Virus record (IMG/VR): IMGVR_UViG_3300025160_000004
Span: 1-45,149 of that record
Length of the DNA stretch: 45,149 bases
Direction: 5' to 3' (one strand)
From: a virus
Lineage: Duplodnaviria; Caudoviricetes
Shown here in pieces: positions 1 through 45,149 of the stretch. The stretch's first letter is position 1; the number at the start of each line of letters is the position of its first letter. The translations under genes and the position numbers were made by a program. The notes beneath the pieces were generated by a model. That model searched no databases. It was not told where the DNA came from and saw only the letters and a program-made list of their open reading frames with translations.

Positions 1-99
1 GGGAGTAGGGGCTTTGCCCAATCGGGAACGACAGTCGAGAATCCCAGCGCCCACGAATTGTCAGCGCGCATCGCCTTGACGAACTCGATGGCTTTCGGT
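1..99. repeat. 99-bp terminal direct repeat (identical to 45051-45149); circular contig overlap
   Basis: Exact match of the first and last 99 nt. An ORF reads in frame across the junction. Confidence 0.95.
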
Positions 100-521
100 T
101 GTGGCCCCAGCTCCATGTAGAGCAGCGGGGTCATCTTGCCGCGAACCATCCGCGTTACCCCTGTTGTTTGATCTACTTCCGCGTAGTCCACGTAGTCGCC
201 AGCAGCATCGCCGTAGAGGCGTTGCGCGGCCTTCATTCGTTCCTTGTGGTAATACTTGTGAGCAGCCGCCTGCTTCGACAACGCCAGCTCATAGTCAATC
301 GTGATGGTGCGAGCAAGGTCGTTGAACGTCATCCACGTTGGATCGGGACGAAGATACTTGGGAATCCTGAACTTCCAATCCAAAGGCGACGGCTCGCTTA
401 CGGGTGACGGGCGCGGGCGGGCCCTGTTGTCCAGAGTAACATCCCATTTGCGTCCGTGCTGATCGACGTACACGGCGCTTGAGCGAGTGTCGGCCTGTGG
501 TACCAAAGAGTCCAGTAGCAT
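1..521 (-). CDS. 5' part of a 244-aa hypothetical protein spanning the circular junction (continues 45050 to 44837)
   Basis: ATG at 521 with a GAGGG RBS. Open frame MLLDSLVPQADTRSS...KAIEFVKA joins the MRADNSW ORF at 44837-45121. Missed by the linear ORF track. Confidence 0.8.
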   Translation of the reverse strand, partial: MLLDSLVPQADTRSSAVYVDQHGRKWDVTLDNRARPRPSPVSEPSPLDWKFRIPKYLRPDPTWMTFNDLARTITIDYELALSKQAAAHKYYHKERMKAAQRLYGDAAGDYVDYAEVDQTTGVTRMVRGKMTPLLYMELGPQPKAIEFVKAMRADNSWALGFSTVVPDWAKPLL

Positions 522-537
522 CGTCCCTCTCGGTTAG

Positions 538-1347
538 TCAGTGAGTGTTGTTGATGTAGCTCTCTTGCAACTGCTCGAAGTCGGTCGTACTCTTGACACC
601 GGGCAGCACCGGCGCTCTGCTGATCGCATTGCGCAAATCCTGCCGGTATTCGTCGCAACGCTGGTCGATCTGGTTGAAGAGGAATTGCATCATCGCCCTG
701 TTGGCCGTGCGCGCTTCTTCCTTCTCTTCGTTGCTCAAATCCTGAAACGTGCGGCCAGTGTAGTCGCGCGATTGTTTCCAAGTGCGGTAACGGTCGTAGA
801 ACAGCAGCTGCGTGAAGACGCGGTTATCGTAATCGGCATAGGGCAAATCGCCCATCATCGGCACGTCTTCCCACTTCCCGGTTTTTGTCTTGAGCAACTT
901 CTTCTGTGAGTGCGTCAGTTCGCGGAGATGACCGCCCTTGTCGCCCTGAATTACCCAGTAGCGAGTGCCGTAGCATCCGGTTTTCTGGAATAGCTCCCAC
1001 GTCAGCCGATCGATGTCAGACACATACGGGCCGACGAACTTTTCCAGCGTTTCGTCGTAGTAAGCATCTGTGCGCGGGTTAGGACCGTACAACGCATTGA
1101 AGTGGTAGCGGGGCACTGAGCCCCACGGTCGCATCACCCACACAACCCAGCGCTGTATGGGCTGCCAAACGTCCCCGCTCTCAAATTCCAAATGCAGCCA
1201 ACTCAAGTCGTCCACATACTTGCGGCTCTTGAGTGCGTGGGCCGTCGCCATTTGGTTAGGCGGTGCAGTGTATTCGTGAGTAGGGGGCGCGATAAGGCGC
1301 AGGCTATCAACCCACGCCTTAGGCGGTTCCCATTGGAAGCGGTACAT
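538..1347 (-). CDS. hypothetical protein (269 aa) in the late operon
   Basis: Start MYRFQWEPP overlaps the upstream stop (TGATG at 1345-1349). Confidence 0.75.
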   Translation of the reverse strand: MYRFQWEPPKAWVDSLRLIAPPTHEYTAPPNQMATAHALKSRKYVDDLSWLHLEFESGDVWQPIQRWVVWVMRPWGSVPRYHFNALYGPNPRTDAYYDETLEKFVGPYVSDIDRLTWELFQKTGCYGTRYWVIQGDKGGHLRELTHSQKKLLKTKTGKWEDVPMMGDLPYADYDNRVFTQLLFYDRYRTWKQSRDYTGRTFQDLSNEEKEEARTANRAMMQFLFNQIDQRCDEYRQDLRNAISRAPVLPGVKSTTDFEQLQESYINNTH

Positions 1348-2129
1348 CAGACGATCGCCGTCCCCTCGGCGCGGTACAACTGGGACGCTATCAGGTCGGC
1401 AGCTTCCACATCCGTTGCAACTGGTTTCGTTGCCGTGAGTGTTGCGGGTGCGGAACTGGTGACGGCGGCAGGCAACGCGAGTACCGTTGCGTCCGTGAAG
1501 TTCGCATCGGCACAATCGGATGTCGGTGTCAGGTCATCCGTATTCGCAATCCAGGCGACATCATCGTTCGCGTTAACCGTGATATAGCCCAGCGCTACGT
1601 TGCCCGCATCGACTGCTGGTAGTGCCGCAATTGCAGCCGCTTCCGAGACGTAAACCTGATCTGCCGCTGGGCTCTTTGTGCTGATTGTGCCAGCCGCGTC
1701 TATCTGCACGAGCCAAATACCCCAAAAGCTCCCAACAGCAGCGCCAGTATTGATTGTGTCCGCGGCGCTAAAACTCAGGCTGTCCGTAGCGGCCTTCGAG
1801 TACTGCGCGTTCGCAATGCGAAAGTACGCCGTGGTCGTCGTCTTGAAATCTTCGGGCGTTGCTGATATCAGGAGAGTGCCCTGCACCAGCACCCCGTTAT
1901 TCAGCAGGGTACGGAGCGCGTTGGCCAGCGTTTTGAGGTCGTCCACAACCGTCTTGAACGTTGCGTGATCGTCGTGCAGTTCTTCCAACAGGGTAGTACC
2001 AGACGCGCCGGTCGTCCTGATCGTCTCCAGATCCGTGACGATGTTGTTGATCTGCTTGACGACGTGCTCCGCTTCGCTGTCCTGAAACGGCTTGCTATTC
2101 CGCGTACTGGTTACAGGAGTGCCGGCCAT
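1347..2129 (-). CDS. putative virion structural protein (head fibre/decoration-like)
   Basis: A/T/D-rich with an N-terminal coiled coil; second gene after the capsid gene. Confidence 0.55.
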   Translation of the reverse strand: MAGTPVTSTRNSKPFQDSEAEHVVKQINNIVTDLETIRTTGASGTTLLEELHDDHATFKTVVDDLKTLANALRTLLNNGVLVQGTLLISATPEDFKTTTTAYFRIANAQYSKAATDSLSFSAADTINTGAAVGSFWGIWLVQIDAAGTISTKSPAADQVYVSEAAAIAALPAVDAGNVALGYITVNANDDVAWIANTDDLTPTSDCADANFTDATVLALPAAVTSSAPATLTATKPVATDVEAADLIASQLYRAEGTAIV

Positions 2130-2130
2130 C

Positions 2131-2619
2131 TTAGCCTACGACCGTAAATGCCGGATCGCTTTCGTCCAACGGTCGCACCCACACGAGATAAGCGCCACCG
2201 ATTTGCGCCGTTCCCACAGAGTCGTCAGATGCGATCGTGTGAGCTTCCAACGTATCTTCGGCTGCCAGCGCGACGTTGGTAGCTGCGAGAGTGCGGGTCG
2301 CACCTTCTCGTGCTGTAAGAGCTTCGGGGTTGCCAGTATCGGTGATGACAATCTCGGCGTTCGCTGATGCATCGTATGCCACTAATGCATCGCCAAGCGT
2401 GCCGCCCGCAGGCAGTGTTGCCGCGGAAGCGTAGACAGCGACGATCTTGCCCGGGAATCCAAGCGGCCCCGCGCTCGTCTTTACTGTGGAGTTCTGCGTA
2501 AACGCGCCCCACGGAACGCGGATCATCTTGCATCCCGCAAGGTCCGTTAGTGCATTCGCGTCGACCTTCGTATGCCGCGCCAGCCCGCGCCGTGAAAACT
2601 TGTCGTAATTCTGTGCCAT
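2131..2619 (-). CDS. putative capsid decoration/cement protein
   Basis: 162-aa A/G/T-rich beta-type protein directly downstream of the major capsid gene. Confidence 0.5.
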   Translation of the reverse strand: MAQNYDKFSRRGLARHTKVDANALTDLAGCKMIRVPWGAFTQNSTVKTSAGPLGFPGKIVAVYASAATLPAGGTLGDALVAYDASANAEIVITDTGNPEALTAREGATRTLAATNVALAAEDTLEAHTIASDDSVGTAQIGGAYLVWVRPLDESDPAFTVVG

Positions 2620-2643
2620 TGTTTGTTACCTGACTTGAGTGGG

Positions 2644-2671
2644 GCGCCGGGAGCGTGATTACTCCCGGCGC
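2644..2671 (-). promoter_or_regulatory. GC-rich hairpin after the capsid gene (no U-tract)
   Basis: GCGCCGGGAG-TAATCACG-CTCCCGGCGC, perfect 10-bp stem. Confidence 0.7.
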
Positions 2672-2688
2672 GGGTCCTCATTGCACTA

Positions 2689-3948
2689 CTACACGCCGTG
2701 TCTGTCCAGTCCTGTGAAGTACGCGAAGTGCTTCCGCGCCCTGCATACCAATGCTGCGGGCATCGGCATGTTGAAAATCATGCGGGAGTAGTTTTCGCTC
2801 TCCATTCCATCGCCCCACGAGAACTTCCCATCAGGCTTGGGCAACAGAGTCCAGCGCTTGAGCGCGCCTTTCTGCCAACCAGTAAGAGCGCCTGGCTCGC
2901 AACGCTTGTTGCTGATGATCTTCCGTGTTCCCGACTTGATGCTGCCGTCCGTCTCCATGTTGACCGGAGAGTTGTGACGCATCTGTGAACGCTCGGAATC
3001 CATCCAGTCACGCCGTACCGCCTGATCCACGGTCATATGTGTGATCTTGCCGCCGAACTTCCCAACTTCGTCGGATGCGTACTGCAACCGGACGCCGTCG
3101 ATACGGCCACCTGTAGCGTCAGCAAAAGCAGGGGTCCACGCTGGCACAGAAGAACCAGACAACCCATGCACCGACGTTGCGCGCGTGATTGCGGCCAGTC
3201 CCTCGAACGACTTGTTATAGTCCGTGTCGGCCGCGGTCAGAACTTCGAGCGCGTTGGCCTTCACAATCTTAATCCCGTTCGTGGTTTCCGACGCTGATCC
3301 CTGCCACGTTACCGAAATGCTGGGCGTTGCGACTGTGATCGCGGTAATAACACCGACTGCATCCGTGATGAGCGTGTCGGTCAGGATAGCGGCCACGTAA
3401 TCGCCCACGCGGTACTTGTCGCACAGGTACGCGCCATCATCGATGGTGGAGATGCCGTAACCATCGTAGAGCGTGAGAACGTCGGTTCCGCCTGATAAAT
3501 CAGAATCCGTCAGGGCCAGTACGCCCGTGGAAGTGCCGTGAAAGCGGTCACCGAAGTCGTTGCCCAGAGCGGTCAACGCTGTCATGCCGTGGTGCTTCAA
3601 CTCGCGTCTGATCTGCGCTTCCGATTTGTCGGCCCACATGGTGAGCATCGGTGTCGCGAATGACTTGCGCAGCTCGTTCATGGTGATCGTCAATCGCTCG
3701 ACGTTCACTGAGCTGGGGCGCGGCTTCGCTCCACCTGGGGTTGTCGAGCTTACGCCGAATCCCTCGTGGACATTGAGCGGAATCTGCGTGCTGTACGCTG
3801 AGAGCGGCGTACCTTCGTCTTCTGTGAACTCTTCGATACTGTCAAACTCCTCGCACTCGGCGGGGAGTTGGTCTGCTACGTCGGCCTCGATCGTCCGCCA
3901 GATTTTGTTGCTCTGGGCGAAGGTCGTGGTCCATGAAGCGATTGCCAT
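2689..3948 (-). CDS. major capsid protein (HK97-fold, inferred)
   Basis: 419 aa; follows portal and scaffold; followed by a hairpin; capsid-like composition and C-terminus. Confidence 0.75.
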   Translation of the reverse strand: MAIASWTTTFAQSNKIWRTIEADVADQLPAECEEFDSIEEFTEDEGTPLSAYSTQIPLNVHEGFGVSSTTPGGAKPRPSSVNVERLTITMNELRKSFATPMLTMWADKSEAQIRRELKHHGMTALTALGNDFGDRFHGTSTGVLALTDSDLSGGTDVLTLYDGYGISTIDDGAYLCDKYRVGDYVAAILTDTLITDAVGVITAITVATPSISVTWQGSASETTNGIKIVKANALEVLTAADTDYNKSFEGLAAITRATSVHGLSGSSVPAWTPAFADATGGRIDGVRLQYASDEVGKFGGKITHMTVDQAVRRDWMDSERSQMRHNSPVNMETDGSIKSGTRKIISNKRCEPGALTGWQKGALKRWTLLPKPDGKFSWGDGMESENYSRMIFNMPMPAALVCRARKHFAYFTGLDRHGV

Positions 3949-3993
3949 CTCAACACTGTCATGCGAGTCTCAACCCGCACCTTGAAAATGAGT

Positions 3994-5052
3994 TTATTCC
4001 CTCATCCACCTATCGCGCTCTTCTGGGGTGCGATGTGGACCTCGTTTCGTTTCAGTTACTACTGGCGTCCCCCTCGTGCCTGCGAGCGGGGCACCGTTTG
4101 CCGGAGGCTTGGCGTTCTGTCGTGCGTTGTGCTCGGCTACCTTCACTGCTGCGGCCCGCTCCTTCTTGTGAGTGTCACGGAGTGCAGCCCTGTCCTCCGC
4201 CAGCCCTGATAACACCCGGTCATCGTACAGCAATCCATGCTCTGGATGCTGAATGAACAACCGGCTGCCCAACTGGGTTGCTTGTGCCTCGAGCCATTTC
4301 CAATCTGCTGGTAACAGGTTGGCCGCCCACGGCTGCATCCTGAACTTCTCGACACTCTGAGAAATGCCATCAGCGACGTATTCCTGTTCCCGTTCCTGTT
4401 CCTCTTCTGGCGAAACCTCTGGTGGCCTGCTTGCGCGCTCCGCTTGTTCTTTCCAGTAATCGCGCTCAACTTGGGTGCGAAGGCCGGGCAGTTTTTGCAT
4501 GTAGGCCTGAAACTCTTCCCATGCTTGCTCGGGATTCGCAATAGCGTTGTCGATGGCTGTGTTGTATGCCGCCGCCAACTTTCTGTTGACCGCTGTCTCG
4601 GCTGCAACTTGTTCGCGAGCTTCCTTCAACTGACGCGGGAACTCTTGACGGGCACTCCCGTATTCGGTTGCCGCACTCAGTTGCTGCTGTACCCACGGCA
4701 CACGCTCCGGCTTCACCACTAGCGAGCCATCGGGCATCAGCGTAGCGCCCTCTACAGGGTGCTCGCGCGGACCGTGACGGAACGCAAACGGATTACCTAC
4801 AGGTGCAACGGGGGTTGGGGACGGTGGGGCCAGCGCTACGGGAACTTCTCCCGGCGTGGTCGTCGTCGGCTCTACGGTTTCAGTCTTTGCCGCAAACCGA
4901 CCGCTTTCGTCCCGTGGCCGCTCAGTAGTGGGAAGGGAGTCGGCACCTTCGTTACTGGCATCTGCCTCGGTTGACTGAGCTGTAAGGTCGCCCGTTGTAT
5001 CGGGGGCGGTGGCTTCCTCAGTTCCGACTTCTTCGGTCAATACTTCTGCCAT
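3994..5052 (-). CDS. capsid scaffolding protein
   Basis: Acidic disordered N-terminus with RDESGRFA motif, helical body, located between portal and capsid. Confidence 0.7.
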   Translation of the reverse strand: MAEVLTEEVGTEEATAPDTTGDLTAQSTEADASNEGADSLPTTERPRDESGRFAAKTETVEPTTTTPGEVPVALAPPSPTPVAPVGNPFAFRHGPREHPVEGATLMPDGSLVVKPERVPWVQQQLSAATEYGSARQEFPRQLKEAREQVAAETAVNRKLAAAYNTAIDNAIANPEQAWEEFQAYMQKLPGLRTQVERDYWKEQAERASRPPEVSPEEEQEREQEYVADGISQSVEKFRMQPWAANLLPADWKWLEAQATQLGSRLFIQHPEHGLLYDDRVLSGLAEDRAALRDTHKKERAAAVKVAEHNARQNAKPPANGAPLAGTRGTPVVTETKRGPHRTPEERDRWMRE

Positions 5053-5077
5053 ACGTTATTGCACCTCGGTCGTGTTG

Positions 5078-7474
5078 TCAAGCGATCGCCATCGGTCGCT
5101 GTGCTGCCTTTTGCTCGTCGCGTTCCATGTTCTGCATGTGGCCGCGCTCGGAGTCGGCCACCTTCTCGGCCTTCTCGTTCTCGCCCTTCTTCTCTTCTTG
5201 CTGCATCGCCTGCTGCTGCTGTTGCGCCATTGCGGCCTGCTGTTCCGGTATCGTCACCACGCCAGCCGCCAGCTTCGCGCGCTGGTACTCCATGACAAAC
5301 CCATCCTGCCAAGGCCGCGGCATCTTCTCGTATTTCGTGGACGCCATGACGCGCGACAATTCGGCGTGCCGAACCTTGGCCGCTAACTGTTCGTCGTCCA
5401 CCGGGAGCGGTACGAATATTTGCGCGACGGCCTGAATCATCGGAGACGGCGGGAGTTCGGGCGGTGGTAGTGCTACACCCTGCTGCGCTGCCATCGCCGC
5501 TTGTTGGGCCATTTGCGCCTGTTGCTGCTGCATTTGCTGCTCTGCTGCCTTTTGCTCTGCCACCAATTCGGGCGACGGACCTTCGAGCCATTCCGCGATC
5601 TGGCGCTTCACACGCTGGCGGTTGGGGTCGTCCTGTATGCCGGTGATCGCGCTCACGTTCTGCGTCACTGTGCGCAAGTAGTCATCTTCCCCAATCAGGC
5701 CGGCCGCGCGCTGTTCGGCCGCAAACGCCGACTTCTGTTGCGGCGTCATCATCGTAAACGACCCCTTGGCAATCTTCACGTCTTTGGTCGAGCCCAGATC
5801 GGTCGCCATCCAATCCGTGAGCTTGTAGTTGCCGTCCTCGCCTAGATATTTCATCATCTGCGGACCACTGAAAAACGCACGCATGAGCTGCACGCGGGCG
5901 GTCCAAACGTCTTCGATAAACTCAGCGACGCTGGCGCGGAGCGATGCGTTCCGCTGCTGGCCCTGCGCTATCAACGTCTGAGCCTGCGCGCCTGACGTGA
6001 CACTGGAATCCGTCTCGCCGCGGCTCGGACCATCCTGTACGCCCTCCTTGTCCTCCTCTTCCCATAGCACTTGCAGCGTTTCGGGTATGCTGTTGGGCAG
6101 ACCCGGCACATCCTCGTACACGACCGGGCTACCTACGCCTGGGTTGTACTCAATCACGGAATCGTCGCGCACGCCAAGCTGGCCAGTCGCGATATTGCTA
6201 CCAATCGGCGCGAACACGTTGGGGTGTGCGGCCCGATAGTTCCAGTCCAGTTGAGCAACCAGCATCGATTGCGCGGCCTCGTCGATTGGACCCAAAAAGC
6301 TGACGATGCAATTCCCCATAGGATCGCCAGAGTTGGTGTCGATCAACTGGCGGCACTGGGACACCGGGAAGCGCAAGACTTCCTCTTTCATTTCGCCCGT
6401 TGCGTTCGACGGCGTTTGCGCAGTCCACGGCTTACGGTACGGGACGTGCTTGCCGCCAATGACGTAGAGGGCCGCGCCCTTGGGATAGCCATACGACTTT
6501 TTCCCGTAGACAATCAGCGGCCAGAGCACGGTGTCATCCTCGGGCCGTTTGCCTTTGACTTCGCTCCGGTCCTCCAGTTTCCGCTGGTACGGGTCTAGCC
6601 CTAATTCCCATTTGTCGGGTCGCCAGCCCGCAGCCGACTTCAGGTCTGCGTCTGAAATCGCGTCGATCTCCGGGCACTGCTCACGCAACGTGCCTAGCTG
6701 CATCGGCAGCGTGATTATCACGAGATCGGCCTGCTTCAATGACGACGAGAACTCGGGCACCAGACGAACGTGCGGCGGATGCAGGTGATGCACCACGATA
6801 CGCGAAAAGTGTTGCTCCTCCGCCTCGGCCGGATTCTGCGTGAACAGGTCTTGCTCTGGCTGGCTCTCGTCGAATGGTCGCTGATAGCCTTGCTCAATCT
6901 GCTCACCGGCTTCGCGCTGCATCGGCTTGGGACGTGAGCCGCCGCCTTGTGGATCCACGCACTGGTACACGAAATCCGATGACCATGTGCTGCTACGATC
7001 AACTGCGTACTGCATCATCGCCAAATCGTTCGCGGCTTGCGCTGAGCCCTCGACCTTCAGGACTCGCGTCGTTGTCTCAGCCGCCTGCAAATCTTCGTCC
7101 TGATCCGTTGCTGGCTCGCAGTCCGGTGCTGGTGGATCGGCTGCGAACATTGCCACGGTCGTCCTGACGATGCGATCAACTTTGTTTACCGGGGCACCGA
7201 GTGGTGTCGCACCTTTGGACAGATAGACCCTGACTTCTGAGCGGTCTTCGTCCTCGGTGTAGACAACATCGCGGTACCCCATGCGCCAGTAGCGATTTCT
7301 TTTCGCACGCCTGGCCCAGCGTTCGGCTGCATAATTCTGCTTATTCCACTCGCCCGTGATTTCCTTTGCGACTCTGACTTCGTCGGGCTCGTCGAGCCAG
7401 CGGCCCAGAGATTGTTTTTGGGTTTGCTCTTCAGCGTTCGCGGAGTCGGGCTGTTCGCGTAGTTCGTCGCTCAC
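5078..7474 (-). CDS. portal protein (P22-like, Q-rich C-terminal barrel)
   Basis: 798 aa downstream of TerL; SG.A..L..Q motif (VTSGAQAQTLIAQG); Q/A-rich tail. Confidence 0.8.
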   Translation of the reverse strand: MSDELREQPDSANAEEQTQKQSLGRWLDEPDEVRVAKEITGEWNKQNYAAERWARRAKRNRYWRMGYRDVVYTEDEDRSEVRVYLSKGATPLGAPVNKVDRIVRTTVAMFAADPPAPDCEPATDQDEDLQAAETTTRVLKVEGSAQAANDLAMMQYAVDRSSTWSSDFVYQCVDPQGGGSRPKPMQREAGEQIEQGYQRPFDESQPEQDLFTQNPAEAEEQHFSRIVVHHLHPPHVRLVPEFSSSLKQADLVIITLPMQLGTLREQCPEIDAISDADLKSAAGWRPDKWELGLDPYQRKLEDRSEVKGKRPEDDTVLWPLIVYGKKSYGYPKGAALYVIGGKHVPYRKPWTAQTPSNATGEMKEEVLRFPVSQCRQLIDTNSGDPMGNCIVSFLGPIDEAAQSMLVAQLDWNYRAAHPNVFAPIGSNIATGQLGVRDDSVIEYNPGVGSPVVYEDVPGLPNSIPETLQVLWEEEDKEGVQDGPSRGETDSSVTSGAQAQTLIAQGQQRNASLRASVAEFIEDVWTARVQLMRAFFSGPQMMKYLGEDGNYKLTDWMATDLGSTKDVKIAKGSFTMMTPQQKSAFAAEQRAAGLIGEDDYLRTVTQNVSAITGIQDDPNRQRVKRQIAEWLEGPSPELVAEQKAAEQQMQQQQAQMAQQAAMAAQQGVALPPPELPPSPMIQAVAQIFVPLPVDDEQLAAKVRHAELSRVMASTKYEKMPRPWQDGFVMEYQRAKLAAGVVTIPEQQAAMAQQQQQAMQQEEKKGENEKAEKVADSERGHMQNMERDEQKAAQRPMAIA

Positions 7475-7779
7475 GCTTCCTCACCTTTGTCTATCTCGTC
7501 CACGATCCAGCGCTCAGGCTTGCCGTCGGCCAGTGACTTGCGCGCAAAGTCGCGGTTACGTTTTGCGATGCGGCTATTGCCATAGGTGTTGCGCCTGATG
7601 GCGTCTTCTACTTCCGAGGGGAGTAAGCGAAGCGGCAACGGAGAACGCAACGTTTCCTCTGGGCTGGTTTCAACGCCGCCCGGCAACTTGCCTGCAATGC
7701 GCAGCAGTTGATCTATGCGCGCATCCTTCTCGGCGCATACAGCCTCGTGCATTTCGCGACTAACCCACGGCCATCTCAT
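7471..7779 (-). CDS. hypothetical protein (102 aa, MRWPWVSR...)
   Basis: ATGA/GTGA coupling on both sides. Confidence 0.65.
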   Translation of the reverse strand: MRWPWVSREMHEAVCAEKDARIDQLLRIAGKLPGGVETSPEETLRSPLPLRLLPSEVEDAIRRNTYGNSRIAKRNRDFARKSLADGKPERWIVDEIDKGEEA

Positions 7780-7958
7780 TCCGCCGCCTTCTTGCGCAGT
7801 CGCAGCCACAGCCGTTTGTACCACGGCAGTCGGAGCCAATACACCACGGCTTCCAGCGCCATCGTGCGCTTGTTCAGGTCGGACAGCGCAACCGAGTGCG
7901 CGTTGCCGCGGTTCACGATGTCGCGCTGTTTCGGTAATGCCTTCGTGTGAGCGCTCAT
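7776..7958 (-). CDS. hypothetical protein (60 aa)
   Basis: Coupled to the TerL stop and to the next start. Confidence 0.6.
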   Translation of the reverse strand: MSAHTKALPKQRDIVNRGNAHSVALSDLNKRTMALEAVVYWLRLPWYKRLWLRLRKKAAE

Positions 7959-9490
7959 CCTTCGCGCATCCCATTCGTGTTCGTAACACGCCCACGGTAC
8001 GGCGCTGGTGTTACTCTGGGTGCGCGGGTCGGAGCTTGCGGCCTGTCGGGCCTGATTACTTCCTTACGCGAGAAGTCCACCAACGGGCCGCGCGTTTCGG
8101 TATTCCGCTGAGGTGCGAGCTTTGGTGTTATCGGCCTTGCCATCATGCCGTAGCGCAAACATGCGAACGGATCGTCACCACCACGGCCATCAACTGCATC
8201 CAATCGTGCGGCCTGCTCCAACTTCTTCGGGTCCAGTCGCATCGCAGCGAGACACGCAAACACCTTGAGATTGTTAGGCGTGTCGAACATGCGGAGCTTG
8301 GGGACGCCCGGCGTCCTGTCCTTGCCCGTTTCTCGCCATGCGGTGTAGCGCCGCAGATTTGACAGGCCCTGTACTGGATCGATGTCAGCTCTGATAAACG
8401 TCAGCCCGCGCGAATTGAAATACTCGAACAGTGTCGGACCCTGTAAGCCGCGCGCCCGCGTCTGGTTGTGCCAGAGGTCCAACCCGGCGATCATCAGCTT
8501 GGGGCGGATGCGATGGCCGTTATCGCTATCACTGCCCAAGTACGCACGAATTGCAGCCGCGATTTCTTCCGGCTCTTGCTGACGATTGATTAGCGAGTCC
8601 ACCAGATACGCATTGCCATCCTCGTCCATTGCCAGATCGGCAAACACATACGGGTGGTCGTATCCCCAGTCGAATGCGGCCCAGCGGTACCAATGCGCCG
8701 GAACTAGGCGTTGCGGGATTATGTGAACGTCCTTGCTCATCTGCGGGAGTGCGAGTCCCACGCCGCCACGCAAGAGTTTCGCATATATCTCCTCGTCCAG
8801 TCGCGGGTCGTCTGAGTCGTATTCCGCGATCAGCGCCTCGATTTCGGAACGAAGCAGGCGAGCATTGTCAAACGCCGTGCCGTGGAACTCCTCCCACTCC
8901 TCGCCCCGTTTGCCGTCGCGTATCTCCTCACAAAGCTGGTTGAAATAGCTCGGCGTGCGCCTTGCCCCGTTCTCGTCTATGCCGCCATCTTCGCCTTGGT
9001 TGGTCGTGCTCATGTAGAGCGTCCAGCCCTGATTATCCATGAGCGCGGGCCGGATCACTGCACGGTGCGCATACTCCAAGTCGAGCTTTGCAGCCTCGTC
9101 GACAATCACGCCGCCAAGGCGCTTGCCGATTCCGCGTATGCCGTCGATCACTTCGGCGCTCCGAATCCACAGCGTACCGTGATCCTCGATGGTGACCGTG
9201 TGCTCCGTCTCGTTGAGTGTCACGCCTTCGACGCCCTTGCACCGCGGCTTGATGTCCTCAGTCCAGATCAATCGGGCTTGCGGATAATCGGGCGCAACCC
9301 ATGCGACATCGTAGCCGTCAATCATGCCGTGACCCTGCGGCTGTGCGCCGTGCCCCATCACGGCGCACCACCACGCGAGGCGCGTCTTACCGAACCTGCG
9401 ACCGGCTCGGACGACCTTGTGTCTGGCCGTGCTGTCGATTATTGGCTGCTGGTGCGAGAGCGGTTCCGCCATGCGGATTTCAGCGGTCAT
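7955..9490 (-). CDS. terL: terminase large subunit
   Basis: Walker A VVRAGRRFGKT, Walker B VIVDE, MSTT coupling motif, nuclease FDWGYDHP and DDxxxxxRY. Confidence 0.95.
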   Translation of the reverse strand: MTAEIRMAEPLSHQQPIIDSTARHKVVRAGRRFGKTRLAWWCAVMGHGAQPQGHGMIDGYDVAWVAPDYPQARLIWTEDIKPRCKGVEGVTLNETEHTVTIEDHGTLWIRSAEVIDGIRGIGKRLGGVIVDEAAKLDLEYAHRAVIRPALMDNQGWTLYMSTTNQGEDGGIDENGARRTPSYFNQLCEEIRDGKRGEEWEEFHGTAFDNARLLRSEIEALIAEYDSDDPRLDEEIYAKLLRGGVGLALPQMSKDVHIIPQRLVPAHWYRWAAFDWGYDHPYVFADLAMDEDGNAYLVDSLINRQQEPEEIAAAIRAYLGSDSDNGHRIRPKLMIAGLDLWHNQTRARGLQGPTLFEYFNSRGLTFIRADIDPVQGLSNLRRYTAWRETGKDRTPGVPKLRMFDTPNNLKVFACLAAMRLDPKKLEQAARLDAVDGRGGDDPFACLRYGMMARPITPKLAPQRNTETRGPLVDFSRKEVIRPDRPQAPTRAPRVTPAPYRGRVTNTNGMREG

Positions 9491-9789
9491 TCACGTACCA
9501 CGACGATTTTTAGCTGGCCCTTCACGTTCACATCGACCGACTGCGCGCTCGCGCCATATGCTCGCTCTGCGACGAACTGCACGGCGCTCATGTATTGCCG
9601 GTGGCTAGAATCCGTCGCGGTGCGGCGCAGCTCGACATCAAACTCCTCGGCGTCTGTGATAGAGGCCATGCGGTCACGAAACGTGTTGGGGGGACGACCA
9701 GTGCCTCCCTTGTTAGTACCACCGACACGCAGGCGACCACGACCGTGTGCAGGGGTGCGCATCGGGGTTTTTTGCGGGGTTTCGGCCAC
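9487..9789 (-). CDS. terS: terminase small subunit (putative)
   Basis: 100 aa with GGTGRPP motif, coupled to TerL; GGGAG RBS before the GTG start. Confidence 0.7.
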   Translation of the reverse strand: MAETPQKTPMRTPAHGRGRLRVGGTNKGGTGRPPNTFRDRMASITDAEEFDVELRRTATDSSHRQYMSAVQFVAERAYGASAQSVDVNVKGQLKIVVVRE

Positions 9790-9870
9790 AATTAGCTCCC
9801 TTTATGTGACAAAGCTCCCGTGGTCCGCGGCGTGATTGCCGGGTTCACGGGAGCTAAGTGGTGAAGCTCA
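9790..9870 (-). promoter_or_regulatory. structured late-operon leader with alternative pairings
   Basis: TTAGCTCCCGTG (9846-9857) is complementary to both CACGGGAGCT (9813-9822) and the terS SD region GGGAGCTAA (9792-9800). Confidence 0.65.
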
Positions 9871-9892
9871 TTAGACTTTTACTGCTGCGGTC

Positions 9893-9921
9893 AAGCTATG
9901 GCCGGTCGTGAAATTGCGCAA
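9893..9921 (-). promoter_or_regulatory. putative late promoter
   Basis: TTGCGC-17 nt-TAGCTT; same -10 as the early leftward promoter. Confidence 0.5.
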
Positions 9922-9943
9922 GTCGCCTACACTTAGCCCCCCC

Positions 9944-9972
9944 TTGACACCTGCGCACATATGCGCTACTTT
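9944..9972 (+). promoter_or_regulatory. sigma70-type promoter with a palindromic operator in the spacer
   Basis: TTGACA-17 nt-TACTTT; the spacer contains GCGCA-N4-TGCGC. Confidence 0.75.
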
Positions 9973-10033
9973 ACGGTGTCGGGGCAATCGAGCCCCGACA
10001 GAGAGAGTGCCCAGCAGGGCACGGGAGAAAAAA

Positions 10034-10261
10034 ATGACGCACAAGCACAGACCCGCCCAGCGCAGGACCGTCCCATTTGTCGGCCCCCTCCAGTCCAGAC
10101 ACCCAAATCCACGAGCCCACGGAAATGTCACCGAGATCGCGACGTGCAATTGCGGGGCGACCCGCCGCACCAATCGTAATTTTGGCTACGAGGAGCACGG
10201 CGCATGGAGCGATTGTTTTTTTGCACCACCCGCGCAGCAATCACGTCGCGCGGACACATAG
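10034..10261 (+). CDS. hypothetical protein (75 aa; His/Cys-containing)
   Basis: GGGAG RBS; first gene after the promoter. Confidence 0.65.
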   Translation: MTHKHRPAQRRTVPFVGPLQSRHPNPRAHGNVTEIATCNCGATRRTNRNFGYEEHGAWSDCFFAPPAQQSRRADT

Positions 10262-10277
10262 AGAGGAGAGCGGAAAA

Positions 10278-10607
10278 ATGCGCGTAAAACTGACCGACCT
10301 GTGGCTCGATAGCTATCAGGGACAGACGAGGAACGACCGTGCGTTTGGGTACGTGGGTACGGAGCTGGAGTACGAGGACGAGGACGGTGAGGAGCGTCAG
10401 TACTGCGGATGGTTTTTCACCTGGCCGCGAGAGGAGCCGGGGATCGCCACGTTCAGGGAGCGCGATGCCGTAATAGCCTCCCTGGATCGCGACGAGACGA
10501 TGAGCGGGTCCGACGCGATCCCGATAAGGCTCGCAGAGAAAAAACTGCTGAGCCACCTGCGAAAACGATTTCCGCGCCTGCGCCGACGCGCTGTCGATGC
10601 AGACTAA
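10278..10607 (+). CDS. small protein with an acidic core (109 aa), anti-defence candidate
   Basis: GAGGAG RBS; ELEYEDEDGEERQY acidic patch. Confidence 0.7.
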   Translation: MRVKLTDLWLDSYQGQTRNDRAFGYVGTELEYEDEDGEERQYCGWFFTWPREEPGIATFRERDAVIASLDRDETMSGSDAIPIRLAEKKLLSHLRKRFPRLRRRAVDAD

Positions 10608-10875
10608 ACGCTGGCACATCACAGTCGCAGCAGCGCGGCAATACGCGCAGATCACAGGGCTCTCCGAGGGTGATGCAGTACTCGCTCTCGGAGAGCTGAG
10701 CGCTACCGCCCGACTCGCGCGCGACACGGGGCCGGGGCAGGTGGACCAGCTGTGGCGCGCTAATACCGACGTGCGGGGGCGGCGTTCAAGGCTGGAGCTG
10801 ATCGTGTCCGTGTCTGACGCGCACGAGTTGCCGCAGCTGATACACGTGCGCCACAAAGGGCGCGGCGGGAGGTGA
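10597..10875 (+). CDS. hypothetical protein with a RelE/ParE-like pattern (92 aa)
   Basis: RWHITVAAARQY...LWR...RLELIVSV...LIHVRHK resembles the RelE-fold layout, judged by eye only. Confidence 0.45.
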   Translation: MQTKRWHITVAAARQYAQITGLSEGDAVLALGELSATARLARDTGPGQVDQLWRANTDVRGRRSRLELIVSVSDAHELPQLIHVRHKGRGGR

Positions 10876-10878
10876 CGC

Positions 10879-11076
10879 GTGACTGACCGCGCCCTCCTCC
10901 GTGCCGCGATAAAATGCGCGGGCTCGCAGTCCCAGCTCGCGCGCGACACGGGCATCAGCCGCCGTGCGATCACCAATTGGACGCACGGCGGCAATATCAC
11001 GCCTATCTATCGCGCAGTGCTGGAGCAGTACGTCGCGGGACGGATCGCGGCGGCCTCAGCCGCCAGCCCTCAGTAG
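10879..11076 (+). CDS. Cro/Xre-type HTH protein (Aca- or antitoxin-like)
   Basis: GSQSQLARDTGISRRAITNW helix-turn-helix; GGAGG RBS. Confidence 0.8.
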   Translation: MTDRALLRAAIKCAGSQSQLARDTGISRRAITNWTHGGNITPIYRAVLEQYVAGRIAAASAASPQ

Positions 11077-11469
11077 CAGCGCGCCACCAGCACCGATGGG
11101 CGGCAACGCGGTCCACAACTCCACCAGGATATAACCCTTTCGCGGTGATTCGTGGCGGGTCATTGTCAAACACTCCACCTGCTTGTCATCGTGATACAGC
11201 AAGCCCTTCACGGCATCCAGCAAAACCTTGGCGCGGTTATCCAGATCGCCAGATTTGCATGAGCGATACCAGGCGAGACTGATACCGACCGGGCCATCCA
11301 GCGGGAGTTGCTGCCGTTGTATTGCTGTCGTCTGCCGCCTGTAGTCCGCAAGTACCAGCGTTGAGTACGCGCGCGCATCTCCGGATTTGACCGCCCGGCC
11401 ACGAAATACGCGCCAGTAGCGATTGCTCGATGGTGGCTCGGGTAGTCGCAACGATAACAATGCGCTCAC
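11056..11469 (-). CDS. rusA: RusA-family Holliday junction resolvase
   Basis: LPEPPSSNRYWR, DLDNRAKVLLDA and DDKQV motifs. Confidence 0.9.
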   Translation of the reverse strand: MSALLSLRLPEPPSSNRYWRVFRGRAVKSGDARAYSTLVLADYRRQTTAIQRQQLPLDGPVGISLAWYRSCKSGDLDNRAKVLLDAVKGLLYHDDKQVECLTMTRHESPRKGYILVELWTALPPIGAGGALLLRAGG

Positions 11470-11745
11470 TTACTCGCCCCCACTGCCGGGCCGCGCGAAC
11501 AGCGTCCCGCCGCGCACGGCCATCGTTGAGACATCTGGCGCGATTTTCTGCGCGGTTTGTTGCAGCATCAGATTTACAAATTTCGCCCGTGCGTCGTCCC
11601 GCTCCTGCACGATCTTGAGTATCTCGGCCTCCAGTGCGGCGCGGGCGTCCAACTCGTCATCCTCTTCGCCGTGACCGTGCGATTGATACAGCAGCTTGTC
11701 AATCGCCACCGTCACGGCTTTCGGTAGTGCGGGCTGCTCAGTCAT
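11470..11745 (-). CDS. hypothetical protein
   Basis: Packed ORF abutting rusA. Confidence 0.6.
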   Translation of the reverse strand: MTEQPALPKAVTVAIDKLLYQSHGHGEEDDELDARAALEAEILKIVQERDDARAKFVNLMLQQTAQKIAPDVSTMAVRGGTLFARPGSGGE

Positions 11746-12010
11746 GGCTTATCTCGCTTCTGATGTGCTTGAGTCTTTTGAGCGCCGCGCTGTCGGCTTC
11801 GAGCTGCCGGTACTCCCTGACGGTAATCTCCACTGTGATTTCCTCACTCACCCCAGCAACGCTACTCTGTGCTGGGGCGGCGTCAGAGGCTTGTGTTTTA
11901 GGTTGCGGAACGAACGCAATGCATGCGCAGTCGCGCGACATGCACCAGCCTCCTTCGTGTCGCTCTCGACTGTGCCCACACCTGCACGGCTCATACGCCT
12001 CGGCGTTCAT
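11738..12010 (-). CDS. Cys/His-rich hypothetical protein
   Basis: CRCGH...H...C...CAC; ATGA-coupled start at 12010. Confidence 0.6.
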   Translation of the reverse strand: MNAEAYEPCRCGHSRERHEGGWCMSRDCACIAFVPQPKTQASDAAPAQSSVAGVSEEITVEITVREYRQLEADSAALKRLKHIRSEISHD

Positions 12011-12333
12011 GCGCGTTGCGGCCATGCAAACTGACATTCCTGATCGCCAGCCGTCGCACTCGTAATCCAGAGCACATCGTTGCCATCGAGGAACAGTTGA
12101 CCGTTGACCGCGCTGGTTTCGTTGCTACCCCACACTTTCGTGATGAGCATCGGGAACACGTCGCCTGCTTGCGCGTTGTTGCCAACGTGAGCCTGAGCGC
12201 CACCGGGCCATTGCGGCGGCTCGGCTTTCATGCGTGACGCAATACTCGCCCCGTCAGTGCGGCGACGATTTATCTGGTGCGCCTGATCCTGATTGATCTT
12301 GTAGTGAACGATCCTTCCGATTGTGGGAATCAT
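12007..12333 (-). CDS. conserved phage hypothetical protein (PTIGRIVHY...WP type)
   Basis: GGAG RBS; recognisable N- and C-terminal motifs. Confidence 0.7.
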   Translation of the reverse strand: MIPTIGRIVHYKINQDQAHQINRRRTDGASIASRMKAEPPQWPGGAQAHVGNNAQAGDVFPMLITKVWGSNETSAVNGQLFLDGNDVLWITSATAGDQECQFAWPQRA

Positions 12334-12421
12334 TTTGTTCTCCTTGTGCGCGGTCTCGCGCTGTTGTGCCGAGGGGACGGCGGGTTGCTCTCGGTGTTTC
12401 TTGTGCATGGCTTCCAGTTCT

Positions 12422-12769
12422 TCATAGCCCATCGTCTGGTGTCTCCCCCTTGCGGCGCTTGCTGCGAACCCTGCTTTGTCGCGCTGGCGCGTCAAGAAAG
12501 TGTTCGATGAACATCGCTGTTTTGCGCTTACACAAATACCCCTTGTTGCTAAACACGTTGAGCAGCGCAATCCCCTCCGCACCAATGACGAAATACCATT
12601 CGGCGTCACAACTCCACGCCATCGATGCCCAAGGCGATCCGGCGGGAATGCCGATTGGGGCTAAGTCCCCGTCCTCAACCGGCTCCATGCTCAAGGGCTC
12701 GTCGTTAAATAACACAAAGTCTTTGCCCGGCTTTATCGCGAAAAACCAATCTCGGCACATTTCAGCCAT
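12422..12769 (-). CDS. hypothetical protein
   Basis: Overlaps the upstream stop by 8 nt. Confidence 0.55.
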   Translation of the reverse strand: MAEMCRDWFFAIKPGKDFVLFNDEPLSMEPVEDGDLAPIGIPAGSPWASMAWSCDAEWYFVIGAEGIALLNVFSNKGYLCKRKTAMFIEHFLDAPARQSRVRSKRRKGETPDDGL

Positions 12770-13403
12770 CGGTTGTCTCGCTTGCTGCTGCGCGGGTGAG
12801 GTAGTCGCGGACCGTGCGGAACTGGCCCACAGTCGTTACCGACGCGTCCTCTCGCTCAATGTGATAAAACGCCGCCAGCGCTTCTCCCGCTCCTGCTGGT
12901 GCGCTCTCTGGCTGCGAGGACGCGGCGGCGAGTGCATCACGCATTTCCCGCACGACGCAAATCAGTTCCTCGCCCGTGCGAACGTCTTTGCGCCCGGCCG
13001 CTTCTCGCAATGCGTTCGCAACCTCTTGCGCGCGTGCCGCCTCGCGCTCCAGCGCTTCGATGTGAAGGCGGTTGCGGCCGTTTTCTCCAATCAGGCCAGC
13101 GTGTTCGTGTGCGTGGTTGTTCGCCCATTCTTGAAGCCGAGTAACTTCAGCTTTTAGTTTGGTTATCAAATCGGGAGCATCGTCCATGTCGCTCGTCTCA
13201 CTTGTCGCGGCGGCGCGTGGCTCCTGTGCGACGGCGGCCAAGTGTTCGGTAGCGGCGATGAAATCGAGAAGCGCGTCTTTGTGCTCCCGCTTGTCCGTGT
13301 GCTTCGTGGCATTGTCCACCGCTTCCACGCACGCGAACAGAACCAGCATCGTCGCTATGTGACTCGCCTGTTGCGCTGTCGGCGCGGTTGAGTCGCTAGT
13401 CAT
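12762..13403 (-). CDS. hypothetical coiled-coil protein (Ead/Ea22-like accessory type)
   Basis: ATGA-coupled; modular helical segments. Confidence 0.6.
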   Translation of the reverse strand: MTSDSTAPTAQQASHIATMLVLFACVEAVDNATKHTDKREHKDALLDFIAATEHLAAVAQEPRAAATSETSDMDDAPDLITKLKAEVTRLQEWANNHAHEHAGLIGENGRNRLHIEALEREAARAQEVANALREAAGRKDVRTGEELICVVREMRDALAAASSQPESAPAGAGEALAAFYHIEREDASVTTVGQFRTVRDYLTRAAASETTDG

Positions 13404-13615
13404 TCGATTGCCTTCAGCGCTTCGTATGCCACGATCATCGCTGGCAGATCGCCCGTTGCCAGCGCTCGTGTGGCGGCGTCCAAATCCGCGCGTATCATGG
13501 CGAGCCCAAAGGCGCCAGCCGGACCAATGCGGATGTACTCTGGCACGATGACATCTCTCACGTGCGCCATGACTTTCGGCAATGCATCTCCGAGTGTTTC
13601 TATTTTTTCGCTCAC
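13400..13615 (-). CDS. conserved phage hypothetical protein (71 aa, IGPAGAFG)
   Basis: GTGA/ATGA coupling on both sides. Confidence 0.7.
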   Translation of the reverse strand: MSEKIETLGDALPKVMAHVRDVIVPEYIRIGPAGAFGLAMIRADLDAATRALATGDLPAMIVAYEALKAIE

Positions 13616-14337
13616 GCTTCCGCCTCTGTAGGTGCAGGGTAATTGGTGTCGCGCCACACGCACATTTCTTGATAATCGTGTCCGCGTGCGCGCCATCCGG
13701 CTTCCGCCGCCGCTCTTTGCGCTGCTACGATGGCGCGGGAGTGTGAGGTCTCCAGCTCTTTGATTCTCGCCGCCTGCGATTCGACAGCATCGCGTAACGA
13801 TTCGATTTCTGCGACGTTCTTTCGCGACTGCTCGTTTGGTAAATCCCACACCGCGTCTTTCGACATTCCACGCAACGCGAGATCAATCAGCGCGAGCGAG
13901 GCGCACAGCTTTTGTATCTCGGAGGCCGCGTGCAGATTATCCTCTCTTAGCTCTGCCAGCTCGGAAGCTGCATGACGGAGCAGGGCGACACGCTTCGCGG
14001 CGGCTTCCTCAGCAGTGGGGGTTTTCGGGGTGGAGTTTTCTATCAGCACTGCCCAAGCTACCAGCTCCGCATTCGTTTGGCTCGGGGGCTGGGAGCACTT
14101 CTGTTGCAACAGATAGCAGCGCAGAATGTTAAACTCGTGCGTCGTCACCACCGATGCGTCTTGATCCTCAATGCTCTCGAATGCGGTTAGAGCCTCATCG
14201 ATGCTCACTGGTGGCTCCGGCAAAGGCGCAAGCGCGTCCTGAATACGCACGACCTCTGCGCGCGTACTGCTGGCGTCACGATCTGCGAGCATGCCAATCG
14301 CTTGCGCAATCAGCGCGCGTTTTTCTTCGGTGGTCAC
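13612..14337 (-). CDS. hypothetical coiled-coil protein
   Basis: Coupled; shares a module with 12762-13403. Confidence 0.6.
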   Translation of the reverse strand: MTTEEKRALIAQAIGMLADRDASSTRAEVVRIQDALAPLPEPPVSIDEALTAFESIEDQDASVVTTHEFNILRCYLLQQKCSQPPSQTNAELVAWAVLIENSTPKTPTAEEAAAKRVALLRHAASELAELREDNLHAASEIQKLCASLALIDLALRGMSKDAVWDLPNEQSRKNVAEIESLRDAVESQAARIKELETSHSRAIVAAQRAAAEAGWRARGHDYQEMCVWRDTNYPAPTEAEA

Positions 14338-14597
14338 AGCTTGCCGCCTCCCCGCTTCTTCGCCCGCTTGCGGCCAGCGACACCCGCCGTGAATGGCGCC
14401 GACTTCTCTTTCGGCATGTCGTCCCGTCCGTCGAGTGAGTAGAGGAAAACCGCGACACGTTCCGCCGCGTCCGCAACGGCCATCGTGATCGTCGCATTGT
14501 TCCAGATGGCGTTTGCAACGCGGCGCGCATCCCGTGCACGCAAGGTCACTTCTCGCGGTTTCACTTTCGGCGCTCGTTTCTCTGCTGTCTTTGTCAT
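14334..14597 (-). CDS. basic hypothetical protein
   Basis: Coupled on both sides. Confidence 0.55.
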   Translation of the reverse strand: MTKTAEKRAPKVKPREVTLRARDARRVANAIWNNATITMAVADAAERVAVFLYSLDGRDDMPKEKSAPFTAGVAGRKRAKKRGGGKL

Positions 14598-14836
14598 GTC
14601 TGTTTCTCCGTGGGGGTCAGGCGGCGTAATTCTTCTACTTCGTCGGCCAGCATTACCAGCAGCGTGAAAGACTTCCGCAAGTCGGTGTGCCGGATCTTCA
14701 TGTTGCCCTGTTGGTCTGGGCGCTGTTCGCGATGCTCGCTCTCAAGTTTCCCGGCGAACGCGCGCGTCAGGTTTAGTTCCTGGGGGTCCATCATGACACG
14801 ACTCGCAGTCTTGGAGCGTCGGACGGTAATGGCCAT
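14594..14836 (-). CDS. hypothetical protein
   Basis: Coupled downstream. Confidence 0.55.
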   Translation of the reverse strand: MAITVRRSKTASRVMMDPQELNLTRAFAGKLESEHREQRPDQQGNMKIRHTDLRKSFTLLVMLADEVEELRRLTPTEKQT

Positions 14837-15261
14837 TCACTCGAGCGGCGGCGCGAACAGTCGGCCCGGTGTTTGAACTCGAGCAGCTGTTCCCATTTTA
14901 GGTGATGGCGCGTGAACGCGACGTACTCAGGTGAGTCAAATTCTGCCGCGTCCCGCCAGAATGTTTCGGCAACATGGCATACCGGGCAGTTGTCTGGTGG
15001 CCGCTGTTGCACCTCTTTGGGCGCTGCCTTTATCTCCTCGAGGTCGTAGCGGATGGCCAACTCAACAACCTGCGACACCCTGGGGAACTCCGGACATGTT
15101 CGAATAGCTTCAGCCGTTGCCCTTCGAATGACGGCGGGGCTGTAGCGCTCAAGCTCTCGAGAAAAAAACCGCGCCATTCGCTGGACGGTCTCTTGCTTGT
15201 AGAGATAGGCGTCTCCCAAGTCCAGCAACGCCTGCGCGATGGCGCGCTCGGTGTCGTTCAT
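14791..15261 (-). CDS. putative helicase loader/inhibitor-like replication protein
   Basis: Directly follows the initiator; AIRTCPEFPRVSQV resembles the G39P/lambda P-like FPxIAE motif. Confidence 0.45.
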   Translation of the reverse strand: MNDTERAIAQALLDLGDAYLYKQETVQRMARFFSRELERYSPAVIRRATAEAIRTCPEFPRVSQVVELAIRYDLEEIKAAPKEVQQRPPDNCPVCHVAETFWRDAAEFDSPEYVAFTRHHLKWEQLLEFKHRADCSRRRSSEWPLPSDAPRLRVVS

Positions 15262-16145
15262 GCAGCCCCCTGTTTCATGGCGCGATGCATGGACTCGAGC
15301 CTGTCGGGTTGCGGCGTACTTGCTACCCGGTCACGCTCTTGCAAGGATTTCCACGCCTTCTCGAGCGGCTTGTGGAAATATGTCAGCGAGTGAACGGCGT
15401 CCGATGGTCCGTCAGGTGCTCGGGTCTTTGCGATCCTGCGCAACTCATCCCGCGCAAACTCGAACGGGTACTCCTGCAACATGCCCTTCGCCACGCCGCG
15501 ATGTTTCCCAGACGACGGGTTGAGGACTTCGAACGTGTTGTAATCCAGATGCGGGTTTTGCAGCTGCCCTTCGTTGACCGCCATGATGAGCATCTGGTCC
15601 TCTTCAAACTTTTCCAAAACACCCGTGTGCGGGCTAACAACAACATCTTTTTGTTTACTGACTACAGACTGTTGTTTGTTGTCTGTTGTTTGTTGTGCTC
15701 CGGAGGGTACCCGAAGGGGCTCCGGAGGGGCTTCGGAGGGGCTTACCTCAAACCATTCTTGGTAATAAACGCGGAAGTCGTTGACCAGCTTGTTCTTCGC
15801 TGGCAATGATTGTAAATGACGGGTGACGAATTTCCGGTGTTTAGGATCGGAACTGAATAAATGGGGGTTGAATGCGAGCCCATTCACGATCCACACGATG
15901 GCACCATCGCGCTTTACCCAACCAGCCTCGGCTAGCTCCACTTCCGCCGTTTTCGCGCATTGCACCTCGAGGGATGCCAGGGCCGCAACGGTATGCGGTA
16001 TGCACGCCTCAATCCCGGTTGTGTGGATTGAGAACTTGAGCGCCCAGAAATACCCCTTTGCCTCCATCGAAAGGGGGAGGAACTTGTCATCGGTGAGCAG
16101 TCCTGTGTACACTGATCGGTACTCGCTTGCTGGCTTCGTTCTCAC
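15258..16145 (-). CDS. phage replication initiator (replisome organiser, lambda O analogue)
   Basis: DDKFLPLSMEAKGYF N-terminal wHTH-like region; central linker containing iterons. Confidence 0.7.
   Translation of the reverse strand: MRTKPASEYRSVYTGLLTDDKFLPLSMEAKGYFWALKFSIHTTGIEACIPHTVAALASLEVQCAKTAEVELAEAGWVKRDGAIVWIVNGLAFNPHLFSSDPKHRKFVTRHLQSLPAKNKLVNDFRVYYQEWFEVSPSEAPPEPLRVPSGAQQTTDNKQQSVVSKQKDVVVSPHTGVLEKFEEDQMLIMAVNEGQLQNPHLDYNTFEVLNPSSGKHRGVAKGMLQEYPFEFARDELRRIAKTRAPDGPSDAVHSLTYFHKPLEKAWKSLQERDRVASTPQPDRLESMHRAMKQGAA
15636..15744. repeat. putative replication origin: four 11-bp iterons plus an adjacent AT-rich tract
   Basis: GCTCCGGAGGG/TACCCGAAGGG/GCTCCGGAGGG/GCTTCGGAGGG (15697-15740), next to 2x CTGTTGTTTGTTGT (15669-15696). 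Confidence 0.7.
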
Positions 16146-16543
16146 CCGTTATCCCGCCATAAATCTTTGGTGTTTGCCAGTTCGAACCAGAACGTTCTCG
16201 AGAACTCTTTTGCCTTGAGTGAGTCAATGCGCCGCGTTCGCATTTTATGGACGCAGTAGATGTAGTTGTCGCGCTCCTGATCTTTGTCCAGCCGGTCACG
16301 TCCGCACCCGGGGCAACCCTTCGACGCAACGCGCACGAGGGGGATGCGCCGAACATGTGGACGCTGCCCACCCGGGCGCACCTGTCCCCGCTGCGGCACT
16401 GGCTTTGGCGTGCGCACGGTGCATCTGTTGCTGTGCTTCCGCGGTGGCCCGTCGGCTGGCATGGGCACGTCGCCGAACCCTGAGCAGCCACAGCGATCAG
16501 CGAATCCGCCACAGCGCGGGCACTGGATGGCAGTCGCCGTCAT
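16142..16543 (-). CDS. Cys-rich (Zn-binding) hypothetical protein
   Basis: CPRC, CGC and CPGC motifs; coupled to the initiator. Confidence 0.55.
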   Translation of the reverse strand: MTATAIQCPRCGGFADRCGCSGFGDVPMPADGPPRKHSNRCTVRTPKPVPQRGQVRPGGQRPHVRRIPLVRVASKGCPGCGRDRLDKDQERDNYIYCVHKMRTRRIDSLKAKEFSRTFWFELANTKDLWRDNG

Positions 16544-16571
16544 GCCCGCCCCCGCGCGCGCTGAGATGACA

Positions 16572-17972
16572 TCATGCGGACGCTCGCATGTCGCCAGGTT
16601 TTGCATCGGCCATTGCAATGCGCTCACCAAGCCAGCGCATCACTGGCACGGCCATCGAATTACCGAGCGCCCTGTATTGCGCGCTGTCGGAAACGCCAGG
16701 GACTTGCGATAGATAATCGTCGGGGAATCCTTGCAATCGCGCGCATTCTTTCGGCGTCAGTCGTCGCACGGCCATGCCGGTCATTGTTGCACCGATGCGG
16801 TTGCTCCGTCCGCCACCCGCCATTGTCGCCGCACTATCACTAACACTTGCGTTGTACTCGTCAAATGCAACGGCGGGGATGTGATCTGTCGCGATGGTCG
16901 GTGATGGGTCGCCAGCCTCACCGATTCCAGTACCAGGCGCACCGCCGCTCGAACCTTCCGCGCGGTTGTTCGTCATCTTCTCGCCGCGGGATGCTTGCCG
17001 CATGTCGATGGTGATGATCTGTTGTGGCGGAACTACCGCGTTGACAGGCGGATGCAGATTGCCGTGATCGCCGCCGCCATGAATGCCACGCGCATCAAAT
17101 CGCCGCGGATCATCGTAGCAAGTGGTGAGCGGAACGCCGCGTCCAGTTCCGTCTTCGCTGGCGTCGTGACCTTCACCTTTCAGCGAATGAGCGATGAGTC
17201 CCGCATCATCGCGGAATCCTGAATGACCATCGCCATTCGATGTAATAGACGGCGCGATAACGACGTTATCGCGCCCGTTCTCTGGTTCGCTGTGCCACTT
17301 GGTACTGAGTGCGAATGCAACATCGGGAATCAGATTGTTGCCGTGTGCCTCCCGGTGTTCGCCGCCGCGGTCAATGCGTGTTGTAACTGGGAGGGCAATT
17401 CTCCCCCGCGCTTCTCTGCTCGGCGCAGGACTCCCCGACATGCTTTCGCGCTCAAATAGTACCGCCGCGGCACGTCGCCAGTCTCCAAGATGTCCGACAA
17501 CGAACACACGTCGGCGCCGCTGCGGAACTCCGAAGTACTGAGCGTCAAGCACTCTGTAGGCGAACCCATACCCGAGTTCTGCCAGTGCCCCGAGGAAGGA
17601 ACCAAAGTCCCGTCCTCCATCCGATGACAAAACTCCGGGGACGTTCTCCCATAGGACCCAGCGGGGGCGATATCGGTCAGCAATCGCAAGAAAGACAAGC
17701 GCCAGGTTGCCACGCGGGTCATCCAGTCCCTTTCTAAGTCCGGCGACTGAAAACGACTGGCACGGAGTTCCGCCGACGAGAACATCGACATCTGCATCTG
17801 GCCATTCCTTGAACTTTGCGATGTTGCCATAATTCGGAATCGTCGGGTAGTGATGAGCGAGAACGGCGCGCGGGAACTTTTCAATCTCGGCAAATGCAGC
17901 AGGCACCCAGCCCAGCGGATGCCAGGCAACAGTTGCGGCTTCGATACCCGAACACACAGACAGGTATCTCAT
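16572..17972 (-). CDS. DNA (cytosine-5)-methyltransferase, orphan
   Basis: Motifs I (CSGIEA), IV (GTPCQSFS), VI (ENV), VIII (QRRRRVF), IX (RRLTPKECARLQGF) and X (GNSM). Confidence 0.95.
   Translation of the reverse strand: MRYLSVCSGIEAATVAWHPLGWVPAAFAEIEKFPRAVLAHHYPTIPNYGNIAKFKEWPDADVDVLVGGTPCQSFSVAGLRKGLDDPRGNLALVFLAIADRYRPRWVLWENVPGVLSSDGGRDFGSFLGALAELGYGFAYRVLDAQYFGVPQRRRRVFVVGHLGDWRRAAAVLFERESMSGSPAPSREARGRIALPVTTRIDRGGEHREAHGNNLIPDVAFALSTKWHSEPENGRDNVVIAPSITSNGDGHSGFRDDAGLIAHSLKGEGHDASEDGTGRGVPLTTCYDDPRRFDARGIHGGGDHGNLHPPVNAVVPPQQIITIDMRQASRGEKMTNNRAEGSSGGAPGTGIGEAGDPSPTIATDHIPAVAFDEYNASVSDSAATMAGGGRSNRIGATMTGMAVRRLTPKECARLQGFPDDYLSQVPGVSDSAQYRALGNSMAVPVMRWLGERIAMADAKPGDMRASA
17330..17929 (-). 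CDS. nested +1-frame ORF, M.EcoHK31I beta-subunit-like; exact start uncertain
   Basis: 199-codon open frame containing SLSDILETGDVPRRYYLSAKACRGVLRRAEKRG. Confidence 0.5.
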   Translation of the reverse strand: MPGIRWAGCLLHLPRLKSSRAPFSLITTRRFRIMATSQSSRNGQMQMSMFSSAELRASRFQSPDLERDWMTRVATWRLSFLRLLTDIAPAGSYGRTSPEFCHRMEDGTLVPSSGHWQNSGMGSPTECLTLSTSEFRSGADVCSLSDILETGDVPRRYYLSAKACRGVLRRAEKRGGELPSQLQHALTAAANTGRHTATI

Positions 17973-18178
17973 CGTTCCGCCCCACCCGCGCCAGCGCCGG
18001 ACTTCCTGAGCCTGCGCGCCAGCACTACACGCGGCGCACTTTCGCCATCAAACTTTACGAGCATTGTCCCGAGTCGCCCCCGGATGCATTTACCGTCAGG
18101 GCGCAGCACAGCAATGCAGCGAGCGCCACGAAGTGCGGGATCTGTAAGGCGATCGCCGAGGTAGAAGTACGCTCTCAT
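17969..18178 (-). CDS. hypothetical protein (69 aa)
   Basis: Coupled on both sides. Confidence 0.65.
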   Translation of the reverse strand: MRAYFYLGDRLTDPALRGARCIAVLRPDGKCIRGRLGTMLVKFDGESAPRVVLARRLRKSGAGAGGAER

Positions 18179-18345
18179 TTCGCCCCCTTCCTCTGTTCAA
18201 GCGCCCATTTCAATGCTGCCGCCCTCGTGTTAAACGGCGCCGACACAAAAGCGCAGCCTGAGCTATCGCGCCAGACACCGACGTACTTGCCCCCCGGTAC
18301 CCGTTGCGTCCACGCTGTGCGGAGCTTGCGTGTGAGAGTGGTCAT
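18175..18345 (-). CDS. hypothetical protein (56 aa, MTTLTRKLRT...)
   Basis: Below the ORF-track cut-off; ATGA coupling at both ends. Confidence 0.6.
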   Translation of the reverse strand: MTTLTRKLRTAWTQRVPGGKYVGVWRDSSGCAFVSAPFNTRAAALKWALEQRKGAK

Positions 18346-19055
18346 GATGCGACCTTCAGTGCGCGGATATGCTCATGGTTCGCGGGCCACAGTTTCAGCG
18401 GGCGCGTCTCCTCGATGCTGATCTCCGGGATAACGCCCTGCCGAATGAGCCGCGGCAAAACACTGACTGCACTAGATGCGCTGGAGTAGTGGTGTTGCGT
18501 CTGGCGCACCGCTTCCTTCATCGTGATGCCGGGCGTTGCATGCACCACTGCAATCAGGTTTCGCACCGTTGACCTGAACGGGGACCAGTGATTCCCGCCG
18601 TTCGTGCCCGCCTTCGCGAACTCGCCACCCGTCTTCTGTTCCGGACTCAGGCATCGTTTGATGTGATATGTGAGCGCGGCACGCATCATGCGCGGCGCCA
18701 CCATCTCACTGATGCGCGTGCTGTACATGCTTTCGCGCGTATCAGGTATCACGCGCCAGAGCCCAATGCCCTTGATGCGCGCGTAGTCCTGAAACATCGA
18801 CTGGCAATTATTGGGCGCGGCACCGATGACGTAATGCGCCGCGTTGTACCACTCCACTAACTGAGACATAAGGTCAACGCTGAACGCCACCTTGGTCTCG
18901 ACGATCATCACAACGGGGCCATGTACCGCAACGATATCGGCGCGCTTGGAGCCGTAGCCGGTAGAGACCTCTTCGTATGTCTCATAGCCCCGCAACTGCA
19001 ATTCCTCAATCACGACGCGCGCTATCGCAGCCTCCGAATACTTCTCGCGCTTCAT
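18342..19055 (-). CDS. PD-(D/E)XK nuclease-like protein with a C-terminal wHTH-like region
   Basis: E...RADIVA...IVETK motif. Confidence 0.7.
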   Translation of the reverse strand: MKREKYSEAAIARVVIEELQLRGYETYEEVSTGYGSKRADIVAVHGPVVMIVETKVAFSVDLMSQLVEWYNAAHYVIGAAPNNCQSMFQDYARIKGIGLWRVIPDTRESMYSTRISEMVAPRMMRAALTYHIKRCLSPEQKTGGEFAKAGTNGGNHWSPFRSTVRNLIAVVHATPGITMKEAVRQTQHHYSSASSAVSVLPRLIRQGVIPEISIEETRPLKLWPANHEHIRALKVAS

Positions 19056-19104
19056 TCTCCCTCCCCCTTACCGCTGGCATGGACGGCGGGAAGCGTGATG
19101 TAGA

Positions 19105-19530
19105 TCATGACGGTGCTCCGGCAGCCAGCTCGTAAGCTCCCATTACGGCGGCGTGAACGTGCGCTGGGTCGATGATCGCTTCGTTCTCGTCGTAGGCCTG
19201 AAGCCCGAACAGCTGGGCCACTTGCAGCTCAATGCGTGCGCCGCGCGACTGCTCCCATCCGTTCAACGCAATCACCATGTGGCAGGACAGCAGCGAGCGG
19301 ATATCTTCGGCAAAGAACTCCCGGAGCATGAAATCTTTGTACTCGATGCGGTGCTCTTCGGGGTCGAACGGAACGCCGTACTTTTCCAGAAACACGCGCG
19401 ACGACGATGCAAACGGCGTGATGACGCGGTGCGCGGGATCGGCATCGCGCCACTCCTGTGCAACCCGCTCGAACTCGGCGACGTTGTAATCTTCGCGCCC
19501 CGTCATTGGGCCAGCGATGTAAATCCTCAT
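19105..19530 (-). CDS. DUF4406 / nucleoside 2-deoxyribosyltransferase-like protein
   Basis: IYIAGPMTG...N...F, D...L..C and L.GWEQSRGARIE motifs. Confidence 0.85.
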   Translation of the reverse strand: MRIYIAGPMTGREDYNVAEFERVAQEWRDADPAHRVITPFASSSRVFLEKYGVPFDPEEHRIEYKDFMLREFFAEDIRSLLSCHMVIALNGWEQSRGARIELQVAQLFGLQAYDENEAIIDPAHVHAAVMGAYELAAGAPS

Positions 19531-19579
19531 TTCTCGCCCTCCTGCGCAGCGATGCGGGCGGCGGCCATATGCAGCAGGT

Positions 19580-19732
19580 TCACGCTGCGGGCTCAATCGT
19601 GACGTACACTTCGGCGCCAAGCGGAAGCGAATCGAGCGCATCCAGGTATTTCCGGTAGCTCCTCGCGGTATTCGCCTCGAAGTCACCCGAAAGCGCCCCC
19701 GTACCAGTAAAGCCGTGGGTAAAGGTCGCCAC
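19580..19732 (-). pseudogene. chimeric 50-aa ORF (structural-gene-like N-terminus fused to the tail of a disrupted gene)
   Basis: MATFTHGFTGTGALSGDFE resembles the N-terminus of the 42770 gene; ends LPLGAEVYVTIEPAA. Confidence 0.5.
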
Positions 19733-19735
19733 AGT

Positions 19736-20113
19736 TCAGCGCCCCACCACGACGGTCTTTGGGTTCCTGCGCACAACCTGAATACCTGATGCGACCAGCG
19801 CTCGCGCGAACTCCGGGAACTCATCAGGCCGTAGGATCAGCGTACCTCGGTCACGCCAGTTGTTGCCTTTCTGCACAGCAATGGAAACAGACACCTGTTT
19901 TTTCGGTGACTGCTTCTCGGAGAACAGTGCACGCCATTTCATGCGACCAGCCTTCCACTGGTAGAACTGCTCGTTGTCGCTGCTGCCACCCGTTACCGGC
20001 AACAGCTTCACACTACCGATGCGCTTGTTCGTGTAGCCGGAACCATCTGCGTTGCGAACTGACTGCAACTGCTCGCTCTTGCTGTCAACGCGAAACTTTA
20101 ATTTGACCGACAT
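19736..20113 (-). CDS. probable fusion ORF (conserved-phage-protein N-terminus plus an inserted gene)
   Basis: MSVKLKFRV...NEQFYQW followed by unrelated sequence with an internal ATG at 19942. Confidence 0.5.
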   Translation of the reverse strand: MSVKLKFRVDSKSEQLQSVRNADGSGYTNKRIGSVKLLPVTGGSSDNEQFYQWKAGRMKWRALFSEKQSPKKQVSVSIAVQKGNNWRDRGTLILRPDEFPEFARALVASGIQVVRRNPKTVVVGR

Positions 20114-20306
20114 TGGGTTCTCCTTTGGGTTTTTGCCACAGGTGCAGGTAATACGGGTAATTGTTGATCCAATCGGCGCGCGGCGGGTGCAATTGCATCA
20201 TGCACTCATCTTCATCGAGACTGACAGAGAACGCGCCATTATTGCCATCGTGGCGCGAGGACGGCATCGGACCATCGCGAAGGTTCGGAGTTGCGCGCAT
20301 CAGCAA
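20085..20306 (-). pseudogene. internally deleted remnant of a conserved phage protein (GNNGAF...QLHPP...NN.PY.LHLW)
   Basis: Motifs normally far apart are juxtaposed; family recalled from memory, not searched. Confidence 0.45.
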
Positions 20307-20587
20307 ATCCTCGCGGCCGGAGAGTGGAATGGCGGCGCTACGCCGACGGCGGGGGTGCTACGGACTATCCCGTAGCTTTCGGTGACGTTTGTACGTGATT
20401 GCGGCTGATTGCGGTTCGCTCCGGCCAATTCGCGATTTCTACGGGGCTTACTCGGAGAAGCTGGCCACCCCCATACTATTAGATGGCTTGGCCACTCTAG
20501 CCACAACCATAGTCGTGCGGTCCTCGGTTCAATCGGGGAGCGCAGTACCCCGTAAGTGCGTGTCAGTAGTAGCTTTGTGAATTGCAT
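20300..20587 (-). CDS. bridging ORF over the att-arm region (doubtful protein)
   Basis: Overlaps both neighbours; composition looks non-protein-like. Confidence 0.3.
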   Translation of the reverse strand: MQFTKLLLTRTYGVLRSPIEPRTARLWLWLEWPSHLIVWGWPASPSKPRRNRELAGANRNQPQSRTNVTESYGIVRSTPAVGVAPPFHSPAARIC

Positions 20588-20665
20588 GCTTCCGCCGTGT
20601 CTGGCTTGATTGCGTTTGATTGCGGTTCGTGTTTCGTGCTTTGGTTCGTGTTCGGTAGTTCGTTG
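20396..20665. repeat. repeated TGATTGCG(G/T) pairs and TTCG(T/G)G runs; candidate integrase arm or Xis sites
   Basis: TGATTGCGG at 20396 and 20406; TGATTGCGT/G at 20607 and 20617; TGATTGCGGTTCG identical at 20406 and 20617. Confidence 0.6.
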
Positions 20666-20862
20666 TGCCGGATTAGCTCAGTGGTAGAGCAGCCGCTTCG
20701 TAAGCGGCAGGTCATCGGTTCGAGCCCGATATCCGGCTTCACTGCGTCGGGAAAGGCTGGGCACTCCTCACCCGGCAACGCGTCCTCCTGTCGTATAGAA
20801 CAGCCAACGCAGCGGAAGCCGAACGGGCCGCGTGAGCGGTGGGCGAAGAGGTGTCTGCTCAT
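20563..20862 (-). CDS. ORF reading antisense through tRNA-Thr
   Basis: ATGA-coupled start; His/Cys N-terminus, then tRNA-antisense-derived sequence. Confidence 0.35.
   Translation of the reverse strand: MSRHLFAHRSRGPFGFRCVGCSIRQEDALPGEECPAFPDAVKPDIGLEPMTCRLRSGCSTTELIRHNELPNTNQSTKHEPQSNAIKPDTAEACNSQSYY
20667..20738 (+). tRNA. tRNA-Thr(CGT), no encoded CCA; probable attP core
   Basis: GCCGGAT/ATCCGGC acceptor, GCTC D-stem, GCCGC-TTCGTAA-GCGGC anticodon arm, ATCGG-TTCGAGC-CCGAT T-arm. Confidence 0.92.
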
Positions 20863-21050
20863 GGTCGCCGCATTGCGTGGGTTGCCGACTTCGCATCCTG
20901 CAACACATTCTCGTAAGCGTATTCCAGCGCTTCATGATAACCGAGGCCGTAGTCCTTCTCGCATCGCGTGCGCAGCCGTTCCGGGGCACTGTAGCGAGCG
21001 ATCCGCCTTAGTGCGTCGTAAAGCGTCTGCGCCTTCTCTTTGTCGGTCAT
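20859..21050 (-). CDS. conserved phage hypothetical protein (63 aa, YGL.Y.EALEYAYEN)
   Basis: ATGA coupling at both ends. Confidence 0.65.
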   Translation of the reverse strand: MTDKEKAQTLYDALRRIARYSAPERLRTRCEKDYGLGYHEALEYAYENVLQDAKSATHAMRRP

Positions 21051-21289
21051 GCCCGCCATCCCGGATTGCGTGGGGTCGTTCGGGTCCGCCGTGAAATCCG
21101 GCTCGCCATACACCGCATCATCAGCGTCGTCCTCGCTCCCAATAGCAGTTGTGACACAGCCCTTCCGCGAATATCTCCCGATTCGCAATATTCGCAATCC
21201 GCAATCTTCGCATACATCATCGCGTCAAAATCTTCCCGCCTCTGGCGGTTGCGCTCGATGCGTTTCAGGTGGTGGAGGTGCATGGTCAT
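21047..21289 (-). CDS. hypothetical protein (possibly frameshifted)
   Basis: Coupled at both ends. Confidence 0.45.
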   Translation of the reverse strand: MTMHLHHLKRIERNRQRREDFDAMMYAKIADCEYCESGDIRGRAVSQLLLGARTTLMMRCMASRISRRTRTTPRNPGWRA

Positions 21290-22116
21290 CGCGGCGTCAC
21301 CGATTCCAAATGCGCGTCAAGAATCTTGCGCCCCTTTTCGAGCGACACATACATCCGTCGCCATTCCGCCAATGAGATGTCAGGCGGTTGTCCTCCAGCG
21401 GGACCATCGCACGCAAGCAACCGCTGGTCGCCCAGTCCGATGATCCCCATTGCGGTATTCACAGCGGAAGAAACGCAAGCGACATCCGTCACCAACATCC
21501 CTTCGTCTCCGTTGGCTGCTGCTTCGAGGTTCGCGATCTCGCTCAACAGTTCAGCCTTGGCGCGAGATGCCGCATCAAGCACGCGGCCATGTGGACGTCC
21601 TTGCGCTTGCAACCGCGCGGCTTTGCCAAGGTTTACATCGAAGCGCAAAACAATCTCGCGCATTCGCTCGCTCACTCTCAGAATGGGCGGGAGTCCATTG
21701 GGCGGAATGGTCATTGGTTGCCACCACGCCTCCTCTGGCGACATATCGTTGACGAGTTGCGCTTCGTATTCGCGGCGCTCATCTTCGTAGCAATCCCCGC
21801 AAAACCGAGCGGCCACCTGCATTGCCTGCATCAATTCGCTCTCATCATTGTCCGAATCCGTATCGCCCATAACCTCCTTATCGACAGCAGAGTGCAGCCG
21901 ACTGAGGGCGAACCGGATGTCGCGTAGGGCGACCCGGTTCGCCCTCTCGATTGCGGTCAACAGGGCAGCCCGCGCTATCAGCGTTTGTTCTCGCGCGTCA
22001 ATCGCCTCCTCCAGATCAACGGCGCCTTCTGCGAACGCAACGCGCGAGTGCTCCGTAATGGCACCTTCCAGCGCGTCAATTGCGCCCTCAATGTCGAGCC
22101 ACGATGCTTCTGTCAC
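21286..22116 (-). CDS. hypothetical modular protein
   Basis: 276 aa, coupled to the integrase stop. Confidence 0.65.
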   Translation of the reverse strand: MTEASWLDIEGAIDALEGAITEHSRVAFAEGAVDLEEAIDAREQTLIARAALLTAIERANRVALRDIRFALSRLHSAVDKEVMGDTDSDNDESELMQAMQVAARFCGDCYEDERREYEAQLVNDMSPEEAWWQPMTIPPNGLPPILRVSERMREIVLRFDVNLGKAARLQAQGRPHGRVLDAASRAKAELLSEIANLEAAANGDEGMLVTDVACVSSAVNTAMGIIGLGDQRLLACDGPAGGQPPDISLAEWRRMYVSLEKGRKILDAHLESVTPR

Positions 22117-23279
22117 TTCACCACCTCCTGCGCTGGCTTCTCCAGCATATCCGCCGTCTTCCGCAATTCAGCCTCGCGTTCCAGCAGGTAGTGATCACGG
22201 ACCACGGTAATGTCCTTATCCCCAATCCAATTCGCCGCCGTCTTCTCGCTGCCCGTCGCCGCGTGAATGTCCCCAGCAATCCCGCGCCGATGCCCGTGAG
22301 TTGATCGGTATTTGACGTGCGTGATCCCAGCGCGGTCCTCTGCAATGCGCATCGCCTGGTTGAGTCCCTGATATGTGTACGGGCGGTCTTTCGTCTTCTC
22401 CTGCGCCCCGAAAAACACGAACGGCCCCGCGTAGTCTTCAGCCAGCGCCCAGCCGTAACAGACCCAGAAAGCATCCACGACCGGCGCAGGCATTGGCTGC
22501 TTGCGTTCGTTCCCACGTTTGTCCAACTCCGCGCGAAACAGGATCGTTCCGGCATCGAGGTCGATATCCCGCCATTCCAGATGACGCGCAGCGTTCTGTC
22601 TGGGGCCACAGAAGGCGAACAGGGTAACCAGTGCCCACGCGCGCCATTCCTTCGCCTTGCGCGGGTCTAGCGCAGCCACGAGGGCATCCCGCTCGGCCCG
22701 CGAGTACTCAGACATCTGCTCCGCGCCCGCCAGCTGCTCCTTCGAGAACTCGGGGCGGTACGATGCCACCTTGGTAGGCGGTATCAAATCATCATCCACG
22801 GCCCAGCGGTAGACAGCGGTAACCAAGTTTAGGTGCGCAAGCACTTGGTTGGGCGCGTGCTTGAGTTTCAGCATCTCCACCTTGAACTCGTCCAGCTTGT
22901 CGCGCCTGACAGCGGAGGCCGAGGTGCGATCACCGATGAACTTCTCCCACTTGTTCCACCGTAGTTCGGCGGTCTGGCCGGTCTTATCGCGCCACGCGCT
23001 GTTCTTCCGGTTGCGGTATTTGCTCCACATCTCCCGCATCAATAACGGCTCGAATACTGGCCCGCCCCTGCTGTTCACCAGTTTGTCGTGTACGCCTTTG
23101 GCGAACGCCTTTGCCTCTGCTATCCCCTGACGGGTGTCAGGATAGGAGGCGGTGCGCACCTTCGGGTCATTCCACTGCACGCGGATCATGGACACGTCGC
23201 GGACTGGCTCCCTGAACACCTTCACGTAACCCGGTGCGCGTGGCCTGCCAACGGTGTCAATGATCTTGCGCTTCGTCAT
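22113..23279 (-). CDS. int: tyrosine integrase/recombinase
   Basis: CGPRQNAARHLEWRDIDL (R), DKRG (K), HGHRR (HxxR), IGD...HY (Y); ATGA-coupled start. Confidence 0.9.
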   Translation of the reverse strand: MTKRKIIDTVGRPRAPGYVKVFREPVRDVSMIRVQWNDPKVRTASYPDTRQGIAEAKAFAKGVHDKLVNSRGGPVFEPLLMREMWSKYRNRKNSAWRDKTGQTAELRWNKWEKFIGDRTSASAVRRDKLDEFKVEMLKLKHAPNQVLAHLNLVTAVYRWAVDDDLIPPTKVASYRPEFSKEQLAGAEQMSEYSRAERDALVAALDPRKAKEWRAWALVTLFAFCGPRQNAARHLEWRDIDLDAGTILFRAELDKRGNERKQPMPAPVVDAFWVCYGWALAEDYAGPFVFFGAQEKTKDRPYTYQGLNQAMRIAEDRAGITHVKYRSTHGHRRGIAGDIHAATGSEKTAANWIGDKDITVVRDHYLLEREAELRKTADMLEKPAQEVVK

Positions 23280-23614
23280 ACCGATTGCCTGCCAGCGTCG
23301 TAAGCGCTCGGCACATCTGCGCGCTGTGGAATTGCACAGGTGAGATATTCCCGTCGCCCCCTGATACCGTAGCGCGCCAGCCCGCACTCCATGAGAATGC
23401 GAAAACGGCGGCGCAAGGTGCGTTCAGAGTCGCCGGAGCGGAGCATCGCGTCACCCTCTGATATCCAGTTGGTGAACGGCTCGGCGGCCCATGCGATCGA
23501 GGCCAGCAGCTTCTCCAAAGCGGCAGCCTGGGATTCGTTGCCCATGCGCCGGAGCGTCTGCGCGTCACTGCGCGCGTCCGCGATAGCGGTAGCAAGGTCG
23601 TCAGTTGATCTCAC
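23276..23614 (-). CDS. putative excisionase / directionality factor
   Basis: Small wHTH-like protein (WISEGDAMLRSGDSERTLRRR) directly upstream of int. Confidence 0.5.
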   Translation of the reverse strand: MRSTDDLATAIADARSDAQTLRRMGNESQAAALEKLLASIAWAAEPFTNWISEGDAMLRSGDSERTLRRRFRILMECGLARYGIRGRREYLTCAIPQRADVPSAYDAGRQSV

Positions 23615-23736
23615 GCTTCCGCCTCTTTGCCCACGGCGACGGCGGCGCCGACCGGATGCATCTCGCCGCAGTACGGCCAGTCGGGGCAGCAGGCGTCTAT
23701 TGCCAAGTCCAGCGCGGTGTCGTCGTAATCGTTCAT
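23611..23736 (-). CDS. small hypothetical protein (41 aa)
   Basis: Coupled on both sides. Confidence 0.5.
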   Translation of the reverse strand: MNDYDDTALDLAIDACCPDWPYCGEMHPVGAAVAVGKEAEA

Positions 23737-24398
23737 CTCAGCGCCTTCAACAGGTACGGGTCCATATCCGGTTGCTTCACCAGCCATGACACGTAGTCGC
23801 TTGGTAGTTCCTTGACCGGCGCCCCTTTGTGCTTCCCGAACGCCATCACCTTCGGAATGCGCGCGTCCTCTGACAGTTCCCATAACTGCTCCCATGATTC
23901 AATACCTCCCAACTTTTTCGCCATCCGGTAAAGCAGGATCGCGGACATAAGAGCATCCGCCGCCGCGCCGTGCGCATTGCGCGCCAGTTCGCGCGCCCGC
24001 GTTGGCTGGAGCATGTACATCACCGCGAGTTGCTTGTGCGAGTCCAGCGTAGGCCACAGCGAGCGCGCCAGCGCCAGCGTACAAATGCGCTTGACGGGCG
24101 GCTCCCCAATAACCTTCCAGTCGTAATCGACGTTATGACCGACGATGTATTCCGTGCCCTCTGGCAAGTGGAAGCCAGCCGCGGGCGGACAGTCGGCAAC
24201 GTCGGCATCCTCGATCATGTGAGTTGCCATCGCGCCGTACTCAATTTTTCGGCCTGGGTTCCAGCGATGGGGTATGCACCCATCTTTAGAGATGATCGGC
24301 AGCCCGCCAACGATGCTGAGTTCAATCAGTGCGGATTCCACCAGCGCCACGGGCTCGGTGACGCCGGTCGTTTCGGAGTCAAAAACAAACACGCTCAC
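23733..24398 (-). CDS. DEDDh 3'-5' exonuclease (exonuclease X-like)
   Basis: FDSETTG, GHNVDYD, AHGAAAD and C-terminal FGKHKG...Y..WL. Confidence 0.9.
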   Translation of the reverse strand: MSVFVFDSETTGVTEPVALVESALIELSIVGGLPIISKDGCIPHRWNPGRKIEYGAMATHMIEDADVADCPPAAGFHLPEGTEYIVGHNVDYDWKVIGEPPVKRICTLALARSLWPTLDSHKQLAVMYMLQPTRARELARNAHGAAADALMSAILLYRMAKKLGGIESWEQLWELSEDARIPKVMAFGKHKGAPVKELPSDYVSWLVKQPDMDPYLLKALR

Positions 24399-25042
24399 GC
24401 GACGATCCTCATCGGCGGGAACTCGAAGTCCTCGAATAGCCCCATCGCCTGCAACTTCAACTTGCTTTCGTGCATGTATTCGGTGAACTGCGCAACGCAC
24501 TCCGCGAGCTTGGCGATGAACTCATCGTCGCGCTGGAAGCGGATCATCACCGGCGGCAGTTCGGGATTGTACGAGCAGAAGTCCCACCATTGGCGCTCTG
24601 TGATCCAGAGCCCGCCCTGTATCTGACATCGGTATTTCTCCTGCGCGTCACCCAGCAGGTAGCCGACGTGCGTATGTGCGGCTGGGCATTTGATTTCCAG
24701 CCCGCCATCGGTGCCAATCAGGCCATCGGGCGAGCATCCGGCACTCCGGTCATCGCGCAGCAGGAATCCGACTTGCTCAACGTCGTAGTCAGTCTGCAAC
24801 TCGTACCACTTCCGCGCCTCGTGCTCCATGATCGTGCCACGCTGCATAAAGTCCGATGTGGCGTCATCCAGTGGGCGCCCGATTAGCTGCTCCGCAAGTA
24901 GTTCGTGGCAATAGCCAGCAGCCGACGCGCTCATCTTGCCAGTCTTGGGCGTGATGATCTTGTGGAAGCTGCTGGCACCGGGGATGCCGATCTTCGCATC
25001 CAGCCACGCCTTTGTCCCTTGCTCAACGTCAACGCGGATCAT
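24395..25042 (-). CDS. YqaJ/lambda-exonuclease family protein
   Basis: QGT..W, RG...E..AR, CSPDG, EIKCP and QIQ motifs. Confidence 0.92.
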   Translation of the reverse strand: MIRVDVEQGTKAWLDAKIGIPGASSFHKIITPKTGKMSASAAGYCHELLAEQLIGRPLDDATSDFMQRGTIMEHEARKWYELQTDYDVEQVGFLLRDDRSAGCSPDGLIGTDGGLEIKCPAAHTHVGYLLGDAQEKYRCQIQGGLWITERQWWDFCSYNPELPPVMIRFQRDDEFIAKLAECVAQFTEYMHESKLKLQAMGLFEDFEFPPMRIVA

Positions 25043-25842
25043 TTGGCTTTCTCCTGCTTCCGCTTGAGCGTTTGTACCGCCTTGTCATATTCAGCCGCTG
25101 GCAGTTTGTCGAGGACTTCCACGCCCAGCCACGCGAGAAACTTCACGCGGTCAACCTTCGTGTCCCCGATCAAATCTTCGAGGCACGTCAGTTGGTCCTC
25201 AGTGATCGGAGTCGGGTCAACTACTTCGCCGTCCGTGTCGCCCTCTGGCGTGAGCCCCAGCGCGGCCATGAGCGTGCGGCGCTGCGCGAACGTCATCGCG
25301 GCGCCGTACTTCTGCTGATCGCTCATCGCCGCGTTCGTTGTTGTCGGCAGTGTAAAACTGGACGCGCGCGAGTGCCCGGCCTCGTGGATCACCGTACAGA
25401 TGACAGTGAGCATCCCGCCCGTTGCCGTGCTATCCCAGGTGTACGACAGTCCGTGCATGACGAGTACCGGCGCGATTGTCTTCGCTACTTCCTCAAGTGG
25501 CGCATAGGAATACGACATCCGCCCGCCCTTCTTGGTCGCAAAGTCTGCGTCCTTCGTCCTGTGGAGCGGCGGGCACTCCTGCTGGAACTTCGCCAGCGCG
25601 ATGTTGAACTCGCGCGCGGCGTCACGGTCTGCGATGCGCTCGTGCAATTCGACCAACTTCTCCAGCTCTGCGGCTGGCAGTCGTTCGCGGATTGCGATGT
25701 CGAACAGGTCCATGATTGACACCGGCGCCGTGCGTGGCGTCGTTAGCGCGCTTCGCGGTTCGTGAACGGATACGGCAGTGCTGCCATTCTCCACCAGCGC
25801 CGACTCCAATAGCGGGAGCCCTTCTTTCTGAATCTTGCTCAT
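25039..25842 (-). CDS. erf: ERF-family ssDNA annealing protein
   Basis: YSYAPLEEV and QKYGAAMTFAQRRTLMAALGL..EGDTDG. Confidence 0.9.
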   Translation of the reverse strand: MSKIQKEGLPLLESALVENGSTAVSVHEPRSALTTPRTAPVSIMDLFDIAIRERLPAAELEKLVELHERIADRDAAREFNIALAKFQQECPPLHRTKDADFATKKGGRMSYSYAPLEEVAKTIAPVLVMHGLSYTWDSTATGGMLTVICTVIHEAGHSRASSFTLPTTTNAAMSDQQKYGAAMTFAQRRTLMAALGLTPEGDTDGEVVDPTPITEDQLTCLEDLIGDTKVDRVKFLAWLGVEVLDKLPAAEYDKAVQTLKRKQEKAK

Positions 25843-26249
25843 CGCACAGCTCGTGCGTCTGCGCGAGCCAGAGCGCGGTTAAGGGCCGAGTTGGGCGAGA
25901 CGAGAACAGCTTCCGGCATGTCGGTAAGAATCCGCCGAACATCGCGCGCTATTGACTCGCCGCTCTGAGAGTCACGGAACTCCTGCAACTGCTTCCGCGC
26001 GTCCGCCTCTTCCTTGTCTGCCGCTGCCAGTGCTTCGCTGAAATCCTTGCCTTGGCCGATCCAGACAACTTCGTAACCCTCTTCGCCGTACCCGCCACGA
26101 CCGACGCGCCAGTCGTTGTCGTCGATCATTTCCCACACACCATCGCGCCCCCAGCGTGCTTCTACTGCATCATCCCGCCATGCTTTGCAGGATGTGCAAT
26201 CGCAATCGCTGAGAGCGGCATCGCTGCCATCGTGTACCCGCATTGTCAT
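25839..26249 (-). CDS. hypothetical protein
   Basis: GGAG RBS; coupled to erf. Confidence 0.6.
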   Translation of the reverse strand: MTMRVHDGSDAALSDCDCTSCKAWRDDAVEARWGRDGVWEMIDDNDWRVGRGGYGEEGYEVVWIGQGKDFSEALAAADKEEADARKQLQEFRDSQSGESIARDVRRILTDMPEAVLVSPNSALNRALARADARAVR

Positions 26250-26701
26250 ACTCCAACCGCCCCCGTTACACTTAAGGCGCAGGCGCTAGGGCTAAGAGGC
26301 GTCTGGCTTTCGCAAAGCGCCGGGGCTGATATCCTCGGCGTTTTGTTTACCACATCGGCTGATCCGGGCCGGACTTGAACCGGCATTTGTTTCTGGCTTA
26401 TCGCTTCCTCAGCGTTTTGGTGCACCTCTGCGCTGATTCCCCTACCGGACCATAGAAAAGCAGGGGCCGGAGTCGCACCGGCTACCTCCGGGTTATGAGC
26501 CCGGCGCGCTACTGTTGCGCCACCCTGCGATAGTTTTTCGCTCCCGCTACCAGTCGCTCTCGCGACAACAACACATTCCGGTCCTGCCTTCACTTCCGCC
26601 GCGTACTCCGACAACAAGAGTTGCGGGCGCTCCATGCAATGCTGACGGAATACTTGTGACCACCATACTGCGCACTTCTGCATCGGGACGGGCGCGGTCA
26701 T
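26246..26701 (-). CDS. 151-codon bridging ORF reading in sense through the tRNA/ncRNA cluster
   Basis: ATGA overlap with both the upstream stop and the downstream start. Confidence 0.4.
   Translation of the reverse strand: MTAPVPMQKCAVWWSQVFRQHCMERPQLLLSEYAAEVKAGPECVVVARATGSGSEKLSQGGATVARRAHNPEVAGATPAPAFLWSGRGISAEVHQNAEEAISQKQMPVQVRPGSADVVNKTPRISAPALCESQTPLSPSACALSVTGAVGV
26360..26451 (-). ncRNA. tRNA-like RNA (acceptor stem and T-arm, non-canonical interior)
   Basis: GGTCCGG/CCGGATC-A; GCCGG-TTCAAGT-CCGGC; internal TCAGCG/CGCTGA stem. Confidence 0.6.
26458..26529 (-). tRNA. tRNA-Met(CAT), initiator-like and atypical
   Basis: CGCAGGG/CCCTGCT with a C1 mismatch; CCGGG-CTCATAA-CCCGG (three G-C pairs); T-loop TGCGACT. 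Confidence 0.85.
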
Positions 26702-26943
26702 TGTCCGCCACTCTCTGCAAAGCTGCGCGCAAGGCCGATGGCCTTCTCTTCCATGCGGTCCAGCGCCGCTAGAGCGAAGATGTCGCACCCGCACACCTCG
26801 CACGGGCCGCTACGCTCGGCGTTCCCACTGTGCCGCCCGATAACCTCAGCGCGATAGGGGACGGACATTTCAGCGAGACAACGCGGGCAAGCGGTGTGCA
26901 CGGTGGTGGTGAGTGTGGCGGTCATTGCATGTAGAGTGGTCAC
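26698..26943 (-). CDS. Zn-ribbon hypothetical protein
   Basis: CPRC...CEVC; GTGA-coupled. Confidence 0.6.
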   Translation of the reverse strand: MTTLHAMTATLTTTVHTACPRCLAEMSVPYRAEVIGRHSGNAERSGPCEVCGCDIFALAALDRMEEKAIGLARSFAESGGQ

Positions 26944-27134
26944 GATGCCGCCTTCGCGTTCTTCGCTTCGATCTCGGCGTTGCGCTTCTCGGTGCGCTTG
27001 TCCTGCACCCAATCGGCCAGCTCGTCGTAGTCGATGCCGTGGCTTTCATTCATGACGGCGAAGAACGCACCGTCCGGTAAATCGTCGTGCATGTCAACGT
27101 GATCGCGGATGTATTCCCAGCGGGATTGTTTCAT
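26940..27134 (-). CDS. hypothetical protein (64 aa)
   Basis: Coupled on both sides. Confidence 0.65.
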   Translation of the reverse strand: MKQSRWEYIRDHVDMHDDLPDGAFFAVMNESHGIDYDELADWVQDKRTEKRNAEIEAKNAKAAS

Positions 27135-27340
27135 GCTTCTCTCCGATCAATGCGCAGCACTGCGGGCGCGTCCAATTCTGCCAGTGAGCGCTGCGCTTCG
27201 TCCTCAGCTTCGAGCACGCGCGTCAGTCTGTTTATCTCAACTGCGTCAACGCGGTTAGCGCGGTCGCGTGCAACGATTGAAGCCCGGCGCTGCTGTATTG
27301 CGGACAGCATGGAAGCGCGGGAGGTGATGATGGGTGTCAT
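27131..27340 (-). CDS. hypothetical protein (69 aa)
   Basis: Coupled on both sides. Confidence 0.6.
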   Translation of the reverse strand: MTPIITSRASMLSAIQQRRASIVARDRANRVDAVEINRLTRVLEAEDEAQRSLAELDAPAVLRIDRREA

Positions 27341-27519
27341 CGCATCACCTGCACGACGATGACGAGAATCGCGGCCACAACGGCGAGCCAGAACACGGTG
27401 ACGGCCACTCCGGCGATTATGTCAGTACTGTGGTGGCGTTGCCGCGACGGGTGGCGAGTTTGCGCAACCCTTGATTTCACCGTAGCGGCTGGCGAGCGTG
27501 AAAGGATGTTCCGTCTCAT
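27337..27519 (-). CDS. small membrane protein
   Basis: C-terminal hydrophobic helix. Confidence 0.6.
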   Translation of the reverse strand: MRRNILSRSPAATVKSRVAQTRHPSRQRHHSTDIIAGVAVTVFWLAVVAAILVIVVQVMR

Positions 27520-27752
27520 GCTACCGCCTGCGCTTCAGTCTCGACGCGGGGAGGAAATACGACCTCTCCCGGCCTTCCAATGCGCGCTGTGATGATTTGC
27601 TCAATGCGCTCGTGGCGCTGGCGGCCATTCACCACGCGCGAAACGAGAGAGGCATCGACTTCAGCTATGGCGGCAATCTCTTTTGTGCCGCCATGCCCTA
27701 GCCGCTCCTTCCTCTCCCAGCGCGTCAGTGATACCTTAATCTTTCTAGTCAT
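27516..27752 (-). CDS. Cro-like HTH regulator
   Basis: TKEIAAIAEVDASLVSRVVNG HTH; GAGG RBS; first gene of the early operon. Confidence 0.75.
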   Translation of the reverse strand: MTRKIKVSLTRWERKERLGHGGTKEIAAIAEVDASLVSRVVNGRQRHERIEQIITARIGRPGEVVFPPRVETEAQAVA

Positions 27753-27843
27753 TTGTTGACCTCGTTTTCGACTGTGACAGTAAGCTAATTACTGTGACCG
27801 CATCTTGTCAATAGCTGACCGTCAACACTTACCGGGGCGGTAA
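27753..27843. promoter_or_regulatory. immunity switch region: leftward promoter and operators
   Basis: Minus-strand TTGACA(27806-11)-18 nt-TAGCTT; ACTGTGAC at 27771 and 27791; palindromes ACTGT-G-ACAGT and TGAC-C-GTCA. Confidence 0.7.
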
Positions 27844-28179
27844 ATGGCAGGCAGGGAAGAGTTCATGAGGTTGCTTGGGAAACGCCTCTTTGCGGCGCGT
27901 CACGCGCTGGAGGGGAGGCTAGAGAGGCCGGTGCAGCTTCAGGAAATCGCGGCCGACATCAGAAAACGGATGGGGAGCAAAAAGGCCCCAGCGGATTCTG
28001 TCGTGTCTCGCTGGCTTGCGGGCAAACAACTCCCGCGTGACATCTATGTATGGTACGCCATCAGTGGCGCACTGGGTGCGAGGCCGGGCGAATTGGTGTT
28101 CGGAGAGATGGGAGACGCAGGGAAAGGGGCTGTTGCCCGGAACCGCTTGGTCAATTACACAAACAAGGGGGAGCGATGA
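27844..28179 (+). CDS. CI-like Xre repressor without a peptidase domain
   Basis: Divergent from cro; QEIAA...DSVVSRWLAGKQLP...LGARPGELVFG. Confidence 0.75.
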   Translation: MAGREEFMRLLGKRLFAARHALEGRLERPVQLQEIAADIRKRMGSKKAPADSVVSRWLAGKQLPRDIYVWYAISGALGARPGELVFGEMGDAGKGAVARNRLVNYTNKGER

Positions 28180-28580
28180 GACGGACGTTGATTGCGGGGC
28201 TCGTAGTGGCTGCGATGGCGTGCGGCGACAAGGCACCTACCGAGCCGGAGCCCATACCAAATCCCACAATAGTGATTTCCGGAAACTCGGCCTGGGTCGC
28301 GTGCCTGCCATTCTCCGGGGACTGCAAGTTGGCTTTGTCAGTCACTAACGCAGGCCCGGGGTGTTCTTCCAGCACCAACGTTATTGCACGACTCTACAAC
28401 GCCAGTGGTGTGCAGGTAGGGCCGGACATTATCATGCTGCGCTTTGGCGTTGGTCCGATAGGTGGAATTCGCGTAGACCAGATCGTACCACTAGAGGCAG
28501 TTGATTATACGACCGCCGCCAGCATACAGGCTGCATCAACTTTCCAGATATTCCCATCATGGAACGCTGCGCTCTGCTAG
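28176..28580 (+). CDS. lipoprotein, superinfection-exclusion candidate
   Basis: MRRTLIAGLVVAAMA-C lipobox; ATGA-coupled to the repressor. Confidence 0.7.
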   Translation: MRRTLIAGLVVAAMACGDKAPTEPEPIPNPTIVISGNSAWVACLPFSGDCKLALSVTNAGPGCSSSTNVIARLYNASGVQVGPDIIMLRFGVGPIGGIRVDQIVPLEAVDYTTAASIQAASTFQIFPSWNAALC

Positions 28581-29206
28581 CCGCCGCTCAGATTCGCCAG
28601 CGCAACAATCAGCCCGGCACCACCGACGACGCCAAACAGGAAAGCCTCTGTTTTCGTCGGGGAGCGCTGCGTTTTTTGCCAACGCTTCTCCAAGTCTCGC
28701 GCCACATCCATCGCCCGATCCGTCTGCAACTTCCACCCATCACGATCCACGGCCATGATGCGCAGGTCGTTCGTGATGCGCGCCACGTCGAGAGAGTCCG
28801 TTTTGATGATCCCCCTGAGACTGGTGATTGTCGTGTCCTGAGACGCTACAGCGGCGTCCAGCTTGACCACTGTGGCGACAAGTATGGGCACGCTATCTTG
28901 CGCCGACTTCGCATCTTCGAGCGCACCACGCAATGAATCCGCCCCGGCGCGAGCCCTTGCCGTCGCGCGCTCGGATGCTGCCGCGCGGTTCGCCTGCTGC
29001 TGCGCCATGTGTCTGAGCGATTCGCCAATAGAATCCGATACCGCTTGCGCGCTGTCAACTGCTGCGCTTATTCGGGCGCGCAGTGCAACTGAGTCAATTA
29101 CCGCGATGGGAATGCCGGGCTTGGGGTCAGGCGCGCATTTCTCACCAATCCACAGAATGAGCAGGGCGCCGATGATGACATAGAGCAGGACGATCTGCGG
29201 CTTCAT
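28577..29206 (-). CDS. spanin-like protein
   Basis: Last gene of the lysis cassette; hydrophobic N- and C-termini with a long coiled coil between. Confidence 0.6.
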   Translation of the reverse strand: MKPQIVLLYVIIGALLILWIGEKCAPDPKPGIPIAVIDSVALRARISAAVDSAQAVSDSIGESLRHMAQQQANRAAASERATARARAGADSLRGALEDAKSAQDSVPILVATVVKLDAAVASQDTTITSLRGIIKTDSLDVARITNDLRIMAVDRDGWKLQTDRAMDVARDLEKRWQKTQRSPTKTEAFLFGVVGGAGLIVALANLSGG

Positions 29207-29592
29207 ACGAAATGACCGCGCGTCTCAGCCGGTATCGAGATGCGTTTATGCGTGCCAGCCGCTACGCTGTCTGCTTCTGCGTTTGCTTCGTCCTCATACA
29301 TATCGGCAACGTGCAGCCTGAGTAACCTCAAAAACTTCTTGCCGAAATACGAGAACAGGAACGACACCACCTTGAGAAAGCCCAGCCCCTTCGCGTGCTC
29401 GTACTGCAATACATGCACGCACTCATGGCAAAACGTGCGGAACTGGGCGTGCTCTTTCGGTCGCTCCTTGAATCCCCATTCCAGATAAACGCGGCGGCCC
29501 ACCGTGAACGACGTACTGAATAGCCGGAAGTTGTCGCGGGTGCGAACCATCAGCGGCTTGCCGTCGAAATGGACGATCAGATTTCGTATCAT
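29203..29592 (-). CDS. HEXXH zinc-peptidase-like protein
   Basis: FTVG, HECVHVLQY and E.EA motifs (DUF4157-like). Confidence 0.65.
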   Translation of the reverse strand: MIRNLIVHFDGKPLMVRTRDNFRLFSTSFTVGRRVYLEWGFKERPKEHAQFRTFCHECVHVLQYEHAKGLGFLKVVSFLFSYFGKKFLRLLRLHVADMYEDEANAEADSVAAGTHKRISIPAETRGHFV

Positions 29593-30059
29593 GTCAGCGC
29601 TTCCCACCAGTACACAAAGCGGTCCTCTGGCTTGAACTTCCACGGCTTGCGAGCTACCGCCCAACCCTCGCGCGGGTCTCCAATCTGCCCCGGAACGGTC
29701 GTGTTCCCGCTTACAGTGTCATTCCCCTGCAAACAGAACCCGGTGTGCGCGAAGCGCTTCAGGCCCGCGTTGTAGATCAGAAATATCGCCCCTGGAGCTG
29801 GGCCTACCTTGAGGGTTGCGTTTCCTTTGGCCCACTCCCCGAGCAAGTAACATGACGCCGTTTTCGGGACGGGCCATTGCGAGCCCAATGCCGCGAGCCC
29901 TACGTCGCACACGTAGCAGGCACACCAAGGCTGGGGAGGGGTGAGGCCGGTTTGCCTGATGATCCGATCCACATACGCGCCCCGGTTTGCGCCAACTTCC
30001 TGTGCGCCGACAGTCGCAGCAGCGCAGCGCAGTACGATTTCCTGCGGCGTGATGTTCAA
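29589..30059 (-). CDS. endolysin, CHAP-type
   Basis: GANRG, PWCACYV, PGAIF, HTG and SGNT motifs. Confidence 0.85.
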   Translation of the reverse strand: MNITPQEIVLRCAAATVGAQEVGANRGAYVDRIIRQTGLTPPQPWCACYVCDVGLAALGSQWPVPKTASCYLLGEWAKGNATLKVGPAPGAIFLIYNAGLKRFAHTGFCLQGNDTVSGNTTVPGQIGDPREGWAVARKPWKFKPEDRFVYWWEALT

Positions 30060-30439
30060 GGCGTCGGCTCGTATTCAAGGTCGGGGTCGCGCGCCGGAGA
30101 TGCGTCGGGTACAGCGACTGGCGCAACCGCGCCGGTCTTTTGCGTCGTCTGTTCGGAAATAACTGCGCCGCGCGCTGCCTCGGTGCGGGAGTGCGTGATG
30201 CTCACACTGGTACGTTCGAGGAACTTGATAAACGCCCACGGCCCGACGGCGGTAGCTGATAACAGAATCGCGGTACCCAAGTCGAACGGGTTCCCGATTG
30301 CATGAAAGCCGATGATGCAGACGATCACCATGATCGGCCAAACTTTTCCATACGCAAACTGCTTTGTGTCGGCATCTTTCAGGTCCATGAAGTTGCCAGC
30401 GCCGGTGCCGACGCTCTTTATCATCTCGCGTGGGCTCAT
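30056..30439 (-). CDS. putative holin
   Basis: Two hydrophobic helices; upstream of the endolysin. Confidence 0.55.
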   Translation of the reverse strand: MSPREMIKSVGTGAGNFMDLKDADTKQFAYGKVWPIMVIVCIIGFHAIGNPFDLGTAILLSATAVGPWAFIKFLERTSVSITHSRTEAARGAVISEQTTQKTGAVAPVAVPDASPARDPDLEYEPTP

Positions 30440-30918
30440 GGCCGTGGCGGCTCCCCCGGCTCGTGCTTCCAGCGGAGCGATGCCAGGTCCGAGTACTCAG
30501 CATTTGGCAGCAGCCATGTCTGATACATTGGCGCAAGGTTGTGGCGAATCTCCGCTATCTCCCACGTATTGCGGCGCTGATGCCCTTTCATTTCGTCAAC
30601 CTGCGCGCCCAGTCCGGCATCGCCTTCCAGACCCACGTAATACTTGATGTCGGTAAGTGCGGCCTGCATTCGGACGCTATTGGCGTTGAGCGCTACCAGC
30701 TGTTCCTCAACTCGCGCCAGCCCGGCCTTCGTTCCTCGAATAGCGCCCTTCATTGCGTTGTACGTAGCGCCAGCACCGAACAGCGAGCCCGCGCCTATCA
30801 GAGACACCGCGGTAGCGACCCACGAATTAGTACCGACAGCCTGAGCGACGATGATGGCGGCGCTCGGAACAACAACAATACCAAGTAGCACGGCAACCTC
30901 TGTTGCTGCGCGTTTCAT
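30436..30918 (-). CDS. membrane protein (holin/antiholin-like)
   Basis: Two N-terminal TM segments followed by a coiled coil. Confidence 0.5.
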   Translation of the reverse strand: MKRAATEVAVLLGIVVVPSAAIIVAQAVGTNSWVATAVSLIGAGSLFGAGATYNAMKGAIRGTKAGLARVEEQLVALNANSVRMQAALTDIKYYVGLEGDAGLGAQVDEMKGHQRRNTWEIAEIRHNLAPMYQTWLLPNAEYSDLASLRWKHEPGEPPRP

Positions 30919-33900
30919 CGCCCGCCGCCTGCCCTGCGCGCGTCGGCCTTGTACGTGCGCGAAAACTCGCCGCGCACCGTACTGACGCGAGACTCTATCA
31001 GGTCTTTTTTCTTCATGTCATCAGCGCTCTGGTATGTGGGGCTTTCAATCAGCCGCCGCAATACTTCATTAATGCGTGTGCCCTCGGCCTCTACGCGGTA
31101 CGAGTATGAGTGCGGTTCTTCGGCTGCGTCCTTCTTTGCGCGTTGCGTGATGATCGCGCCCACGCGCTGCACTTCGGCGCGCACCGGGTCCGATGTCTTG
31201 TCGTCGCGAGTGTTGAATGGGTCAATCGTAGAGCGAATTAGGTTCGCACCCGGTGTCGTTGCGCGTTTGATTGGCTTACCCAACTGATCGACTCTCGCGG
31301 GTAGCGTTCTCGATACAAACGGTATGCGCGCCTTCGCCGGTCCCAATGGATCGCCGCGAGTGTCGCGGATGGTTGGATCGGTCGCACGAGCGGCGGAGCC
31401 CAAGAGCGATGGCACAATTGAGCCAACCGCCTGCGGCAGTATGCGCTTTGCGCCGTCTGGCCGCGTGATGCCTTCCAGTATTTCCTGTGGCCCTTGCAGG
31501 AACGGCTGTTCGGCTATCGTCTTCCCGATGCCCAGTGCGGCACTCTGTGCGCCGTCGTGGTACAGGTGCGCGCCGAACGCCATCAGATTCCCCAGTGGCG
31601 AGAGTCCAGGGACGCGGAACCATTGGTTACCGACCTTCACAGCGTCCGCTTGCTCGCCTACCAGCGATTGCGTATCGCGCTCGCCCTGACTTGTCGGTGT
31701 GCCCGGCGTCATCAGCTTGCGGCGTGCAAGATCGTAACCCAGCAATACGGCCAATGAGCCCGTAGCTGTGCGGCCAGCCGATTCTGCGAACTGTTTCTGT
31801 AGTCCGTAGATGGCGCTCGCATCTTTCCCGCCGCGTGCAGCGCGGTAGAGCTTGAACAAATCTGCGCCCGTTTTGATTGCGCCCAGTGGCGAGTACGCGG
31901 CCACCTTTCCAGTGACAGCGCCCGGCGTCCGCGTGAATGGCATTACAAAGTCAGCAGCCGCACCGGCAACAGGTGACACCTTCCGTACCGCTTGCTTCGC
32001 ACCTGACGCCAGTGAGCCCAGCACATTCTCATTCTGGAACACTGCATGCTCGCCGTCAGAGATTGCACGTAGTACCATCTCGTTAGTCGGTGCCGTGGCT
32101 TTCGCGATGCGCATCTGCTCATCCAGGGACCGCATCATCGCCGCTTGCCTGAACGGACGGTCAGCAGCGCCCATGCCCCGAAAGACGAACTTCTGATATG
32201 CGTCCACAAACACGTTATCGAAGTTGACCTCGTGCCCTATCTCAACCTTGCGGAGTGCGTCGTCGAGCGGGATACCACGCATGACCTGGCCCGCTTCCTT
32301 TAGTCCCAGCTTGGCACCTTTGAGCGATGCTGCTGCTGCACTCGCGGGACTGAATGATTTTGTGTGTATCCCGGTAACGGCAGCCGCGAGGTTATCCATG
32401 ACCGTAGCCGGGATGTCCTTCGCGGTTTCCAGCACTTGCATCGTCAGATTGCCGAGCGTGTTTCTGACCTGTGTCGCGGGTCCGGTCAACAGTCCGGCCT
32501 TTCGGAGTGCGCCGAACTTTTCCAACGGCGTCGAGGTTCGCAGTGTGCCCATGTACTGAATGAGCCCGACGCGGTTACCGTCCTCGATGAATTGCCCGAT
32601 CTGTCGCATCTGATCCGTTGTCGGATCAAAGCCATCGCGCAACCGCTTCGCTTTCGCAAACCACACAGCCGGGTCCAGCGTTGCGTTAGCAAGAATCTTC
32701 ATCGCGTTCAAATCGCGGCCGGTTTGCGAACGGGCCGGTATGAACTGCGCGAGTAACGAATGGTTCTGCGCTTCCATAGCTGCGATGCTGCGCGTCAACT
32801 CTTCGCGCGACTCCGACGACAGCGGGGAAGTCTCCATCGTTTTGTACGCCCGGCCCAGTTGCGTTGTGTTCTCAGCTATCACATTACGGATAGCCAGCAT
32901 TTCAGCACCGCCCAATCTGTTCGATGCTTGCCCCTGCTGTAGATCGTCGATGCCAATGCTGCGTGCGATGGCTCTGGTTTCATTCCACGTTACCGGCGTT
33001 TTCGGTGCCATGCCGTGCTGCTGGACGACCGTTTGCACCTGTTGGCGTAGTCTTTGCTCGCCGGTAGGGTCCAGCGCGAACTTGCCAAGGTTGACGAACT
33101 CTGACGGGTCAATCTCTGACACTGGAACTTTGAGTGCTTCCGGTTTCATGGGCTGCGGCGTGATTAGTCGCATATCGGGACGGCGCGATGATATCATGCG
33201 CTTCACTGCTGCGCCACCTGCGAACGTGATGCCCATCGCCGTAGCTGCTCCCATGATAGCGCCGCGCTTTCTGTCCTCTTTGTCTGCTGCTGCGCCTACT
33301 GCGGCGCCTGTTGGTGCAGCAGCGAGTTGCGAGAGGATTAGCGGGTTGACGACGCCTGAACGATTACCGCCGCCGGGGGCCAGCCTGCGTTCAACTGGAA
33401 TCGGTGCAGTTTTCGGCGCTGGCACTTCAATCGCAGGCGCAGGACTCGGCATCGCATCGGCACGTTTCGGCGGCGCCTTCTTGCCCGGCAGTCCACCAAT
33501 CGCGCCAATACCCGCGCCAACCACCGCACCCACGAACGGGTTATCAGGCGAGTACGCCGCACCTCCAGCCGCGCCAGACACAGCAGAGCCAGCAACACGA
33601 GCGGCCAGCGGTTTCGCGCCGAGCTTCAATGCAGTACCGCCAACACCGCGAGCCATCGGCCCAGCGGCCACATTCGCTACGGTCTGTGCGCCACCTTCCA
33701 GCATTTCGCGTCGTGTGACTGCGCCCTGCTCATCCGCGCTCACGGTGTCCGTTTCCCGTGGAACAAATCCCATCGCTTCCGCGCCGCCGTAATTGGACAG
33801 CGTGCCCGTTGCACCGACGCCGCGACGGGAGCCCACGACCGGAGCAAATAGCGCCTTGCGTGCGGACTCTATCGGAGCCGTCACCATCTGCTTTGCGAAC

Positions 33901-34049
33901 TCGCCAACGGTCGAGTATAGAGACGGCTTCCTTTCTTCCGGCTCTGGCTCTGCCGCAAACGGATTATCAGCCGAATACTTGCGGCGCTTCGGTTGCGACG
34001 GTTGCGCGAAAGGGTTGTCAGCGCTGTACGCTCTGACGCTCGTGCCCAC
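30915..34049 (-). CDS. large internal virion / DNA ejection protein
   Basis: 1044 aa, A/G-rich; duplicated YSADNPFA; last of the ejection-gene series. Confidence 0.65.
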   Translation of the reverse strand: MGTSVRAYSADNPFAQPSQPKRRKYSADNPFAAEPEPEERKPSLYSTVGEFAKQMVTAPIESARKALFAPVVGSRRGVGATGTLSNYGGAEAMGFVPRETDTVSADEQGAVTRREMLEGGAQTVANVAAGPMARGVGGTALKLGAKPLAARVAGSAVSGAAGGAAYSPDNPFVGAVVGAGIGAIGGLPGKKAPPKRADAMPSPAPAIEVPAPKTAPIPVERRLAPGGGNRSGVVNPLILSQLAAAPTGAAVGAAADKEDRKRGAIMGAATAMGITFAGGAAVKRMISSRRPDMRLITPQPMKPEALKVPVSEIDPSEFVNLGKFALDPTGEQRLRQQVQTVVQQHGMAPKTPVTWNETRAIARSIGIDDLQQGQASNRLGGAEMLAIRNVIAENTTQLGRAYKTMETSPLSSESREELTRSIAAMEAQNHSLLAQFIPARSQTGRDLNAMKILANATLDPAVWFAKAKRLRDGFDPTTDQMRQIGQFIEDGNRVGLIQYMGTLRTSTPLEKFGALRKAGLLTGPATQVRNTLGNLTMQVLETAKDIPATVMDNLAAAVTGIHTKSFSPASAAAASLKGAKLGLKEAGQVMRGIPLDDALRKVEIGHEVNFDNVFVDAYQKFVFRGMGAADRPFRQAAMMRSLDEQMRIAKATAPTNEMVLRAISDGEHAVFQNENVLGSLASGAKQAVRKVSPVAGAAADFVMPFTRTPGAVTGKVAAYSPLGAIKTGADLFKLYRAARGGKDASAIYGLQKQFAESAGRTATGSLAVLLGYDLARRKLMTPGTPTSQGERDTQSLVGEQADAVKVGNQWFRVPGLSPLGNLMAFGAHLYHDGAQSAALGIGKTIAEQPFLQGPQEILEGITRPDGAKRILPQAVGSIVPSLLGSAARATDPTIRDTRGDPLGPAKARIPFVSRTLPARVDQLGKPIKRATTPGANLIRSTIDPFNTRDDKTSDPVRAEVQRVGAIITQRAKKDAAEEPHSYSYRVEAEGTRINEVLRRLIESPTYQSADDMKKKDLIESRVSTVRGEFSRTYKADARRAGGGR

Positions 34050-34942
34050 TACTCGCCGCCCCGTTCACGTTGCACCTGTGCGGTCGCCTCTGCGCTGCTC
34101 ATGCCAGCCGCTTTCAGTTCTTCCCAGCGGTCAGCGTCAGAGATGCCGGGCTGGCGTTTCGGTAGCGCTGCAGCGCCTGCCGGTGGTGGGGCGCCGCGAA
34201 GTTCGCCAACGGTGCCGGTTGGTGCGCTCGCTGCTTTCGGCGCACTGGGAGCCATTGAGCCATAGCCGAAACTGATCGCCGCGTTCGGCGGCTTCGGCGG
34301 TGCCAGCTTCGTTCCATATGCAGCGTCGGCTTCCTCTTGCGCCTGACGCAGTGCAGCATCGCGCGAGAGGCCGGGGACCGGATCGTTGTCGATGTCGCCT
34401 CGCGTGCCTTTCGTCAATTCGATGACACGGCTGGCGACGTACTTTCGTGCCTCGTCGTCGTAACTTGCACTTAGCGATGGTGCGGGTGGCGGCCTGTTCT
34501 GGTTCCGCATCCGCGCCAATTCTTCCTGTGCTTTCAGATATTCAGGAGAGCCCAGTACTGGCGCGCGTGGCGTCGGCTCTGGCAAATAGACATCGCCGGG
34601 GTCTACACCGTTCTCAATCGCAGCCCGCTGCTCTGGTGTGCCACCACGCGACTGTGCGAGCGCAGTGCGGCCTGCTGCAACCTGATCGCGCTGCGCCTGC
34701 GCCTGCGCATCCATGCGCGCCTGACGTTCTGCTGTCGCCCGCTGCTGCGCCTTCTGCGCTGCCCGGTCTTCTTTCTCCATCATGAACATTTCCAGCGCGA
34801 GCTTGTCCAATTCAGCCTGACGCTGAGCTTTCGCTTCGTCCGCCTGACGACGACGCACGACCTCCTGGCCTTGCAGCTTGCCTCTGATCGCGCCAGCGCG
34901 AGCGCGAGCCAGAACGCCAAAGTTGATCGGGGGGAACGCCAT
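34049..34942 (-). CDS. putative ejection protein
   Basis: Q/A/R-rich helical protein; synteny. Confidence 0.55.
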   Translation of the reverse strand: MAFPPINFGVLARARAGAIRGKLQGQEVVRRRQADEAKAQRQAELDKLALEMFMMEKEDRAAQKAQQRATAERQARMDAQAQAQRDQVAAGRTALAQSRGGTPEQRAAIENGVDPGDVYLPEPTPRAPVLGSPEYLKAQEELARMRNQNRPPPAPSLSASYDDEARKYVASRVIELTKGTRGDIDNDPVPGLSRDAALRQAQEEADAAYGTKLAPPKPPNAAISFGYGSMAPSAPKAASAPTGTVGELRGAPPPAGAAALPKRQPGISDADRWEELKAAGMSSAEATAQVQRERGGE

Positions 34943-37182
34943 CAGAATCGTATCGGTACGGGTCTACCCGTTACCGGGTCAATCTGGTTGCCATACTGAT
35001 CGTAACCGGGGCGCGGTGCCGGCCGGCCAGTACCCACGCTATCGCGCGCGTCCTGTTCTGCCAGATCGGCCAGCGAGGCATTGGTGTCCCTCGCCTGGTT
35101 GCCCCAGTAATCGGCCGCGTCACCATATGCGCCTACCGGTGAACCTTGCGCGCCAGTATTGTAAATATCGAGCCCGCGGCGCACACGAGAATTGAGCAAT
35201 GCATCCTCGTCAAACGTCTGGTTACGCGAATTGTCGATATTGCGCTGATCTTCGCCGCGCTGGTATCCACGCTCGCCCCTCAGCTCGTCACGCCCGCGCT
35301 CGCCGCGATTATAAATACCCTCTTCGTAACCCGCCAAATCACTGAGGCTTGCACGACCGCGGTCGTACAACTCGTCGTCACGGGAAAGCGCGGCATCCCG
35401 TTCGCCCACGTCTCGACCGTAACGGCCTTCCTCAATTCCAAGCTGGTCAAAACCGTAGCGCCGCTCCCGGTCTGCCTTGTCCATTTCTGCGCTGTATTGA
35501 TCGCCACCGACCTTGTACCGCGTGTCGCGCTCTGCTGTCGCGTCACCATAGGCGTCCCGCCCAGCACCATAGCGCTTGTCGCGCTCTGAGACTCCCTGCT
35601 CATACGCGGTCTGGCCAGCACCGTAGCGCTTATCGCGCTCTGAGACCGAATCACCATACTGATCCCGACCTACGCCATACTCGGTATCGCGCTCTGCTGT
35701 CGCGTCACCATAGGCGTCCCGCCCAGCACCATAGCGCTTGTCGCGCTCTGAGACTCCCTGCTCATACGCGGTCTGGCCCGCGCCGTAGCGCTTGTCGCGC
35801 TCTGAGACTCCCTGCTCATACGCGGTCTGGCCCGCGCCGTAGCGCTTGTCGCGCTCTGACACTGCTTGCCCATACGCGGTCTGGCCCGCGTTGTAAGCCT
35901 TGTCCCTTTCCGAAACCATGTCACCGTACTGGTCGCGGTCCACGCCGTAGGCCTGATCCCCGATACTCTGCGCGCCCTGAATGCCGCGTGAAAGCGTATC
36001 GCGATTGAAGCCGGCCGCAGCAAGTTTGTTGCTAAATGCAGAGTCAGACGACGCACGGCCAGCGCTCGCAGCGCCCAAATCCAGATTGCCGCCAGACGAT
36101 GCAACATCGGACGCCAGGCGCACGCGGTCCTGAATGTCCTGCATGGTCTCGCCGGCTGCGCGCGTCCCCAGCTCTTGCCGGGCCAGACTTAATTCCCGCT
36201 CCCGCTGGCTATTTACATCGGTCAGGTCGTTCGTCGTGAGTCCTGCGCCCACCCTGCCTAGCGCGCCAGCCTTCTGTGCCACGCCTCTAATGCGCTGATC
36301 AAACTCCGGCTGCCCGCGCTGGACCAGTTGGTCGTATGCATCAGACGCAAGCTTTACACGATCCGGCGAACTAAACGACGACTCGAGCCCTTGCGCCGCT
36401 AGCTCTCGAGCGCGCCCAACGTCGCCGCCGAATGACACGCCCCCGGTACCGGATCCAGCATCAACCGAAAACTCACCACCGCTACCAGCGCCGGAGAGTA
36501 GTCGCGCATTCGCATCGCTGGCCAGCTTGATCTGCGCGTTGGTACGCGATGCGTCCATTGGCCCAACGCTACCGAGCGTGGCAGATGGGGCCACGCTGCC
36601 AAGTCCCGCTGCTGGCCCCACGCTGCCCAGCCCCGCTGCTGGCCCCACGCTGCCCAGCCCCGCTGCTGGCGCTACACCTTTGTAACTTGGTCCCGATGCT
36701 ATGTCACCGAGGCCCTTTGCCGCTTTTACAAAACCAAGACCTGCGGCCGGCGCCACGTTCTCATAGCCGGGCACCTGTGCGCCCTGCTGTCTCTGGTTCG
36801 CATTAGCGAGAGCGGAGGTCGTAACAGCCGTGTTTACCGGCGCGACTGGCTGAAACGGCATCGGCGTGGATCCGGCAAGTTTTGCGGCCGCCTGATCGGT
36901 GTAGCCTTCCGCCGTTGTCTGACGCGGCGTGACGCCTGGTGTAATCTGCGTGCCAACGAGATTGTTGTCCGCACCGAACGAGGTGACCTGAGCCCCAGGA
37001 TATGACAGCGCTTCAGTAGTCGTCCCCGGTGTATTCGGTGGTTGAACATCAGATGCGAGCCTGAGCGCACCTGTAGCGTTCCTGGCTGCCGTTTGTGCCA
37101 CTCCTGCCGCAGTGTCCGCAGCAGTATTCACGGCAGCAGTCGCGCGCCTTGCGTCACGGCGCTGTCGAAGTGAAAGCGACAT
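34942..37182 (-). CDS. putative ejection protein with two repeat arrays
   Basis: 746 aa; GALGRVG core; 9-aa and 18-aa repeats. Confidence 0.6.
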   Translation of the reverse strand: MSLSLRQRRDARRATAAVNTAADTAAGVAQTAARNATGALRLASDVQPPNTPGTTTEALSYPGAQVTSFGADNNLVGTQITPGVTPRQTTAEGYTDQAAAKLAGSTPMPFQPVAPVNTAVTTSALANANQRQQGAQVPGYENVAPAAGLGFVKAAKGLGDIASGPSYKGVAPAAGLGSVGPAAGLGSVGPAAGLGSVAPSATLGSVGPMDASRTNAQIKLASDANARLLSGAGSGGEFSVDAGSGTGGVSFGGDVGRARELAAQGLESSFSSPDRVKLASDAYDQLVQRGQPEFDQRIRGVAQKAGALGRVGAGLTTNDLTDVNSQRERELSLARQELGTRAAGETMQDIQDRVRLASDVASSGGNLDLGAASAGRASSDSAFSNKLAAAGFNRDTLSRGIQGAQSIGDQAYGVDRDQYGDMVSERDKAYNAGQTAYGQAVSERDKRYGAGQTAYEQGVSERDKRYGAGQTAYEQGVSERDKRYGAGRDAYGDATAERDTEYGVGRDQYGDSVSERDKRYGAGQTAYEQGVSERDKRYGAGRDAYGDATAERDTRYKVGGDQYSAEMDKADRERRYGFDQLGIEEGRYGRDVGERDAALSRDDELYDRGRASLSDLAGYEEGIYNRGERGRDELRGERGYQRGEDQRNIDNSRNQTFDEDALLNSRVRRGLDIYNTGAQGSPVGAYGDAADYWGNQARDTNASLADLAEQDARDSVGTGRPAPRPGYDQYGNQIDPVTGRPVPIRF
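35506..35937 (-). repeat. 8 x 54-bp (18-aa) coding tandem repeat
   Basis: QTAYEQGVSERDKRYGAG-type units. Confidence 0.9.
36550..36765 (-). repeat. 8 x 27-bp (9-aa) coding tandem repeat
   Basis: LGSVGPAAG-type units. Confidence 0.85.
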
Positions 37183-37661
37183 CAGATAAGCCCTTTCCGC
37201 CGCGCGGCTTCGAGTACGCGAGGACTCGGGCCGCGCGATATCGGTGCTATAGGTGGACGTGCGGCGAATGCGTTAGCGCTCCGATACTGTTGCGACAAGT
37301 CGGGCGCCTGCATGTCAGACAGCAGGCGCAACCCTGTGGTACGCAGTGGTGCGCGTTCTGCGTATTGCCCTTCAGCCTGACCAACCGCCTTTCCCTGATA
37401 ACGGTCAGCGCGCCCCTGCTGCTGCATTCCCTGGTAGGCTGATGCGAGCTGTAAGCCGGTATTGGCAAGCTTGCCAATATTGAGCGCACTACCCCCAGGG
37501 ATAAGGCTACCCACAAGTGCGCGCGCATGATCCCCCGTGTTGCCGCCAGAGAGCGCCGAACCGCCGATAGCGGCAACCTGACGAAGGCCGGGAGGCAATA
37601 CGTTACTAGCGAGCTTCAGGCCTCCGCCCACAATCTTGCCGAGTTTTTTCCAAAAACTCAT
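37182..37661 (-). CDS. putative pilot/ejection protein (P22 gp7-like position)
   Basis: Amphipathic G-rich N-terminus MSFWKKLGKIVGGG. Confidence 0.55.
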   Translation of the reverse strand: MSFWKKLGKIVGGGLKLASNVLPPGLRQVAAIGGSALSGGNTGDHARALVGSLIPGGSALNIGKLANTGLQLASAYQGMQQQGRADRYQGKAVGQAEGQYAERAPLRTTGLRLLSDMQAPDLSQQYRSANAFAARPPIAPISRGPSPRVLEAARRKGLI

Positions 37662-38080
37662 GTAACCGTCCCGCGTGTACTCAGAATTAACCAATTGGAC
37701 GCGTCGGAAATCAGCATCACTGTGGCATACTGATCGTCCAGCGAAAGCGAGGTCGCGCCGTCAAAGGTCGATGTAGAATCCACTACTATGGCATTCGCAC
37801 CGCTATTCATGCGCTTGATAACCTTGATTTGTCTCGGCATCGTGTTCGCAGCGGGGAGCGTCACCGTGAATGCGCCGCCTGTGGCATCAGCTAAGACAAG
37901 GAAATCATCCCGCAAAACCTCATAGGCGGCGGTCACGTCATGGCGGTTCCCTTGCAGTGGCGCATTCACCACTGGCGTGAGTTGCGGCAGACGCCGGTTA
38001 TGGTACCTGATGTATTCGGACAATTCCATACCGGCCGACACTGTTTGGTAGTCCCACTGAGGCTTGGTGCTATGGGGCAT
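37658..38080 (-). CDS. virion structural protein (tail-associated beta domain)
   Basis: DATGGAFTVTLPAA...IK...SDASNW motif common in phage fibre proteins. Confidence 0.55.
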   Translation of the reverse strand: MPHSTKPQWDYQTVSAGMELSEYIRYHNRRLPQLTPVVNAPLQGNRHDVTAAYEVLRDDFLVLADATGGAFTVTLPAANTMPRQIKVIKRMNSGANAIVVDSTSTFDGATSLSLDDQYATVMLISDASNWLILSTRGTVT

Positions 38081-38270
38081 CGGGCAGCTCCACCGTCAGC
38101 GTATTTCCCACGGTGCTGAACGCCCTGAGTTGTGCGCCGTCGCCAATACCGTGGCCAGCTACAATCGCCGAGAATGCGACAGACAACGATTGCTCACACT
38201 GCACCTTTGCGGCGTGCAGGTTCGTGAATAGCGCCATCTGCTGCTCCGTGACCTCGAGAGTCCGCATCAT
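38070..38270 (-). CDS. small hypothetical protein (possible fibre chaperone)
   Basis: Follows the fibre gene. Confidence 0.5.
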   Translation of the reverse strand: MMRTLEVTEQQMALFTNLHAAKVQCEQSLSVAFSAIVAGHGIGDGAQLRAFSTVGNTLTVELPDAP

Positions 38271-39013
38271 GTGTTCGGCACCGCGAGAGTTACAGCCTTA
38301 AGCCCAGCGCCACCGCTGTCGTTGGCGCCCACAGTGATCGTCATTAGAACGTTGTTCATGATCAGTTGTAGGAAGTTCAGGGCGTCCGTATACACGTTCG
38401 CCCATCGGTTGTCGCCAGTCCCGTTATTCTGGTCCGCATTGGTTGTCGGCCAAAAACTCCCAGCTATGGTAGCGTTCCCGATAATCGCCCACTGGTTGCC
38501 GGCTCCGGTGATGCTCGCTGTGCCTTGGACAAGGTTGCATGACGTGGTGGCAGTAAGTGAGATGGTCGTTACAGAGGTTCCCACGATGAACGTCCCGTCA
38601 TGATGGGAGACGTTGCCGGTTGTTTCCATTCCGCCGGACGTAATCGTGAGCTTCCCGCCGCCGGTTATTGTGCTCGTGACTGTAAGAGTTGCGGAGACCG
38701 TGACCGTAGCAAGGGCGGCGGTTCCTGACGATGTGATGCCGGTGAGCGAGCCAAGCGTACCCGCGATTGTTGAATTACCAGTAACCGCGATGCCATTGGC
38801 TGTGATCGTCAGAGTACTGGCTATCGTGATCGCAGTTGAGAATACGGGCGCAGTCGTGAACGTGTAGACAGCCGTGACTGTCCGCGCCTCATCGGAAAAC
38901 ATGCCGTGAGAGATCAGCTTATCGCTTAGCCCCGTAACAAAGTACGTATTGTGAAATGCGCTCGTGACGAGATCGGAACCGCTTCTGGTTGGAATCGCGG
39001 TAGTCGTTGACAT
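38267..39013 (-). CDS. tail fibre/needle-like protein
   Basis: T/G/S-rich beta repeats; NRWANVY motif. Confidence 0.6.
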   Translation of the reverse strand: MSTTTAIPTRSGSDLVTSAFHNTYFVTGLSDKLISHGMFSDEARTVTAVYTFTTAPVFSTAITIASTLTITANGIAVTGNSTIAGTLGSLTGITSSGTAALATVTVSATLTVTSTITGGGKLTITSGGMETTGNVSHHDGTFIVGTSVTTISLTATTSCNLVQGTASITGAGNQWAIIGNATIAGSFWPTTNADQNNGTGDNRWANVYTDALNFLQLIMNNVLMTITVGANDSGGAGLKAVTLAVPNT

Positions 39014-39014
39014 C

Positions 39015-40631
39015 CTATTTCACCGTCCGGTCTCTCGTTGTCAGTAGCGCGACCGCTTCCCACGATGTGAACGAGAACCGTTCACCCAGTGCGGAATGAC
39101 GGAGAATGGGTTGCAGCCAGCGACCATGACCCGAAATCCCCACAGTTTGCCGCGACTCTATCAGCGAATCGTCAGCATAGAAAAACGTGTCATAGGCCTT
39201 AGTGTTGTAGAGCGTGCCCCCGGCCCCCTCGAAGCCCACAGAGATAGGCGTCGATGTGCCTCGCGGCGTCACGTAGCTGCTATCGGCCGTGATGGGTTCG
39301 GGAAGCGAGAGGACAATATCCACGCGGTCCCATGTCTTCTCGGCTACCATACTGGGTCCCCAGGGGTGCCCTTGCACTTCATGGATAATCGCAAGCGTTG
39401 CGGTCGGGTAAACATCATCCCACACTTGGCCGTCCGGCGCTCCATGCTCATATGCAAAGCCGTCCGCAATGCCCAGGTGGAACCACACCGGGGCCCCGGA
39501 TGCGTTCTCAGCGATGCAGGAATCGGCAGACAAAAATCCGGTGAACACGCCTACCAGATCGGGTATCGTCCCGCTCTGCTTATCGATCCGATACACGAGC
39601 CACATGCTCGGATTAGTCTGCCCCAACTCGGGCAATCCAATAAGCACGGCACTCATTGGCGTGTATTCGAGAATGGCCGCGCTCGGAAGTGCGGTCTTTA
39701 CGACGTTCTTTATGGTCTCCTTGCAATCTTCCCAGAGCGGTATTGGCTGCCCGCCCGGTTGGAAATAGTGCGGCTGACCATCAGCGTTCACGAAGAAGAT
39801 GCCAGCGTCCGTCACCTTCACAGGTGATAGAGTGCCCTCTGATTCACTTACACTGGATCGCGTACCCGTAGTCTGGAACTCGTCGTTAACGCGACCAGTG
39901 ATTGAGAGGATGCCGCGAGAGCGGAAAGCGTAAAGAGCTTCGTTAGTAGCGGCGAGTGCGTAGAACGGACCAGCGCCCAGCGGCGTCCATGAATTGTTGT
40001 AGCCGCCAGCTTCATAGCCAGTATTGAATGCAGCTTCCTCTGACCATGCGAACGTGTCTCGCTCAGTGCCCTTGATTACAAATGCCTTTGCGTAGTGATT
40101 GACTGGCTCGCCGTAGGTGACTGGTACGTTCGTGCCTTCGACAATTCCGCCAGCGCCAGCGGTACCATCCCAGGTGAACGGGACATTGATACCGTCAGAG
40201 ATAATTATCACGCCCTGATACGAAGCTGTCCGAATGCGGGCGGACACAGAGAGAATGCAGCTAGCCGATGTGATATTAGCTTGCGTGACTACACTGGCCC
40301 AGAGCGATGTTGCAAAGTCGTATTCATAGATGATGCCGTCAACGATTGCATTGAGGTGCCCGACGCCTGCGGTTGTTTTCCAGAAGAAAATGGCCTGACC
40401 GACAGCGGCACCAGAACCCATCGCAGCATCGCCGGTCAGGCCGCGATATGTGAAACCGGGACGACCGACTACGGGAGTACCGGGAGGACCGGGAGGCACA
40501 TATGCATTTAATAGCACACGCGCCCTATCGTTTCGCGATGCGGCAGGTGCAATGGAATCCGTCATTCCCGTATACAACCCGGCCTGATATGGCGGTAGTT
40601 CACGCGGATACCACGGCAATGACGTTCTCAT
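39015..40631 (-). CDS. tail hub/nozzle protein (P22 gp10-like)
   Basis: 538 aa, beta-propeller-like; RPG near the N-terminus; follows the adaptor. Confidence 0.65.
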   Translation of the reverse strand: MRTSLPWYPRELPPYQAGLYTGMTDSIAPAASRNDRARVLLNAYVPPGPPGTPVVGRPGFTYRGLTGDAAMGSGAAVGQAIFFWKTTAGVGHLNAIVDGIIYEYDFATSLWASVVTQANITSASCILSVSARIRTASYQGVIIISDGINVPFTWDGTAGAGGIVEGTNVPVTYGEPVNHYAKAFVIKGTERDTFAWSEEAAFNTGYEAGGYNNSWTPLGAGPFYALAATNEALYAFRSRGILSITGRVNDEFQTTGTRSSVSESEGTLSPVKVTDAGIFFVNADGQPHYFQPGGQPIPLWEDCKETIKNVVKTALPSAAILEYTPMSAVLIGLPELGQTNPSMWLVYRIDKQSGTIPDLVGVFTGFLSADSCIAENASGAPVWFHLGIADGFAYEHGAPDGQVWDDVYPTATLAIIHEVQGHPWGPSMVAEKTWDRVDIVLSLPEPITADSSYVTPRGTSTPISVGFEGAGGTLYNTKAYDTFFYADDSLIESRQTVGISGHGRWLQPILRHSALGERFSFTSWEAVALLTTRDRTVK

Positions 40632-41308
40632 ACGTTACTTGCCGCGATAGCGTCGATGTAACGTATGTTAGCCCAGTCGCGCGGATGAGATGGTGCGTTG
40701 TGCTGTCGCTTCCATATCCACAAGTACGTCCCGCGATTTTCGGCAGGACACCAGAGCTTTTTCAGTTCCATTGTAAACGGCGTTGGGTCCATCTCACCAC
40801 CGACAGCGCACCAATTCTCCAACGCCTTCCACACGATTATCAGCCGCGCGTCTTTCGGCTTGATACGCGCAATCGGTTCGACGCTCGCTGATATCGCTGT
40901 AGCTGGAGTAATGAACCTTGCATACGGCGTTGCCGTTCCGGTTCGACCGTTCGGCACTCTGATCCGATCGCCCTCAATTACAAAGTCGCCAGTACCGCGC
41001 GAGAATGTCGTCGCGTACATCTCACGCCCCTGCGCGGTGGCATACACCTCCGCATATGGTGGGAAGATCGGATCACCCGCTGCGTCGTCGCCAAACTCAT
41101 AGGTAAGGCCCGAGTCCGGCGTCGTCATCACAACAGGAGCGCCGAGCAACATTTGCGGGCAGTGCGATGCTATCTCGCCAACTAACCAGGCTTGCGCCTC
41201 AGACAGCAAGGTATACACGCCGGCCGTGTCCAACTTTTCGTCGGCAGTTGGACGGCGCTGGTAGCGCTTGAATCGTGCGAGCAGATCGGCAGAATCGTAA
41301 TCGGCCAC
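40628..41308 (-). CDS. head-tail adaptor protein (putative)
   Basis: LL.R...LLSEAQ helical N-terminus; synteny. Confidence 0.6.
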   Translation of the reverse strand: MADYDSADLLARFKRYQRRPTADEKLDTAGVYTLLSEAQAWLVGEIASHCPQMLLGAPVVMTTPDSGLTYEFGDDAAGDPIFPPYAEVYATAQGREMYATTFSRGTGDFVIEGDRIRVPNGRTGTATPYARFITPATAISASVEPIARIKPKDARLIIVWKALENWCAVGGEMDPTPFTMELKKLWCPAENRGTYLWIWKRQHNAPSHPRDWANIRYIDAIAASNV

Positions 41309-41311
41309 AGC

Positions 41312-41437
41312 TCAAAACCTTGCCGCGATAGCGCGGCGCCGGCGTGCGAATACGAGCGCAGTCATGCCCGGCCCCGTTTCTTCGGCAGCTTCCCCCTCGA
41401 ACGTGAATACGAAGGGCAGGAACATCCACAGATACAT
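41312..41437 (-). CDS. small protein (41 aa) with an Arg-rich C-terminus
   Basis: Fills the gap between two structural genes. Confidence 0.45.
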   Translation of the reverse strand: MYLWMFLPFVFTFEGEAAEETGPGMTALVFARRRRAIAARF

Positions 41438-41439
41438 CG

Positions 41440-42270
41440 CTACGGCCCCGCCGGATCGGACGCCGTAACTGCGGGCGTGCCTGTGATAGCAGTCGTCCAC
41501 GATGCGGTCGCGTCATCTTCCTTTGTGATCGTGACAGTGCCGCCCGATTCGCTTACCTTGTTGCGGAGCGCGCGCAGCGCTTGCCGCACTGTACGTACAG
41601 TTGTCGATCCTGAATCGGTGCCAGTCGCCATATCGCGATTGAGCATCGCATCTGCAATCGCAGCCAGCACCGTAGCATTGAGCGAAACAACGCCGTCCGA
41701 CTTGGGAACCTTTGCCAGATCACTGGTGAGCGCGGCAACCTCCGTGTCCAACAGATCATCGATTGTGTCGATGGCTGTAGCAATTGTCGTGAGTGCGGAA
41801 AGCACAGCATCGTCCGCTGTACCGAGTGCAGTCGACAACTCTGCATTCGTCGGCAGATCAGCAATCGCCGCCGCGTGGTCTACGCTCTGTCCTACTGCGG
41901 TGTACGGATTGCCAGCGGTGAGCGGGATCTTCACCGGCACGATCTCCTTGCCCGCGAGAATGCCGCCGACGATTACATACTTGGGTGAACCGGACGCCGC
42001 ACACGTAGCATCGACAACATCAACCCGCGCCAGCCCCGGTATTTCGATGTACGGCTCAACGCCACCATCAGCGTGCGCGGCATCGAGTCCGGCCAACGCC
42101 TGAATAGATGAGGTCATGTCAACCTCGACTGCGCCCTCGCGCCGGTACCAGAGTTCGAGCCCCGCCGTATCGTGATTCAGCGCGAACGGCACACCGTCCG
42201 CAATGGTGAAGCAGTAGAGGTCAATACTGACATCGGTAGCGCCCAAGACTTGAGGGATGTCTATTTTCAT
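41440..42270 (-). CDS. virion structural protein
   Basis: N-terminal beta domain, helical shaft and conserved-looking TVRQALRALRN C-terminus. Confidence 0.6.
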   Translation of the reverse strand: MKIDIPQVLGATDVSIDLYCFTIADGVPFALNHDTAGLELWYRREGAVEVDMTSSIQALAGLDAAHADGGVEPYIEIPGLARVDVVDATCAASGSPKYVIVGGILAGKEIVPVKIPLTAGNPYTAVGQSVDHAAAIADLPTNAELSTALGTADDAVLSALTTIATAIDTIDDLLDTEVAALTSDLAKVPKSDGVVSLNATVLAAIADAMLNRDMATGTDSGSTTVRTVRQALRALRNKVSESGGTVTITKEDDATASWTTAITGTPAVTASDPAGP

Positions 42271-42273
42271 TAC

Positions 42274-42770
42274 TCACATCCTATGTTGCATTAGTGTCGC
42301 GACTGGCGAACCGCCGCCGAGGTCGCCGCCCTCGAGGTTGTCCCACGAACGCCCGGCGCCGAGCAAGCCGATACCAACCTCGCCATCGCAACACCATCCG
42401 CTACAGCATCGTTGATCGCAATCAGGCCTGCTGCGTAGTAGTCGCCTGCGGCGCCCTTGCGAATCTTGAGATTGTTCACGGCCTCGCTAACGAGCAAATA
42501 GCTATTGACAAGCGAGTCCACGATATCAACGCCGCTCATTCGTACATGCAGTGGCGCGAAGGTACCGTCCCCACCGATGACGGCCTGTACGTACTGGTCG
42601 GCGCCAATAACCGGATCGACCACTGCATACTGGGCGCCCGGGTAGTCTCCGTTGGTGCCAGAGACAGCAACAGCCACACCACTGTCACGCTCAATTACCC
42701 CGAGCGTGCGCCGCTCCAAATTCGCCGCTAATGCGCCAGTGCCCGCAAAGTCGTCAGTGTAGGTCGCCAT
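42274..42770 (-). pseudogene. beta-sandwich structural gene with a probable deletion and frameshift near 42390
   Basis: The -1 frame carries DGEVGIGLLGAGRSWDNLEGGDL...* and ends 3 nt before the next start. Confidence 0.55.
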
Positions 42771-44453
42771 TTACGGCACTCCCACAACGATATTGCGGAA
42801 GTAGCTGCTCTGCGTGAGCCGCGGCGAACGGAACGTCGTCGGGAAGCTTAGCCGTTCGGTGCCTTCATGGCCGACATTCGCAAGCCCGGTATGCTCGGCA
42901 CATAACACCCCTGCGTACCAATAGCGCACCAACCCATCGCCAGCTCCGTCGGCACTCTCAGCCCAGAACTCCTGCGTAAAGCGGAACCATTCGCCCGCAT
43001 GAGGCCCACCGCTCTGATAGTCAATGGGGTGGAAGTCTGACAAGTTGCTGCCTGTGTCCTCTGGCGGGTTCGTCTCGCCATAGAACCCCTCCACTCTCGC
43101 ATGGCTATTGGCTTGTATTTCAGCAGGGCCAGGCCATGTGTGATCTGTACGAGGACCGCAGCCGCCAGGGTCATCTTCTCGCGGGCGACAAAGCAACAAC
43201 TTTTTGCACCCAGCGTTCGACGCGCTGTCATTTTCGTTATAGATGTCAAACGCATCGTTGTTGCCTACGCCCGTGGAATCGCTGGCAATCTTGCCCAGGC
43301 GCTCTTCCCACTGGACCATGATTTTACGTCGCGCAGTGCCAGGCAAATATAAGCTGAGTTCGCCACCAGAATCGCCCACGATGATGCAGGTGTCGCCATC
43401 GCTGGGAGCAGAACCGAAGGCCTGAGTTACAAAGTTGCCGTCAGCGTCATTGGAGGAAATGTCTCGCTTCTCCCCCGAGAGCGCCCCCGAGGTGTATAGC
43501 AACTGAGCCCCAGCCCATTGGTCCAACTCATAACCCGTGTATGTGGTAGCGTGGTCCGTGGCCGTCGGAGAGCCCGTAACACTACCTCCCGTTGGCATTG
43601 CCTGTAGCTGCAATCGAAACGCCCTACCTCCTGCACCATCGGCATTAACAGCAAGGCCGATACCAGTAGAGCTAATCCCACTACTGGCATGCACCGTCTG
43701 GAGGATGTCCTCAGCCTCGGCCAACGTGTCAGCGCTCTCAATATCCTGCGCTCCGCCAGGGCGAGTATCGTAAATAATCTCAGACCACGTGTCAGGATCC
43801 TCGCTCCCTTCGGGCGGAGGGGATGGAGGGCTGCTAACTACACCACCAGTCAGTGTGGATACAAGCACGATGGCCTCCGCTGTACGCCAATCGGAACCGG
43901 GCTCCTTGCTCTGTGCCGTGACTTTGTATGCATCTGCAACAATCCCGGCAGCGTAGCTGCCTGTTTGGTCTATCGTTCCACCCGTCGCGCTCCACGTTGC
44001 GGGATATTCGCGCTCTGCACTTCCATCGGCGGGCCATGCGTAATGTTTGAATTGCCGCACCTCGCCGGGTTTCAACTCAATCGGCCCGCCCGGCTGCACT
44101 CTGCTGGGACCGTGGCCTGTCGTTGGCAGCGGTACGGGTGGTAGCGCTGGCGGTGTGGGCCCGGGTATCGGCACACTCGGAGTACTCAAAGCCGCGAGCT
44201 TCGCCGCCAGCGCCGCAGTCTCAGCTTCCAGCGTTGCAATTCGTGCGCGGTCTGTTACCGCGTCGGCCGCATATTCCGCAACATCATCGGTCAGCCTCGC
44301 AACCGCATCGTTCAGCAGAGCGATACCCTGCGCCTGCGCTGCGAGTTGCGCCGACTGAGCATCAATGTGCGAAAAGAGAGATTTCTTCTCTTTCGCGCTG
44401 AAACTCTTGTCAGTGCGGAGGCGCGCTAGTTCCTTGTCAGTGAGTAACGGCAT
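42771..44453 (-). CDS. multidomain receptor-binding/appendage protein (coiled coil, Ig-like, lectin/lyase-like)
   Basis: ATWSATGGTI Ig-like motif; Pro linkers; GEW...DG.VR.W..G C-terminal beta-sandwich. Confidence 0.55.
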   Translation of the reverse strand: MPLLTDKELARLRTDKSFSAKEKKSLFSHIDAQSAQLAAQAQGIALLNDAVARLTDDVAEYAADAVTDRARIATLEAETAALAAKLAALSTPSVPIPGPTPPALPPVPLPTTGHGPSRVQPGGPIELKPGEVRQFKHYAWPADGSAEREYPATWSATGGTIDQTGSYAAGIVADAYKVTAQSKEPGSDWRTAEAIVLVSTLTGGVVSSPPSPPPEGSEDPDTWSEIIYDTRPGGAQDIESADTLAEAEDILQTVHASSGISSTGIGLAVNADGAGGRAFRLQLQAMPTGGSVTGSPTATDHATTYTGYELDQWAGAQLLYTSGALSGEKRDISSNDADGNFVTQAFGSAPSDGDTCIIVGDSGGELSLYLPGTARRKIMVQWEERLGKIASDSTGVGNNDAFDIYNENDSASNAGCKKLLLCRPREDDPGGCGPRTDHTWPGPAEIQANSHARVEGFYGETNPPEDTGSNLSDFHPIDYQSGGPHAGEWFRFTQEFWAESADGAGDGLVRYWYAGVLCAEHTGLANVGHEGTERLSFPTTFRSPRLTQSSYFRNIVVGVP

Positions 44454-44457
44454 CTCC

Positions 44458-44844
44458 CTACCCTCTCCTCTTCTTCACGCGCACGATTGCACTACCAGTG
44501 CTGCGGTTCGCAAAGCTCAACGCAATGTCGGCACCAGTCGCATCCACCAATATTTGTGAGTTGCCACCGGTGCCGCTGATGACATCACTGTAATACGCGG
44601 CATCAGATACCGCGCCGCCTTCGTTCAGCTTCTGGTATGGCGCTTCGTCAAACGTACCCGGCGTTCGCGTCGGATGATCTTCATGCACGCGGCGCTGCAC
44701 CGTTGCAGCACCGTCCCACGAGTCAACGGCCTCGATTGAGACCGAAAACAGTTCGGCTGTTTCACCATTGCCGCCCATGTAGATCAGGCGGTCGTTGGTC
44801 GCCATGCTGTAATAGCCCGGCGTGTTCACCAGAATGTCAGCCAA
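44458..44844 (-). CDS. hypothetical structural protein (128 aa)
   Basis: TTG start with a GAGGAGG RBS, overlapping the upstream stop. Confidence 0.6.
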   Translation of the reverse strand: MADILVNTPGYYSMATNDRLIYMGGNGETAELFSVSIEAVDSWDGAATVQRRVHEDHPTRTPGTFDEAPYQKLNEGGAVSDAAYYSDVISGTGGNSQILVDATGADIALSFANRSTGSAIVRVKKRRG

Positions 44845-45050
44845 TTGGCACCTCCTCCAGCGCTTCATCCTTGTAAAGCGCCCACTCGTGTGAGATATCT
44901 TCGGTGTTGAGTCCTTCCGCTTTCTTCTGGGACCGGAACTCATTCCACGTAAGCCGTGGCGCGGGTACCGCTGCTGCTGCGCGTTCCTGAATGGTCGGCG
45001 CGGCCGCGTAATCGATGCCGTCGTCCAGCTTTAGCACAGATGGCTCATAC
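44837..45050 (-). CDS. 3' part of the junction-spanning 244-aa protein
   Basis: In frame with 521 to 1. Confidence 0.8.
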
Positions 45051-45149
45051 GGGAGTAGGGGCTTTGCCCAATCGGGAACGACAGTCGAGAATCCCAGCGC
45101 CCACGAATTGTCAGCGCGCATCGCCTTGACGAACTCGATGGCTTTCGGT
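45051..45149. repeat. copy of bases 1-99
   Basis: Exact identity. Confidence 0.95.

Follow-up and report, generated by a model that had tools for sequence, protein, structure and literature searches.

We found that the early region of a temperate phage, in the 45,149-nt stretch of viral DNA analysed here (the window), forms a chain of 43 head-to-tail ORFs, which is real, though not strictly unbroken. A walk along the minus strand from 27752 to 11056 (16.7 kb) crossed 42 junctions, 35 of which are ATGA/GTGA overlaps at an offset of -4, while two lie at -8 and one each at -1, 0, +3, -25 and -29; TGA is the stop codon of 42 of the 43 ORFs. The widest gap, 3 nt at 19733-19735, is the one given in the initial annotation, which had described a virtually unbroken ribosome relay. 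That description fits most of the chain, but the att region is crossed only by the -25 and -29 overlaps; the full span is obtained when overlaps down to -30 are permitted, and a rule of -11 to +3 fails to cross that region. With -4 joins only, the longest run comprised 17 ORFs over 7190 nt, starting at cro, and the chain holds two such strict runs of 17-18 ORFs over 7 kb. The comparison with a shuffled null, which the initial annotation had proposed, gave a longest strict run of 9 ORFs and 1841 nt (order-2 Markov model, 60 simulations), and the antisense strand gave 4 ORFs; the strict runs are about 2-fold richer in ORFs and about 4-fold longer than the nulls. Consecutive co-directional ORFs joined by ATGA/GTGA therefore exceed chance (35/42; nulls of at most 9 ORFs). 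In the late region of the same genome, -4 overlaps were found at only 10 of 27 junctions and the stops were mixed (17 TGA of 29), and flanking host-side DNA had 18 of 112 pairs at -4 by a rough caller. Junction sequences recur at 23614, 13615 and 20587, at 26943 and 18345, and at 12769 and 11745.

Table 1. Features of the early chain and its surroundings, in the order of transcription of the operon.
Feature	Position	Strand	Remarks
Divergent ORF, repressor position	27844..28179	+	by position only; no family match in Pfam, PHROGs or NCBIfam
Early (pR-like) operon of a temperate phage	11056..27752	-	43 ORFs, 35/42 junctions at -4
Cro-like HTH, first gene	27516..27752	-	weak match to PHROG 769, E 4e-4
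151-aa non-protein-like ORF	26246..26701	-	-4 at both ends; over tRNA-Met and a second tRNA-like fold
tRNA-Met(CAT)	26458..26529	- (operon strand)	altered T loop
ERF single-strand annealing protein	25039..25842	-	PF04404
YqaJ/lambda-type exonuclease	24395..25042	-	PF09588
41-aa ORF, both ends coupled	23611..23736	-	scores like an ordinary small gene
Conserved 112-aa gene directly upstream of the integrase	23276..23614	-	excisionase-like by position
Tyrosine integrase	22113..23279	-	PF00589
80-aa ORF	21047..21289	-	over its second half, other frames score better (candidate for compensated frameshifts); homologue search empty
99-aa ORF	20563..20862	-	reads across the tRNA-Thr antisense and an unstructured, C/A-rich tract; final overlap -25
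Phage-borne tRNA-Thr(CGT)	20667..20738	+	antisense to operon
Inferred attP	20396..20625	+	two pairs of TGATTGCG repeats flanking 20510-20534
95-aa non-protein-like ORF	20300..20587	-	over inferred att core
DUF7694 remnant	20085..20300	-	about 45 core residues missing in frame; ends in -29 overlap
18-aa bridge, -4/-4	19527..19583	-	own SD weak, next gene's SD strong
18-aa bridge, -4/-4	19052..19108	-	
56-aa ORF, both ends coupled	18175..18345	-	start context repeats that of 26943 (20/26 nt)
C5 cytosine methyltransferase	16572..17972	-	PF00145
11-aa bridge, -4/-4	16540..16575	-	
31-aa "bridge"	12330..12425	-	probably shadow of an in-frame extension from 12432
RusA resolvase, last gene of the chain	11056..11469	-	PF05866

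The chain sits in an early operon, with a cro-like gene (weak HTH match) and genes for ERF, YqaJ, integrase and RusA resolvase (Table 1). Homologues of the integrase with 82% and 73% identity exist, its named relatives come from Gemmatimonadaceae, and the host likely belongs to the Gemmatimonadota; the 112-aa excisionase-like gene is present in 14 of 401 genomes of the phylum. Promoter and terminator scans performed at chance level. A promoter-like TTGACA-N18-TAGCTT, absent from the scan list, was spotted by eye just upstream of the cro-like gene.

Six mini-ORFs coupled at both ends had been named in the initial annotation. Their coordinates proved right, with ATGA or GTGA at both ends, but 12330-12425 is probably a shadow frame, because it scores -0.18 bits/codon and is far outscored by an alternative frame starting at ATG 12432 (SD -10.5; frame shared with 12333), which reaches +10.8 bits across 32 codons. 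Scores typical of ordinary small genes were obtained for the 41-aa (+0.28 bits/codon) and 56-aa (+0.12 bits/codon) ORFs, and very short doubly coupled ORFs resembling lambda ninA are present at 11, 18 and 18 aa. Each bridge has a weak SD of its own and starts at an ATG or GTG that overlaps the TGA of the preceding frame; its end falls in the strong SD and ATGA of the next cassette. The mini-gaps are 28-49 nt long. The SD was weaker than that of the next gene in all nine chosen bridge ORFs, and in 8 of 10 minis across genomes. No convincing homologue of the bridge peptides was found in 244 loci, and the bridges are unique in sequence, with only short junction motifs recurring, which distinguishes them from repeated mobile units. 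Shuffles for the 11-18-aa frames hold length fixed and are thus uninformative. The idea that bridges unmask a sequestered SD was rejected, with 19 of 43 starts above the shuffle mean and a mean z of -0.12. Since the genes after bridges have strong SDs and start regions no more structured than shuffles, they may need no coupling. A related case is the DUF7694 remnant, whose conserved core was lost by an in-frame deletion with the reading frame kept; longer DUF7694 homologues were found, though a word-index search returned none.

The least ordinary part of the chain is that non-protein-like ORFs are kept open across tRNA-Met and the inferred attP. The earlier statement that longer ORFs cover the tRNA cluster and the att region holds for tRNA-Met and att, but tRNA-Thr is antisense and only tRNA-Met lies on the operon strand. 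The 151-aa ORF scores -0.05 bits/codon and was open in 0.1% of 2000 shuffles, its crossing of tRNA-Met having a P of 0.004 (strict) or 0.037 (lenient); its Atlas model had a pLDDT of 0.32 and gave no usable match. We take this tRNA-Met to be initiator-like, given that position 1 is unpaired and the anticodon stem is rich in GC. Similarly, the 95-aa ORF scores -0.10 bits/codon and was open in 2.7% of shuffles, and the crossing of the att region by ORFs had a P of 0.014. The segment 20510-20534 is identical at 22 of 25 nt to the 3' half of host tRNA-Thr(CGT), and the int-tRNA layout seen in lysogens is in line with the inferred attP. As the att core, the intact phage tRNA-Thr is disfavoured, since five host tRNA-Thr(CGT) genes all differ from it and 20510-20534 fits better; an exact search with 32 nt of the phage tRNA-Thr in genome contigs gave no match, and ARAGORN with lowered thresholds was too noisy. 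The att arm also contains the least structured 78-nt segment (20682-20605), third highest in C/G and covered by an ORF. The -25 join looks as if it had once been a -4 join whose stop was lost, suggesting that this break was tolerated. A narrow literature search for phage ORFs overlapping tRNA genes or attP with coupling returned nothing relevant, which does not imply absence from print.

Among 80 YqaJ loci, the longest chains belong to the closest ERF/YqaJ relatives (17, 16, 12 and 10 ORFs), compared with at most 7 in the other 76; these relatives have only ERF, YqaJ, xis, int or rusA in common. The relatives cut both ways on whether real gaps occur: the same architecture is found in some that share almost no genes, such as G404 (58 ORFs in 18.3 kb, never more than 4 nt apart), whereas several others have ordinary gaps of hundreds of nt. 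The 345-aa ORF of G404 is assigned as integrase by position only, because it has no Pfam integrase match. Single-protein scans of viral contigs gave no close relatives, megablast against annotated phages gave methylase and tRNA matches only, and longer DNA contigs from other samples were identical or differed by one base, with no informative indel. In a first set of 13 regions, bridges filled 15 of 17 flank-permissive gaps where chance predicted 4.0 (P about 1e-8), a figure inflated because region boundaries were picked after the chains had been seen; in the window alone, 3 of 3 were bridged (P 0.018). The excess was not replicated in a held-out set of nine regions. Of their 37 gaps between 6 and 150 nt long, only 2 were bridged; among the permissive gaps the figure was 2 of 4, with 1.36 expected (P 0.42), and another 21 gaps were longer than 150 nt.

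The arrangement is already in print, and the present operon is an unusually long case of a phage lambda-type layout. The lambda ninR region was called a "chain of interlinked genes" (Kroger and Hobom 1982, as cited in the accessible part of bioRxiv 10.1101/2020.10.05.325894), and the lambda genes past cro are under N antitermination according to the available text of PMC10695390. Like the present chain, ninR consists of small early genes joined by ATGA, most of them unassigned, next to genes for replication and of RusA type, and its ninA, a 26-aa frame coupled at -4 at both ends between ren and ninB, resembles our bridges. However, the strict run of lambda comprises 7 ORFs over 3.4 kb, against the two 7-kb runs here, and, unlike in ninR, recombination genes, integrase, att and tRNAs share the chain, and neither N nor Q can be recognised. 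With no nin, N or Q family matches, the region does not strictly qualify as a lambdoid nin region, although it may work like one. High-GC temperate phages with similar right-arm early operons are mycobacteriophage Che8, Myxococcus phage Mx8 and Arthrobacter phage Isolde. In Che8, 39 of the 60 annotated junctions lie at -4, a 10.5-kb stretch carries 33 genes with gaps of at most 2 nt, and a 15-aa bridge coupled at -4 on both sides is missing from the annotation; however, the strict runs of the three are shorter (12, 12 and 7 ORFs) and interrupted by several real gaps. MIRUs and other ribosome-delivering short ORFs, as presented in the accessible sections of PMC12548453, carry ribosomes into a -4 coupled gene without the peptide being the role, as the present bridges may do, but MIRUs are repeated mobile units, whereas the bridges here are sequence-unique and resemble cassette scars. 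Also alike is termination-reinitiation at ATGA/TGATG overlaps where the upstream gene contains the SD (Huber et al. 2019, PMC6728339), although the available part of that paper concerns pairs of genes in H. volcanii and E. coli rather than 40-gene chains or Gemmatimonadota.

We consider it somewhat probable that the chain is a lambda-nin-type array of translationally coupled cassettes, in which in-frame scars were kept for their frame and not for their peptide. Four-base stop/start overlaps would join the cassettes, allowing a terminating ribosome to restart at the following gene; the tiny frames would be scars of cassette gain and loss, retained because they are in frame. Frame-breaking junk would uncouple or overrun the next start and presumably be purged, and some shielding from Rho-dependent polarity may come as a bonus. 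Experiments have established coupling at overlaps of this kind, as far as the accessible text of PMC6728339 and PMC12548453 goes, the latter also describing one E. coli study with no coupling in an overlap range that includes -25 and -29. The earlier reading of "frame, not peptide" is borne out in part, by the bridging above chance in the first set, the bridge peptides without homologues, the in-frame DUF7694 deletion and the open tRNA-Met frame, but not by the held-out regions. The lack of a significant excess there suits a rather unlikely alternative, in which compaction of a high-GC genome that favours TGA stops produced the chain as a by-product and the minis are real small proteins or untranslated accidents. 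A TGA preceded by A or G automatically yields a -4 start, and this spacing evolves easily according to a review (PMC12548453, in its accessible part). In the set of 80 YqaJ loci, long chains coincide with high GC; coding-like scores were obtained for four of the six named mini-ORFs, one bridge is a shadow frame, and Che8, Mx8 and Isolde have comparable stretches. Compaction alone, however, does not readily account for the far fewer -4 joins and mixed stops in the late region, the strict runs beyond the nulls, the rarity of an open 151-codon frame across tRNA-Met in shuffles, or the DUF7694 remnant retaining its frame despite the lost core.

We regard as unlikely that continuous translation was selected mainly to keep Rho off the 17-kb transcript, in place of an N-type antiterminator. 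Rho was found above the family cut-off in all five genomes searched of the Gemmatimonadota, the likely host phylum (the host genome itself was not found). As the initial annotation had noted, no N- or Q-like antiterminator is visible: searches of 76 ORFs against Pfam, 54 against PHROGs and 34 against NCBIfam gave no match to an N/Q/Psu-type family, which does not establish absence because most small ORFs are unassigned. The ORF cover of the least structured segment and the non-protein-like ORFs over tRNA-Met and att also speak for Rho exclusion, as do ORFs lying over tRNA-like fragments in G404 and in a second relative, G403. A typical rut site, however, spans about 60-90 nt and the mini-gaps fall below this length; a rut-like tract that would be exposed if untranslated was seen in the att arm only. 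Moreover, the transcript strand is G-rich overall (skew +0.06) and many gaps above 150 nt are tolerated in relatives. Lambda has an ATGA chain yet uses N and Q, and ninA translation cut intrinsic termination at tR2 by only about 10%, according to the accessible text of PMC4824070. Still more doubtful is the proposal that in a group of Gemmatimonadota-type temperate phages a ribosome relay replaces protein antitermination, with peptide-free frames held open across tRNAs and attP, a 17-18 kb transcript that is never bare, and integration at attP cutting the relay.

If Rho exclusion were true, it would explain long early-operon transcription in temperate phages without recognisable N or Q, and "selected translation without a selected peptide" would become directly testable. 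Even as matters stand, the operon is a known device taken to a natural extreme, which helps to ask how many reinitiations one ribosome can chain. It also carries a warning for annotation, as frames of 10-25 codons between -4 coupled genes may matter in cis, and it bears on why phage early regions swap genes without losing expression.

Walking from position 27752, we traced 43 ORFs joined by 42 junctions, 35 of which are ATGA/GTGA stop/start overlaps (-4 joins); the others are -8 (twice), -1, 0 and +3 (once each), -25 (20587/20563) and -29 (20113/20085). TGA is the stop codon of 42 of the 43 ORFs. The late region of the window has -4 joins at 10 of 27 possible positions and mixed stops, and seven segments of flanking host-side DNA, called roughly, have them at 18 of 112. 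Counting -4 joins alone, the longest run starting at cro comprised 17 ORFs over 7190 nt, as compared with a maximum of 9 ORFs and 1841 nt in Markov nulls (n = 60) and 4 ORFs on the antisense strand, so that the overlap map departs clearly from the null. The initial annotation had described a virtually unbroken relay, and this holds for most joins and for the strict run. To span the entire 16.7 kb, however, overlaps as long as -30 must be allowed, and the nulls then reach 4947 nt. Positions 18390-21455 are identical in a contig from a separate study, indicating that assembly errors do not account for the odd frames in this stretch.

Family searches identified portal and terminase genes in this complete 45-kb virus record (GC 59.6%) and, on the minus strand, an early operon encoding a weak Cro-like HTH protein, ERF, YqaJ exonuclease, DnaQ-like exonuclease, a tyrosine integrase, DUF4406, a C5 methyltransferase and RusA. 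Named relatives of the integrase are from Gemmatimonadaceae, and relatives of the integrase and of the gene upstream of it occur in 12 and 14, respectively, of 401 Gemmatimonadota genomes, suggesting that the host probably belongs to this phylum.

Coordinates and characteristics of features in the window, in the relative G404 and in mycobacteriophage Che8
Position	Strand	Feature	Remarks
1-99, 45050-45148		Direct terminal repeat, 99 nt	Consistent with circular assembly
9947-11076	+	Four-ORF island between rusA and late genes	TTGACA-N17-TACTTT promoter-like site (read by eye); final ORF YdaS/Cro-like HTH, overlapping rusA end by 21 nt
12330-12425	-	31-aa mini-ORF	
16540-16575	-	11-aa mini-ORF	
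16572-17972	-	C5 methyltransferase	Long low-scoring middle between conserved ends; two stretches matched by Pfam
18175-18345	-	56-aa mini-ORF	
19052-19108	-	18-aa mini-ORF	
19527-19583	-	18-aa mini-ORF	
20085-20300		DUF7694 remnant	
20587-20300	-	ORF containing putative attP	
20476-20553	+	Degenerate tRNA-like neighbour of tRNA-Thr	T-arm kept
20510-20534		tRNA-Thr-like segment	Flanked by two pairs of TGATTGCG repeats
20667-20738	+	Intact tRNA-Thr(CGT)	Adjoins putative tRNA-Thr-targeting attP; possibly a replacement copy
20859-22116	-	Three genes between integrase and putative att	In lysogen relatives, integrase abuts tRNA
21047-21289		ORF with candidate frameshifts	
23611-23736	-	41-aa mini-ORF	
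26357-26452	-	Degenerate tRNA-like neighbour of tRNA-Met	T-arm kept
26458-26529	-	tRNA-Met, initiator-like	Altered T loop; inside same-strand ORF; processing would cut early mRNA
G404 29764-30552 (L227/L228)	-	N-terminal part of T5orf172/MUG113 gene	att-like tRNA fragment and arm-like repeats
Che8 (L242) 7799-7846		Unannotated 15-aa ORF between genes 52 and 53	-4 joins at both ends

Strict runs reached at most 9 ORFs in 80 viral loci matched by methylase, many of these loci, at 4-20 kb, being too short to accommodate a long chain. The top strict runs in 80 YqaJ-matched loci were 17, 16, 12 and 10 ORFs, all in close ERF/YqaJ relatives with 64-71% GC, the others having 7 or fewer. G404, which has only ERF and YqaJ in common with the window, carries 58 ORFs across 18.3 kb, among them bridges of 13 and 14 aa, and its gaps never exceed 4 nt. 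In Che8, 33 annotated genes span 10.5 kb with gaps of at most 2 nt, the ninA frame of lambda is a 26-aa bridge with -4 joins at both ends, and a phage L preprint (bioRxiv 10.1101/2020.10.05.325894) describes ATGA joins as densely packed in lambdoid nin regions. The window is at the tight end of a known range, not beyond it. In 5 to 6 of 12 integrase loci, the integrase stop lies outside any ATGA/GTGA join (TAG/TAA in G001, G170, G113 and G158; CTGA in G129 and L006).

Selection on the frame was assessed in a first set of 13 regions (the window and 12 relatives) using an overlap-blind caller, with limits set after the chains were seen. Fifteen of 25 gaps of 6-150 nt were bridged with -4 joins at both ends, and 13 gaps, three of them in the window, exceeded 150 nt. 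Of the 17 gaps with permissive flanks, 15 were bridged, where 4.0 would be expected (P about 1e-8 under these post hoc limits); the window alone gave 3 of 3 (P = 0.018). In a held-out set of nine blindly cut regions, possibly including host DNA, 2 of 37 gaps of 6-150 nt were bridged and a further 21 gaps exceeded 150 nt; permissive gaps showed no significant excess (2 of 4 bridged against 1.36 expected, P = 0.42). The data therefore support a bridging excess in a tight subset but do not establish one for the whole group, and the earlier claim that indels were tolerated only if continuity was kept gains some support from the first set, which the held-out set did not replicate.

Individual ORFs were also informative. 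The DUF7694 remnant has lost about 45 conserved residues in frame, as compared with three aligned homologues, although a single deletion has a one-in-three chance of this outcome; its matched motif lies near residue 28, versus mostly near 70-110 in 148 other matches. In ORF 21047-21289, cysteine pairs are divided between frames and the tail scores -11.9 bits in its own frame but +16 in another, which suggests compensated frameshifts, with no homologue to confirm them. The 151-codon frame spanning tRNA-Met does not resemble a protein, gave no usable Atlas match and is open in 0.1% of shuffles, the region being crossed in 0.4% (strict rules) to 3.7% (lenient rules).

In a codon model built from 20 long genes, the 41-aa, 56-aa and both 18-aa ORFs score as coding-like; the length of the 11-aa ORF does not permit a judgement. 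The 31-aa ORF scored negative, whereas a frame from ATG 12432 scored positive and has a stronger Shine-Dalgarno (SD) motif, so the former is likely a shadow frame. The mini-ORFs are of more than one class, and their description as gap-filling bridges was too uniform. In all nine chosen bridge ORFs (the six initially named and three added), the SD is weaker than that of the following gene, a pattern also seen in 8 of 10 minis from five genomes. A search of 244 loci yielded no convincing homologue of the bridge peptides, and several junction sequences are repeated within the early operon. This anatomy fits scars, in which a passive start in the upstream stop may have been joined to an SD-bearing tail brought by the next cassette.

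Lysogens of Gemmatimonadota have the integrase oriented toward the 3' end of a host tRNA, in many cases tRNA-Thr(CGT). The tRNA-Thr-like segment was the best match in a local scan against the 3' half of host tRNA-Thr (22 of 25 nt identical), and its flanking repeats, together with the lysogen layout, place a putative attP inside an ORF of the chain; integration there would split the operon. Given this placement and the 151-codon frame, longer ORFs cover tRNA-Met and the putative attP, much as had been claimed. The -25 join shares its SD motif with two -4 joins but has ATGC instead, as if the stop was lost, suggesting that the relay once crossed the att region tightly and was later loosened. 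Lenient rules let 1.4% of shuffles cross this region; strict rules gave no crossing. The intact phage tRNA-Thr differs from the tRNA-Thr genes of the host phylum. An ORF of G404 with -4 joins at both ends continues through a tRNA-like fragment lying antisense and into a T5orf172/MUG113 domain, and another compared genome, G403, has a 117-aa ORF so joined over a tRNA-like fragment.

We favor, with moderate confidence, reinitiation-driven selection on the frame as the explanation of the chain and bridges. That ATGA overlaps couple translation is established (PMC6728339), and a 2025 review (PMC12548453) describes short ORFs, MIRUs among them, serving only ribosome delivery, and cites a study reporting no coupling at -25. 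On the other side, start regions in the chain showed no unusual occlusion, and the genes after bridges may not need coupling. The same review presents -4 as the commonest spacing and easily evolved; that the chain is a by-product appears unlikely to us. Shielding of the transcript from Rho by continuous translation, the initial proposal, seems about as unlikely. In its favor, all 5 of the Gemmatimonadota genomes searched encode Rho, family searches of the window matched no antiterminator, in agreement with the reported lack of an N- or Q-like protein, and the transcript is least structured in the att arm. However, lambda uses N despite its own chain (PMC10695390), ninA translation reduced tR2 termination by about 10% (PMC4824070), the mini-gaps are just 28-49 nt, the transcript strand is rich in G, and long gaps are tolerated in relatives. 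A second Rho-like gene falls just below the family cut-off (445-457 bits) in each of five genomes (G001, G170, G216, G129 and G385).

The chain is a real feature, belonging to an already known kind. Most deserving of another look are the peptide-free frames over tRNA-Met and the putative attP.

Follow-up and report, generated by a model that had tools for sequence, protein, structure and literature searches.

The window analysed here is the whole of a phage record of 45 kb (45,149 nucleotides) that carries genes for an integrase, an ERF protein, a YqaJ exonuclease and a DEDD exonuclease, as recognised with Pfam and PHROG. RTGA overlaps, in which a stop codon and the next start codon overlap within four bases, underlie translational coupling in phage operons. 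On the minus strand of the window, from 27752 to 21286, such overlaps join a chain of genes that spans a cro-like gene to beyond the integrase, and they are present at 13 of 13 junctions when the frame studied here is counted as one link (the tally is made up of 9 of 9 junctions plus four more, with the exonuclease junction, ATG 23736, taken from the printed sequence). This frame, which we call the bridge frame, lies between an 81-aa ORF and a gene whose family was not recognised, and it crosses a cassette of tRNA-like sequences. The features, all on the minus strand, are as follows.

27516..27752, minus: small HTH (cro-like) gene at the head of the coupled chain (phrog_769, E 4e-4)
26698..26943, minus: 81-aa ORF upstream, with two CxxC motifs and a stop that overlaps the ATG of the bridge frame (ORF list)
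26246..26701, minus: bridge frame, 151 codons, stop-free, ATGA-coupled at both ends (ORF analysis)
26553..26566, minus: 5-bp hairpin GTCGC-GAGA-GCGAC with a GNRA loop; present, not significant
26458..26529, minus: initiator-type tRNA-Met(CAU) variant, no encoded CCA (ARAGORN; Rfam RF00005, 56.4 bits)
26360..26451, minus: tRNA-shaped element with a 7-bp acceptor stem, A73 and a canonical T arm (folding)
26250..26359, minus: 3' spacer with weak alternative stems (z +0.5; 138/200 shuffles as stable)
25839..26249, minus: downstream 136-aa gene (134 aa from ATG 26243), family not recognised, coding-like (+0.18 bits per codon)
25039..25842, minus: ERF-family ssDNA annealing protein (PF04404, phrog_155)
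24395..25042, minus: YqaJ / lambda-type exonuclease (PF09588)
23733..24398, minus: DEDD-type exonuclease (phrog_192; PF00929 under its cut-off)
22113..23279, minus: tyrosine integrase, inside the RTGA-coupled chain (PF00589)

The 81-aa ORF has a weak match to a Zn-ribbon that falls under the cut-off. A scan for minus-strand sigma-70 sites returned none in 25700-28300, and the same scan also returned none at the operon head. Behind the DEDD exonuclease lies a 41-codon ORF (23611-23736, minus strand) with a CCPxWPxC motif, which is joined to the exonuclease by ATGA and to the following gene by GTGA. Farther along, a 199-codon ORF (17330-17929, minus strand) that resembles a real phage protein is nested, in another frame, in a gene (16572-17972, minus strand) with the appearance of a DNA cytosine methyltransferase. 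A complete tRNA-Thr(CGT) (20667-20738, plus strand), a candidate attP, lies antisense to the operon, about 1.4 kb beyond the integrase. An attB-like match to this tRNA-Thr was not found among 301 Gemmatimonadota genomes, where the best matches, in two of them, reached only 83-85%. Despite a best genomic YqaJ match in a Gemmatimonadota MAG (55% identity), these low tRNA-Thr matches mean that a Gemmatimonadota host is not established.

An open frame across the RNA cassette

The bridge frame comprises 456 nt from ATG to TGA, with 151 codons and no internal stop, whereas the other two sense frames of the same region contain 8 and 6 stops. Its ATG at 26701 overlaps the stop of the 81-aa ORF as ATGA, and its TGA at 26246-26248 overlaps the downstream ATG at 26249, also as ATGA. 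These overlaps are as described in an earlier note on this DNA, which had proposed a doubly coupled, stop-free frame running in sense through a tRNA-Met, a tRNA-like element and a GAGA hairpin, and all three of those elements proved to lie where the note had placed them. Each of the two RNAs crossed, the tRNA-Met variant and the tRNA-shaped element, has one stop-free frame only, and in both it is the coupled one. The frame also remains open for 36 codons further 5' of ATG 26701.

To estimate how often such a frame would arise by chance, we used three shuffling models. With both ATGA overlaps given, 28 of 20,000 shuffles of the whole region were open. When both RNAs were kept intact and placed at random phase, 6 of 20,000 arrangements were open and ended in the overlap, and the count was 41/20,000 when the first 45 codons were kept as well; all of these figures are per locus and uncorrected for the many windows scanned. 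An open coupled frame is therefore improbable by chance at a single locus, yet it is reachable by a scan over very many windows. Inspection by eye revealed no stop-avoiding substitutions in the tRNA loops.

The downstream gene has a Shine-Dalgarno sequence of its own (GGAG, 26254-26251), the spacing of which is better for a second ATG at 26243, where the representative of the gene's protein cluster (P0008) starts. Occlusion of the downstream start by structure is mid-range (12.6-14.5 kcal/mol versus 8.8-20.1 kcal/mol at coupled starts), and some folds of the 3' spacer (26250-26359) pair the GGAG.

The RNAs of the cassette and the peptide

Bacterial initiator tRNA-fMet is specified by a CAU anticodon, three G-C pairs in the anticodon stem, an unpaired 1-72 position, A11-U24, A73, G18G19 and U55. 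The phage tRNA-Met (26458-26529) resembles it in having CAU, a 1-72 mismatch (C1.U72) and the three G-C anticodon-stem pairs, but differs from it in the remaining determinants, with A18, G55, C11-G24 and U73 in their place. These departures are unusual: U55 was present in 103 of 103 unselected viral initiator tRNAs that could be parsed and a D-loop GG in 102 of the 103, and U55, GG, U24 and A73 were found in 10/10 parsed copies from Gemmatimonadota (the phylum of the best YqaJ match, not an identified host). In three viral loci (L058, L064 and L080), the D-loop GG is lost (A18) together with the change to G55, as in the window, and in a fourth (L015) it is lost alone. The pairing of A18 with G55 hints at a compensated elbow, a possible covariation, and not at decay.

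The tRNA-shaped element (26360-26451) is more stable than most shuffles of its sequence (z -2.0; 3 of 200 shuffles equally stable). Neither an ARAGORN call nor an Rfam family explains it. Like tRNA-Leu, it has an acceptor stem, A73 and a T arm; unlike tRNA-Leu, it lacks a D stem, an anticodon arm and a paired long variable arm, both in the minimum free energy structure and in the 12 near-optimal folds listed. In a comparison with 646 tRNAs, its acceptor and T arm scored best against tRNA-Leu (five of the top six), although the best-scoring tRNA-Leu had itself been fetched with the T arm of the element. We read the element as a putative tRNA-Leu-like mimic. The tRNA-like domain of tmRNA was rejected as an identity for the element, which has U3-A70 in place of G3.U70, and neither ARAGORN nor Rfam calls a tmRNA. 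GOLLD, ROOL and other Rfam RNAs were likewise rejected, as only the tRNA reaches its gathering score in the covariance-model search.

The additional hairpins that the earlier note had listed fared less well: the GAGA hairpin is present, but neither its region (z -1.2; 26 of 200 shuffles equally stable) nor the 3' stems exceed shuffled sequence in stability.

The peptide encoded by the bridge frame differs from the product of an ordinary protein-coding gene in having no homologues, codon bias or foldable structure. It matched no Pfam or PHROG family, and a protein search with it gave two matches among 112 candidates, one a near-identical copy and the other an ORF that is a shadow of a tRNA; in tblastn, all 80 of the 80 matches kept lie on the tRNA part of the frame. 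With the first 57 aa as the query, 1.84 billion representative sequences yielded only the same near-identical copy and two repeat proteins (P0196 and P0197), which we rejected as repeat-protein artefacts, and there was no homologue of these residues in named phages or in the Atlas. The Atlas model of the peptide has a pLDDT of 0.32. The codon score of the frame is -0.09 (+0.04 in its 5' part, -0.29 in its 3' part), compared with +0.18 +/- 0.14 for 126 in-sample gene windows, and some small coupled neighbours also score near zero, down to -0.02. Gene callers differ on the length of the ORF (59, 151 or 180 aa). The peptide is likely a by-product.

Recurrence of the design at other loci

We surveyed initiator-tRNA loci for frames coupled at both ends. 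Among 61 distinct viral loci that had not been selected for similarity (from 120 fetched, with 500-nt flanks required and duplicates removed), none was doubly coupled, and downstream coupling was seen in 5, compared with 8 expected from phase permutation. None of 15 loci from Gemmatimonadota was doubly coupled, and 2 of 51 loci selected by tblastn were. Pooled, the doubly coupled loci number 2/125 versus 0.44 expected, and upstream coupling was seen 3 times versus 3.0 expected. In a partly selected set, 20 of 156 tRNAs are enclosed by open frames that are 150 codons or longer, and several of the surveyed tRNAs have promoter-like sequence just upstream. Counter-examples were also found: a tRNA of L021 is flanked by sense genes but not spanned by a bridge, and a coupled ORF of L407 (601-978, plus strand) terminates inside an initiator tRNA, at a TAA in its anticodon loop. 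The doubly coupled frame of L002 is weak (764/8,000 in its null), and that of L044 was rejected because its flanking ORFs sit in a tRNA cluster and look spurious. L044 also contains, in a phage tRNA cluster at 2800-3450 (plus strand), repeated units in which tRNA halves are circularly rearranged and enclosed in longer stems. The bridge frame is therefore no general rule for phage tRNAs.

Diverged relatives of the window cassette were sought in viral contigs, named phages, metagenome loci, Gemmatimonadota genomes and sequencing reads, and none was found. The reads of 4 of the 11 listed sequencing runs contain the same clone, with no substitutions among those listed. A search of viral contigs with the T-arm pattern returned one match, an ordinary tRNA-Leu; a loose stem pattern returned 120 loci, none with a like element; the 20 matches listed of 173 blastn records against named phages cover the tRNA-Met only; and 3 of 201 Gemmatimonadota genomes matched, over the length of the T arm only. 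Single queries with ERF and YqaJ returned nothing from viral contigs, and YqaJ returned nothing from genome contigs. The ERF query returned six metagenome loci, one of which is the window's own DNA. A search with a YqaJ alignment returned 160 loci, with identities of up to 58%, and a comparable cassette was recognised in one of them, L103 (5045-5120 and 5329-5421, plus strand), where a very degenerate initiator-like tRNA is accompanied by hairpins and by a tRNA-like element whose middle arm is long. That cassette lies directly behind promoter-like sequence, in the leader ahead of ERF and YqaJ, and is not spanned by an ORF, an arrangement that fits with bridging being needed only in mid-operon. 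Because no diverged relative of the window cassette was found, the case for selection at the window locus is built on a single null model.

The L011 lineage does have diverged relatives, and for this reason it is a better test case than the window. In L011 (3896-4765, plus strand), a frame of 289 codons starts in a GTGA overlap, crosses one tRNA-Met and two tRNA-Arg, and is joined by an ATGA overlap to an HD phosphatase gene; its null gave 28/8,000, and the G+C content of L011 is 70%. A hairpin at about 4285-4305 may resemble lambda boxB. A search with this frame scored 8,000 candidates and returned 58 proteins. Its relatives are called proteins of 158-506 aa, so the comparison is at the protein level and biased to open frames, since broken copies cannot appear in it. 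Three of them (P0136, P0137 and P0139) share the non-tRNA modules of L011 but differ in tRNA content, and all of them, despite gains or losses of modules, stay open as far as an identical C-terminal junction. P0137 reads LSFFPFSR, eight residues that belong to another frame of L011, and then RRPA where the main frame has RRSA. This is apparently a compensated frameshift, with the return to frame judged from four residues. P0194, which was found through its cluster and not through the length filter, joins in frame across the whole middle of the L011 frame. P0138 shares the tRNA-Arg pair only, and the lower matches are short, like tRNA shadows. At the DNA level, the matches listed were only tRNA shadows in viral contigs and sat on the tRNA parts in 301 Gemmatimonadota genomes, and relatives were not found in named phages. 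Judged from these protein sequences, the pattern in the lineage is apparently what selection on openness and end phase, and not on the peptide, would predict.

A proposed role for the frame and its alternatives

The CI RNA of phage P4 is matured by RNase P. The P4 eta ORF, which is reported to be coupled to its upstream neighbour, has the processed CI RNA within it, and its translation prevents termination (PMC10111431). The bridge frame is similarly coupled to an upstream gene and spans structured RNA. It differs in what it contains and encodes: eta, which has an internal promoter, is a protein of the Bro network with homologues, and the CI RNA acts as antisense, while the bridge frame contains a tRNA and a mimic and encodes a peptide without a family. 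A search of the cassette for C4/CI-type Rfam matches found none. With neither a Bro-type product nor a C4/CI RNA, the bridge frame is not a member of the P4 eta/CI system. The immI operon of P1 and P7 (c4-icd-ant), as far as the accessible text describes it, also combines a small RNA with short ORFs in one temperate-phage operon, but there C4 is an antisense regulator, icd is a gene in its own right with a function, and an ORF through a tRNA is not described (PMC8198154). The bridge frame resembles other RTGA-coupled units at both of its ends, in line with all of the junctions in its chain, but it appears to encode RNA modules and not a conserved protein. A literature search, with most subscription journals outside its scope, found no description of phage tRNAs over which an ORF in sense is kept open.

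We consider it reasonably probable that the bridge frame is under selection to carry coupled ribosomes across the RNA cassette, working as eta does over the CI RNA. Ribosomes that end the 81-aa gene would re-initiate at 26701, translate the cassette and finish on the start of the next gene, and the coupled chain to ERF, YqaJ and the integrase would thereby be kept intact. Selection would keep the frame translatable, and the frame would be translated. A stop within it would be polar, through the loss of re-initiation and possibly also through premature termination of the kind described for P4 eta. In a share of the transcripts, the RNAs would be released by RNase P and 3' nucleases, either between ribosomes or after translation, and a cut at the 5' end of the tRNA would leave an upstream mRNA without a stop, which established biology suggests would be rescued by tmRNA. 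Cargo RNAs would be tolerated here only in the phase that keeps the frame open. Re-initiation seems a likelier benefit than protection from Rho, given that the cassette, unlike typical Rho sites, is rich in G. The need for coupling is weakened by the decent and only moderately occluded Shine-Dalgarno sequence of the downstream gene.

Alternatively, the cassette may be non-coding, with the downstream gene started from its own Shine-Dalgarno sequence at ATG 26243 and the open frame a mere shadow of G+C-rich tRNA sequence. Shadows of tRNA-Met are indeed common, as both the tblastn matches and the tRNAs within long open frames indicate; the unselected loci show no enrichment; and a per-locus probability of 3e-4 to 2e-3 can be reached over many thousands of windows. 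Chance would, however, also have to account for an RTGA chain that is unbroken across all 13 junctions and for a second rare case, L011, among only 125 loci, the relatives of which have exchanged modules in frame and apparently compensated a frameshift, and we regard it as unlikely. A further alternative is that a real small gene of about 45-55 codons received the RNA cassette in its end and makes a functional protein with a junk tail. Windows of 30 codons over the first ~60 codons do score +0.04 to +0.16, when coupled neighbours score as low as -0.02, but the first 57 aa have neither a homologue nor a family, and an open frame would still be required, such that this explanation overlaps with a bridging function; we think it improbable.

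The earlier note had proposed that translation and excision of the RNAs by RNase P/Z would be mutually exclusive, which could couple the flow of ribosomes to cleavage of the early mRNA or to release of the RNAs on stalling. In such a switch, translating ribosomes would shield the RNAs, and a stall or block would free the tRNA and the mimic and sever the early mRNA in front of the genes for recombination and integration. The geometry permits this. Acceptor and T arms are the features by which RNase P recognises its substrates, and they are intact in both RNAs. The A18/G55 double change, shared with L058, L064 and L080, suggests that the elbow is kept. The fate of the P4 eta/CI transcript is likewise described as dependent on translation (PMC10111431). 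However, any exclusion would probably be only momentary, as it would last while a ribosome is on a module of 72-92 nt that could refold between ribosomes. Neither a stalling codon run nor a competing significant helix was found in the bridge frame, and the tRNA content of the L011 lineage changes freely, which argues for tolerance rather than a tuned sensor. We therefore hold a dedicated switch to be very unlikely. The note's interpretation thus survives in part: the improbable frame, the same design with apparent selection in the L011 lineage and the precedent of P4 eta all speak for it, whereas the hairpins that it had included are not significant. A more elaborate possibility, which we judge quite unlikely, is that the cassette has a dual use. 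It would be a throw-away ORF during healthy translation and, when translation fails, would be excised as an altered initiator tRNA and a tRNA-Leu mimic that serve as rescue or decoy RNAs, with the recombination and integration genes disconnected, and so would act as a sensor of the translation state of the host.

If the bridging function that we favour is real, tRNA genes can sit in translated sequence of the same strand, with the constraint falling on the frame and the end phase and not on the amino acids. It would then account for a class of "hypothetical proteins" without a family that overlie phage tRNAs and are removed or retained by annotators arbitrarily, and it would define by rule which positions in a coupled operon can accept cargo RNAs. 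The race between ribosome and RNase P on one transcript that it implies would be testable with a simple reporter.
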